Below are positions 1 through 64,000 of a stretch of DNA of 64,000 bases, piece by piece (the stretch's first letter is position 1; each line of letters starts with the position of its first letter). This DNA is from Torpedo marmorata. Lineage: Eukaryota. The stretch is taken from positions 15,810,001-15,874,000 of the forward strand of contig OZ360232.1 of assembly GCA_977017645.1 (NCBI GenBank), given 5' to 3'. Under the pieces are notes generated by a model, which was not told where the DNA came from, searched no databases, and worked only from the letters and a program-made list of their open reading frames with translations. Made by a program: the position numbers and the translations under genes.

Positions 1-910
1 TTATTTCTCAAATGTATAAGTTGTTTCAGAGGAAAATGCCTAAAATAGGATTGCATAAATCAAGATTAAAATGGGAATTAGATTTAAATGTAAATATAGA
101 TGAAAATCACTGGAAAGATTTATGTAAGTTAAGTATGACGAAGATTATTAATGTTAGATATAGACTAGTACAATATAATTTCTTTCATCAATTATATTTA
201 ACACCTAAAAAATTAAAGAAATTTAATCCGACATTATCAGGATTATGTTTTAGATGCAATAATGAGGAAGGTTCTTTTGTTCATTCTACATGGTTTTGTC
301 CAAAGATTGAAGATTTTTGGTTGAAAGTTAAAAAAATTTTAGATAAAATATTTAATATTACATTTCCAATGGATCCTATGTTTTTTTATTTGGAGATATT
401 AAAAAATTTAGTATTAAAAAGAAATTAAATATGTTTCAAGTAGAATTTTTACGAATTGCTTTTGCTGTTTCGAAAAAATGCATTGCTATTACTTGGAAAT
501 CTGACTTAGATTTAGGATTAGAAGGATGGCATGCAGAACTCCGTTCATGTATACCACTGGAAAAAATTACTTATAATTTACGTAATAAATATCATTTCTT
601 TTTGAAAATTTGGAGCCCATATATGAGAGCTGTGGGTTTAAGGATTTGAAGATCTCTGGATATCGGATCTACTGGCACATTTGGCCTCCATAAAAGAATT
701 AGTTTATAGATGATATTCCCCTTATTCTATCTTTTTCTTCCTTTCTTTTTTCTATTTTTATTTTTTATTTTATATTTACTAGATTAGTGGGGATGGGGGG
801 GTTGGGGAGGGGAGGGAGGGGGGAAAATATATCACATGTATTTTGATAATTTTATATTTTATTTTATGTATTTTGTGATTTAAAAGTTTAAATAAAATAA
901 AAAATAAAAA
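1..910 (+). mobile_element. L1-clade LINE 3' end (family A): ORF2 Cys-rich C-terminus, 3' UTR, A-rich tail
   Basis: ORFs 12..428 and 431..649 (CFRC...HSTWFCP zinc motif, frameshifted), G-rich tract, AATAAA and A tail near 890-910. Confidence 0.9.
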
Positions 911-1259
911 GTAGGAAGCTTAATACAATAAATTTGAGCAATTAAATTATAGAACTTTAAGTAATACTCACCAGTTCACATCTTTTTACTAAATAACATA
1001 GCTAAAGGTGTATTTTCTACAACAATCACATCTGAATTGTGTGGATTTACCCTCATCAATACATAGAAGTACAAAAAATAAAAGCACTTGGCCAATCACC
1101 CCTTCAGGGCTGCTCTGCCCTTCAATAATTACAAGTTTATTGTAATATACATTTGTACAATGGACACATGCACCAAAATTCTTACTTGCTGCAGCTGAAC
1201 AGGTACTTCGTAGGAATAAAAGCTCCAATAGTATACATCTAACTTAAAAAGATAAATGT

Positions 1260-2045
1260 CAGATCAAGATTATTTTATTGTCATGTAATAAAACAGAAAA
1301 TGTGATATTACATGAAATTTCCTTTCGTCTACGGTAAGGCAAAGATTTGCTATCAACAGGAATTGCCCAGCACCCCTGACAGTCAGACAGAAAGAGAAGC
1401 AAAAGAGAGTCCCCCAGAGTCACTGTGTCCGTGGATTCGCCTCCAGTGCTCTTGCAGCTGCACAAACTCCAGTCCAAACCATCAGCAACCCGAGCTCTAG
1501 ATGCACACCTCTGACACGATCAGGAAGCCACGAGCGCCCTTGGCATCCTCTTGCATCTCAGTTCTGATACCTGGTACCTCTTCAGCCAGTCTCCAGCAGT
1601 CCACAGCCTGGTGCGAGTCGCTTGACCGCAGTCGCCAGCAGCCTGCAGTCTTCGTGGGTTCCTCGCCTTGAGTCACCAACAGTCCGCCTCCTGTATGTTC
1701 TTCAGCCTCAGACCCCCACACTGGTCCGCCGCCGTGGTCACCGAACCGTGGGTCCTCTCCTCTGCTTCTTCTTCTCAAACAGGGGGTGGTCTCCCGTTTT
1801 CTGGTGCCCTGCATCAGTCCTTTGCTTCCCCAGAATCTGCAACCCCCCGCAGCCACTGCCAATCATAGGCGCCGCCATCTTGGGCCCAGATCCCGCGGTC
1901 GCAGGATTTTAAAATAAACTACCGTCGGCTCCTTTAATAGGTTGTTTAAAGCCTGTACAGAGCCGACAACAGTCAGACTGGGCGGTTGGACCCCACGGGT
2001 CCGCACCAGCGGCAGTGCTGCCGATACAGCAGCTCCGCCATTTTA
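1260..2045 (-). mobile_element. Non-coding GC-rich retroposon with Rex1/Babar-like 3' tail
   Basis: Minus-strand 3' end gacaataaaataatcttgatct resembles the Rex1 tails elsewhere in the window. GC/CpG-rich 5' part with YY1-like AAGATGGCGG (about 1872-1881) and AAAATGGCGG (about 2035-2044). Confidence 0.5.
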
Positions 2046-2984
2046 TTCAAAAAATATTATCTTTACTGTACAAAAGATATAGATATACAGTATAAAAATA
2101 TTCAGTAAATAAATATTATCTTGATTATTGACCTTTTATCACAGAACCACTTTCCTAGACTAACCACGCACCCCCCCCCTCCCTTTAATATCTGAAAAGC
2201 TATCAAACTGCATTGAATATACTCAGCAATTGAACCTCCACAGCCTACTGGAATGAAGAATTCAAAAGGTTCACCACAATGAGTTAAAAAAAAAAATTCC
2301 CAGTGTAATCCTAAATGGCCGACCCCTGATTTTAGGACTATGACCACAGGTTGTAAACACCTCAGGCTGGTGAAACATCTATCCTGTCAAAAGCCTGCAC
2401 AGAAAGCCTCTCTTCTCAAAGTTCAAATTTAATCTTCTCAAGGTGAGGAAAGCAGTCACCCCAAAGGCAGGCCAAGAAATAGAGAACGAATTAAACTGCG
2501 TTCAATAATCCAGGACCTCTTCTCATGCCAGCACAGACATGAAGGCGGCACACCAACACCTCTACTTTCTAAAAAGTCCAGTGAGATTCTGCATGTCGTC
2601 AAATACTCTATTGAACTTCTGTGGGTGAAAAGTGGACTGTTTGGTTGCACCACATCTTGGCTTGGAAACTCGAGTGTCCAGGAATGCAGAAAGCAGCAAA
2701 CCCAGGCAGATCCATCATGGGCATTAACCTCCCGTTCATTGAAGACAATGATGTGAAGAGCTGCCTCAAGAAGAGTTTATACCATATTTACTATATTAAT
2801 TTATACCATTATTGTTGTGTCTTGCACACCTGTGTGCCTGCAGGAAGTAAAAATTTCAGTGCATCTGTACGGTGTACCTGTGCAGATGACAATAAACTCT
2901 CATCAAGTGGCCTTTTGTATATTTGGCCATTCTATTAGATTTTCCTTTCTATTAAAGTACTTAAAGTATTCATTGGTGCGTAAA

Positions 2985-3680
2985 TAAAAAGTCTGCAAAT
3001 GCTGGAAAATTAAAAGCCACAAACACAACGAGCTGGAGGAACTCAGCAGGTCAGGTAGCATCCATGGAAAGTGATAGACAGCCAACGTTTCAGGCTGAAA
3101 ACCCTTCATCAAGAATAGCGAGAACTAGGCAGAAGCCCAAATAAAAAGGTGAGGTAGGGGTGGAGGAGAACAGGCTGGCAGGTGAGAGGTGGATACAGGT
3201 GTGAGAGAGAATAAAATAAAGGAGCTGAGAGGGGATGGGGGAAGGGGCAGAGAAAGATGCACTCTGATAGGAGGAAGAAAGGGAAGGAGCTGCAGGAAGG
3301 AAGTTGTAGGTGACAGGCAGGTGGGGAGGGTGGGAGAAAGGAATGAGAAAGAAGGAATGAGCCCAGAGAGATGAGGAAAAGCTGGATCTTGGGGGGTGAG
3401 GGAGGGGGGTGGGCAGGGGGAAGGGGTTACCGGAAATTGGAGGGCAATATTGATGCCGCCTGATTGAAGATTACCAAGACAGAATATAAGGTGCTGTTCC
3501 TCCAATTTACACGTGACCCCAATTTGACAGTGCAGGAGGCCATGGACCCACGTGTCAGTGCAGGAAAGGAAAGTGGAACTGAATGGCTGACCACTGGGTG
3601 GTCCTTTCTGTCGCAGCAGACACAGTGAAGGTGCTCAATGAAGCGATTGATTTCCCCCAATTGACGACCAGTCACCCCGA
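2985..3680 (-). mobile_element. Penelope-like element remnant (GIY-YIG endonuclease C-terminus plus terminal repeat with hammerhead motif)
   Basis: Minus-strand peptide KLEEQHLIFCLGNLQSGGINI. Terminus gctggaggaactcagcaggtc...ccaacgtttcaggctgaaaacccttcatcaag shared with other copies in the window. Confidence 0.8.
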
Positions 3681-3808
3681 CGCAGAGGTGGTTGCATCAG
3701 GAGCACCGAATGTGTATTACACAATGATGTGCATGACCTGCACAGCTAAGAATGGGTTTATCATCCAACACATGCATTTTTTAATAATTACCCAGTTGGC
3801 AAACATAC

Positions 3809-3978
3809 CTAATTGGGCCCACAGAGGATTATAGGGGTTTGATTTTGAAAGCATGTCCACACTTTCAGAGGAATGTTTTTCCAAGAAAATCTTAATGGGA
3901 GGTTGACCATTTGGCATAACTGTGGGGACCCAGGCGAGATGATTCGTGAGCACAGCAGTAATCAGGGCAGGCAGAAAT
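3809..3978 (-). CDS. FNIP1: FNIP1 coding exon 13 (170 bp): [56 protein letters not shown](G)
   Basis: Near-identical to FNIP1 (ORF 3717..3992). Acceptor ttaatcag, donor gtatgt. Confidence 0.97.
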
Positions 3979-4669
3979 CTGATTAAAGACAAGATAAATA
4001 TTTAAGCAAATCAGATAAATCGATATCAATGCAAATTCAAGTTGCACATTTAATAATAAGCACACAGTTTTACCTTAAAACAAAGAGGAACATAAACATC
4101 TGACAATTATACATCATGGCATCATTTCACTGTGATGGATGACAGAAGAAATTTAAATGCCAATCTGTCAGTCTCCTGCTCTCATGCCAGATAACCTTAG
4201 GGTCAAGAAGCCCAAAAATACTGACACACTGTTCAAGAACTTTTGAATCTTTTGCTTGAAATACTGAAGTTCAGAATCATCTTTCCAAAATAAAGCTTGT
4301 GATTAATAATCTGTCTTTTACTTACTTTAAAGCCATAAGAATATGCAAGCAAACCATTAAATGAATATTTTAGATTCACCAACACACATCTATGGAACTA
4401 CTTGCAGAGTTGCGAGATTCTGATTACTTTATCAGTCTAAAGGATTCTGAAAAATATTTAAAAAAGACAACCACCTGAAGCTCCAACCATAACCCACAGA
4501 AGGAAGATTTAACCCCCAAGTGGCCCTTTGATAATCCTAAAAATAGGCCACGCACCCATGCAAGCAATTAAGTGCCCTTTCTAACTTTCTCACCCAAGCA
4601 CCCAAAAATAGCAAGGGACTTGCCGTGAATTGGAGTTGTGGAGGGAGAAATAAATCAATTCTTATCACA

Positions 4670-4890
4670 AAATATTTTCAGGGAAGGCATTAGGGGGGAA
4701 CTTTTTCCACTCAGTGTGGAACGAGCTGCCAGCAGAGGTGGTGAATGCAGGTTTGATTTTGACATTTAAGAGAAGATTGGATATGCACATGGATAAGAGG
4801 GCTATGGTGCAGGTGCAGGGCAATGGGACTAGGCGGAATGGTTCGGCACAGACAAGATGGGCCAAAGGACTATAGTGTTCTATGATTCTT
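4670..4890 (+). mobile_element. CR1-clade LINE 3' fragment
   Basis: GNFF...VWNELPAEVVNAG-type C-terminal coding remnant and CR1 3' UTR. Confidence 0.7.
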
Positions 4891-7165
4891 GTAAGAATTG
4901 GTCAATCCCAACATGATAAATCATGGGGATTTCCTTTTCAAAAACCTGGGTATTTCTGTAGGCAATAAATACCAGGAGATTCAAGTTAATTATGCTGAGA
5001 GTGCAGCTCATCTGGCTTTCTGAGAGAGCTAGGAGGTACTTCAATGAGCAGAACTGAACATTTGAAAATTCAAGGTCACCGTAATATGCCTCACTGTGCA
5101 AGTTCTAATGTGGCAAGGGAATGGTTAGTGCACAAAAAAATCAAAGCACTTCTGGAGCGATAATAATATGCAATAGGTTTAAAAATTTCTCAAAATTCAG
5201 TACGATATTTAAGATTTTCAATGGTTTTGTAAATTTTCCTTTATTTTTCTAATGAAACGGGGAAGTGATTGACTTCTTCGTATTTTTGTGCAATTCCATA
5301 CTCAACCAGTAGATGGAGCAGAAATCATTATTGAGCTGAGCAGGAAACCAATTTGGCTGAGAACCTGGTCTCCATACTTTTCTGACTCCCTTCTCCATCT
5401 CTGAACTGCAGTAAAGAGAATATAAAGTAGAGCCCCTCCCCTGTCATTCTTTTACACAAGCCTATGAGGCAGAGATTCATTTACAAACAATTGATTTTTG
5501 CCATGCACTTTTAAGATTCAAATAAGTAAAAAGACATCTAAAATATGATGTGGAAATGTATTTACAATCCCAATAACATGGTGTAGTTCTCAACTCCATC
5601 CACGTTAGGGATAGTCAACGTGACTTTGTGCAAGGGAGGTCATGTCTTACAGACTTGATTGAGATTTTTTGAGCAGATGACAAAGTTGATTGAAGAGGGA
5701 AGGGCAGTCGACGATGTCTACATGTAAAACATTTAACATGGCCCCTCATAGAATGCTGATCCAGAAGACTGAGGCACATGGGATCCAGAGAAACTGGGTG
5801 AACTGGATTCAAAATTGATTTGACCATAAAAGACACATGGTAGTGGTGTAGGGGTGTTATTCCAACTGGGAATCTGAGACCAGTGGTACTCTACATGGGT
5901 CAGTGTTGGGACTTCTGTTGTTTGCGATGTAAATGATTTGGACACAAATTTAGGTGGGCTGATTGGTAATTTTGCAAGCAACACAAAATTTGGCACAGTG
6001 GAACATAGTTAAAGAATCCATCAAGACATAGATCACTTGAGAATAAGGATGTAGAAATCGGAGATGGAATTTAATCCCAACAACTGTCAGGTATTGCACT
6101 TTGGAACATCAGGAAAAACCAAGGGAGGTGGCGTTTGTGTCATCATCAATTCATCGTGGCGCACAAATGTGACGGTCATGTCCCAGTCCTGCTCGCCTGA
6201 CCTGGAACATCTGGTGATCAAGTGCCGCCCATTCTACCTGCCGAGGGAGTTCACCGCCATCATCCTGGTCACAGTGTACATTCCGCCCCAGGCTAACGTC
6301 AGGCTGGCACTGGAGGGACTGTGATAAATAGCCATGAGACAGCACATCCTGATGCCTTCCCGATCATTGTAGTGGACTTCAATCAGGCCAACCTGAAGAA
6401 GTCTCTGACAAACTACCACCAACACATCACATGCGAGACCAGGGGAGCCAACACACTCGACACCATGAAGAACACCTACCGAGCCATACCACGACCGCAC
6501 TTCGGCAAGTCTGATCACCTGGCCGTACTTCTACACCCGGCGTACAAGCAGAGCCTGAGGACCACAGCACCAGTAGTGAAGACGGCGAAAGTATGGTCAA
6601 GGGAGGCGGAGGAGCGTCTGCAGGACTGATTTGAATCGGTGGACTGGAACATATTCAAGAACTCATCCATAGACGAATGAATGTGCAACAGGTGTCACCG
6701 ACTTCATCAAGACCTACGTGGATGAGTGTGTGCCCACGCGCAAACACCGTTCCCCAACCAGAAGCCTTGGATGAATCGGAGGATTCGCAACCTGCTGAGG
6801 GCGAGATCAAGGGTGTTTAAGGCCGGGGATCTAGATATCTACAAGAAGTCCAGGTACGACCTGCGGAAGGCCATCTCTGAAGCAAAGTGGCAATTCCAGA
6901 GGAAGCTAGAGACAGAGACAGATACACGCCAGCTATGGCAGGGAGTGCAGACCATTACAGCCTACAAAGCGAGGGCGAACACCATAGATGGCTGTGATGC
7001 TTCATTACCTAATGAGCTGAACACCTTCTATGCCCACTTTGAGAAGGAGAACCAAACAGTGCCTACGAGAATCCCTGCAAAGGCTGAGGACTCTGTGATA
7101 ACTGTCTCTGAGGACGACGTCAGAACATCATTCGGCAAGGTTGCTGCCTAAGCCCGTTGCTTTTT

Positions 7166-10100
7166 AAAAAAAAAATATTTTATTTTAAGATTTTCAACTT
7201 TTTCACAATAATACAAAATAATGTAAAATATACATTAAACATCAGTTAAATTCGATACATAGGAATTTCGTATTACCATGAATCTAACCCCATCTAAACC
7301 ACCCTTACTAAAACAACCCACCCTCCACCCTTCCCATCCCTTATCCCCTCCCCATACTAGAACTAAAAAAGAAAAGAGAAGGGAAAAGAACAATTGAAAA
7401 TATATCTGTACATATCCATGGCTCGATGCAAGAAATTCAACAATGTTCATTCTTCAAGTTTAAACTTAAGAGAGTCAGCGGGGTCTGGGATGCAGGGCAA
7501 CATATTTAAATATTCATTCCTGATAATTGGATAAATGGACGCCAAATTTGTAAAAAGAGTCCATACTTATTCCTCATATTGTATGTTATTTTTTCCAATG
7601 GGATGCATCTACTCATACTCAGATTTGTGTCCGATTTCCAGGTCACTGCTATACATTTCCTAGCTACTGCTAGTGCAATTTTTACGAATTTTAATTGCCA
7701 TATGGATAATTTCAATTTTGGTCTAGCTCCCTCTACATTCCCCAATAAGAACAAGTCAGGGTTTTGAGGAAATGTAACACCTGTAACTAGTTTTAACCGG
7801 TTTCCTAACTCTGCCCAAAAATCTTTAACTTTTGAACATGACCACGTTGAATGTAAGAATGTTCCTTCTTCTTCTCCACATCTAAAACATCTATTTGGTA
7901 TTGTAGAATTCATCTTGTTCAGTTTTTGTGGTGTGAGGTATATTTGGTGTAAGAAGTTGTATTGTACCAGTCTATTTCTTACATTAACAGTATTAGTCAT
8001 ACTATCTAAGCATAGATCCGACCATCTTTTTTCATCAATTATAATATTAAGATCTTGTTCCCATCTTTGTCTGGACTTATGAAGTCCTCGTTTTTGAGCT
8101 CCCTTCTGTAACAAAGAATATACTATAGAAGTAAATTTCTTAGTGTTTCCTTTCCTAACAATAGTTTCTACTTCGCTACACTCTTGTAACAACATGTCTG
8201 GACCTAGTTTTCCTCTTAAAGAAGCTGTTAGTTGAAGATAGCAAAAAAATGTATTTCTAGGTATTCCGTATTTATTCTGTAATTGTATGAATGACATCAT
8301 TTGATTTCCTTCATAACAATCTTCTATTTTCTTTATTCCTTTTAATGACCATGTATTTAAAAAAGGGTTATCTTTTGTAAATGGTATCAGATTGTTCTGT
8401 ATCAATGGCATTTTAGGTGATACATTTCCTTTTAATCCTATATCGTCATTAACCTTATTCCAAGCATTAATCAAATGTTTTAATAACGGTGTTTCTTTAA
8501 CACCTGTCAACAGTTTTGAATTCCATTAATATATAAATTCTTGTGACTTCTTCTCTCCTATTTCTCCAAGCTCTATTCCAACCCACGCAGGTCTTTCTTC
8601 AGTTTCAAAAAAAGAAGCAATAAAACGCATCTGTGCCGCTCTATAGTAGTTCTTAAAATTAGGGAGTTGTAAACCTCCCAATTCATATTTCCATGTTAAA
8701 CGTTCCATCGAAACTCTTGACATTTTTCCTTTCCATAAAAACTTTCGCACCTGTTTATTTAAGTCTTGAAAGAATACCTGTGGTAGTGAAATAGGTATAG
8801 TCTGATACAGGTACTGTATCCTTGGAAATATATTCATCTTAATACAATTAACTCTTCCTATCAATGTGATTGGTAGATTAATCCATTTCTCTAGATCCTC
8901 CTTAATCTTATTAAGCAATGGCACATAGTTCCACTTGTATAAATTCTTTAATTTATTATCTGTCCGGACCCCTAGGTATTTTATTCCATTATATCCATAT
9001 AACCATATAACAATTACAGCACGGAAACAGGCCATTAGGCCCTTCCAGTCCGCACCGAACCAAACATTCCTATCTAGTCCCACCTACCTGCACCCTGCCC
9101 ATAACCCTCCACTTCCTTCTCATCCATATACTTGTCCAACTTTTTCTTAAATAATAAAATTGACTCTGCCGCCACTACTTCTCCCGGAAGCTCATTCCAC
9201 ACCGCTACCACTCTCTGAGTAAAGAAGTTCCCCCTCATGTTACCTCTAAACCTCTGCCCCTTAATTCTTAGCTCATGTCCTCTTGTTTCAATCTCTCCTG
9301 TTCTTAATGGAAATAGTCTATCCACATCCACTCTGTCTATCCCCTTCATAATTTTAAATACCTCTATCAAATCCCCTCTCAACCTTCTACGCTCCAAAGA
9401 ATAAAGACCTAATCTGCTCATCTCTCCTTGTACTCTAGATTCTTAAACCCAGGCAACATTCTGGTAAACCTTCTCTGCACTCTCTCCACCTTGTTGATAT
9501 CCTTCCTATAATTTGGCGACCAGAACTGCACACAGAACTCTAAATTAGGCCGCACCAAAGCCTTATATAATCTCAACATCACTTCCCAACTCCTATATTC
9601 TATGCAATGATTGATAAAGGCCAGCATACTAAAAGCCTTCTTCACCACCCTGTTCACATGTTTCCACCTTCAGGGAACGATGCACCGTTATTCCTAAATC
9701 TTTCTGCTCTTCTGTATTCATCAATGCTCTCCCATTTACTACATATGTTCTGTTCTGATTCTTCCTACCAAAATGAAGCACCTCACATTTATCAGCATTA
9801 AACTCCATCTGCCATTTTTCAGCCCACTTTTCTAAGCAGCCCAAATCCCTCTGCAATCCTTGAAAACCTTCTTCATTATCCACTAGTCCACCTATCTTAG
9901 TATCATCTGCATATTTACTAATCCAGTTTACCACCCCATCATCTAGATCATTGATATATATAACAAACAACAACGGGCCCAATACAGATCCCTGAGGCAC
10001 ACCGCTGGTCACCTGCCTCCAACCTGACAGACAATTATCCACTACCACTCTCTGGCCTCTCCCTTCCAGCCAATGTTCAATCCATTTGACTATCTCAGAA

Positions 10101-12282
10101 TTTATACCTAAAGACTGCACCTTCCTAACTAACCTTCCATGCGGAACCTTATCGAAGGCCTTACTGAAGTCCATATAGACAACATCCACCGCGCTACCCT
10201 CATCCACATTCCTAGTCACCTCTTCAAAAAATTCAATCAGATTGGTCAAACAGGACCATTTAAACTGGGTACTTCTTTTGCATACAGCGTAATCTCCTTC
10301 TGTAAGAGGCATAACTTCACTTTTATCCCAATTTATCTTATACCCAGAAACTTTTCCATATTCCTCCAGCTTAAAATGTAGTTTTTGCAAAGAGGTCTCA
10401 GGTTTGGTCAAGTATATTAACACGTCATCCGCGAATAGACTTATTTTATGTCGCTCTTGACCAACTGTAAATCCTTTAATTTCCACATCACTTCTAATCG
10501 CTTCTGCCAACGGTTCTATCGCTAGTACAAATAAAGCTGGTGACAGTGGGCACCCTTGCCGACTAGATCTTGTTAAGTAAAAGGGGGTTGATAATTGTCA
10601 ATTTGTCACTACTTTGGCTTTTGGAGCATTATATAACGCTTTAATCCAATCTATGTACGTCTTCCCAAACCCGAATTTTTCCAAAACTTTAAATAAAAAG
10701 TCCCACTCTAACCTATCGAAAGCCTTTTCTGCATCCAGTGCCACTGCTACACTTCGTACTTTCCTTTTTTGAGCTAAATACATAATACTGAGTAATCTTG
10801 CTACGTTATCTGCTGCTTGTCTTTTTTTTTTTATGAAGCCTGTTTGGCAGAAATTTTGTTATCCTATTTGCCAGAATCTTTGCTACAATTTTATAATCTG
10901 TGTTCAGTAATGAAATTGGTCTATATGACGAGGGTTTCAATGGATCTCTATCTTTTTTTGGTATTACTGCAATTATTGCAGTTGAGAAGGACTCTGGAAG
11001 TGTATTGGTCACTGATGCTTGTTGTAACATATCCATAAAAATGGGAGTCAATAATTCCTTGAATTCTTTATAAAACTCTGGTGGAAAACCATCCTCTCCC
11101 GGTGCTTTGTTACTTTGTAATGAGCTAATTGCATCCTTTACTTCCCTTTGTGTAATCTGTGTGTTTAAATCTAGACGCTCTTTTACATTTAATGTTGGCA
11201 AATTTATCTGAGATAAATAATTATCAATTTTTCTATCATCTTGTAATGATTCTGATTTGTATAGATCAGAATAGAACTTCCTAAAAGAATCATTTATGGT
11301 TTGGGGTTTATAACTAATGACATCGGTCTCTGTTTTAATTGCATTAATTGTTCTAGATGCCTGCTCCGTTTTTAATTGCCATGCTAATACTTTATGCGCG
11401 CGTTCGCCTAGCTCATAGTATCTTTGTTTAGTTCTTATAATGGTTTTTTCCGTTCTATAAGTCTGTAACATATTATACTGTAACTTTTTATTAGTTAATT
11501 GCCTACTTTTATCTATAGAACTCCTCGTTTGCAAGTCTTTTTCTAAGATCGTTATCTCTTTTTCTAATTTATCTATTTCTTTCATATAATCTTTTTTAAT
11601 TTTTGAAGAGTAGCTTATAATTTAACCTCTTAAAAATACTTTTAAAGTTTCCCATATTACAAATTTATCAGTCACTGAATTTAGATTTGTTTCACAAAAT
11701 ATCTGAATTTGCCTCTTTATAAAATCACAGAAATCTGTTCTTTTTAATAACATAGGGTTTAGTCTCCATCTATATATCGATTTCTCTTTATCAGGTACCG
11801 TCACTGTCATCAGTAAAGGAGAATGATCAGACAGGATTCTAGCCTTATAATCTATTTCCAAAATTCTATCTTGTATTTGAGCTGAGGCTAAAAATAAATC
11901 AATTCTAGAATAAGTATCATGTCTAGTAGAATAAAATGAGAAATCTTTATCTCTAGGGTGAATTCTCCTCCACGCATCAATCAAATTTAAATCCTTCATT
12001 AACACCAACGTGGCTTTCGCTGCTTTAGTTCTCCTTCCTCCTCTTGTAGATTTGTCCAGACCCGGATCTAAACAAAAGTTGAAATCTCCCCCAATTATGA
12101 TATTTTCATGCGCTTCCGCTATATTGAGAAAGGTCTCTTGAATAAATTTATCATCATCTGTATTAGGAGCATATATGTTCAAAAATGTCCAAAATTCAGA
12201 GAATATCTGGCAGTTAATCATTACATATCTTCCTGCGGGGTCTGTTACAACACTTTGTATCTTAATTGGAAGATTCTTTTTC
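7166..12282 (-). mobile_element. Near-complete L1-clade ORF2 copy (family B), interrupted by a CR1 element
   Basis: EN (NIYAPN, GGDFN, SRID, SDHSP), RT (YRPISLLNTD, LDAEKAFDR, LFADD), Cys motif CFRC. Flanked by 14-bp duplication gcccgttgcttttt (7152-7165 / 12283-12296). Confidence 0.93.
8991..10256 (-). mobile_element. 5'-truncated CR1-clade LINE inserted in L1
   Basis: SCLTNLIEFFEEV...GVPQGSVLGP...KYADDTK...LVRPNLEFCVQFWSP. Microsatellite tail (ttatatgg) near 8991-9010. Splits the L1 reading between QFKW and NGIKYLG. Confidence 0.93.
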
Positions 12283-15200
12283 GCCCGTTGCTTTTTGACG
12301 GTATTGGAACCCCTTGCTATTGCTCTATGGGAGAGTAGAGATTTTTCAGGGATAATTAGGAATGGTGTTGAACACAAAGTTTCTTTATATGCAAATAATC
12401 TTTTGCTTTTTATTTCAAATCCAGAGGTTTCTATACCAAATATATTAACCTTATTTGCCCAGATGGGCCAGTTTTATGGCTATAAATTAAATCTGCTTAA
12501 GAGTGAATTATTACCCCTAAAGGGGTGTTCTTTAAGATATTCCAATTTCCCTTTTAAGTTAGTGAATGATCAGTTCAGATACCTTGGAATTACAATTACT
12601 AAGAGTTACAAGAATTTATTGAAGGAAAATTTTTCGGTAACATTTAATCAGGTTAAAGGACTATTATCGGGATGGTCACCTTTGTCTATTACTATGATTG
12701 GACGTATTAATTCGATTAAAATGAATATATTACCGAAAGTTTTATATCTTTTCCAGTCTATACCAGTCTTTATTCCTAAATTTTTTTTGATTCATTGGAT
12801 TTGCTTATTTCTTCGTATATATGGCAAGGAAAACAACCTCGTTTAAACAAAATCCATCTTCAAAAACCTAAAAGGAGTGGAGACTGTCACTTCCAAATTT
12901 GCTCCTTTTGTTAAAATTTGCTAAAATTTGATAAACTAGCTGACCGCCCTTTTTGGATGGAAATAGAATTGAATTTTATTAAAAATTCATCTATGTTGGC
13001 AGTCCTAGGATCCTTTTTACTTTTTCTAAATTAACAAGCAATCCGATAATGAGACATAGGTTGAGAATATGGGTACAATTTAGAATTTTTTTGGAATTCA
13101 GTTTTTCTCTTGCCAGTCCTATTGTAGCTAATTATATTTTTTTTACCTTCTTTGTTAGATACAGGTTTTAGGGAGTGGTATAGACTGGGTATCAAAAATT
13201 TTAAAGATCTTTTTATTCGAGATAATTTTGCTTCTTTTGAACAATTGAGGGCAAAATTTAAATTACCCAATAGTCATTTTTTCAGATATCTACAAGTCAC
13301 ACATTTTGTTCAATCCAAGCTCTCTGATTTTCCAAGGATCGCTGAAACAAACATTCTTGATTTACCTTTTGACTTTCAATTTTCTCATAGAGGCTCAATA
13401 TCAATTATTTATAATAATTTGATGGACTTGAAAATAGCTTCGCTAGTTAAGATTAAGAGTGATTGTGAGCAGGAATTGGATTTGTCACTTACAGATGAGG
13501 ACTGGGATACGGTTCTAAATTTGATTAATGACTCCTCCTTCTGTGCGTGACATTGTTGCAATTTAAAGTAGTGCATAGAGTACATATGTCAAAAGTTAAA
13601 CTAACTCACTTTTATTCTGATATTGATCCATTATGTGATAAGTGTAAAATTTTTGAGGCTTCATTGATACATATGTTTTGGACTGGTCTTAGTTTAGAAA
13701 AGCTTTGGAAAAATTATTTCCAAACTTTATCAGTCATTTTTAGGGTCAATTTAGAACCTTGTCCATTAATTGCTTTATTTGGTTTTTCTCAAGAAGATAT
13801 ATTATTAACTTCATCTCAGAAGCGAATTTTAGCTTTTACCTCAGATAGCTAGACAGGCAATTTTTGATGAAATAGAAAGACAGTACTCCACCCACATTCA
13901 ATGGTTACAGAAGGTCATGTCCTTCCTAAGTTTAGAAAAAATCAGATATAATGTTAAAGATGTAAAGGTGAATTTTTACAAGACGTGGGGCCCATTCATG
14001 GACTATTACCATAATTTAAAGAATTAGGGTGTTTGGATGCTCCTGAGAAGCATTGTCTGGTTTCTGAAAGTCGTCTTTCGATCCTATATTTATTAGATAT
14101 GCAAGTTAACCTTGTTTAGAGGGGAGGGTTTGATTAATAGCAGGGGGGGGTCTTTTCTTTTCTTTTTTTTTCTTTTGAGATATTTTGATAAAATGGGTTT
14201 GATTGAGAATGGTACACACAATTTATACTATGTATGACTAAGGTACTATTTGAGAAGTACTTATTATCTGTCTCTCTTATAGTTCAGCCCATGTATTGGA
14301 TTACTGAGTGTGTATGTTTTTTTTATATTAAACTCAATAAAGATATTTTAAAAAGAAAAGAACATCATTCAAGAGGGTGAAACTTCGCAAGGCGTCAGGC
14401 CCTGACGGCGTACCTGGCAGGATACTGAAAATCTGCGCCAACCAACTAGCTGGAGTGTTCATGGACATTTTCAACCTCTCATTGCTGTAGTCAGAGGTTC
14501 AAAAGGGCATCAATCATTCCGGAGTCCAAGAAGAGCAGTCTGAGCTGCCTCAACGACTATCGCCCAGTAGCACTAACTTCTACTGATGAAATGCTTTGAG
14601 AGGCTGGTCATGGCCAGAATTAACACATACCTAAGCAAAGGTCTGGACCCACTGCAATTCGCCTATCGTCACAATCGCTCCACAGCAGACGCAATATCGC
14701 TGGCTCTCCACTCAGCTCTGATTCACCGCGAAAACAGCAACTCATACATACGGCTGCTCTTCATCGACTACAGCTCAGCCTTCAATACCATTATTCCCTC
14801 AGTGCTGGTCAAGAAGCTCCAAACTCTGGGCCTCTGCACCCCCCTCTGCAACTGGATCCTTGACTTTCTCATTGGAAGACCACAGTCAGTATGAATTGGA
14901 AACAACGTCTCCTCCTCACTGATTATCAACACAGGTGCACCCCAAGGATGCGTGCTTAGTCCACTGCTCTACTCGTTATACACCAATGACTGTGTGGCCA
15001 GGCACAATTCCAATGCTATCTACAAATTTGCCGATGACACCACAGTTGTCGGCAGAATCACAAACGGCAATGAGGAAGCGTACAGGAGGGAGATAGATCA
15101 GCTCGTTGAGTGGTGTCATGCCAACAACCTTACGCTCAACGTTAGCAAAACCAAGGAGATGATTGTGGACTTCAGGAGGAAGTCAGGAGAACACGACCCA

Positions 15201-15989
15201 GTCCTCATCGAGGGCTCAGTTGTGGAGAGGGTCAAGAACTTCAAATTCCTGGGTGTCAACATCTCCGAGGATCTGTCTTGGAGCCTCCATGTCGATGCAA
15301 TCACGAAGAAGGCTCGCCAGCGGCTATACTTTGTGAGGTGTTTGAGGAGATTCGGTATGTCACCGAAGATTCTCGAAAACTTCTACAGGTGTACTGTGGA
15401 GAGCATTCTGGCTGGTTGCATCACTGTCTGGTGTGGAGATGCCAACTCTCAGGAAAAGAAAAAACTCCAGAGGGTTGTTAACTCGGCCTGCGACATCACA
15501 GGCATCAAACTTCACTCCATTGAGGACATCTACAAGAGGCGGTGTCTTAAAAATGCAGCCTCTATCCTCAAAGACCCCCACCACCCAGGCCATGCCCTTT
15601 TCACTCTGCTACCATCGGGAAAAAGGGACAGGAGCCTAAAGACGAGCACTCAACAGCACAAGGACAGCTTCTTCCCCGCTGCCATCAGATTCCTGAATAA
15701 TCAATGAACCAAAGACACTGCCTTACTTTTTCGTGCACTATTTTGAAAAAATTTATTGTTGTAAGGTGGTGTATATGAATGTTTGCACGATGATGCTGCC
15801 GAAAAACACCGAATTTTGTGACTTGTTCATGACAATAAATTCTGATTCAAAGTGTCAGAGGAAAGGAGGCAGTAAATGGCAGAACTCATGCACAGAGGGA
15901 TCTTGGGGTGCATGTCCATATCTCCCTGAAAGTAGCAACAAAGTAGAAAGAGTGGTTAAGAAAGTGTATGGCTTATTTGCTTTCACTAG

Positions 15990-17545
15990 GGGGCCACAGC
16001 AGTGCTATAAGATGGCTTTGAGGCCACAGAGTGGAGCTATTTCAGAGAGGCGGCCACCTACAACGGTCAAGTTAACATCGAGGAGTATCTGAACTCAGTG
16101 ACAGGTTACATCAAAAAGTGTATCGAGGATGTTACCGAGATCAAATGCTTCACAACCATGGTTGGATACAGAGGTCCAGGCACTTCTCAGAGCTTGTGAT
16201 GCTGCCTTCAAGACAGGGGACAAGATGGCACGAAGATCAGCCAGGGCTGAACTGTCCCGTGCAATCTGAAAGGAAAAACGTGGGTACGGACAGAGGATCC
16301 ACAGTCAGCTGTCCGACACCAGCGACACGAGGCGCATTGGCAAGGGATCAAGACTATAAGAGATCACATGTCAACCTTGCGAGTTAAAGACAGCAACGCC
16401 TCCCTTCCAGACAGACTGAACATCATCTATGCACGGTTTGATGAGAGGAAGAGGATGACACCGAAGAAAGCTCCATGTCCCCCTGATGAACAGTCCCCCT
16501 GCAAAGCCACGGCCAAGGCGAGGAGAACCCACACAAGGCAGCAGGACCAGACAACATACCTGGTTGGGTATTGAAGGACTGTGCAGACCAATTGACAGAT
16601 CTTTATGGATATCTTCAACATGTCACTGCAGCAGTCCATCATCCCCACAGGTTTCAAGACTGGAGAACGACGCCTCATATTGCCAAGCTGCTGTTCATCG
16701 ACTTCAGCTCGGCGTTTAATACTATCATTCCCAAGAGGCTGGTGGAGAAGATGTCCTCGCTGGGACTCAACATCCCTCTCTGTAATTGGATCCTGGACTT
16801 CCTAATGGAAAGACCAGTCTGTCTGGTTCGGTAGCAGAATGTCGAGCACCTTCACACTGAGCACTGGCGCACCTCAGGGCTGTGTGCTCAGCCCACTCCT
16901 GCTCCCGCTACTGACCCACGACTGCATCGCCAGATCCAGCTCCAACAGTGTCATCAAGTTTGCAGATGACACAACAGTAGCTGGCCTCATCAGCAACAAC
17001 GATGAGTCACGTTACAGAGAATAGGTGGAAAATCCTGTGATAGTGTGCGAGAGTAACAACCTGAGTTTCAACATGGACAAGATGATGATCGTGGACTTCA
17101 GGAGGACCAGGAACGACCACTCTCCACTACACATCAACAACTCTGTAGTAGAGAGTGGAGAACACCAAGTTGCTTGGAGTTCACTTAACTAGTGACCTAT
17201 CCTGGACACACATCTCCTTACTTATCAGGAAGGCGCAACAGCGACTGCACTTCCTGAGAAGACTGAAGCGGGCAAGGCTACCGACCACCATTATATCAAC
17301 CTTCTCTAGGAGCTCTATCGATAGCGTCCTGGCCGGCTGCATCACAGTGTGGTATGGTGGCTGCAGCAAAATGGATCGGAGTTCAATCCACAGGAATATT
17401 AGAGTGGCAGAGAAGATCACTAGAGTCTTCCTCCCCACCCCCATCGACGTGATATACCGGGATTGTTGTCCTTGTACCGAGGACCAGAGAACACTGTTTC
17501 GTTGGGTTGTACTTGTGTAATCAGATGACAATAAACTTGACTTGA
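15990..17545 (+). mobile_element. Internally deleted Rex1/Babar-clade LINE (second family)
   Basis: [33 protein letters not shown]. Tail caataaacttgacttgac. Short actag duplication at the ends. Confidence 0.85.
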
Positions 17546-18184
17546 CTAGTCAAGGCAATAGGTATAAAAGTTGGGAAGTCGTGTTGCAGCTGTACAAATC
17601 TTTCTTTGGTGAGGCCACATCTGGAGTATTGTGTGCAGTTCTGGTTGCTGCATTACAGGAAGGATATGGAGGCTTTGGAGAAGGTGTAGAATAAGTTCAC
17701 CAGGATGTTGCCTGGATGAGAGAATATTAGCAATAAGGAACGGTTGGACAAACTTTCTCTGCATTGCTTTCTCTGGAGTATCGGAGGCTGATAGAAATAT
17801 ATAAAATTAAGTGGGGGCGTAGAAAAGATAGACGGAGGGTTTTCCCCATAGTGGAAATATCAAATACTACAGGGCATTGGTTTAAAGTGAGAGGGGGAAG
17901 TTTACAGGAGATTTGAAAGGCAAGTTTAAAAAAAAAATATAAACACGATGGTAGGTGCCTGGAAAGCACTGTTGGGGAGGTGGTGGAAATAGATATGATC
18001 CCAGCATTTAAGAGGCATTTGGACAGCACATGAACAGGCAGTGAATGGAGGAATAGAGACCATATGTGCAGGCAGATATAAATATTTTATATTGGTATCC
18101 TGATCAGCACAGACATCGTGAGCCAAAGGGTCTGTTCCTTTGCTGCACTGTTCTAGGTTCTATTTCATGGCAGCAATTGTGGAT

Positions 18185-18515
18185 GCTTAGTAAATTTCAG
18201 ATTTACTGTCAGAGTACATACATGACATCACATACAAACCTGAGATTCCTTTTTCCTGCGGGTGCGGCAGAATTACCACTATTGGTAGTGCAAAAATAAA
18301 CTGTACACAGCGTAAAACATGTAAACAAACAAAGAACTGTAAACAGATAACGAATGTAAACAAACTGACTGTGCAACACAGAGAGAACAAAAAGAAAATC
18401 AATAAAGTGCACAAGTAAGAGTCCTTAAACGAGTCTCTGATTGAGTTTGTCGTTGAGGAGTCTGATGGTGGAGGGGTAGCAGCTGTTCCTGAACCTGGTG
18501 GTGTGAGTAGCAGAT
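18185..18515 (-). mobile_element. Rex1/Babar 3' end fragment
   Basis: TTRFRNSCYPSTIRLLN C-terminus and a 3' UTR shared with copies at 49210-49870 and 63370-63960. Confidence 0.8.
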
Positions 18516-18696
18516 GATCTTGGTATTGGATATTTTGTCATGAATAAAAGCAAAAGGGAAATGGATGAAAAATTCCAAGGGTCAAGAGGGAAGCATTTAA
18601 CAGAAATATTTGAAAGCAACAATCAACTGTTCTGCATCTCTCTGACAAAAAGGCTTTTCTTATCCAAAGGTATGAAAAATGTTCTCAATACTTAAC

Positions 18697-18843
18697 TGGT
18701 TCTTTGAAGCTTGTTCCATCAATAAAGCAAATTCTCTCATGAGCTCTTGACAAAGGAGGTTTTTTTCAGGTTCCCCAGACATCATCGTCAACCACACAGG
18801 CTCTGCAATCCTTGGCATCGTGTAAAGATTATGTATTGCTGAC
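18697..18843 (-). CDS. FNIP1: FNIP1 coding exon 12 (147 bp): [48 protein letters not shown](Q)
   Basis: Within ORF 18660..18959. Acceptor cacattag, donor gttaag. Confidence 0.96.
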
Positions 18844-20414
18844 CTAATGTGGGGTGAAGGTATGAGCAAGGGAGAGAAAATGGTCATGTTTGTGTGATCT
18901 GCACAAATCCATTTTTTTTTTTTTTTATTTAGAAAGAAACAGATTTTTGCACACTCCATTTTTTCTCATTGCAGCCATCATATACAAAAACTGTTGTATC
19001 CACACTGCTGAAGTCACTTAAGGCGAGTTGTTCCTGTACAATATCCAAGACTACTGTAATATTACAGATATGTTGTGGTTGGAAGGCTGACTATATTTCA
19101 CTGAGCAACATACTCCTTCTATTCTTACAGCCTCTGGCATAAACTGCAAACTGATATACAGTCCCCTGACAGCGATCAAATTCTACTGGCATTGGACCAA
19201 CAGACACATGACCAGTTGAGAGGAACTCTAGATCTCAGGCAATTTAGTCTGCATCCAAAAAAGTGTTCTCCACAGCTGCTACAATTCTTTCATTTCAAAA
19301 TGGAAAAAAAAACCCTGTTTGCAAAGAGATTGTCTCAGGGTGAAAGACCTTCTACTTAATTGCAAATTTGTTTGCTACAGCAGCTTATCCAGATGTCACA
19401 GTCCAAACTCTCAACAAGCACTCCAATTTTTTTCAAAAATTCTGTCTCATACACAACTTACAGAAATATTTAGTCATAAAGGATGTTCCCAGTTCTAAAC
19501 AACTACAGCAATTTATTGTCTATAAATAACACTGGCAACAAAGTAATGACAGGCTTGTGTAACGACAGTAGCTGTGACTGCAGTTTGGTAACCTCTGAAC
19601 CAAGGACAATCCCAGAAAAAAAACCCTCAACTAGTATGTCCATTCCAGCTAAAAATACTGAATGTATTTGTAGCCATGTATTAATCTTGGTTTTGGACTT
19701 ACTCTAGACTTTTGTAAAATAAAGGTGCTTTTAGCAGCTAATTTATACTCTATAAAATGACATCGATAATATCATATCCTAATACGAAATGAGTTGCTCT
19801 GAATAGAACACGCATACTACAACAAAGTCACACTACTGCAAGACAGCTCTGACTATGTCACCGTCAGTTGGGAGTCTAAAAGCTGGACGGGTAATTATCA
19901 TTAAACAAAGAATGTCAGGCTGTTATATTGCTTAGAAATTCTTTTGTGAATTGAAAAGCTCAAGTAATATTCGTCTGATTAAGTTTTAGGACATCAATGA
20001 TATAAAACCAATTTATCAAAATAAATTTCATAATTCACTACATTTTCAATTTGAATATGACACAATTTATTTTGATATCTAATTAATTCAATGAGTCAAA
20101 AACAAAAAGGTGTAAACTATTAAGTCCCTAATGGACAATAAGCTATATGTGGAATGGATTATCAATGTGCTATTCCCTGGCTACGACACTGACTTTATGA
20201 ATGGCATGCCTTGCTGGGATCATCAATGCCATCAGTCAAAAATGGAAAAGGCAATCAAGGCTCAAATGTTCATTCTTTCAGCGTAACCAATTTTAAAATG
20301 CTGCAACAGCTAATTTCAAAGGGATGCAAACTCTAAGCAGGACTTCTGTCAGGATCCACAGATGACAGAGCCTTTAAAATACATGGTCTTCAAATGCAAC
20401 ACCAAAATATTCAC

Positions 20415-20500
20415 CTGAATTCATTTAAAGCATCCACAATTCTATTATAGCCCACGACACGTTGGTTTGTCTCAGAAATTCTATTCCTCATTTTCATAGC
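20415..20500 (-). CDS. FNIP1: FNIP1 coding exon 11 (86 bp): AMKMRNRISETNQRVVGYNRIVDALNEF(R)
   Basis: YNRIVDALNEFR motif. Acceptor ttttcag, donor gtgaat. Confidence 0.95.
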
Positions 20501-21572
20501 CTGAAAATAATAAGAAATAAAAGTGTTCAGTCGGTTACCCAAGCAAATCACACCTTGCAAAATGTGTAGGGAAGAGTGACTGCTTCACATGAGAACGCAA
20601 AACTTTGCAAGGTTCCAGGTCAGCCCATTAACACTGCTTTCATTGGCTTTCTAACTTGTGCTTTGTGTTGTTCTCCTCAAAGACTATGTGAATATCTATC
20701 AAAATATTAAATTTTAACCAGTACAATAATCTTATGAGTAGGTAGAAGCAATTTAACAAGATCCACTTAATTAACTGCTGCCAATGCCCCTTAGAATGGT
20801 TGATGCACGATAAAGCACTATACACAGAAATTACGGTATACATTTGTGAGAGTAACCTGACAGTGTGTTCCACTATGTGAATAGCTGTAGTGTTCTTTTT
20901 TAATATCTCACTGACAGAGAATTTCGACTCTGATATGTTTGGCTCAATTCATCTCGTACAATGTTAATTTCAGCCAGGTTACTGCCTTTCAGGTGACAAA
21001 AAGGATATTTTGGGTTGTTTGTTTTCCCCAATGATGCATTTGTCTCACATTGAAAGTGTGGGACAAAAGCATATTCTCTAACAATCCGAATTCCTGCCTT
21101 CTGAAATGTAAGAACTTTCCGAGGCATGTACAGGGTGTTGTTACATTAACAGCATTAAAAGGGGTGGGCGCCACTTGCCTGGACCAAGTTATTTTCGATC
21201 ACCATGAACAGGAAGCTATCTATATAGCTGGTTCAGCTCTTGGCCAAGGGCAATTGCACCTGGACTGCTGGTGAACATTGTTATCTGCAAGCTAGACACA
21301 AGAGCACCTCGGCTCAGTGGCATTGAAGTGAAGGTTGTGGAGTGAGAATTAGTTGCCTGATGGTTCTCCATGATCCCAATGGGCAGCATGTATTTGCTAA
21401 ACACAGTGAAGTTACATATGTCTTTTATCATACTACGATGCAGGTGGCTTTTATGTCAGGTGTACATTTTTTTCTCACATATCACCCATTATGCACCATA
21501 AAATGTCAGTGGGTCAGCGAATGACCCATAAAACCATGCAGTACTACTTCCCAATTAGCAGAACACCAATAC

Positions 21573-21774
21573 CTGCTCAATAGCAAATTTCAGTCTGTTC
21601 ATGTGACTCTCAAAGAGAGGAAAATGAGCAAAGAAAAATTCATTAAACTTGTTGTTCTCCTCTTCAGTCTGTGATAGTGAAAATAAAATGCCAATAGCAA
21701 TCTTCTTTTTTCGAACAATGGAAGGATTTGAACTGCAGCTTTCATCGGACATATTAAAACTTTCCTCTACTGAC
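21573..21774 (-). CDS. FNIP1: FNIP1 coding exon 10 (202 bp): [33 protein letters not shown]...[22 protein letters not shown]
   Basis: Within ORF 21555..21788. Acceptor ctttcag, donor gtattg. Confidence 0.97.
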
Positions 21775-21969
21775 CTGAAAGAGGACAAAGATTTTCTTGA
21801 GCAAGATAGCTAACAGATGTGTTTAACTCAATTACGTAGAGGAAAGATCAAATGTATAATGGCAACATAAGGTGAAACATCGTCCTAGAAGGAACTGGGA
21901 ATAGAAAAAACAGTATTCATGTGGACTGCACTGATATTCTTCCACTGATCTATGTAACGTGTTTTCTCT

Positions 21970-22200
21970 TACATGCACATGAACTCTCCACGCATTTCAC
22001 CACCCACCAACACTGAAGTTAATTTGCCGCAGTCAACTAACCTACAAACCAGCACATCTTTTGGATATGGGAAGAAATCAAAGCATCCAAAGGATTCCCA
22101 TGTTCACAGGAAGGACACTAACTCCACACAGCTGGCACCAGTGGCCCGGATTGAATCCAGGTGAGGCAGCAGCACTACTCTCTGCACTACAGTTCTGTCC
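21970..22200 (-). mobile_element. Degenerate tRNA-derived V-SINE-type copy
   Basis: Diverged match to the SINE at 48815-49058 (A/B box remnants and core). Confidence 0.5.
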
Positions 22201-22532
22201 ATTAGATGAGTGGCAAGAACTCTTGTCTCCAATTTTTTAATTATTTAAAAAAAATTACCATTCTTTCTCCACGAGATAAAAGACTAGATCATTTACATAT
22301 TAGACCGAATTCATGAGAGCCATTGATGGTAGTGTTCATCTAACAGACATCGAGACAAGGTTAATTTACAGACAGGTATCACGCGGTGGTACTTTGAGCT
22401 TGGAGCTCTTCATGGTAAAGAAGGCAATACACAATTTCTTTTGAAACCTGATGGTTTTGTACAGCAACATATGCTGAAAAGACAATTTACTTCTGGCTTT
22501 CTTTCTCAGACTGAAAAAAACTTCAGGCTTAC

Positions 22533-22668
22533 CACCTGGGGAAAACTCCATTTTCAAGGCTGGTGTTCTTACTGCGCCGCCAACGACGATGGTAGCTGCT
22601 CGCACAACTACTGGGAAGTGAGGAACTTGGCGAAGGAAAGGGTGTGATCAGCAGACTGCTCAGGGAAG
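22533..22668 (-). CDS. FNIP1: FNIP1 coding exon 9 (136 bp): [45 protein letters not shown](W)
   Basis: Strong match to FNIP1. Acceptor tctgcag, donor gtaagc. Confidence 0.96.
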
Positions 22669-23651
22669 CTGCAGATATTATCAATAATAAATTTTCAACA
22701 TACATAACAGTGGCATATACATTTTTAAAAAGATAAGTTTGGATTTTAATTCATTTTGAAGTGATGCAAATTACCAGTGTTCACTTCCAAAAATCGATCC
22801 AAAAAGTATGTTTTTTTATTTGAAAAAAAAAATCAACTCAAAATGACCGGCATCTAAATGCGTTTTAAATTGTGAAAATGTATAGCTTAATAATTGTTCA
22901 GCATTGATATTATTAAAAAACTCAATAAGATTGCGAATAGACACTTTGTCCTCTATTTATTTAAAAGCAATTTGATCAGCTAATTTGGAGTTCCCTGAAT
23001 AAATGCTGAAGAACACACAGAAGGAAAAGCATTTTTGACTTCTTTCCAGTCTCATAGGCACATATCCCTAAATGAGGTCACTTATTTTCTGTTCATTGCC
23101 ATACTGGGTGAAGCCAACAGGAGATTTCTCTTGATTGGCAATTGTTAAACGAGGGAAGTAATTTGTTATGTGGTTAATATCATAAAAAATAGTCGGTCTG
23201 GAAATATCAAGCCCTAGTTACATCAATACAATTGGACATGGATGTGCAGCTATGGGGTTAAAAAAAATGAATACAAAGACTTTTACAAAGATTCTTAAAA
23301 TCATGGATATTGACTGTTAAATACTTCATGTTTCAAATGCCATATATTTTGCAGCAAACCATTTAAATTAATTTCTGCTAGATTATAACATCCTTGCCAA
23401 AATCAGATGCACAGCTTAGCCATATCAGTATGAAATAACGAAGGATTGAATATGTTCAAAAAAACAGAATTGAGTTTCAACAGAAAAAGTCATTTATCAG
23501 TATTTTCTTAACCTTTACTCAAAAATTATTAGCATTAACTGCTTTGAAACATTTCAATTTGATGTCGCTATTTAGACGCATTGACACAAAACAATGAAGA
23601 GCTTGCCTTACAGCGACCACCATAAGAATTCAACATTAAAATCACTATCAT

Positions 23652-24543
23652 TGCACTGTTTATTACAATTTAAAGTGGTACACAGAGTAGACGTGTCTAA
23701 ACTCAAATTATCTCGTTTTTATGCTGATATTGACCCACTATGTGAGAAATGTAAAATTTTTGAAGCTTCATTGATTCATATGTTTTGGGAATGTCCAAAT
23801 TTAGGAAGTTTTTGGGGAAATATATTTCAAATTTTATCAACGATTTTTAAGATTAAAATACAACCATGCCCATTGATTGCTTTATTTGGATTTTCTCGAG
23901 CACCCGATATACTTATCTCTGCAACTCAGGAGAAAGTTTTAGCTTTTACTATGCTGATAGCCAGACGGGCAATTCTATTGAAATGGAAAGAAGATTCCTC
24001 CCCTGCGCATACACAGCGGTTACACGATGTAATGTCGTGTTTAAGTCTAGAGAAAATTAGATACAACATTAAAGACAATAACTTTCAATTTGATAAGATC
24101 TGGGGCCCATTCATGGAATATTATCATGATTGGAAGATTTAAGAGATTTGGGTGCTCCGAGGAGTTTTGGTCTGAGCTCTGGAGGTCGCTATTCGATCCA
24201 TTTTTGTACTCTTTCTTTTTCTTTTAAATGGCAATCCTGATTAGAGGAAGGGGTTAGAATAGAATTAGGTTAGTTTTGTTTTTTTTGTTGGGATTTTTCT
24301 TTTTTTTCTTTTTTTTTTTGTTTGTTTCTTTTCTTATTTTGAGTAATTGGGAAAGAGGTTTAGCTATGTTTATCACTATTATTATTATTTTTTAAATTAA
24401 ATAGAATTTAACTCTGATCTATATGAAAATGGTTCCATGTAGTACAATTAAGTTATATATGCATACGAAAAGATGTACTATCAGTCTATTACGGATCATG
24501 TATATGTGATATATGTTAAACTCAATAAAAATATTTTAAAAAG
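23652..24543 (+). mobile_element. 5'-truncated L1-clade LINE (family C-like)
   Basis: ORF 23594..24142 (CEKC...HMFWECP), 3' UTR, A tail. Duplication aaaat(c/t)actatcat at 23638-23651 / 24544-24557. Confidence 0.9.
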
Positions 24544-24582
24544 AAAATTACTATCATAAATGATAATTCATTTAATTCTTAC

Positions 24583-24654
24583 CAGATCTTGTTATCCCAC
24601 TATCTCTATCCTCATTGACTCCTCTACTTGGCATGTCCATTGGGGTGCTGTGAA
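24583..24654 (-). CDS. FNIP1: FNIP1 coding exon 8 (72 bp): [24 protein letters not shown]
   Basis: Matches [23 protein letters not shown]. Acceptor tctgcag, donor gtaag. Confidence 0.96.
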
Positions 24655-25439
24655 CTGCAGACATTAGAAATGGTCAAACTTTTTCATCTTACCATCAACT
24701 AACCCAACCCCACTACCCACACAGTATGTCAACCACACCACAGTGCAAATACAATCAGTTTGTGAAAGAGACAAGCTTCAAGTTATCCAACAGTGATGCA
24801 TCGCATCATAACATGCATACTAGATACATGACCAGGACAACGTGCAACAGCATGCAACTCATCAGAAAATAATAAAAGCTGAAATTTCCAAAACTGTTAT
24901 TATTCCTAATGACCCACCACCACAATCAAATCAGAATTAAAATAAATCAAAATAATTTATTTCGATGATTGGAAGGAAGTTGTCAATTTGATTTAAATGA
25001 GATAAACTGCGATTTTGCAAAATAATGCATACATGTTATACAGTTTTATAAAGACAATTCAGTAACTCCAGCTCCAAAGTCAATTTCCTATTCTAGATTC
25101 CCCATTTTATTCATTGATAATGAAGCTCTTATGCTGGAAAACTTAAGAGCAAATAATTTAAAAAGATCATTTACTAAAAATAGTTAGCTTATGTTTTCTG
25201 CAAATTCAGGCCACAAAACTTCACCAATTCCCCTCACCCTGTCACAGAATGACATTACACTATTATTCGCAGCTCAAGACAAGCCACTGCACCATCCTGG
25301 ACAGCGCATCAGTCATCAATTTTTTCCAGTCTCTGCTACTCTTCAATGAGCAATCAACTTTCCAGTTCTTACAATTCCTGTTTAGGGTTCAATTTGGAGA
25401 GAGAATCAAGTACAATATATCCAACTTTCTGATGATATG

Positions 25440-26150
25440 CAACCAAATGACAAATTTGGCTTAAGAAAGATACAGACAAGTGAATAGGCAAGGTCATGGG
25501 AGATGGAAAACAAGGTTATTCATTGAGGGGGAATAATAGAATGATGCAAGTTTTTTTTTGTAAAATGGTGTGCAATGGAAAGGTGATGTTCTGAGAGATC
25601 CAGTTGCTTTTGTACATAAATCAATGTTAAAATGCAGGGTCAACAAGCAATTAGAAAGACAAGCATATCCTGGCCTTTATTGCAATAGGATTCAGGCACA
25701 AGAATAAAAGTTTTGTGCTTCAATTATAGACACTTTGGTGATAACACATCTGGAATATTGTGTCTAGGTCTGATCTCACTGCCCAAGGAGATCACATAAC
25801 AGGAGCAAAGGTTCATCAGATTGTGGCAGTATTATCAATCAAAGAGGGATAGAGCAGTCTGGCCTAAAAAATGTAAAAAAAGTGACCTTATTGAAACATA
25901 TGAAATCCAGTCAAGTATCAACAGGGCAGATGCAGAGTTGATTGATGTTGCCCATGAATCAGGAGTCAACGTCTCTAAATAAGGATAGAATGAAAAGAAT
26001 CTTCTCCACACAGAGCAGTGAATCTTTTCAATTCTGAACCCAACTCAGGTGTGGAGGTTCAATTATTATGTATATTCAAGATGGAGATAAACAGACTTTT
26101 AGACATTAAGAGAATTGAGAGTGTAGGAAAATGGAGCTGAGGTAAAATGT
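25440..26150 (+). mobile_element. Highly decayed CR1-clade fragment
   Basis: Remnant motifs of LAFIAIGF..LQL..TLVITHLEYCV and NLFST..AVNL type. Confidence 0.55.
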
Positions 26151-27329
26151 AATTGAGTGCTGAATGAAAACCAGCCTTTTGAGATTTTTGTACTGGGAAG
26201 CATGCACAAACACTTGTATCTTAATTTGTTGCAAACTCAGCAAAAATAACATCTAAATACAAGACCAGGAGCAGGAATAGGCGAAATGCCTCCTGAAACC
26301 TGCTTCACCATTCAATAAGGTCATAGTCAGCCAATCTAGGCATCAATAACTTTCTCCTGTTGTCTCCGGACCTTTGACTCCTTTATAACTCAAATGTATT
26401 TATTCTGTGTATTGTAAAATATTCCTCAGTTGTCTGCCACACCATTTCGACTGACTGATCCAATCACCTAATTTGTCAGTTCACCTTTGTTAGCTCTGCT
26501 TTCATGGTCCCATAGCTGCCCTTATTCAAGTTTATAAACACTCTGCATTGACCCACACTTTTTTTTTTCCTCTCAAACTGACTGAAACTCAATCACATGG
26601 GGACTGCCAGACATGTTTCACAATGAGGTCATTAATCAATCCTCTCATTAGACAATTCCCCTTTTCTGATTGGCTTTAGAATATGCTCTTCAAAGAGAGG
26701 ATTCCAAAAATCATGACCTTCTCCAGCTATTTCCACACATTTGATGTTTCTTTAAAATTCCCCATGATTATTGTTGGACCTTTGTGATGAGTACCCTTTA
26801 CTTCTTTATACTCTGCCATATTACATTGGTCCTGGTAGTGAGCCTGCACACCACTCCCACAAATTTATTCTTGTCTTTCTTGTTTCTCAGCTACCCTTAA
26901 ACTTCTTCTACCTCCAGAGCTCCTAAACTTAAGTTATCCCCCTCTATCATGCTAAACTATTATTAATAACAGAGCCACGCCTCCACCATTCTTAGCTTCA
27001 TGAGCTTCCTAATTGTAATGTACCTTTCAATAGACAGGTCGCAATCTTTGTCATTCTGCAAGATGTGTCTGGTGTGGCTATCAGATCATGCTTTATTTTA
27101 ATTTCTATTTGTGCTGTCAGTTCATTTCTTGTGTCATATGCAACATGCATTCAGGTTTTGGTTTTGTCCTTTGATTGTTTTTGTAATCTCTTGCTTCATA
27201 TATTTACTTGCACTTAAATTTGTACTCTCTATCTCTTCCTGCCATAAAATATTTACTACATTATTACCCATCTCCCTGCTCTCTCGTTTACCACATCTTC
27301 CCAATGTTGATGAGATTTAAAAAAAAACC

Positions 27330-27500
27330 AGTAGTTGCTGGAAATCTAAAATAATAACAGAAAATGCTAGAAACACTCAGCAGGTCAGGTCACTTTCAGA
27401 AGAGAAACAGAATCAACATTTCAGGTTAGAGACCCTTCATCAGAACTGAAAAGGTGACAAAAGTGGCTTGTATAGCTGCAGGGAGGGTGGAAAGGGGTAT
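27330..27500 (-). mobile_element. Penelope-type terminal fragment with canonical CTGATGA hammerhead core
   Basis: Same terminus family (atgctagaaacactcagcaggtc). Minus strand reads ctgatga agggtctctaacct gaaatgtt (27443-27415). Confidence 0.65.
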
Positions 27501-29037
27501 GTCTCTGATCTATGTAGAATTAGGTCTTTGGTAACCACATGCATCACGACAATGGGATCTTCCCTCTTCGTTTCCACTTCAGTCCAAAGCTGATATCTTG
27601 AACCCTGGCATTAGGCAGGCATCACAACCTTCTGGAATTTAGCACTTTGCCACAGAGAACTGCATCAACTCCCGCGCTATATTGAAACATGTAAAGTATG
27701 CGCAAGATTGCAACGATTACATGGTTGTAAGTTTGGAGCGACGTGGTTGCAATCTTAAATGTACTTTGTATGTTTCAGTGTCATCAAGAACCACATCTGC
27801 ATAAGAACACAAAAATTGTCCGTTTGTCATAATACTTCAATCTTCTGATGTGCCTTTCATTTTAAAAATGACAAGTGTCTTTAATTTCATCTTACTCCAA
27901 GGAACTTTTTGAGAACAGCTAATTGGCATCATTTGGAAGAATGGGGCTGAATAGTGTAAGATAAAATAGATGTGAATGAATGCCAGTTGGCCTAGACAGG
28001 ACTTTCTAGAGTTCTAAATATGGGCCCAGCGATGAAAGGGGAAATTAAAAAAAGGATAAAAACATTATATCCAAGATATAAATGAGCCTATTTTCTTAAT
28101 CTATCACAAAAGTTCTCTTCCAAATCCAAAGGGTTCTACTGGAACCTTCAGAACACAAGCAAACAAACTCAAAGTTCTCAGTGTTTGAAATAAAGCAATT
28201 GCAAAAAAGGAACAGCACATGAATCCTTGCAATAGAAAATATATACCTAGTAGACAAATCAAAATAACAGAACAGAAGAAGTTTCAATCGCTATGAAAAC
28301 TCCAATACATCTTTGGGAAGGTAATTTCTAAAGCCAAAATATCCAAAGAGAAAGTATCTAAAAAAAAAAAGGGATCAGTTATTATAAAGCCTGCAATAAA
28401 ATTGCCACAATGAAAGAGGTCATTACACTTTAGACTAACTGAACAATCTTAAAAATTATTTGGGCAGCTATCAAGTTTGTAGAGTCCCATAACTTGCAAT
28501 CGGATTTAGTAATTTCACACAGAATTTACACTCGAGAATTTAATATTGAATGAAAGGAATAATAAAAACAACTGACACACTGAATAGTTTAAATTACAAT
28601 CAACATAGACACAAATGATGAATCAGGAATCTTTTGCTTTTTCACCATATCCAATGTATAAATCCAACTGCTGTACATCATCAAGCTTGCTTTTTGATTC
28701 AAGATCTCAGATATATCATTTAATTGCCAATATCCATGAAACAAAATCAAAACCTGATGGTATAAATTGTGTCTGAATTATACACATACAGGACTTACAT
28801 TTTTGCATTTGTGGTCATGTTAAAAGAAATGATCTATTATTTTTTTGTTCAGACCAGACCTTTCAAAGTGCTTGTTTTTCCAATCAAACCAAGTTGAAAG
28901 GATTAAAAATGAACAATTAAAAAAAAAAATGTGCATCTAGTGGCAACAAAAACAATATATTACAAAATAGAATTTGGGGAAGACAGTGATTGAAGTTGAC
29001 TGAAGATCAACTGCCATTCAAGGAAGCTCAGAAGGGA

Positions 29038-29287
29038 TGTAATATTACAAAGTTATTCTTTAATTTTAATGAGCTTGCATTCTCCTCAGGTCACCTGACC
29101 TCTCTTCCTCCAATCAGCTTCTAGCTGCTGCCCCGCCCCTTTCTTTTAAATTATAAATGCTGCCTTTAGAATTTGGAATGTGTTGTATGAGCTAAGTAGT
29201 TTTTATTTCTCATTTTCAACTGTAACTATACAATTAAGTTGAGTAAAGCTTGGAAAACAGTCACCAAGTCTTTTCATTCTCACAACA
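29038..29287 (+). promoter_or_regulatory. Candidate 5' LTR of the Gypsy element (3' boundary uncertain, 29232 or 29287)
   Basis: Starts TGTA. CCAAT 29110-29114, GC box 29130-29139, TATAAA 29152-29157, AGTAAA near 29242, ends in CA. Directly precedes gag. No second LTR available to confirm. Confidence 0.5.
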
Positions 29288-29302
29288 ATTTACTCAATTT
29301 AA

Positions 29303-32300
29303 TTGTCAAGCGTGGAGACGGCATGGAGGCCCAAGTACTTAGACATCGACCCCAGCTCACCAACAGCTGCCAAGGAGTGGCGACACTGGCGTACGATTTT
29401 CATGAACTACATCGACGACTATAAGAACAAGATACCGAACAAGTACAGAACACTATTAGGCTGTGTGAGCTGCAACGTTTTCGAATACATAGAAGGATGT
29501 GAAAATTTTGACTCAGCTATATCTAAGTTGGACCGTTTATATGTGAAGACTCCCAATGAGGTTTTTGCCAGACATTTACTGGCTACCAGGCAGCAGAAGC
29601 CAGGAGAATCATTAGATGATTTCTTCAGGGAGTTGGAAAAGTTAAAGAGAAACTGTAATTTTCGAGATCATAGTGCGGAGGAGTGTGGTAACGAGGCAAT
29701 GCGTGACGCATTCATCTCTGGCATTGCCTCACCTGCAATACGCCAGCGTCTCTTAGAAAACAAAACACTGGACTTACAGACTGCTTATAACCAAGCTACT
29801 GCATTAGACGTAGCTCAACGCAATAATGATGCATACGCTACCCCGGCGGCCCATACAGCTGCAGTAGTGAACCCTGAACCACCACAGGTACCACAGGTAT
29901 GTAAGAAGGATTCTTTAGTAGGGCTGCCTGATAAACTTCCAGTTGCTCTTGAGAAACCAGCTGTGGCTGCCACTTGTAATACAAAACGGAAATGTTTCTT
30001 CTGTGGTTTCTCTTACCATTCACGGGATAACTGTCCAGCACGCGAGGCTACTTTTAATAAATGTGTCAAGAAGGGACATTATGCCCGGGTGTGCAAATCC
30101 AAGGCCTCACCAAGCTCAGTGGCAACAGTGGTCAATTCTCATGTACTGGCTACACTTATTAATGTGCCACAAGGACTCGCTCAAGCCGCAACCTTTGTGA
30201 CTATGAATGGTAAAAGGTTAAGAGCTCTGTTGGTTTCATGCAGCACTGATAGTTACATTAGCAAGAAAGTCACGCGGGAACTAAAACTAAAGGCTCACCC
30301 ATCCAGTAAAGACATTACTATGGCTCAGAAAACTTTAAACACTAGTTCCTAAGGATATGTTGTTGTTGACCTAACTCTTAGTCTTAATAGCCAGTCATAC
30401 GCTGCCACACGACGGTGTATTGAAGGATCTATGTTCTGACTTAATACTTGGCCAGGATTTCCAGCGCCAGCATCTGAGTGTGAAATTTCAATACGGAGGA
30501 CCCTTGTCTGAGCTAACTGTGAATGGTGCTGATCATTACTGTGCACTGACAGCAGCAAAAATAGAAGAGCCATCCCTTTTTCCAAACTTATCACCAAGCT
30601 GTAAACCAATTGCTACCAAATCAAGACGCTTTAGCAAAGATGATCAGGACTTCATTGCAGAGGAAATTTACCAATTACTTTCAGAAGGCATAATTGAGAC
30701 GTGCATATCACCATGGCGAGCCCAAGTGGTGGTGGTGAATGATCCTACCCACTGACACAAGAAGCGAATGCGTGTGGATTATTCACAGACAATCAATCAA
30801 TACACGGAATTGGATGCTTACCCCTTACCAAGGATTGACGAAATGGTGAATGAACTTGCAAAATATAATGTGTTCTCTACCTTTGACCTGAAAAGTGCCT
30901 ACCACCAAGTGTCACTGAAGGAGTCAGATAAGAAGTATATGGCTTTTGAAGCCAAGTGACATTTATACCAATTTTGTAGGATTCCATTTGGAGTCACAAA
31001 TGGGGTAGCCGCCTTCCAGCGAGCTATGGACAAGTTAGTTAGAGAAGAAAAACTGCAAGGTGCCTTCCCTTACCTTGATAATATCACTATTGCTGGACAT
31101 ACACAAGAGGGACATGATCAAAATGTAAAGAAATTCCTGAAGACCATCAGTCAGAGGCACCTAACACTTAATAATTCAAAGACTGTGGAGTCTGTGAATT
31201 CCATTAATGTCCTTGGGTACTGTGTGGGGAATGGTATCATTAAGCCAGATCCTGAGAGACTTCACCCACTACAAGAGCTTCCTCCACCAGAAAATTTGCG
31301 ATCCTTAAAAAGGGTACTCGGGATGTTTGCTTATTATGCCAAATGGATTCATGGGTTTTCTAACAAGATTCAACCGATGGTAAATACAGAGAAGTTTCCA
31401 ATGGAGGAAAAGGCCTTGAACGCCTTTAACTTACTAAAGAGAGAGTTGGAGGAAGCCACCCTGCACTCGGTGGATGAAAACTTACCCTTTGAGGTAGAGT
31501 GTGACGCATCTGATGTGGCTATTTCTGCTGTCCTTAACCAAGGAGGACGGCCTGTTGCATTCATGTCAAAGACGCTGCAAGGAAGTGAATTGCACTACCA
31601 CATTGTAGAGAAAGAAGCGACTGCCATCATTGAGGCAGTGCGCAAACGGAGCCACTACCTGGCTCGGCGCCACTTTAGCTTGGTTATTGATCAGAGGTCA
31701 GTGGCCTTTATGTTTGACAGTAAAAAGCGTACAAAGATAAAGAACGCAAAGATTCAAGAATGGAGGCTGGAACTTGCAGCATTTAGTTACACAATAAAGT
31801 ACCGTCCTGGGAAAGAGAATGTGGTTCCTGATGCATTTAGTCAGGCGTACACTTGTTCAGCCTTTACTACCTCCACACTCGCTGACATTCACAACGGACT
31901 TTGTCATCCAGGAATAACTCGGCTGCTGCATTTTGTTAGAGCAAAGAATCTCCCCTTTTCTACAGAAGATGTCAAGAAGACTTGTGCTTTATGTAGGGTC
32001 TGTGATGAACTAAAGCCTCAGTTCTACCACCCACCAGGAGGGACTCTTATCAAAGCAACAAAACCTATGGAATGGCTTAATATTGATTTCAAGGGACCTC
32101 TGCCTACAGCTTCGTGTAACCCATATCTACTTACAGTAGTTGATGAATACTTACTTACAGTAGTTGATGAATACTCGTGTTTCCCCTTTGCCTTTCCATG
32201 TCCCAATATGCATACTACAACAGTGATCAGATGCCTAGATCTGCCATTTAGCCTATGTGGAATGCCAAATTACATACACTCTGATCGAGGCACCACATTT

Positions 32301-32676
32301 CTGTCTAAGGATCTGAAAGATTATCTCTCCCATAAGGGGGTTGCCACAAGTCATACTACCCCATACCACCCAATCGGGAATGGACAGGTAGAGAGGTTCA
32401 ACGGCATCATATGGAAGGCAGTCCGTTTGGCCCTTAGATCATGTAACCTGCCTGAGAAGCACTGAGAACTGGTGCTTCCTGAGGTACTACACTCCCAAAG
32501 ATCGCTGTTGTGTTCAGCAACAAATACTACACCCCATGAACGTTTTTTAACATTCCAACGCCGCTCATCCCATGGAAATTCACTGCCCTCCTGGCTAATG
32601 ACCCCTGGACCCATACTACTAAGAAGGTTTGAGGAGTAACAAGAACAAACCACTTGTAGATCAAGTTGAACTCCTC
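29303..32676 (+). mobile_element. Decayed Ty3/Gypsy LTR retrotransposon (Mag-like), gag-pol pseudogene, 3'-truncated
   Basis: Gag with two CCHC-type knuckles (CFFCG..H....C, KC.KKGHYARVC), degenerate protease (ALLVSCS), RT (SPW, DLKSAYHQ, YLDN), RNase H (CDASD, EKEA), integrase (H..H..C..C, IDFKG, SDRG, VERFN) in Gypsy order. Several stops and frameshifts. Confidence 0.93.
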
Positions 32677-33230
32677 TTTTTTTTTAAAAATTATTTTATT
32701 TAAAATCACAAAATACATAAAATAAAATGAAATTATCAAATACGTGATACATTTTCACCCCCCCTCCCTCCCCTCCCCAACCCTCCCAACCCCACTAATC
32801 TAATAAAATAATAAAAAGAAAGAGAAGAAAGAGAAAAGGATAAAGTAAGGAGAATGTCAATCTAATAAATACATCTATAAACTAATTCTATTATGGAGGT
32901 TAGGTAGCCAGTAGATCCAATGTCCAGAGATCTTCAAATCCTTAAGCCAACAGCTTTCATATAAGGGCTCCATATTTTTAAAAAGAAATGATATTTATTC
33001 CATAAGTTATAAGTAATTTTTTCAAGTGGTACACATGAACGAAGTTCTGCATGCCATCTTTCTAACCCTAAATCGAGATCAGATTTCCAAGTAATAGCAA
33101 TACATTTCTTTGAAACAGCTAAAGCAATTCGCAAAAATTCTATTTGATACATATTTAATTTCATCTTAATACTAAATTTTCTAATATCTCCAAACAAAAA
33201 TATCATAGGATCCATTGGAAATGTAATCTT
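32677..33230 (-). mobile_element. 5'-truncated L1 (family A)
   Basis: ORF 32934..33239 is homologous to 431..649. Poly-T at 32677. Confidence 0.9.
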
Positions 33231-33231
33231 G

Positions 33232-33450
33232 ACCTCCATAATAGAATTAGTTTATAGATTGGCATTCTCCTTACTCTATCTTTTTCTTTCTTTTTTCTTC
33301 TTCTTTTTCTATTTTTATTTTCTATTTTTATTTTTATTAGATTAGTGGGGTTGGGAGGGTTGGGGAGGGGAGGGGAGGCGAAAATGTATCACAAATAACT
33401 TGATAATTTTATTTTATGTATTTTGTGATTTAAAAATTAAAAAAAAAAAA
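33232..33450 (+). mobile_element. L1 family A 3' UTR-only copy, head-to-head with the previous copy
   Basis: cctccataatagaattagtttataga..., G tract, A tail. Homologous to 685-910. Confidence 0.88.
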
Positions 33451-33735
33451 CAAATTTCTCCAATACCTTAAAGATTGCTTTAAAACTGGAATACCTGTGT
33501 CCTAAATGAATGCAAGTCTTCCTGGCATCCTGATCTTTCCTCTTTGCTCAGCAACTCTGCTTCCAACTATTCTAGGTAATCAAACTGAAACAGCTCTGCT
33601 ATTGTGCAACATATCCAATGGAAGAAAGGAACATGTGAGATGTTGTATTTTGGATAGACTAACAAGACTAAGACATAAACATTGAAAGGCAGGCACCAGG
33701 AAGTACTGGGGTAAAAAAGGACCTTAGAGTACAAG

Positions 33736-34922
33736 ATCATGGTATATGTTCATTTAAAAACTTGTTTATAGATTCTAATTTTATTACTTTTGAACAGTTG
33801 GTTAATAAATATAACTTATCTAGAAACAATTATTTTAGATACTTTCAAGTTAGGAATTTTATAAATTCCTTGAGATTGGAGTTTCCTTTAGATTTAAAGT
33901 TAGTAATCATAGAAAAGGTTTTTACTATCACTCCTGATATACCAAAACCATTGTCAGTATTTTATAACCTTTTAAAATAAAATGTGATACAGCATGTGGA
34001 TAAAATAAAGGAGGCTTGGGAAAGAGATTTTTTTAAATTTATTTATTTATTTATTTTTTTTAAAGAAGTTTTTTCACCTTCAGTGTGGTCCAATATTTTG
34101 GACTGTATCCATACCTCTTCATTATGTGTAGTTCACAGAGCTCATTACTTAAAATCTTTACTGGCTAAATTTTCATCAAATATATCATCTATGTGTGATA
34201 GATGTAATGTTCATGAAGGTACATTATTTCACATGTTTTGGTTGTGCCCTAAATTAGTTAGATTTTGGAACAAATTTTTTTGTACTCTTTCTTTGGTTTT
34301 AGCTACTCAATTAGATTCAAATCCATTTATAGCAATATTTGGTATAAATGATCCTAGTAATCATGACCTTACTAATAATCAAAAACATGTGATTGCTTTT
34401 TCTTCTCTGGTTGCAAGGCGACAGATCTTGCTAAAATGGAAGGATGGTAATCCTCCTATCTATGAAGATTAGCTATCAAGTTTAACATTAGAAAAGATGA
34501 GATGTTCAAATATTAAATTAAACCTAAAATTTACTAATATTTGGGGTTCCTTTATCGACTATTATCAGAGTTTATGATTCCTCATGATTTGAAGTTATAT
34601 TATTTCTACAGATCAGTGCAATTCTGTAGTGGGGGTAGGTGGTAGGCTAGTTTAGATTGCTTTAGCTTTTATAAAAAAATGTATTATGATAAAATTACTA
34701 TATTATCTTTTTTTGTGGCTTGGTTCTTTTTATACCTATTGGTATTATACTAAATTGTAAAGAAAAAAAATAAATTGATATATATCTGTAATGTATACTC
34801 TGTTATGGATGGATTAATGGAACATGCGATAATGCTTTTCTTTGCTTTTTTTCTGTAAATGTATATAGTGAATGAACTGTTATATCCATGATTTTATGGA
34901 ATTAATAAAGGGATTTAAAAAG
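33736..34922 (+). mobile_element. 5'-truncated L1-clade LINE (family D) inserted in a CR1 remnant
   Basis: ORFs 33762..33980 and 33984..34472 (FRYFQVR, CDRC...HMFWLCP). Duplication agagtacaag at 33726-33735 / 34923-34932. Confidence 0.87.
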
Positions 34923-35009
34923 AGAGTACAAGTCTGAGGATCCCTGAAAGTGGTAGCACAGGTAGAGAAGATGGTGAAGAAGGCATATGGGATACTTGAG
35001 CAGTCAAAA

Positions 35010-35635
35010 TATTGCTGGAGGAACTCTGGTCTGAACCCTTTATCAAAACAAAGATACAAATAGGTGAAATTACATTCAGAAAGGGTTAAAAAGCTGGAAA
35101 AGGTGATAAAGGACAAAGATGAGAGAGGTGGAGGGACAGGAATAAGTAGAAACCATTAGGAAAGAGGATGGAGAAAGAAAAGTTAGAAAGAAGAAAGTAA
35201 ATATTAAGTACAGGAGTAGATAAAGAGTTGAAAACAGTGGAATCAGATAAGGTTGGGGATTACGTAAAATTAGAAAAGTCAATGTTCATGCCATTTGGTT
35301 TAAGGCTGTTAAGGAATAATGAATGACGTGTTGTTCCTCAAGTTTACATTTGGCCTTGCCCTGACAATGGACGAGGCCAAAAATAGACATGTCATTGTCA
35401 GAATGGTTGGGGGAGTTAAAATAATTGGCCACTGGAAGCTCAAGTTTGGACCCACAAATAGAACATAGGTTTTCGGTGAAGCAGTCACCCAATGTGCATT
35501 TGGTCTCATACTTGTCTTCATTAGCAGGGAATGGACGTTATCAAGGGTTCAGGTCTGAAACGTTGGTTACACATCTTTCCCTCCTATGGACGCTGCGTGA
35601 CTTGCTGAGTTCCTCCAGCATTTTGGTGTTTTTAT
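35010..35635 (-). mobile_element. Penelope-like remnant (GIY-YIG region) with inverted termini
   Basis: ETKCTLGDCFTENL...PVANYFNSPNH...KLEEQHVI on the minus strand. gctggaggaactc at left and gagttcctccagca at right. Confidence 0.78.
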
Positions 35636-37035
35636 TATAAACACTGATCGTGCCACTGCTGGAGTGCTGTGTCAAGTTTTGATGCAATGGAGGCGTTTTG
35701 GTTCTCTGTTACTTCAAAAGTGATAAGAATGCACATTTTCTATTCAAAAGAACTTCAATTATTCAACAATAATGTAGGAGAAAGTTGATCATGAATTTAC
35801 TGAAGGCACTGGTATATCAATGCTGTGAGCTTTATACAGCATACAGAGGCAGACCATTCAATCATGAAGAACAATTAAAACCCAATTCTTCCCCATTAGC
35901 AATGGTTTTGTTTAATATTATAAAAAGCACCAATATCATCCCAAGCAAACTTGGCTAATCTGAAAGATTAAATTTTTAACAGGAAACTGATCTTCGATTA
36001 CAATGTAATTGCCACAAAATGTCAATCTCCCACCCCCTCTCGACGATCTCACTGTCCTCTCTCACTAAAAAGATCAGAATCCTTCTTACACCAGAAGATA
36101 TTGTACAGCAGTGAAATTTGAGCTTTTTTCCTTGAAATTTACTTACCAAAACCTAAAAGCTACATATCTGCCAAAACTTACTAAGAGATGCCAGGAAACC
36201 ATTGTTCAAAAATCACCAAAAGAAGATTGTCTCTCAAACAGAAAACATGCAAGCTTGAATGCAACAAATGATCAGCAACACTCAGAAATCATTTACCAGT
36301 TACCCTAAAGAAATTTTAAAACATGTTAACATTTAAGTACAGGTAAATGAGGTGTTCATAAATATTTATTTCTTAAGTATTATTTGTAATCTGGTGCGTC
36401 AATTTTTAAAATCAGAGTTTAAAGGCACTATTTTCCACGCATCATAAATTATTTGTATTATATGTGGAAATTAGGTTTACATAGTTCACAAATTGGAAGC
36501 TCCAGTGGTGCATCCAACATTGGAATGCTGTTCATTGAGCATAAAAATAAGATTGAAATCTTAGTCTCACGTCAATCAGCATTAGAGTTTCAACAGTTCT
36601 CAGTTGGATGGATCTTTGTACAGGAGTGTGATCAAAGAGGGAAGGAAAAGGTACAAGAAAATTGACGAGTCCTATTATCTTGGGTACTGTTAACTGGATT
36701 ATACCAAACTAATTACAGATAACTCACAATAAAAATGTACCCTGGGCAATGAATTTTAACATTTGAAATGCAAGCTGATGCACTTTATTTTGGAAAAGGA
36801 TCAAGCCTACATAAAGTAATATTCTACCCAGGAGAGCAAGCAAAGGAATCCAAGGGTACAGGTGAACAAATTCATCAAACTCTGCACTACAAGCCAGCAA
36901 AGTAAATTGAAAATATTAACAGAGAACTGGGATTCATCTCTAGGTGTACAGAATTCAACGGCAGTGATACTAAACTTGGTATAGTACTCTGTAAATGTAC
37001 AAATCTTGTGTCCATACATTAAAATGCACATAGCA

Positions 37036-38275
37036 TAGTAAAACTCCAATAATCTGATATCTGACCATTTGGAAATCTCGTTAGTTTGACATATGGCTCA
37101 CCAGGAGTTCAAGGGGAATGCGAGAATTGGGTCCCTGGTGTGTTTCAAAGGAACATGGGAAACATCACAACAATGACAAAACTCTGATAATCGGAAGACC
37201 AGTCAGTACGAATTGGAAACAACGTCTCCTCCTCACTGATTATCAACACAGGCGCACCCCAAGGATGCGTGCTTAGACCACTGGTCTACTCATTATACAC
37301 CCATGACTGTGTGGCCAGGCACAATTCCAATGCTATCTACAAGTTTGCCGATGACACCACAATTGTCGGCAGAATCACAAACGGCAATGAGGAAGCGTAC
37401 AGGAGGGAGATAGATCAGCTCGTTGAATTGAATGATGTAACGACAACAACCTTACGCTCAACGTTAGCAAAACCAAGGAGATGATTGTGGACTTCAGGAG
37501 GAAGACAGGGGAACACGACCCAGTCCTCATCGAGGGCTCAGTAGTGGAGAGGGTCAAGAACTTCAAATTCCTGGGTGTCAACATCTCCGAGGATCTGTCC
37601 TGGAGCCTCCACGTTGATGCAATCACAAAGAAGGCTCGCCAGTGGCTATACTTTGTGAGGTGTCTGAGGAGCTTCGTTATGTCATCGAAGACTCTCGAAA
37701 ACTTCTACAGGTGTACCGTGGAGAGCATTCTGGCTGGTTGCATTACTGCCTGGTATGGAGGCGCCAACTCTCAGGACAAGAGTAAACTCCAGAGGGTTGT
37801 TAACTCGGCCTGTGACATCACAGGCACCAGACTTCACTCCATCGAGGACATCTACATGAGGCAGTGTCTAAAAAAAGCAGCCTCTATCCTCAAAGACCCC
37901 CACCACCCAGGCCATGCCCTCTTCACTCTGCTTCCATCGGGAAAAAGGTACAGGAGACTAAAGACGAGCACTCAACGGCACAAGGACAGCTTCTTCCCCG
38001 CTGCCATCACATTCCTGAATAATCAATGAACCAAAAACACTGCCTTACTTTTCGTGCACTATTATTTTTATTTTTTATAGTAATGTCGTAAGATGGTTAT
38101 AATATGAATGTTAATTGCACTATGATGCTGCCGCAAAACACCGAATTTCATGACTTGTTCATGACAATAAATTCTGATTCTGATAATCTGGCACCCGTTG
38201 CATTTTGATAGTGCTGCACTAGCAAATTTTCAGACGATCAGACTTTCTGAATGTTGGATTTTCAGAGTTTTACTG
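37036..38275. mobile_element. Tc1/mariner (Tigger/pogo-like) MITE interrupted by a Rex1 insertion
   Basis: Imperfect TIRs tagtaaaactcc / cagagttttactg with TA on the right. Confidence 0.55.
37193..38178 (+). mobile_element. 5'-truncated Rex1/Babar LINE, same family as 14359-15848
   Basis: ORFs 37269..37484 and 37481..38029 are near-identical to 14952..15707. Tail attctgattctga. Duplication tctgataatc at 37183-37192 / 38179-38188. Confidence 0.92.
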
Positions 38276-39592
38276 TACTGGGAAACAAAAGTCAGAATCA
38301 TACACTACAGAAAAAGGTCCTTTGGCCCAACTCGTGTGTGCCAACCATCAAACACTCATCTGCACTACTCCTACACTATTCCATGTTTCTTCTTGCATCC
38401 CCATCAACTCCTTCCACCTCCCCAATTCTTCATCATGGACATTTTACAGAAGCCAGTTAACCTACTAACCATCATGTCTCTGGCAATGTGTGAGGAGGTT
38501 ACAGTGCCCAAGGGAAACCCATATTCTCTAAGAATGCAAAGTCCACAGATTCCACCCATGGTCTCTGGAGCTGTAAGGCAGCACCACTAACCTGTAGGTC
38601 ATAAGCCTTTCTTAGGAAGTCTTTCAACCCATGAATGGGGGGAGGGGGCATTCTTCAGAAAAAAGAAAAGACAAATAAAAGCAGATAGAAGTCTGAAAAA
38701 TGATGAATGGATTCAATAGATTGGATGAGGAAAAGTATTTCCTTGTGAAAGAATCCAAAATTAGAGGTTATAAATACAAGACAGTTGTTAATAAATACGA
38801 CTGGGAGAGGAGGACATTTATTTATTTGAGACAATAGTAGGGAACTTATTACCACAGGAAGTGGTTTTGGCAAGTAGTACTGATGCTTTCACAGGGAAAT
38901 TTAAGCACCTGAGAGAAAAAAGAAATAGAAAAAGGTGCTGAAAGAATGAGATGATAGACAGAATAGAAAGATACAAATAGAGAATTAACGCACATTAGCT
39001 TGACTGGGTCAAACGTCGGATGCCGTATATTCTAAAGATACATCCAGCACATGTTGAATAGCTTTGAAGACAGGAAAGACCAGGAATAGTTGGTCAGCAG
39101 AGTTTGTTTGCTTCCAAAGTACATTTTAGGGAATGACTGCTTGATTTGATTATTTTTGAACTAGAAACAACATAAATCATAAATATATATAAAAATAGAA
39201 ACTGGAGGGTATTTATTAATGAAACAGAAAATAGACAGTGCATTCACTAGATCACTCTGTCTGTGGAAGCAATAAAACTGAGGCTAGGAACACAAGCAGA
39301 CATGCAAAGTGACTGAGAGAAAAGGGGGAAACAATAGAGGGAACAAGTCAGGCAAAAAGGAAAAGGTAACATTTTTTCTTTCGTTTGGCAAATTAAAAGT
39401 TAGCAACACGTGAAATGCAATAATCCTATAGAAATAATTAATGGATGATCTAAAGCCCCTTGTTTTGCAATTTGAATGAATTATTGTAATGTCATTTTAT
39501 AGAAGTTATGAACCTCATTTCCACAGCAACATGCTCATGCCCAGCGATTGTGCATTGACACAGAGTCCAAAACCCAGAAACACAATGCAAAC

Positions 39593-39682
39593 CTGCAAAG
39601 AAAGAAGCGCTCCGTATCAGGCGGAGCGGTGCTGGCTCAGAAACACCTGGGGCCCGCCTAGGGCTGCAAAGCTGCGAAAAAC
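39593..39682 (-). CDS. FNIP1: FNIP1 exon 7 (90 bp, symmetric phase 1-1, cassette-type): [30 protein letters not shown]
   Basis: Matches human [28 protein letters not shown] (recalled). Acceptor ctccatag, weak donor gtttgc. Lies within ORF 39492..39860. Confidence 0.93.
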
Positions 39683-40168
39683 CTATGGAGCAAAAGTGTG
39701 ACAAAAATAGAAAAAAAAACACAAGACAGAAGAATAGGATTAGTAAAGATATCAGACAGAAGTTAGATAATAACAAGGACTCTTTTTTTGAAACCAGAAA
39801 CAACGCCAGATATTTTTTTTTTTTTTTTAAATGAAAGCTTAAAATTAATTCTGGAACCAAACTTATTTTACACGTACATACCCAAATGTAAACTCACACC
39901 TTTCTCTACCTCTCAATACTTGGTTTGAAAAGTCAAAAATGCTGAAAATAAATGATGTGCCCACTGCATATAAAGAAATAAAATGACCAAAACTGAAAAA
40001 GAAACCATATAGCTTTTTTCTGTGAATTTCTGGCACATGGACCAAAAGTAGATACCGTGGGGAAAATATACTTCAGTTATTGCACTGGTTCAGAGGATTC
40101 AGGACAAAGATATTATCAAGCCTGGGAATTACAAAGGAATAGTTTGTAACAAACATCAAAATTTCAGT

Positions 40169-40679
40169 AGTAAAACACGAAAATCTGTAGACACCGTGGT
40201 TGAAGTAAAAAACACAAATGCTGGAGAAACTCAGCAGGTCAAACAGTGTCTTTTATGTAGCAAAGGTAGAAATATATAACCGACGTTTCAATTCCGGGTC
40301 ACACTCCCACACTCACATGTCTGTCCATGGCCTTATGTACTATCCCACCCAGACTACCCGCAAATTGGAGGAACAACATCTCATTTTCCGTCTCGGCACT
40401 CTCCAGCCAGATGGCATTAACATTGACTTTTCTGCTTTCCACTAAACCTGCTTGTCGTTCCCTTCCCCTCCCCCCTCACCTGTCCTTCCTGTTTTTCTCC
40501 AGCTACCTAGCCATCCCTCCTCCCCCTCTTTGCTGTTGTCCCCTCCCTCCTTTCTCCACCTATCATCTCCTGCCTTTGCCACCTCCCCTTTTCCCCTCAC
40601 TCTTTTGTTCGGACGCCTGCCGGCATTTTCTCATACTTTGATGAAGGGCTCAAGCCCGAAACGTCGGTTATGTATTTCT
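40169..40679 (+). mobile_element. Truncated Penelope-like insertion with inverted 5' terminus and 14-bp TSD
   Basis: Peptide FNSGSHSHTHMSVHGL...RKLEEQHLIFRLGTLQPDGINIDF. Inverted terminus 40169-40289. atcaaaatttcagt duplicated at 40155-40168 / 40680-40693. Confidence 0.87.
40632..40672 (+). ncRNA. Minimal type I hammerhead ribozyme-like motif (U3 variant) in a Penelope terminus
   Basis: catact-TTGATGA-a-GGGC tcaa GCCC-GAAACGTC-ggttatg: core boxes, 4-bp helix II, palindromic ACGT helix III, GUC cleavage triplet, partial helix I (cata/tatg). Confidence 0.7.
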
Positions 40680-41467
40680 ATCAAAATTTCAGTGATGTGC
40701 ATCACTAAGGAAAAAACGGCCACTCTCACACCTTGGCGTTCAAGACTGTAAATCACTAAATTATCTATAGAAATTGTCTGTCCCCAGCAGTGAAAAATAG
40801 ATTATAATCATGAGGGACAAACTTGAAATCTTCCTACCTAATTAAAGACGGCACTTAAAGCAAATATTTTTAATAACGTTTAGAATCAATTTAACATTTT
40901 TAATTTGTTCATTACTATGCTTCTATTATATATTGAAAAATTAATAGTTATTGGATTTACAATCTATGAAACAGGACATCAACCAAAAGGAAAATCTATA
41001 ACAGCTAATGAACGTTATTAGCAACCACTCAACCAATATATTTTAACTCTTCTACTATCCCTAAGCTTCAACAAGAGAAACTGTACAACAGATTTGATTT
41101 CAGATTTTCAATCATGTTTTTTATATAATATAACAATATATTATATTATAATATATGTATTAAATATTTATATATTTTTGAATTCACAGAATTAAACCTA
41201 CAAGCAAAAAATCATGTCAGAGAAAGTACCTATCACAATGCTGAGGGAGAAAGAAATGTTTGTAAAATTTGAATTTCTTTTTTGTAATGCACTCAGCAAA
41301 TTACTATTTCAGTAAGTTGTGTTGCATATGTGTATGTGCAATTCCTCACAATGGATAGCCTCATGTCTAAAAGCAGCAGAGGCTGAGGCATACTTGTATA
41401 AGATGGGAAAGGGAAAAAAAATTAAGTCTTCAAAGTATATGACTTCATGAGAAAAACGTTAATCAGG

Positions 41468-41890
41468 AAAGTCTGCAGACTATTGCTGTGATTGAGCGCA
41501 ATACACACAAGTGCTGGAGAACATCAGCAATTCAAGCAGAGTCTATAGGAAGCAAAGGGATATAATCAACATTTCAGGCCAGAGCCCTTCATCAAGGTAT
41601 GAGCAGAAAGCAGGCACGCATCTGAATAGAAAGGTGGGTTGGGGGGTGAGGTGAGAAGGGGAGGAACACAGGCCAAGAAGGCTTTTCTCTCCTGCTCTCC
41701 CACCCTCATTCATTTATGACCTCTTGCCTGCGCTCCTTCCTCCCCTACCCCTTCTCTCCTGCACCCCCACCCCCCACCCCCACTTCTTTTAATTTAGGCG
41801 CTTGCCTGCTTTCAGCTCCTACCTTGATGAAGGGCTCAGCCTCGTAACTTTGGTTATAATCCCTTTGCTTCCTGTAGAAGCTACATGACT
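41468..41890. mobile_element. Older Penelope-derived fold-back element with two opposed, decayed hammerhead motifs
   Basis: Left arm (aggaagcaaagggatataatcaacatttcaggccagagcccttcatcaaggta...gcaggcacgc) is an imperfect inverted copy of the right arm (gcgcttgcctgc...taccttgatgaagggctcagc...atccctttgcttcct). Confidence 0.75.
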
Positions 41891-41914
41891 CACCACACAA
41901 GAAAACCAAATTAG

Positions 41915-43324
41915 AATAGCAGAAGTCCAGGTGCCACTTGTGAGTAGAGGGGAGGACTGGAATTTAAATAGCAGAAGTCCAGGTGCCACTTGTGAGTAGA
42001 GGGGAGGACTGGAATTTAAATAGCAGAAGTCCAGGTGCCACTTGTGAGTAGAGGGGAGGACTGGAATTTAAATAGCAGAAGTCCAGGTGCCACTTGTGAG
42101 TAGAGGGGAGGACTGGAATTGAAATAGCAGAAGTCCAGGTGCCACTTGTGAGTAGAGGGGAGGACTGGAATTTAAATAGCAGAAGTCCAGGTGCCACTTG
42201 TGAGTAGAGGGGAGGACTGGAATTTAAATAGCAGAAGTCCAAGTGCCACTTGTGAGTAGAGGGGAGGACTGGAATTTAAATAGCAGAAGTCCAGGTGCCA
42301 CTTGTGAGTAGAGGGGAGGACTGGAATTTAAATAGCAGAAGTCCAGGTGCCACTTGTGAGTAGAGGGGAGGACTGGAATTTAAATAGCAGAAGTCCAGGT
42401 GCCACTTGTGAGTAGAGGGGAGGACTGGAATTTAAATAGCAGAAGTCCAGGTGCCACTTGTGAGTAGAGGGGAGGACTGGAATTGAAATAGCAGAAGTCC
42501 AGGTGCCACTTGTGAGTAGAGGGGAGGACTGGAATTTAAATAGCAGAAGTCCAAGTGCCACTTGTGAGTAGAGGGGAGGACTGGAATTTAAATAGCAGAA
42601 GTCCAGGTGCCACTTGTGAGTAGAGGGGAGGACTGGAATTTAAATAGCAGAAGTCCAGGTGCCACTTGTGAGTAGAGGGGAGGACTGGAATTTAAATAGC
42701 AGAAGTCCAGGTGCCACTTGTGAGTAGAGGGGAGGACTGGAATTGAAATAGCAGAAGTCCAGGTGCCACTTGTGAGTAGAGGGGAGGACTGGAATTTAAA
42801 TAGCAGAAGTCCAAGTGCCACTTGTGAGTAGAGGGGAGGACTGGAATTTAAATAGCAGAAGTCCAGGTGCCACTTGTGAGTAGAGGGGAGGACTGGAATT
42901 TAAATAGCAGAAGTCCAAGTGCCACTTGTGAGTAGAGGGGAGGACTGGAATTTAAATAGCAGAAGTCCAGGTGCCACTTGTGAGTAGAGGGGAGGACTGG
43001 AATTTAAATAGCAGAAGTCCAGGTGCCACTTGTGAGTAGAGGGGAGGACTGGAATTGAAATAGCAGAAGTCCAGGTGCCACTTGTGAGTAGAGGGGAGGA
43101 CTGGAATTTAAATAGCAGAAGTCCAGGTGCCACTTGTGAGTAGAGGGGAGGACTGGAATTTAAATAGCAGAAGTCCAGGTGCCACTTGTGAGTAGAGGGG
43201 AGGACTGGAATTTAAATAGCAGAAGTCCAGGTGCCACTTGTGAGTAGAGGGGAGGACTGGAATTTAAATAGCAGAAGTCCAGGTGCCACTTGTGAGTAGA
43301 GGGGAGGACTGGAATTTAAATAGC
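41915..43324. repeat. Tandem minisatellite, 27 x 52 bp plus 6 bp
   Basis: Unit aatagcagaagtccaggtgccacttgtgagtagaggggaggactggaattta. Length 1410 = 27 x 52 + 6. Only two variable positions seen. Confidence 0.98.
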
Positions 43325-43777
43325 CATGGGTGTGCACTTCGCAGAGAGAAAAAAAACAGATGATCCAAAGCTAATTTACACAAGCATTTAGATACTTAGC
43401 AGTCAAGTAGAATAGGAAGCCCACTATCAGTGGGATAATTATCTTGCAAAAAATGTTACTTGTTCTATGTAATAAAAAGGGGTCTTATCTAGTAGCTGCC
43501 AAGCCAAGATTCAGAATGTCTTCATTCAAAAAGAATTTTGCCAATATAATTGATCAACAAAGAACGTGTGTAACACGTCAATGATTTAGGTCATTTGCAT
43601 CGGTCTGATAAGATGTTGAGTGCCGAGTTCAGATCCTCCTATACAAACACCTTTGAGAGAGAGAGGGAGAGAAAGACAAAAATCTGGAGAGAAAAAACAA
43701 GAGATCTGTAAAATTGACTCCACCAAAGCCAATATTTTGAAATGTTATTATTGTAGAAGCTCAAACCTGAAACTTAC

Positions 43778-43866
43778 CTACAAGACTGTTCATTAGAGTA
43801 TTTTGATCTGAGTAAGGTTTTGATGCCGTAGTGTCTTGATTAATAAATTCAAGGCTGTCTTGTAAC
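43778..43866 (-). CDS. FNIP1: FNIP1 coding exon 6 (89 bp): LQDSLEFINQDTTASKPYSDQNTLMNSLV
   Basis: LQDSLEFINQD motif. Acceptor ctttaag, donor gtaagt, phase 2-1. Confidence 0.94.
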
Positions 43867-44962
43867 CTTAAAGTACAATTAAAAATACACTCTTAATTCT
43901 TTAACAAAGACATTTTGCACAAAGCACAAAATAAGCTACTTTTTTGCACTCGGATAACTGTGAATATTTATCATCTATTTTTTGTATTTATTGTCTCTTT
44001 TTAATTCAATTAATAAGTACACGATTGCAGTGTTTTTATTAATTGTTTTTGTAGCTTTACATAAAATAACTGTTCAGCGGCAGCAAGAATTTCTGTACAT
44101 ACATGCATCGTACAATGTAATGACAATAAACTTCTGTCATAACTCACTACTGACCAATGTCTAATTTATTAAGCCATAGGTTTCAACACAAAATGTATTT
44201 CAAACCACCTGCAAGTGTACATTACGTACAATTTAGAAGTTGTAGCACATAATTAGAACATTTAACTGAAGACATTAAGGATGAAAGTTTAAGGCTTATT
44301 GTGATAGGAAATGTATCATATTTCTTTAGATGCTGTACAACTGTTTATTAACAGCACTGTAATACTTTCAGTTGTGAGAGCGATTCCCTTTCCTCTGTGT
44401 GCATATGACAAACAAAAATATACTAATCTTAAATGATGTCAATATTAATTTTCAAAGGTTAGGTTTTAGCCAAATCTCTATTCGTGAGACAAGGTTGCAA
44501 CAGCCAGATTTTGTTTCTCAGGAACATAAACTTGATCTTAACACTGGTTGCACATGGTCCTCATCTTTCTGTAGGATTTCAAAATATCTACTTGCCTAAA
44601 TAAATAAAACAATATATCATAGTTACTTCTTCATTTATGGAAACCTCAGTCAAAAGAAATGTTAAGTAATCAATGTACTAATATCAAAATCCAAAAATGT
44701 AACCTAGTATGCATGTAGAACTTGACTGTTTTCCAGAAGTCAACCACGAACACAGGTAAGAGAAAAGGCAAGATTTCTGAGTTCTGACCAAGTGATATTC
44801 AATGGCAGGTGAAAATTAGGGGTGATTAGTGATTTTAAAATAGTAATTAGCTGCCAGGCTCATTAGCCAAAATTAAAAGTGGACAAACAATGACTTTGAA
44901 ACATTATTTTAACATGCCAAACAAAAATGTAGGCAAAGCAACAGCCACTAATAGCAAGAAGC

Positions 44963-45205
44963 AAAACACAAAGTCTGCAGACACCGTGGTTGAAGTAAAA
45001 GCACGATGCTGAAGAAACTCAAGTCAAACAGTGTACTTTATATAGCAAAGATAAAGATACATAACCAACGTTTCGGGCTTGAACCCTTCATCAAGGTTGA
45101 TGAAGGACTTGATGAAGGGTTCGAGCCCGAAACGTTGGTTATGTATCTTTATCTTTGCTATATAAAGTACACTGTTTGACCTGCTGAGTTTCTCCAGCAT
45201 TGCAT
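44963..45205. mobile_element. Penelope-terminus fold-back: 73-bp arms with 1 mismatch, each containing a hammerhead motif
   Basis: 45023-45095 is the reverse complement of 45108-45180, with a 12-nt loop gttgatgaagga. Each arm reads TTGATGA-a-GGGTTC(A/G)AGCCC-GAAACGTT. Confidence 0.9.
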
Positions 45206-45219
45206 TTTTAAACCAACTA

Positions 45220-45945
45220 CCGTATTTTTACACATATAACTCGTGCGTTATATGCGTTCTTTTACAAATCGGGTAACCCACCGCGCGTTATATGCATGTG
45301 CGCGCTATACAAGAAATTTTTACATGTTGAAACAACGCGCACAATTTATAGTGGGCGTAGGAAAGTCGCACCGGCAATAAACAACGCGCACAATTTATAG
45401 CGGGCGTGGGAAAGTAATAGCGGCAATGAAACATACGCGTACAATTTACAGACGACCGTGGGAATTGGGTACATACAAAATAGCAAAATTCAAAATTTTG
45501 ATCTTGGCACTCTCGGGAATATCTCTTTGGCCTGAGTGCCATGGTATTCCGAGAAACAGGATATTCTGGCTAGGGCACTGCACCTTATCAATGTTAATTG
45601 TCCAGACCCGTCCCGAGGGAGGAGATTAACATATCAAGTGCCGCTGAGACAACGGTCTCAGACGGACCTTGCAGGAGGATATCATCTATATAATGGGCGA
45701 TTGACACCCTTGAGGGAAGTTGAATGGGTGATAAATCGCGGGAGATTAACTATGGCAAATAGTGGGACTATGGAATGTGTATCGTCTCCTGTCCCAAGTA
45801 AATGCAAATTTCTCTTGTGAGTTGGAAAGTAGAATACTACACCCGCGCGGTATATGCGTGTGCGCGCTATACGAGAATATTTTTACATAGTTTAAGATTT
45901 TCCGCGCGTTATATGTGTGTGCGCATTATATGAGTGAAAATACGG
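45220..45945. mobile_element. Non-autonomous Tc1/mariner-superfamily element (Tc2/pogo-like CCGTATTT termini)
   Basis: TIRs ccgtatttttacacatataa / ttatatgagtgaaaatacgg (18/20), TA on both sides. Subterminal cgcgcgttatatgc repeats and a duplicated aaacaacgcgcacaatttatag. Confidence 0.85.
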
Positions 45946-48005
45946 TAATAGCACCTCAGAAACACCTTCTATGATTATATTTGCAAATGGAAAAAGCCGT
46001 TGTTAAAGAATATTTTTAAAGCTCATGTAAGATGCTTGGTCTTTCATACCCATGATCAAGTTGTAAAATAGCAATTGCATTCTGCATACATATGATGTGG
46101 CAATGTGTGGTTTTGGAGGACAAATCAAGTGGCTTCATATTAATTCAGTTGACATCATGAAATTTTCCTTTTTTTATGTCCTATCGGAATGCTATGGAAG
46201 GTTATCAGCAAAAATCAGATACATGCTGTTGAAAACAATATTAGTACACAGCTTCTGTAGTCAAAAAGATCTGATCAAAATAAATAATTAAAAACTGGAG
46301 AATGCTTTCAGATTGGAAATTTCAAATAATAGTCCAAGTCCAATAGTTCCATGTAACATTCAATGGTCTCTATTAAAATAAAGGCACAGTAGCAACATGT
46401 CACAACATACTTGTTTGGAGTAGTGAGGCAAAGACCATCAACTGCAGTTGGCACCCAGCATTGAAATCAGCTTCATAAGTACAAATATGCAGAATTACAC
46501 TGAAGAAATCTTTATAAATTTGCACCTTAATCTAGTAAAGATTTGGGAAACAATTGCATTACAGTTGTGATGAGCAATCTAATAGATCCTCATTAAAACT
46601 CCAGTGACTTTTGAGAAATTATCCCAAATTTTGCAGTGGTAATGACTGCAAAACTATAGGCATAAAAAGTCAAATTATCATAAAATTGACAATAACTTTA
46701 TGATTTTTGCACATGCAGCATTTAACTCAGAAATTTCAAAATATATGTCAGTGATTCTAAACGTCACTAGACTTGGTTCGTCTTTTAAGCAGAATACACA
46801 ACAATTCATGGAAATGAAAACTATTTACAAGTTAATCCTGCTGCAAAATACCATGTTACACAAGATCTGAAGAGCTCTCCAAAAAGTCTTCATCACTAAC
46901 TGCTAATTCTGAACAAAAGTGTGGATTCCAATTTTAATTAAAGTATTCAATGTTTTTTTAAAAATGGCGCAGTAGCCACAAATTTTAGCCTGGCAAATTA
47001 TCTGGACCCAACAATGGGTTCTAAGAAACTGTACGGTAATTTGCTCACAAGCATTTAAAAATACACAATTCAAATTACAACCCCTCCCCCCCCAAAAAAA
47101 AATCATGTTTATTCCAATCATTATTCAATGATCTGTATAATGCTAAAAAAAAATTAAAAATTGCACTTTTTCCTACTGACGAAATTGTTCAATGTGATTT
47201 TCTGCTCACATCACAGCAGTGGACAAGCAGAGATTCCTTGAAATAATGCCTGATAGCATTCATGAAATTCTGACCAGAGATTGATAGATCTTTATGGGAA
47301 GCTTTCTGATAAGTCATTGTTCCTTCACCGCAAACCTCAAATTCTGGACAAAAGCTTGGATTCCAATTTTAACCACTGTATTCCAATAGGAACGTGCACA
47401 AACATATCTGCTGTGACCAAAATAAAGTCAATCCTCAAGTGTCCAAACAGGAGGCAAATAATATTTGGGAGTGTTCATCATTGTGGCACTTTATATCAAA
47501 AAGTAAGAATGGAGGATCATTTTAATTTTATTGAAATAACCAGCCAGAAAATAGCAAGCAGTGCCATCTATGCACATGACAAAAAGGTGGAAAAAATACT
47601 GGACTGTAGCTTCCAAAGTAAGTGCATCTTGGTAAGTGGCGCTAAGTAATACTGTAAACTTGATTTGCCCACATTATTTGTTCATTTCTTCCAATGGGTA
47701 GAAGAGCAAATACTAAAATGCATAGCATCTTAGTTAGCATTTGAAAATGAGACTGGCTTCTCTGGCCAGCCGGGATCTTGTATCAAATTTTCCCAAAATA
47801 TCAGCTTGGTTCACTTTCAGATGTAAAAACTCTACAGTGCATCTTTGTCACTTTCTTTTATTACACATTTTCAACATTTACATTCCTCAGCAATTTTCTG
47901 ATGTTTGAAATAGATTGAACATGATAGTTCTGAAAGAATCTGATACAGGGTACTTTAAATTCAATTTAATTTTAGTTTACTTTATTTCATAGAAATGGTA
48001 CCCAC

Positions 48006-48080
48006 GTATTCAAACTTCCAGTCACACTACCTCCTGTACGAGCTGTGAATACTTTGCTAAGCATTAGTTGTGGTGGAGAC
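48006..48080 (-). CDS. FNIP1: FNIP1 coding exon 5 (75 bp): [24 protein letters not shown](T)
   Basis: Matches [16 protein letters not shown]. Acceptor cgtttag, donor gtgggt, phase 2-2. Confidence 0.96.
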
Positions 48081-48464
48081 CTAAACGAAGGGGGAAAAAA
48101 AAAGCAAGGCTTAATTATTTGGAAAACAGCACACCAACATGAAAAAATGAAATTTCCCCTAAAAATGTCACATCATTTAATACAAATGTTCCACCAACTC
48201 TATAGTAGATTGTCTAAATGAAGATGGCTAATACTTCAGTCTTACTACCACTCAACACTTGGACCATTTATGTTGAGAATAAAGGCGCCATTATGCATTC
48301 TTGGAGGTGGAATGTGACAAAATCTAAAATCTGGCTGGATCTAGCTTTTACCAAGCAAGCCCTGCCAAATTTCAGACATTGTTTAAAATTAAAAGAACAC
48401 TACGAATTGTCAGTGTGTATCAGTTACATAAAAATTTGACTGTTAGAACAGAAAGTCCTCTTAC

Positions 48465-48565
48465 CGGATCTGGTGAATTTTTAATGTGGAACCTTTGTAG
48501 CTCATTGCCACAGAACCAAACATCATCTCACCAAGCATGTTGGCATCTGAGGATTGTCGAGAGCT
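48465..48565 (-). CDS. FNIP1: FNIP1 coding exon 4 (101 bp): [33 protein letters not shown](R)
   Basis: Near-identical to the FNIP1 motif [28 protein letters not shown]. Acceptor ttttccag, donor gtaag. Confidence 0.97.
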
Positions 48566-48814
48566 CTGGAAAATCAAATTAATGAAAATTCCTTAAAAAT
48601 TATTTTAGAAAGAACTCTTATCTGGGCACTACACAAGATAAAACAATAATATATATTCAACTGCTTGGTCTACAAAATTGTTTTGGCCTTTTCTAATATA
48701 AAAACAATTCTGAAAATCACATCATGGGGAGAGATGTAGAACAACGACAAACATTAACATAGCAAAGATGAGTAACTGGACATTATGTTCACAACATTGT
48801 TTTTATTTTTTAAA

Positions 48815-49058
48815 TTTAGACATACAGCACGGTAACAGGCCATTTCAGTCCACGAGTCCATGCTGTCCAATTTACACCCAATTAACCTACACCCCCGGTA
48901 CATTTCGAACGGTGGGAGGAAACCGGAGTCCCCGTGGAAAACCCACGCAGACACGGGGAGAACATACAAACTCCTTACAGACAGCGTGGGATTCGAACCC
49001 CGGTCCCGATCGCTGGTGCTGTAAAGGCGTTGCGCTAACCGCTACGCCAACCGTGCCG
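48815..49058 (-). mobile_element. tRNA-derived V-SINE (HE1-like) with CR1-derived tail
   Basis: A box TGGCGTAGCGG, B box GGTTCGAATCC, core gttctccccgtgtctgcgtgggttt. Tail ggcctgttaccgtgctgta matches the CR1 3' end near 9015-9035. Confidence 0.88.
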
Positions 49059-49209
49059 TCCATTTGTGGAAATGTTGGCTCAGATTTGTGTTAAAAACCA
49101 TTCCTTCTTTCTAAAGGTGCCAATATCTTAACAGCAAAAGTTTGCTTAGGCTGCCAATAAACAAACCAGTGCATACTAAAAAAAAATCAGTAAATATTGA
49201 TGAACTCTC

Positions 49210-49870
49210 ACTATCTCAGAGGATCTTTCCCGGACCCAACACATGAATGTCATTGTGAAGAAAGCACGCCAGTGCTTCTACTTCCTCAGGAGTTTGCGGA
49301 GGTTTGCTATGATATCGGAAACCTTGGCAAACTTCTACTGTTGTGTAGTTGCATCGCAGCCTGGTATGGAGGCACCAATACCTCTGAGTAGAAAGCCTTG
49401 CAAAAGGTAGTGGACACAGCCCAGTACATCACAGGTAAAACACTCCCCACCATCGAGAAAATCTACATGGAATGCTGCCATCGGAGAGCAGCAGCCATCA
49501 TCAAGGATCCACACCACCCAGGACATGCTCTGTTCTCGCTGCTACCATCAGGCAAGAGGTACTAAGTGCTGCAAGACTCGGACCACCAGGCTCAGGAACA
49601 GCTGCTACCCCTCCACCATTAGACTCCTAAACAACAAACTCAATCAGAGACTCATTTAAGGACGCTTACTTTGCACGTTATTTATTACTAAATATTTTTT
49701 TCTGTATTGCAGTTTGTTTACATTTCGCTCTTTTGTATACGCATCTTTTCTTGAGTACAGTTTTTTGTACTACTGATATGTAGAAATTCTGCCTGGCCTG
49801 TGGGAAAAAGAATCTCAGGGTTGCATGTGATGTCATGTATATACTCTGACAATAAATCTGAACTTTGAAT
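49210..49870 (+). mobile_element. Rex1/Babar 3' fragment
   Basis: AAWYGG...IIKDPHHPGHALFSLLPSG. Tail caataaatctgaactttgaa. Confidence 0.85.
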
Positions 49871-50601
49871 TCCTTTCTTAATGTAATTTCTATTTTCTTA
49901 GAGAACACGAAAATAGACAGATTTATGTACTTTAGCCTCATTGCACCTGGTATGATTTCTCCATTTCTGCAGACATGATTCAACAAGAACAACTTTGTTG
50001 AAAGGAGCCATTGTCAGACCAAGGAACACTATTGTGCGCAACAATGCATCAAAATCATTCCACTAATACATACTTTAAAAAGTATGCTCTCCATTTTCCC
50101 AATGCCTCCCCTAACACATGCCCATAAAATCACAAAAGCAGCATTTCTTATCATTCTAAAGCTCCCAGAACAAAACTGAGTAAATGTGATAGATAACTGA
50201 AATAACAGGAATCTTTAAACTCCTTTCTAAATATTTGTTGTTACAGTCTATTGTTTACACCAACCATTGTTACCAATTACTTTTGCATTCTCTCTTCAGG
50301 AACTTTCATGCCCCAAATCTATGAAACCCCTTCTAGCACCGATTCTCTTCTAGTAGTTTTAAACTAGTCTTGCCTACAAATTATGATTTATCCTTTTTTT
50401 CTAACTAGCGCCATTCACTATCTCATACTTCGGCTCCAGTACTTTCTCTTCGTCTTCATCATTCTATCCACATTGGGAAACCATGGCATCCTTGACCACT
50501 TCCCACTCTAGATTTGGAGTGCAACTTTGCTTGTGACTCCAACCTGTGCTTCTCAAATTTTGTTTAGTTTGGCATCCTTGTTTCAACAAAGCAGCCATCT
50601 T

Positions 50602-51665
50602 TTTTTAAATATTTTATTTTAAATTTTCAAATTTTTCACAATAATACAAAATATATAGTAAACATTAATAAATCCAAAATAAACCAAATTTGTATTACCG
50701 TGGTTCTAACCCCATCTCAACCCACCCTCACTAAAACAACCCACCCTCCACCCTTCCCATCCCTTACTCCCTCCCCTTACTAAAAATAAAGAAAAGAGAA
50801 AAGAAGAAAGAGGAGAAGACATTGATATTTATTGAAAACATCCGTACGGGTCCACAGCTCGGTGCAAGACATTCAACAGTATTCATTCTTTAAATTTAAG
50901 AGAGTCAACAGGGTCTAGGATGTAGAGCAACACATTTAAATATTCATACCTAATAATTGGATGAATGGACGCCAAATTTGCAAAAATATCCCATATTTAT
51001 TCCTCATATTATGTTATTCTTTCCAATGGAATACAACTCCGCATCTCTGAGTTCCATCTGTCCATACTTAAATTTGTATCCGATTTCCAAGTTACTGCTA
51101 TACATTTCCTTGCTACTGCTAATGCAATTTTTACAAATTTCAATTGCCATGTAGATAACTTCAATTTTGGTCTAGTTCCTTCCACATTTCCCAATAAAAA
51201 TAAGTCAGGATTCTGTGGAAATGTAACACCTATAATTTGTTTTAACCGGTTTCCTAACTTTATCCAAAAACCTTTAACTTTTGGACATAACCACGTTGAA
51301 TGTAAAAAGGTTCCCTCTTCTTCACCACATCTAAAACATCTATTTGATATCGTAGATTTTATCTTATTCAATTTTTGTGGTGTAAGATATAATTGATGTA
51401 AAAATTATATTGTACCAATCTATATCTTACATTAACAGTATTAGTCATACTATCTAAACATAAATCCGACCATCTTTTTTCATCAATTATAACATTAAGA
51501 TCTTGTTCCCATCTTTGTCTAGATTTATGAAGTCCTCGTTTTAAAGCTCCCCTTTGTAGCAAAGAATACACTATAGAAGTACATTTCTTAACATTTCCTT
51601 TCCTAATAAGGGTTTCTACCTCACTACAATCTTGTAACAACATATCTGGACCTAATTTTTCTCTT
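50602..51665 (-). mobile_element. 5'-truncated L1 (family B)
   Basis: ORFs 51009..51371 and 51368..51676 are homologous to 7506..8510. Duplication aaagcagccatctt at 50588-50601 / 51666-51679. Confidence 0.92.
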
Positions 51666-51759
51666 AAAGCAGCCATCTTGTGTCACCTCAATAATGCCTT
51701 CATGAAACCGCCTTCATCGTTATATCAGTTTCAAGAGTTCCATCAGAGCTTGTTGGTCA

Positions 51760-52270
51760 TCTTCAAATCTTGCATTTATGTGTCATATGTAATTCCTGTT
51801 CTTCTGTATGCTTTTGAGATTTGGACTGCATACAGCAGGCTCCTCAAGGTACCAGAAATATAGCACAATGCTCACATGCCGAAGGTTAAAATCTGAAAAC
51901 AAGCATGCTATTCTCAGCTGACAATGGAAAAGATTACCAGGCAGACAGAGGAAAAGATTCAAAGCCTCCTTGAAAAAAAATGCAACATTCCCACCAACTC
52001 CTGAAAATTCCTGCCCCCGTGACCAGTTTCAGTAAAAGAGTATTCAGGATGGCACTGAGAAGTGAATCCATGCTTGTGGCATATACTGAAATTCTGTGTA
52101 AACAATGCAAAGAGCACACAATGTCCCAAACTACCCACTCACCTATCCCTCAAACAGTCCCTACCCCATCTGGAACAGAGCTTGCAGTTCCCACACTGAC
52201 CTCAGTCATTTCAGATCTTAAGTAGAAGCAAAACATCATCAATTCTGAGGGGCTGCCCAAGAAGTAATAG
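51760..52270 (+). mobile_element. Decayed RTE-clade LINE 3' fragment
   Basis: VIPVLLYAFEIWTAYSRLLK resembles the RTE motif xxPxLLYxxExW. End gggctgcccaagaag. Confidence 0.5.
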
Positions 52271-53378
52271 CAAAATAACCTCACACCTTGCAGCATCATG
52301 CTACTTCTGCCCCTTCTTACTGTGTGTGCGTGTCACATGAACGCACACACGTTGATCATATACAGTATATATTAATCTTTACATCTTTTCTCACAGCTCG
52401 TATTCTCCACTTAGCCCTACATTGTTAAATATTGACACCGTTTTATCCAAGTTATTTATCCAAATTGTGATAAGGGCTCATTACTGACCCCTGTGGCATC
52501 CTGCCAGTAACAACCTTTAACCAATCCTCTTCCCAATCTACTCCATAAACCCCAATCCCATAAGATTATTTGGAAGCAACAATCTTTGAGTGATATTTTG
52601 TGGCGAACTAGCAGACAATAATCTTTGTTTCTTTATCAGTGCTTTGTTTCAGGTGAAATGGGATCTATTTAACCAATCGAAATCATTTCTATTATCATGT
52701 CCTGGTGTAATTCAGTTTAAGACCAGCTCTCCCAGCATAAATTGATGGCGAGAAATGAAATTTAAAAGCTATGTATTTTAAACAGGTTGTGCAAACAAAA
52801 GGAAAGCATGGCACATCCACTGGAATTCATAATTTCCCATATTGTGGAAGTCTGAAACTAGGGATCATAGTCTAGGGAGAACCGGGGGGGGAGGGGGGCG
52901 CAAACGAGGGATCATCAAGACAAAAGTAAGGGAACATTCTAATTTCAGAGGTTGTGAATCTGGAATTCTATCCCCTGGTGAATTATTGATGGTGAATCGT
53001 TCAGCATATTCAGGGTAGAAATGGATTGTATTTTGAACTGTGGAGGAATCAAAGGTCATGTGGATCGGCAGGAAAGCATAGTTGAGGCCAATTATCACAC
53101 AAGCCTTGCTCTTAATGAATGGCAAGGGGCCATTTGACTTCTGCTTCAATTCCTCTTGATTTCATCTCATTTATACAATTAGATATTAATGTTTCTTTTT
53201 GGAATCAGAAATATTTTCAACATCATGAAAGCAATTTTTAGCCATCTTCTAAAATAAGAGCTCAATAAGAGCAGATTTAAAGAGTTTTGTGTCAAGTGAA
53301 CATTTTCAGATTGCAGTTTCCAAAGAATAATGAGAAACTAAAATGCACAAATTAAAATAAAGTAAATTTTGACTTTAC

Positions 53379-53519
53379 CTGGCATTTCGAGGACTGATCT
53401 TTGGAGCTAGAAGCAGATGAAGAGGTGGATGAAAAGCTATCTGATGAGCTGATACAAGTATTGCATTTTGAATGGCAATATTTCTCCAGAATCTTTGTTT
53501 GGATTTCATTGCAAACTTT
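53379..53519 (-). CDS. FNIP1: FNIP1 coding exon 3 (141 bp): KVCNEIQTKILEKYCHSKCNTCISSSDSFSSTSSSASSSKDQSSKCQ
   Basis: Open phase 0-0 exon, acceptor tttacag, donor gtaaag. Ser-rich, ending KDQxxKxQ like human exon 3. Diverged but positionally and phase consistent. Confidence 0.88.
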
Positions 53520-53638
53520 CTGTAAATAGGCAAGTTTTAATTATTAACATAATTATTTTAAAAAAAGTCCATTAAATCATTTGAAAAAAGGAAAGAGAAA
53601 AGAAAAGCAAGCTCGTTTTGTCTGCTGAAAATGCCATG

Positions 53639-53652
53639 CCAGTAGATGGCAC
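53639..53652 (+). promoter_or_regulatory. Candidate CTCF core motif
   Basis: CCAGTAGATGGCAC fits CCASYAGRKGGCRS at all 14 positions, in non-repetitive-looking sequence. Confidence 0.5.
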
Positions 53653-53786
53653 TGCAAAGGTAACCTTTAGATGAATAATTGCTTACAGTGAAGCAGCTTC
53701 ATCGTCACATAATAAAGTACAGTTTAATGGCACAGAACTTGCAGTCAGCAACAAATTGTCAAATCTTGTGGCCGAACTACAAAATA

Positions 53787-53985
53787 CAGCAAAACCCCCG
53801 GTATCCAGCACCTATGGGGATTGGTTGATGCCGGATAAGTGAATTTTCCGGTTGCTTGAGATTGTGTGTTGCTTGATTGGTGAACTAGGGGGCACCAATT
53901 TGAAACTTTTGTATTTTTTAACCTATTTATTTTCCACGATTTTTTTTGCCAGTTGCTTGAATTCCAGATAACGGGGATTTCACTG
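53787..53985. mobile_element. Tigger/pogo-like MITE (about 200 bp)
   Basis: TA-cagcaaaacccccggtatcc ... agataacggggatttcactg-TA. Same family as 57025-58349, opposite orientation. Confidence 0.8.
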
Positions 53986-54407
53986 TAAATTAACCTTAAG
54001 TGGCAAGGCCTTGAATGGTGGTAAAGGTTTATCAATAGACACCACACCATACGGTTGTGCATCCACGATACCATTGAAAAACAGGCAGGTGGCTTCGTTA
54101 CATCCCTTGGCTAACCCAGCTGAGAAAACGTTGAAAAACATGAGCATTTTAGATATACAGAAATATTAAAACATTTCAATAGTTAAAAAAAATTAAACAA
54201 AAAATGAACTACATATATTGTTCAAATACTAACTTTTAAATAAAATTGAAATGTGCAAAAAAGTTCAAACATTTTAAATACCAACAACTAACAATTGCGC
54301 TCAGCTTTTCTCTCCCATTGAAATCAATGGAGAGCTTTCTGTGCCAAGCCTATGCAGATTCCCCCAAAATGCTAGTGAATTATGACAACTCTGCTTCCAC
54401 TGCTAGT

Positions 54408-54645
54408 GGCACGGTTAGCATAGTGGTTAGCGCAATGTTGTTACAGTGTCAGTGACCCGGGTTCGAATCCGGCACTGTCTGTAAGGACTTTGCACGTTCT
54501 CCCCGTGTCTGCGTGGGTTTCCTCCAGGTCCTCCAGTTTCCTCCCAACATTCAAAATGTACTGGGGCTGTAGGTCAATTGGGTGTAATTGGGCGGCACGG
54601 GCTCGAGGGCCAGAAGGGCCTGTTACCATGCTGTATGTCTTAAAA
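54408..54645 (+). mobile_element. tRNA-derived V-SINE (HE1-like)
   Basis: A box TAGCATAGTGG, B box GGTTCGAATCC, conserved core, CR1-type tail. Confidence 0.88.
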
Positions 54646-57024
54646 ATAAACTGCGAGGGAACCCAATGTCAGTGCTCAACTGGCAAAACAATAGCAGTTT
54701 TCATACATATACATGGGGAAATTCCAATCAGAGGCATTTCTCAACAAAACCATCCATAATTTCCACTACCCATTCCCAGCTCAAACTTTCTATTTTAAAA
54801 AGAGTCCAAGGAACTTTTTGTGCAAATGCACCTGAAGATGTAGAGTAAAAATTAAAATGCCAGAGTTCACAGAATTGCTAACAGCGCAATTATTCAAGTC
54901 AGTCTTAAAATATACTAAACTTGTAACATGACAATCAATAACCAATGATAAAAATGTCTCACCAATAGTTCTTAATGAAATGCATGTTATAATGACAATC
55001 AAAGCTGACAGACCCAATCATGGATGTGGTTTTGGGGGCTTGGAGCAAAAATATCAGACCTTGTATTTACCAAAGTTGAATCCTATTTTCCAGCATTTCC
55101 AATAACTTCCCCACTGGATAAAGGCCTCGTTTTCTTTTTCCCTCTCACTTTTCTCAAATAATAGATTAACTACAAATATTTTTGTTAATATTTATATTCT
55201 TCAAATTTCTTTTCAGAGCCCTTACTAATCTTTTGTTCTGCCTTCACTGTTTCCCATTTCACAATACTGGCCACAATTGAAAAGAGCTGGACAAGTGGAA
55301 ATTGCTTTTCAATTTCCTAACATCGTGAGATGGCTCAACATAAAGTTTCATCCATTCTTATTCCTGTGTCCCCAACTCTTTCATCTCCCCACCAATCAAT
55401 AAATTAAATCTCCTTTCCAGAACTCCATATGTTCAGTGAATCAACCTGCCCTTCTTCCATCCCTTTGACCAAAAATAACTATGCACAGCTCTCCATTTGA
55501 ACACACTAAAGCCTTATCTAATGCAACATTATTCTTGCTTATTTGTTTTCAAAAGGAAACCAAATTCCTTCCTTCCCCTTCTCTGCATCAAGATAATATA
55601 ACTGTCCAATCTCCACACTACCACAAGGTGGCCACCCCAGACAATTCACAAAAAGCCGTTCCCCCACAATATCCAAAACTGCTCTTCTCCTCCACAAACA
55701 CCTATCCCCTCCAAAGTTAATGAACTGACCTTGGCCACCTCTTCTTCCCTGTACCCATTTCTCTCTCATTTTTCCTCACACCTATTCCCACTGCAGTCAT
55801 CCTGATGCTTTGGAACCCAATTGTCCTTCTGAAACTTAATCTTAGCTTCCCATGTATAAACCCAAAGCAGCATCTTTTAATTTTACAAATCAGTACTTAC
55901 ATTTCTAGATTATTTTTTAATCTAGTTTTAACTTCTGCATCCATAGTACTGGTTAATCACAATTAAATGGCCCTCTTTAACAAGCAAGACAGTCAATTGG
56001 AGATTACAAATTACCAAAGGATGAACAGGTACACAGTTACAATGAATCCCCATCTACTTAAAACTCTAAATGGCATTTACTCACCCACCAGCCCCCTCAA
56101 ATTTTAAGTATTTGCTCTTTCTCAATTTTGAAAAGAAAAATGCAAAACTCTGTGGAAATCTAATCTTGCCCAAATCTTCATCACTCATATATTCATCATT
56201 AAAAAAATACATTTAAGACAAACTTTTTCTTGGATTAGAATCCATAATATTTTTCCAAGAAGTGTGCAATTTCTTTTTTTTTGAAGTTCAGGCTCACTTT
56301 CATAACATTAGTTACACACATCATGCTGTTGAATGATAATCTTATGACTTCCTTAAAAACTCGTGAGATATAACTGCACAGAGGTCAGAAAGTTGCTCTT
56401 GCACTACTCTATCACATGATAAAAAACACATCCAAGTCTGAAGAAAAAAACAAAAATACAGCCGTTTTGGTATTTGTTCAGATTTTAAGTGCCCATGGGA
56501 TTTTGCTTTACTGCCTTGAAGGTAAAATATACTGCAAGGCTTTAAAAGCTGCTGGAACACAAACAGGTTTTGGGACACTAAAATATTGTTAAACTATGTT
56601 TCTTGCTATATGAACAGAACTCAAAAGTTCAATTTCACTATTTTAAGCAAATAATGGACAGTGGTTTATGTTCAAACCATCACAAGTAAAATTATGCAAT
56701 TACACTTAACACATTTAATCAATGCTGAAAAACATCAATAAAGAATACCAATGCTTTGCCTTTCACATTCTCAGTACATCCCAAAGAACTTTACAACCAA
56801 TTCTTGTTATCTTAGAGATAGTCTATACACAATGACCTGCCAGTATTAATTGGAAACTACTTTGTGATTTTTTTTGGATTGGATTTGCTGCTGCTCATTT
56901 TAACAAACCTGGGACATCACCAACGGAGGCACCAAACACTATTTTTTATTCTCGGGGTGGGCAAAGTAACCAGTAGAAACAAAATTAGGTCGTGGCTGGA
57001 AGAGGCCAGTTATCTCTGACAATA

Positions 57025-58349
57025 CAGTAAAATCCCCATTATCCTGAACTCAATCAACCGGAAACTCAAACAACCAGCAAAAAAAAAAAAAAACCACGAG
57101 GAAATAAATAACTTTAAAAATAAATAAGAATAAATAAAGTTTTAAATAAAAGTTTAAAACAAAGTTTAAAATTGTAAAAGTAAATGTTCTCTGAAGCAAT
57201 ACACAACCCCTTGGGAGCAAACATTCAGCTAGCGGAGCGCCCCACACACAGCAGCAGTTTGAATAAAGTCTCAATACAGTTGTGTTTGAGTAAAATGGCG
57301 CCACCCAGGATGAAGAGCTGGCCGATGCCGCTCGGGCGACTCTCCCAAAGTGTCTCCCTGCTTGGCAAGTCTTTATCTTTATGAGTATATTATTAAGTGT
57401 ATTAAAACTTGGGGGAGGGGGGGGGAGTTAATTATGACGACGGCACGGTAAGCGTAACGGCTAGCACAACGCTGTTACAGCGCTCGCGAATGAGGTTCGA
57501 ATATAAAGGAAGGTGTGGCGAGGGCCTGACCGGGACACTTGCGTTGAGGTGAGTCGGGTTGTGCTGAGGATCCGACCGGGACACTGGCGTGGAGGTGAGT
57601 CGGTTTGCACCGAGGGCCTGACCGGGACACTTGCGTGGAGGTGAGTCGGGTTGTGCTGAGGATCCGACCGGGACACTGGCGTGGAGGTGAGTCGGTTTGC
57701 GCCGAGGGTCCGACCAGTACAATGGCGTGGAGGTGAGTCGGTTTGCGCCGAGGGTCCGACTGGGACACTGGCGTGGAGGTGAGTCGGGTTGCACCGAGGG
57801 TCCGACCAGGACACTGGCGTGGAGGGGAGTCGGGTTGTGCTGAGGATCCGACCGGGACACTGGCGTGGAGGTGAGTCGGTTTGCGCTAAGGTCCGACTGG
57901 GACACTGGCGTGGAGGTGAGTTGGGTTGCGCCAAGGGTCTGACCAGGACACTGGCGTGGAGGTGAGTCGGGTTGCGCTGAGGGTCCGACCGGGACACTGG
58001 CATGGAGGTGAGTCAGGTTGTCAGCGCGAGGGGAAGGGGTTAATTATGACGGCAGCACGGTTAGCGTAGCGGCTAGTGCAACACTGTTACAGCGCCAGCG
58101 ACCAGGGTTCAAATTTAAATTTCGTAAATTACGGGAATTACCTGATTAAAGTGAACTTTGCATAAATAAAGACTACAATAGAGTTTTCTTTTAAATTACT
58201 TTACATTTTGCACTATCTTTTGTCTTTTAAACCGTGTATTCTTAATGCAGGTGTATTAGGCATTGTAAGAGTGAGTCTCAGTCAACCGGAAAATTCCCAT
58301 ATCTGACATCCACGATCCCTGTAGGTGCTGGATAATGGGGATTTTACTG
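57025..58349. mobile_element. Tigger/pogo-like non-autonomous element carrying SINE heads and a minisatellite
   Basis: Perfect 20-bp TIRs cagtaaaatccccattatcc / ggataatggggattttactg, with TA on both sides. Confidence 0.9.
57517..58020. repeat. GC-rich minisatellite, about 11 x 46 bp
   Basis: Unit approximately gggacactggcgtggaggtgagtcggtttgcgccgagggtccgacc. Period 46 (57578, 57624, 57670). Confidence 0.93.
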
Positions 58350-58358
58350 TACGTTTAA

Positions 58359-58570
58359 ACACGGTTAGCGCAACGCATTCGAATCCGGTGCTGTCTGTAA
58401 GGAGTTTGTACGTTCTCCACGTGTCTGCGTGGATTTCTTCCGGGTGCTCCAGTTTCCTCCCACCCTTCAAAACGTCGCGAGGTTGTAGGTCAATTGGGTG
58501 TAATTGGGCGGCAAGGGCTCGTGGGCCAAAAGGGCCTGTTATTGTGCTGTATGTCCAAATTAAATTAAAA
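58359..58570 (+). mobile_element. V-SINE copy with deleted head
   Basis: cacggttagcgcaacgc..ttcgaatcc, core and tail as at 54408. Confidence 0.82.
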
Positions 58571-59102
58571 TACTATGGTTAGTTTCTGCCCAATGAATGC
58601 ACTAGTCATGAGGCAAACAGATTAATCTGTGGAGAAAATATATTCCCAATGATCTTCTCCACAACTATGGTCAGTATTCCTCTTAAGACTGACCAGATGC
58701 GAACACAAGTCATAGGAGACATGCAAGCAATTTCTTTTGAACTGTTTTCAAACCCTTTTCTTAATGCAATGTCAGCAATTCATATGGCTGACAACAAAAA
58801 TGATGCACCATTGAGGTGGAGCGCTATGAGGTGAAGGGGTGAGGCGCATCGATTGCCAGGATCTGATTATCACAATTTTTGATAAGGAAACAAATGTTAA
58901 GACATTATCTCACCCAGTTTCTGTTAGAAGACTTAAGACCCAATTAAAAATATTGCAGAACTACATGTGCAAAATTAGTGATTCATTCTTTTTCTCAAAA
59001 AAGTCTCGGAAAAGGTATCAAAAACAAAATCTAATACAGACATAATTGTTCATACTTGTATGCAGACATTAACCAGAAGACAAACAGAGAAAAACATCTT
59101 AC

Positions 59103-59220
59103 TGAAGATGAAGTTTCTTCAGTTTTCTTTGAATCAAACAGCACATTTCTGCCTCTTCTTTCACAATCCTGGTAGACTATAAGTCGTATTTGACTAGGAT
59201 TGAACTCTGGAGCAGGCCAG
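59103..59220 (-). CDS. FNIP1: FNIP1 coding exon 2 (118 bp): (S)[39 protein letters not shown]
   Basis: Manual translation matches the FNIP N-terminal motif [20 protein letters not shown]. Acceptor tttttcaag, donor gtaag. Not in the ORF track. Confidence 0.95.
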
Positions 59221-60503
59221 CTTGAAAAAAAAAATGGTCACATAGTTAGTGATAATTGCAACTACAGAAATTTGCATTTTACTAGCTATTCGTTACTTCC
59301 CACCATGAACCAGATTCTGTTTAATAGTAGCATCCCAGAACAATTGATTACATCTTTGTAGTTTGTTTTCTAATCTTCCTTGGGTCTGGCAAGGATGTGC
59401 TAAGGCTTCAGTTTGCTAATAACAACACGCTTTCCTAGCCCCTTTGCATGTTTGCTCGTGTACTCCTTTTAGCAAAATGGTCTCCAATAAGAGCCAAGAA
59501 TGGAAAGAAAATCCCTCCTTAAAGAACCAATGCTTTAAGTGCATATGGATGTCTCTGGGTGTCCATGTACTTCTCGTATCACATTATGAATCCACTTGCA
59601 CTGCCTGTTTCTCGGCTCTGTCCTCATTTACAAAATGGGAAACAAAATCAACAAATCTAAAAATCTACTCTTCATCAAGCTGTTGGTAGGAGCTGGAGTG
59701 ACTGTGTGGAGCAGAACACAAGAAACACTTTAAAATGGCTACTACAAATAATGCATTTAAACTGTCAGGAAAAAACAAAAATACATTCCTCCTCCCACCA
59801 CTATGAAAGAGTTTGAAAGGATTTTGCAAGTGATTTTCAAGCATGCATTATGGACTGAGGAGCTAAGTATGATTTCAGCTAATAATTTAGGTTGCGAACT
59901 CAAAGAAAGATGATGAATTTCGGTTTGGTGTTACTGAACTGCTTTTAGATCTAATCACGTGGAACATTTGAGCCATTTGGAAAATATATAGTTGTGCATT
60001 ATAAGATGGTGTTCGCTGAAATATGCATTTTAACTAACAAAATAAGATCATCCTATTGCATCTCTAAAATTTCTCTGCATGAAATGGAACAAATGCAGAT
60101 TTCATGCCTTGCTGAATGAGAGAATAAACAACATATTGTAGGAAATAAAATCTGTAGAATGGTGGCAGAGCATAAAGTGAGGGATTCATGTTACATAAAG
60201 CACTACTTTCATCAGTCATATTTATAGCTTTTCTGCCCACTCGTTTGTCTTACCCTTTGCAATTTTACTTGAAATTTCAATTCAGAACCAATTCCAACTG
60301 CATACTATGACTAAAATTAAACAAAAGAAAGGGACTAAGAGCCATAGAGAGTTTGTTTCTCTTCTCTTGTCAACTCACCCTATCTCACCATTTTGGATCC
60401 AGAATTTATTTGGCCAAGAGGAATGCGAGATTGAATACATTTACATTTTAAAAGTCTAAAACCAAGCAATTAAGCAGTGTGAATTCAATAGGCAGTGCAA
60501 TCT

Positions 60504-61049
60504 TTTTTTTAAATATTTTATTTAAAATTTTTAAAATCACACAGTACATAGTTTAAAATGCAAAATTATCAAATTACATGTGATACCTTTTCACCCCCCC
60601 TCCCTCCCTCCCCTCCCTAACCCTCCCGAAAAGAAAGAAAGAAAGAAGAAAAAGATAAAAATAAGGAGAATGTCACTCTAAAAAGAACAACTATAAACTA
60701 ATTTTATTGTGGAACACAGGTTCGCCAGTCAGATCCAATATCCGGAGATCTTCAAATCCTTAAACCAACAGTTTTTATATATGGGCTCCATATTTTCAAA
60801 AATAAATGATATTTATTACGTAAATTATAAGTAATTTTTTCAAGTGGTATACATGAACGAAGTTCTGCATGCCATCTTTCTAACCCTAAATCTACATCAG
60901 ATTTCCATGTAATAGCAATGCATTTCTTAGAAACAGCTAAAACAATACGTAAAAATTCTATTTGATACATATTTAATTTAATCTTAACACTAATTCTTTT
61001 AATATCTCCAAACAAAAATATCATAGGATCCATTGGGAGTGTAATTCTT
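60504..61049 (-). mobile_element. 5'-truncated L1 (family A) with 17-bp TSD
   Basis: ORF 60752..61090. aataggcagtgcaatct duplicated at 60487-60503 / 61050-61066. Confidence 0.92.
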
Positions 61050-61072
61050 AATAGGCAGTGCAATCTAAGAGA

Positions 61073-61372
61073 CAGGGCCGGCGCTACCATTAGGCCAACT
61101 AGGCAGTCGTCTAGGGCGCAGACCTCAGAGGGGCGCTGTTGAAGAGAGATTCCAACAGCTCCGGCACCTCTGTCTGCGTCATGAATGACGTGGTTCTGAC
61201 TAACGCGCTATAAGCACGCGCGTTAGTCTGGTAAGGCGGAGGGAGGAAGTGGTACGGCGCACGTCGAACGTCACATCAGGTATTACACCCACCGCTCAGC
61301 CCGGTCAGCACCCCCCCTCCCCCCCCGCGGTCAGCTCGGCCTAGGGCGCAAAATAGCCTGGCACCTGCCCTG
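61073..61372. mobile_element. hAT-superfamily MITE, 300 bp, CpG-rich
   Basis: 8-bp TSD ctaagaga (61065-61072 / 61373-61380). Imperfect TIRs cagggccggcgc / gcacctgccctg. Confidence 0.85.
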
Positions 61373-61879
61373 CTAAGAGACAGCACAAAACAGCATAAAA
61401 TATTCTATGATAGCTGGTAAAACAGGAAAAAAACTGAAATAAAGATGGACCAGATGAACTTTGCACTTGTAATCTAGAACTACCAATGGAGGATTGATAA
61501 TAATATGCTTTGCGCAGAAGATACATGGAGGTCATTAGTTTATTTAACAAAATATGCTAACCTGCTTCACAGAAACAACATCAAAATTTAAAAACCTAGC
61601 AACATTAGAAGATGACCAAAAGTTACAAGTTTTGAGAGGTAGCTTAAAGAAGGAAATAGAAATTTAAGCAGGAAATTGTAGTTTAGCTTTTCGCAGATCA
61701 AGGAATAGCAAACAATAGATTAAATTTGGAAAGTCTGAAAAGCCAGAACTTCGGGATGCACATGGATGTTGTCCATCTAGAAAGGATGAGATTGCGTGTG
61801 CATGCAATTTGCATGGTGTGATGCATGCATGTGCCCGAGTGTATAGCTTGTGTGGGACCTTTCCTGGGCCCAACATACC

Positions 61880-63368
61880 AAAATTCTCTGGATTCTGGGC
61901 AGGTCCCGGCAGATTGGAAGACAGCAAATGTCACACCACTTTTTAAGAAGGGATGTAGGCAGAAGACTGGGAACTATCGGCCAATTAGCTTAACGTCTGT
62001 AGTTGGGAAAATGCTTGAAGCTGTCATTAAGGATGAAATAGTGAGTCATTTAGAACGAAAGGGTTCAATCAGGAAGACGCAGCATGGGTTTAGGAAGGGC
62101 AGATCTTGTTTGACAAACTTGTTAGAGTTCTTTGAGGACATAATGGGTGCGGTAGATAGAGGGGAACAGGTTGATGTTGTATATTTGGATTTCCAGAAAG
62201 CATTTGATAAGGTGCCGCACAAGAGACTTATCAGCAAGTTACAGGTGAATGGAGACCAGGGAAGTATATTGGCATGGAATGACGAATGGTTGTCTGACAG
62301 GAGGCAGAGAGTCAGGATAAATGGGTGTTTTTCTGATTGGCAGACAGTGGTAAGTGGGGTGCCGCAGGGGTCGGTGCTGGGCCCACAACTGTTCATCATT
62401 TACATTGATGATTTGGAGGAGGGGACAAAATGTGGTGTAGCCAAGTTTGCGGATGATACTAAATTGAGTGAAAGAGCAAATTGTACTGAGGATGTGGAGA
62501 GGCTGCAGAGGGATATAGTTAAGTTAGGTGAGTGGGCAAAGGTCCGGCAGATGGAGTACAATGTTAGTAAGTGCGAGGTTATCCACTTTGGCAAGAAAAA
62601 TAAAAGAGCAGAGTATTATTTAAGTGGTGAAAAACTGCAGCATGCTGTTGTGCAAAGGAATTGGGAGTTCTTGTGCACGAATCGCAAGTTGCAGGTGCAG
62701 CAGGTTATTAAGAAGGCAAATGGAATGTTGGCCTTCATCGCTAGAGGAATTGAATTCAGGAGCAAGGAGGTAATGTTGCAACTGTACAAGGTACTGGTGA
62801 GACCGCACCTGGAGTACTGTGTGCAGTTCTGGTCTCCATATTTGAGGAAGGATATACTGGCCTTGGAGGCAGTCCAGAGGAGGTTTACTAGGTTGATCCC
62901 TGAGATGAAGGGGTTGACATGATGAAAGATTAAATCGTCTGGGATTATACTCGCTCGAGTTCAGAAGAATGAGAGGAGATCTTATAGAAACATAGAATTA
63001 TGAAGGGGATGGATAGGATAGAGGTAGGAAGGTTTTTTCACTGGCGGGTGAGACCAAAACTAGGGGACACAGCCTCAAGATTCGGGGGAGTAGGTTTAGG
63101 ACAGAGATGAGGAAAAACAGTTTTTCCCAAAGAGTGGTGAATTTGTGGAATTCTCTACCCAGGGAAGTGGTTGAGGCTGCTTGATTTAACATATTTAAGG
63201 TTCAGTTGGATAGATTTTTACATAAAAAAGGAATTAGGGGATATGGGGAAAGGGCAGGAAGGTGGAGTTAGGTCATTGATCAGATCAGCCATGATCTTAT
63301 TGAATGGCGGAGCAGGCTCGATGGGCCGGTTGGCCTACTCTTGTTCCTAATTTCTTATGTTCTTATGT
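61880..63368 (+). mobile_element. 5'-truncated CR1-clade LINE with largely open RT domain
   Basis: ORF 61825..62922 (NYRPISLTSV, DFQKAFDKV, GVPQGSVLGP, KFADDTK). Tail ttcttatgttcttatg. Confidence 0.93.
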
Positions 63369-63960
63369 CATAGTGAAGAAAACACTTCAGCGCCTCTACT
63401 TCCTCAGGAGTTTGCTGAGGTTTGGTCTGACATCGGAAACCTGGGCAAACTTCTAAATGTGTGGTGGAAAGTGTGCTGACCGACTGCATCATAGCCTGTT
63501 ATGGGGGCACCTCTGAGTGTAAAGCTCTACAAACAGTGATGTACAGACCAGTACATCACAGGCAAAATTTTCCCTACCATCAAGAAAATCTACATGGAAC
63601 GCCGCCGTCGGAGAGCAGCAGCAAACTTCAAGGATCTCGCTGCTGCCATCAGGAAAGAGGTACTGGTGCCACAAGACTCGCACCACCATGTACAGGAACA
63701 ATTGCTACCCCTCCACCATCAGACTCTGAAACAACAGACTCATTTAAGGACTCTTACTTTGCACATTTATTACTGAACATTTATTATTTTCTGTATTTGC
63801 ACAATTAGTTTACATTTCTTTTTCTTTTTACATTTCTCTCTTTTGTATACGAATCTTTTTCTTGAGTTCAGTTTACACTACCGTTAAGTAGAAATTCTGC
63901 CTGGCCCACAGGAAAAAAATAATCTCAGGGTTGTATGTGATGTCATATATAAATTTGAAC
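63369..63960 (+). mobile_element. Rex1/Babar 3' fragment (host of the CR1 insertion; short left remnant near 61850-61880)
   Basis: QRLYFLRSLLRFG...VESVLTDCIIACYGG. 3' UTR as at 49620-49870. Confidence 0.8.
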
Positions 63961-64000
63961 TTGTATCTGTCAGCAAGTAAAGGATGAACTATGAACACGA

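Follow-up and report, generated by a model that had tools for sequence, protein, structure and literature searches.

A U3 minimal hammerhead motif with G8 in the dominant Penelope-like lineage of Torpedo marmorata and its copies at the FNIP1 locus

Introduction

The closest described relatives of the motif reported here are the minimal hammerhead ribozymes (min-HHRs) found in Penelope-like elements (PLEs); these have a type I layout with no real helix III and a palindromic 15.2-16.2 segment, carry an extra base after A9 and a G10.1-C11.1 pair, and lie in the pLTR, with many solo truncated copies (PMC4209133). All of these features are common to the motif of Torpedo marmorata. The published descriptor required CUGANGA and would miss the Torpedo U3 family; the variant discussed in that study was U3-A8, whereas the Torpedo family has U3 with G8 as its majority state, ca. 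10^5 exact copies, a traceable one-base insertion and a 4-bp helix II. Dimers of min-HHRs had low activity (PMC4209133).

In the PAc Poseidon element of Anolis (PMC11167929), two 3' end sites define the tail and uncut RNA is apparently the main template, as may be the case in Torpedo. The Anolis hammerhead has a canonical C3-G8 pair, and its cleavage was demonstrated and is protein-assisted but dispensable for insertion in vitro, whereas for the Torpedo motif a cut is predicted. The saltern ribozymes HHmeta and HHphage have a natural insertion beside position 3 (Perreault 2011, PMC3088659), and the core string quoted for one halophile variant has U3 together with G8 (PMC7151607). These ribozymes are prokaryotic or viral and contain two unpaired inserted bases, while in Torpedo there is a single base, which helix I appears to accommodate by shifting. 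Neptune-clade EN+ PLEs (bioRxiv 10.1101/2021.04.23.441226) resemble the Torpedo element in several features: a C-terminal GIY-YIG domain, an RT-EN linker that contains a cysteine motif, partial tandems, a 5'-truncated copy in inverted orientation and a tail. No natural U3.G8 PLE ribozyme with measured cleavage was found in the literature searched, and studies of 3-8 exchanges or PLE dimers may hold such data.

Results and discussion

Motifs in the window

The window, a stretch of 64,000 nucleotides of the T. marmorata genome, contains seven hammerhead motifs at the coordinates given in the initial annotation, each reading as described there and with the loop variants TCAA, TCGA and TTTC all represented. 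TTGATGA opens six of them and CTGATGA the one at 27415, and GAAA is gone from the one at 41824. In an evenly spaced genome sample of 1.2 Mb, a descriptor with position 3 left free gave 50 matches versus 4 in the reversed control, and the same descriptor with a helix I of at least 2 bp gave 35 versus 0. Since the matches far exceed the reversed controls, the motifs are not due to chance. An Rfam scan returned no hammerhead family among its 10 matches at E up to 5.

The motif at 40638-40665 (+), antisense to FNIP1, is a minimal hammerhead of the youngest subfamily (A1) with U3 and G8, and its cut is predicted after 40665. It belongs to a 5'-truncated Penelope-like copy at 40286-40680 (+) that is 97.5% identical to the full unit and consists of the GIY-YIG C-terminus (40287-40442), a pyrimidine-rich 3' region and the hammerhead. 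An inverted pLTR/tail stump at 40163-40289 (-), which begins inside the motif, is part of the same insertion. A 14-bp direct repeat at 40155-40168 and 40680-40693 flanks this 40.2-40.7 kb insertion and is likely a target-site duplication; when such duplications were sought around the window copies, this was the only one found.

Two U3 motifs of subfamily A2 form a head-to-head fold-back: 45067-45094 (-), sense to FNIP1, lies in the left arm (44957-45097), and 45109-45136 (+) in the right arm (45109-45201), a copy that begins at U3 and so lacks the native 5' strand of its helix I. The partly decayed U3 motif at 41568-41595 (-), of the older subfamily B and sense to FNIP1, lies in one arm of an inverted pair (41455-41651). 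The decayed motif without GAAA at 41824-41851 (+) is in the partner arm (41773-41890) and was assigned to the U3 lineage through its likeness to that partner. The remaining two motifs are old. The motif at 3084-3112 (-), with a GIY-YIG remnant upstream at 3446-3711 (-), is of a subfamily whose nearest copies have C3, and its U is probably a private C>T change, that is, decay. The motif at 27415-27443 (-) is a decayed canonical C3 motif of subfamily E. The inverted stump at 40163-40289 and a pLTR stump truncated inside the core at 35541-35631 (+), which adjoins an inverted GIY-YIG remnant at 35266-35507 (-), were absent from the initial annotation.

The initial annotation had placed all seven motifs in the termini of a GIY-YIG-carrying family with U at position 3 as a shared trait of six copies. 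The pLTR location held, but GIY-YIG remnants adjoin only the motifs at 3084 and 40638; the other five are pLTR/tail stumps, the seven come from several subfamilies rather than one uniform family, and the trait extends to five copies, the U at 3084 being the probable exception.

The element carrying the motif

As had been proposed, the fold is a Penelope-borne minimal type I hammerhead, located in the pLTR of an element encoding RT and GIY-YIG. The full element is a tandem unit of 4,193 bp (ca. 4.2 kb), the ORF of which begins ca. 180 nt downstream of the motif, a difference from Anolis PAc (PMC11167929). The RT and GIY-YIG Pfam matches both fall below curated cut-offs, and a cysteine motif (CX2-5CxxC) is present between RT and the C-terminal GIY-YIG in the translations. 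The tail is bounded by two 3' end sites, near +105 and +143.

Helix I has 3 bp in subfamilies A and B, and helix II has 4 bp. The first box, CUGANGA with C3-G8, is found in subfamilies C1, C2 and E but not in A and B, which have U3 with G8. The second box, GAAANNUH with a palindromic 15.2-16.2 segment, is present, with a C-G majority in 7 of 8 subfamilies and decay in E. The G10.1-C11.1 pair and the extra base between A9 and G10.1 are present as well; the latter, an A regarded at first as unusual, is the conserved norm of published minimal hammerheads (PMC4209133).

Distribution of U3 with G8 among subfamilies

Exact-pattern matches genome-wide numbered 89,225 for U3 versus 1,490 for C3 (ca. 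60:1), with none in the reversed controls. Within subfamily B the counts were 7,027 versus 195 (36:1), while in C1 C3 prevailed (344 versus 107). An unbiased sample gave T at position 3 in 16/19 A1, 18/20 A2 and 11/11 B copies, and in 2/2 copies of subfamily D; C3 was found in 5/6 C1, 5/5 C2 and 4/4 E copies. The consensus of A and B is thus U3, as had been suggested. When position 3 was compared with copy age, U3 was fixed in the dominant lineage, whose subfamilies are 2-11% diverged, and several older subfamilies retained C3; subfamily B (11%) is of an age similar to that of C1 and C2 (9-11%). These observations show that U3 opposite G8 is a trait of the dominant, very abundant Penelope lineage. 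A U3-G8 lineage is therefore present as claimed, but it is not without precedent, since PMC4209133 (Fig. S3) lists a PLE row of this kind for Saccoglossus kowalevskii.

Decay from a C3 consensus after insertion explains single copies, probably that at 3084 and ca. 5 of 20 sampled C1 U3 copies with C3-type spacing. As an account of U3 in general it is extremely improbable: U3 is shared by copies of 98% identity and by each of the four motifs in one tandem locus, and the 60:1 and 36:1 excesses rule decay out for A and B. No subfamily had a compensating A8 majority. In contigs from four runs, position 3 showed no change at or above 5%; two of the runs supplied just 8 and 5 records and the remaining two may be from this species or a near relative, so the result carries little weight for other species.

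A one-base insertion and the register of helix I

Compared with their C3 sisters, U3 copies have one more base on the upstream side, lying between an initiator-like A and the core: the A is at -4 in 22/31 C1 C3 copies, and at -5 in 12/20 C1 U3 copies and 32/36 B copies. Because of this extra length, U3 likely arose through insertion of one U that pushed the former C3 into helix I. In the sister subfamily with C3, this base would already have slipped into helix I with loss of the hammerhead register, and the inserted U would have restored the register at the cost of the 3-8 Watson-Crick pair. In folding predictions, the probability of the 2.1-1.1 pair was 0.88-0.97 for individual copies of B, A2 and C1-U3 and 0.001 for one C1 C3 copy; the weakest helix I (P 0.09) was that of A1, the youngest and most abundant subfamily. 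By the same predictions, a plain U3C "repair" would cost the RNA its helix I and make it misfold. The direction of the indel, although likely, depends on outgroups with few copies and on an unrooted, poorly resolved tree in which B is as old as C1 and C2 and D has T in both copies.

The same insertion could instead be read as a bulge, with the old C still pairing with G8, so that the core would not be a true U3.G8 wobble. Copies of B, A2 and C1-U3 do have a C immediately before the U, and natural insertions beside C3 retain slow cleavage (PMC3088659). This reading is very unlikely, as A1 has U at the preceding position in 44/51 non-targeted copies and folding with the C in the core leaves helix I with one pair.

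Constraint on the core and stems

Between the A1 and B majority sequences, differences were found at 0/10 invariant core positions, 0/10 stem positions, 2/7 free sites and 35/87 flanking positions (ca. 40%). Changes within the U3 lineage occur at N7, which varies among U, A, G and C, in loop II, at H17 and as wobble-preserving stem changes. An AUG inside the core was ruled out as the cause of conservation, since N7 varies and the frame stops after 18 codons. Helix I/II covariation, which the initial annotation had set as a test, was seen across subfamilies: 43 cells were changed on both sides versus 20.7 after shuffling, with the observed count reached by 0/500 shuffled sets, with slid controls at 15 or fewer and both-sided changes at 5/7 helix pairs. 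The shuffle control overstates this signal, as the copies are related and much of the U3-versus-C3 signal in helix I is one register shift. Within the U3 lineage itself, no pair had compensatory changes on both sides, so constraint on RNA structure and on a DNA motif cannot be told apart there.

The preserved core and stems amid divergent flanks, together with the pattern of tolerated changes, would fit a functional wobble core that cuts efficiently in vivo, aided by a dimer or protein, as part of the element's cycle; the Anolis PLE hammerhead likewise cuts only with protein (PMC11167929). We consider efficient cutting unlikely. A mutational scan reports low activity for single mutants around C3/G8, in a type III ribozyme (PMC9901934). 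The missing A8 majority and the weak predicted helix I of A1 also argue against it.

A motif that is catalytically dead and kept as an initiator or downstream part of an internal promoter, or as a protein-bound fold, would account for the lack of two-sided compensation inside the U3 lineage. A tail box downstream of the motif is conserved to an equal degree (1-3/24 changes), and the internal promoter of Drosophila Penelope has an Inr and a DPE (PMC2377424). This explanation is unlikely: the tolerated changes fit the hammerhead map, the predicted effect of the insertion is a restored helix I, and the downstream ACGT, counted by hand, is off the canonical DPE spacing.

Copy 5' ends and the extent of cutting

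Eleven of 26 truncated non-targeted copies start at -7 to 0, and none at +28, the predicted cut. Genome-wide junction counts were 716 at -5, 172 at +28 and 106 at +34; when corrected for the differing filters, +28 had ca. 460 versus ca. 190 at the +34 control, about a twofold difference. Among the first 100 matches of one listing, tallied by eye, ca. 12 copies start at +28, ca. 9 at +30, ca. 8 at +31, ca. 3 at +26/27 and ca. 15 at +24/25. Copy 5' ends thus cluster at an initiator-like site immediately before the motif, and any excess at the predicted cut is weak.

In 24/36 B copies an initiator-like YYANWYY overlaps helix I, and the A of this sequence is where the 5' ends of copies peak, which favours the promoter explanation. 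DNA junctions were used together with the initiator consensus to place the RNA start; transcription would begin at ca. -5, so that the RNA would start with helix I. Because 5' ends pile up before the motif and are at best weakly enriched at the cut, most templates appear to be uncut, which speaks against efficient cutting, while the +28 excess may reflect some cutting in vivo and is a point in its favour.

Taken together, we favour, with a probability of roughly 55%, the reading that these are minimal type I hammerhead folds in which U3 became fixed in the dominant lineage, likely via the one-U insertion, and which likely act as weak, conditional cutters unused in most copying events. Any cutting would need either a dimer joined by the ACGU palindrome or the protein of the element; dimer cofolding returned alternative pairings. 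A further version, in which the U3.G8 hammerhead, created by the one-base insertion, is a naturally selected "tuned timer" at the first bases of the RNA that cuts only with protein or partner RNA, is decidedly unlikely; in it, slow cutting would leave most RNAs whole for copying and so help the lineage to expand to hundreds of thousands of copies.

The FNIP1 locus and implications

The host gene, FNIP1 (3720-48568, minus strand), was recognised from an FNIP_N domain match at 48458-48568 (-) and FNIP_M matches within 21558-21809, 18663-18965 and 3720-4001 (-), in which intervals its exons lie, and FNIP1 was the best PDB match. Since the FNIP exons are on the minus strand, the four minus-strand motifs are sense to FNIP1, as had been noted. 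The motif at 3084 lies 3' of the last FNIP exon seen and is presumably intronic, as the FNIP_M domain is unfinished at that exon. A role in the FNIP1 pre-mRNA found no support: four motifs are sense versus three antisense, and long fold-back hairpins are predicted to trap two of the sense motifs. The intronic copies would be inert stumps, and for FNIP1 the motifs likely do not matter.

What is new here is the likely origin of U3 by an insertion shifting C3 into helix I and the piling of 5' ends before the motif. Most hammerhead-like motifs of the Torpedo genome escape descriptor searches in which position 3 is set to C. In published assays, cutting by PLE hammerheads is weak, is assisted by protein and can be dispensed with in vitro. 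The Torpedo genome contains a dated allele series (C3 with intact helix I, C3 slipped, U3 restored, and U3 with weakened helix I), of which the non-canonical alleles amplified most. The series is a natural test of whether the cutting rate tracks transposition success and whether the elements need cutting at all.

Hammerhead motifs in the window and the element carrying them

Direct reading of the window confirmed the seven hammerhead motifs of the initial annotation, at 3084-3112(-), 27415-27443(-), 40638-40665(+), 41568-41595(-), 41824-41851(+), 45067-45094(-) and 45109-45136(+). Core position 3, which lies opposite G8, was U in six and C in one, and GAAA was absent from one of the six U3 motifs. 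No hammerhead model of Rfam matched the window. In an unbiased genome sample of 1.2 Mb (120 evenly spaced 10-kb stretches), a descriptor with position 3 left free gave 50 matches as compared to 4 in the reversed control, indicating that the window motifs are not chance occurrences. The FNIP exons, for which FNIP1 was the closest structure, lie between 48568 and 3720 in minus-strand orientation; four copies are therefore sense to FNIP1, as had been proposed, and the other three are antisense. Among the sense copies, all on the minus strand, those at 3084 and 27415 are old and decayed, and for those at 41568 and 45067 folding predicts long hairpins with their inverted partners, whichever strand is transcribed.

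All seven motifs had been placed in termini of the family carrying GIY-YIG remnants. Endonuclease remnants adjoin 3084 and 40638, as well as a stump at 35541 that had not been listed, whereas the other listed motifs lie in pLTR stumps, truncated copies of the terminal repeat or tail of the element; two inverted pairs account for four of these stumps. A profile search of the 1.2-Mb sample found 147 element fragments, equivalent to some 7-8 x 10^5 when scaled up to the 6.22-Gb genome. At this density (ca. 120 per Mb), seven fragments in 64 kb are background. A 14-bp direct repeat (40155-40168 and 40680-40693) on either side of an inverted insertion is likely a target-site duplication. Two tandem arrays were also seen: a 52-bp unit repeated ca. 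27 times at 98-99% identity, directly after the 41824 stump (41909-43350), and ca. 13 more diverged copies of a 46-bp unit (57422-58064).

Copies in the family that includes 40638 are ca. 98% identical. The aligned GIY-YIG protein ends ca. 195 nt before the motif. At L091-L092 (G000:C31:152200500-152220499), Penelope units (4,193 bp) are arranged in tandem with the motif at every unit boundary; two units were 99.2% identical, and one was split by a ca. 2.4-kb piece of a different LINE-like RT element. The long ORF of the unit begins ca. 180 nt downstream of the motif, matches RVT_1 and GIY-YIG (both below curated cut-offs) and has a cysteine motif in its linker, in common with the Neptune and Nematis elements as described in the available text. 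Counting U3 as 0, the 3' ends of element copies cluster near +105 and +143, corresponding to the tail of Penelope-like elements described in the available part of PMC11167929. Short head-to-head fold-backs occur at 44957-45201 in the window and at five other loci (L118, L148, L175, L199 and L043); both arms start at ca. -5, with one end short (+105) and one long (+143).

U3 is a trait of a lineage

Exact matches across the genome numbered 89,225 for U3 and 1,490 for C3, in agreement with the earlier proposal that U3 is a family trait rather than decay. Cores were readable in 87 of the 147 sampled fragments (59 T, 21 C and 7 other). When these copies were sorted into subfamilies by tail sequence (12 unclassified), T occupied position 3 in 16/19 copies of A1, the youngest subfamily (within-group divergence 2%), 18/20 of A2 (6%), 11/11 of B (11%) and 2/2 of D (13%), and C in 5/6 of C1 (9%), 5/5 of C2 (11%) and 4/4 of E (14%), with F mixed (2 C, 2 T and 2 other; 14%); the old groups rest on few copies. 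Genome-wide, U3 and C3 counts were 7,027 and 195 in B, and 107 and 344 in C1. The position-3 state also clustered on a short, unrooted tree that included rows chosen for C3 (136 of 237 cores, after a tail requirement and near-copy thinning), with 25 changes versus 41.4 when shuffled and none of 200 shuffles as low. In the 3084 copy, U is probably decay, since its closest relatives carry C3 at identical spacing. A very young sub-branch of seven copies (L193, L175, L115, L169 and L118; 0.6% divergence) carries, besides U3, A at position 7 and G.U at 10.1-11.1.

Helix covariation between copies was borne out in 61 copies (56 distinct) from eight subfamilies: 80% of cells paired, and two-sided changes occurred in 43 cells versus 20.7 in shuffles and at most 15 in slid-register controls, a count inflated by copy relatedness and partly due to one register shift. 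Between the A1 and B majorities, 0/10 invariant core sites and 0/10 stem sites differed, as compared to 2/7 free sites and 35/87 flank sites (core alone, Fisher p 0.013); the B set was selected by core pattern, and tail-sorted unbiased B copies yielded an identical majority. N7 was occupied by all four bases, and A8 was the majority state in no subfamily. Unchanged core and stems beside diverged flanks indicate that the motif remained constrained after U3 arose. Within the U3 lineage, this constraint fits an RNA structure and a DNA motif alike.

C1 copies sharing one tail vary in length upstream of the core. The A of an initiator-like motif lies at -4 in 22/31 C1 copies with C3 and at -5 in 12/20 C1 copies with U3 and 32/36 B copies. 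The spacing difference could also have come from a deletion in the C3 sister subfamily; since the shorter upstream spacing is also that of the older C3 groups when aligned, an inserted U is the simpler reading. When single copies were folded as RNAs started at -5, the predicted probability of the helix I closing pair was 0.88-0.97 in C1-U3, A2 and B copies and 0.001 in a C1-C3 copy, where C3 itself was drawn into helix I. In A1, in which the former C is now U, it was 0.09. In the C1-U3, A2 and B copies, changing U3 to C in silico lowered this probability to 0.28-0.73, and therefore the U3C control suggested in the initial annotation could fail by misfolding.

5' ends of copies and predicted RNA cutting

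If cut RNA served as a template, copies would be expected to start at the predicted cut junction, +28. Among 36 non-targeted young copies, 10 extended beyond the reference of 600 nt; the 26 truncated copies had their 5' ends at -7 to 0 in 11 cases and at +28 in none. Genome-wide junction-pattern matches numbered 716 at -5, 172 at +28 and 106 at +34 (roughly 1,270, 460 and 190 after allowing for differing filters), and inspection found true junctions at 30/30 loci for -5 (28 places) and 16/20 for +28. Between +23 and +34 there were 1,347 matches; of the first 100, counted by eye, ca. 12 started at +28, with comparable counts at +30 and +31 and a low count at +26/27. Copies thus have their main 5' end just upstream of the motif, and a weak excess of copies starting at the predicted cut is possible. 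The main end would most simply be a transcription start; an internal promoter is described for Drosophila Penelope in the part of PMC2377424 available. A pyrimidine tract ending in CAG, resembling a 3' splice site, lies ca. 30 nt upstream of the motif in A2, B and C1 and has disappeared from the youngest subfamily; in Drosophila Penelope, an intron ends at helix I (PMC4209133, available sections).

Relation to known hammerheads

The available sections of PMC4209133 define the minimal hammerhead motifs of Penelope-like elements with a search descriptor fixed at C3, and report U3-A8 in Schistosoma and low activity of dimers. The extra A after A9, previously regarded as unusual, is conserved in the motifs published there. 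That source also contains one Saccoglossus PLE motif with U3 and G8, and the combination proposed as a new lineage is therefore not unprecedented. As far as the accessible text of each goes, PMC3088659 describes natural U3-A8 hammerheads and insertions beside C3, PMC7151607 writes one variant having such an insertion with U3 and G8, and PMC9901934 reports that, in a type III ribozyme, single mutants in the C3/G8 region have low activity. In PMC11167929, likewise seen in part, cutting is assisted by protein and is dispensable for insertion in vitro. A measured U3.G8 Penelope ribozyme was not found in the literature searched, which does not prove its absence. The cutting activity of the U3-G8 motif is probably low. 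The motif is real; it constitutes a genuine variant of an established hammerhead type, characterises a lineage and has a precedent in print.
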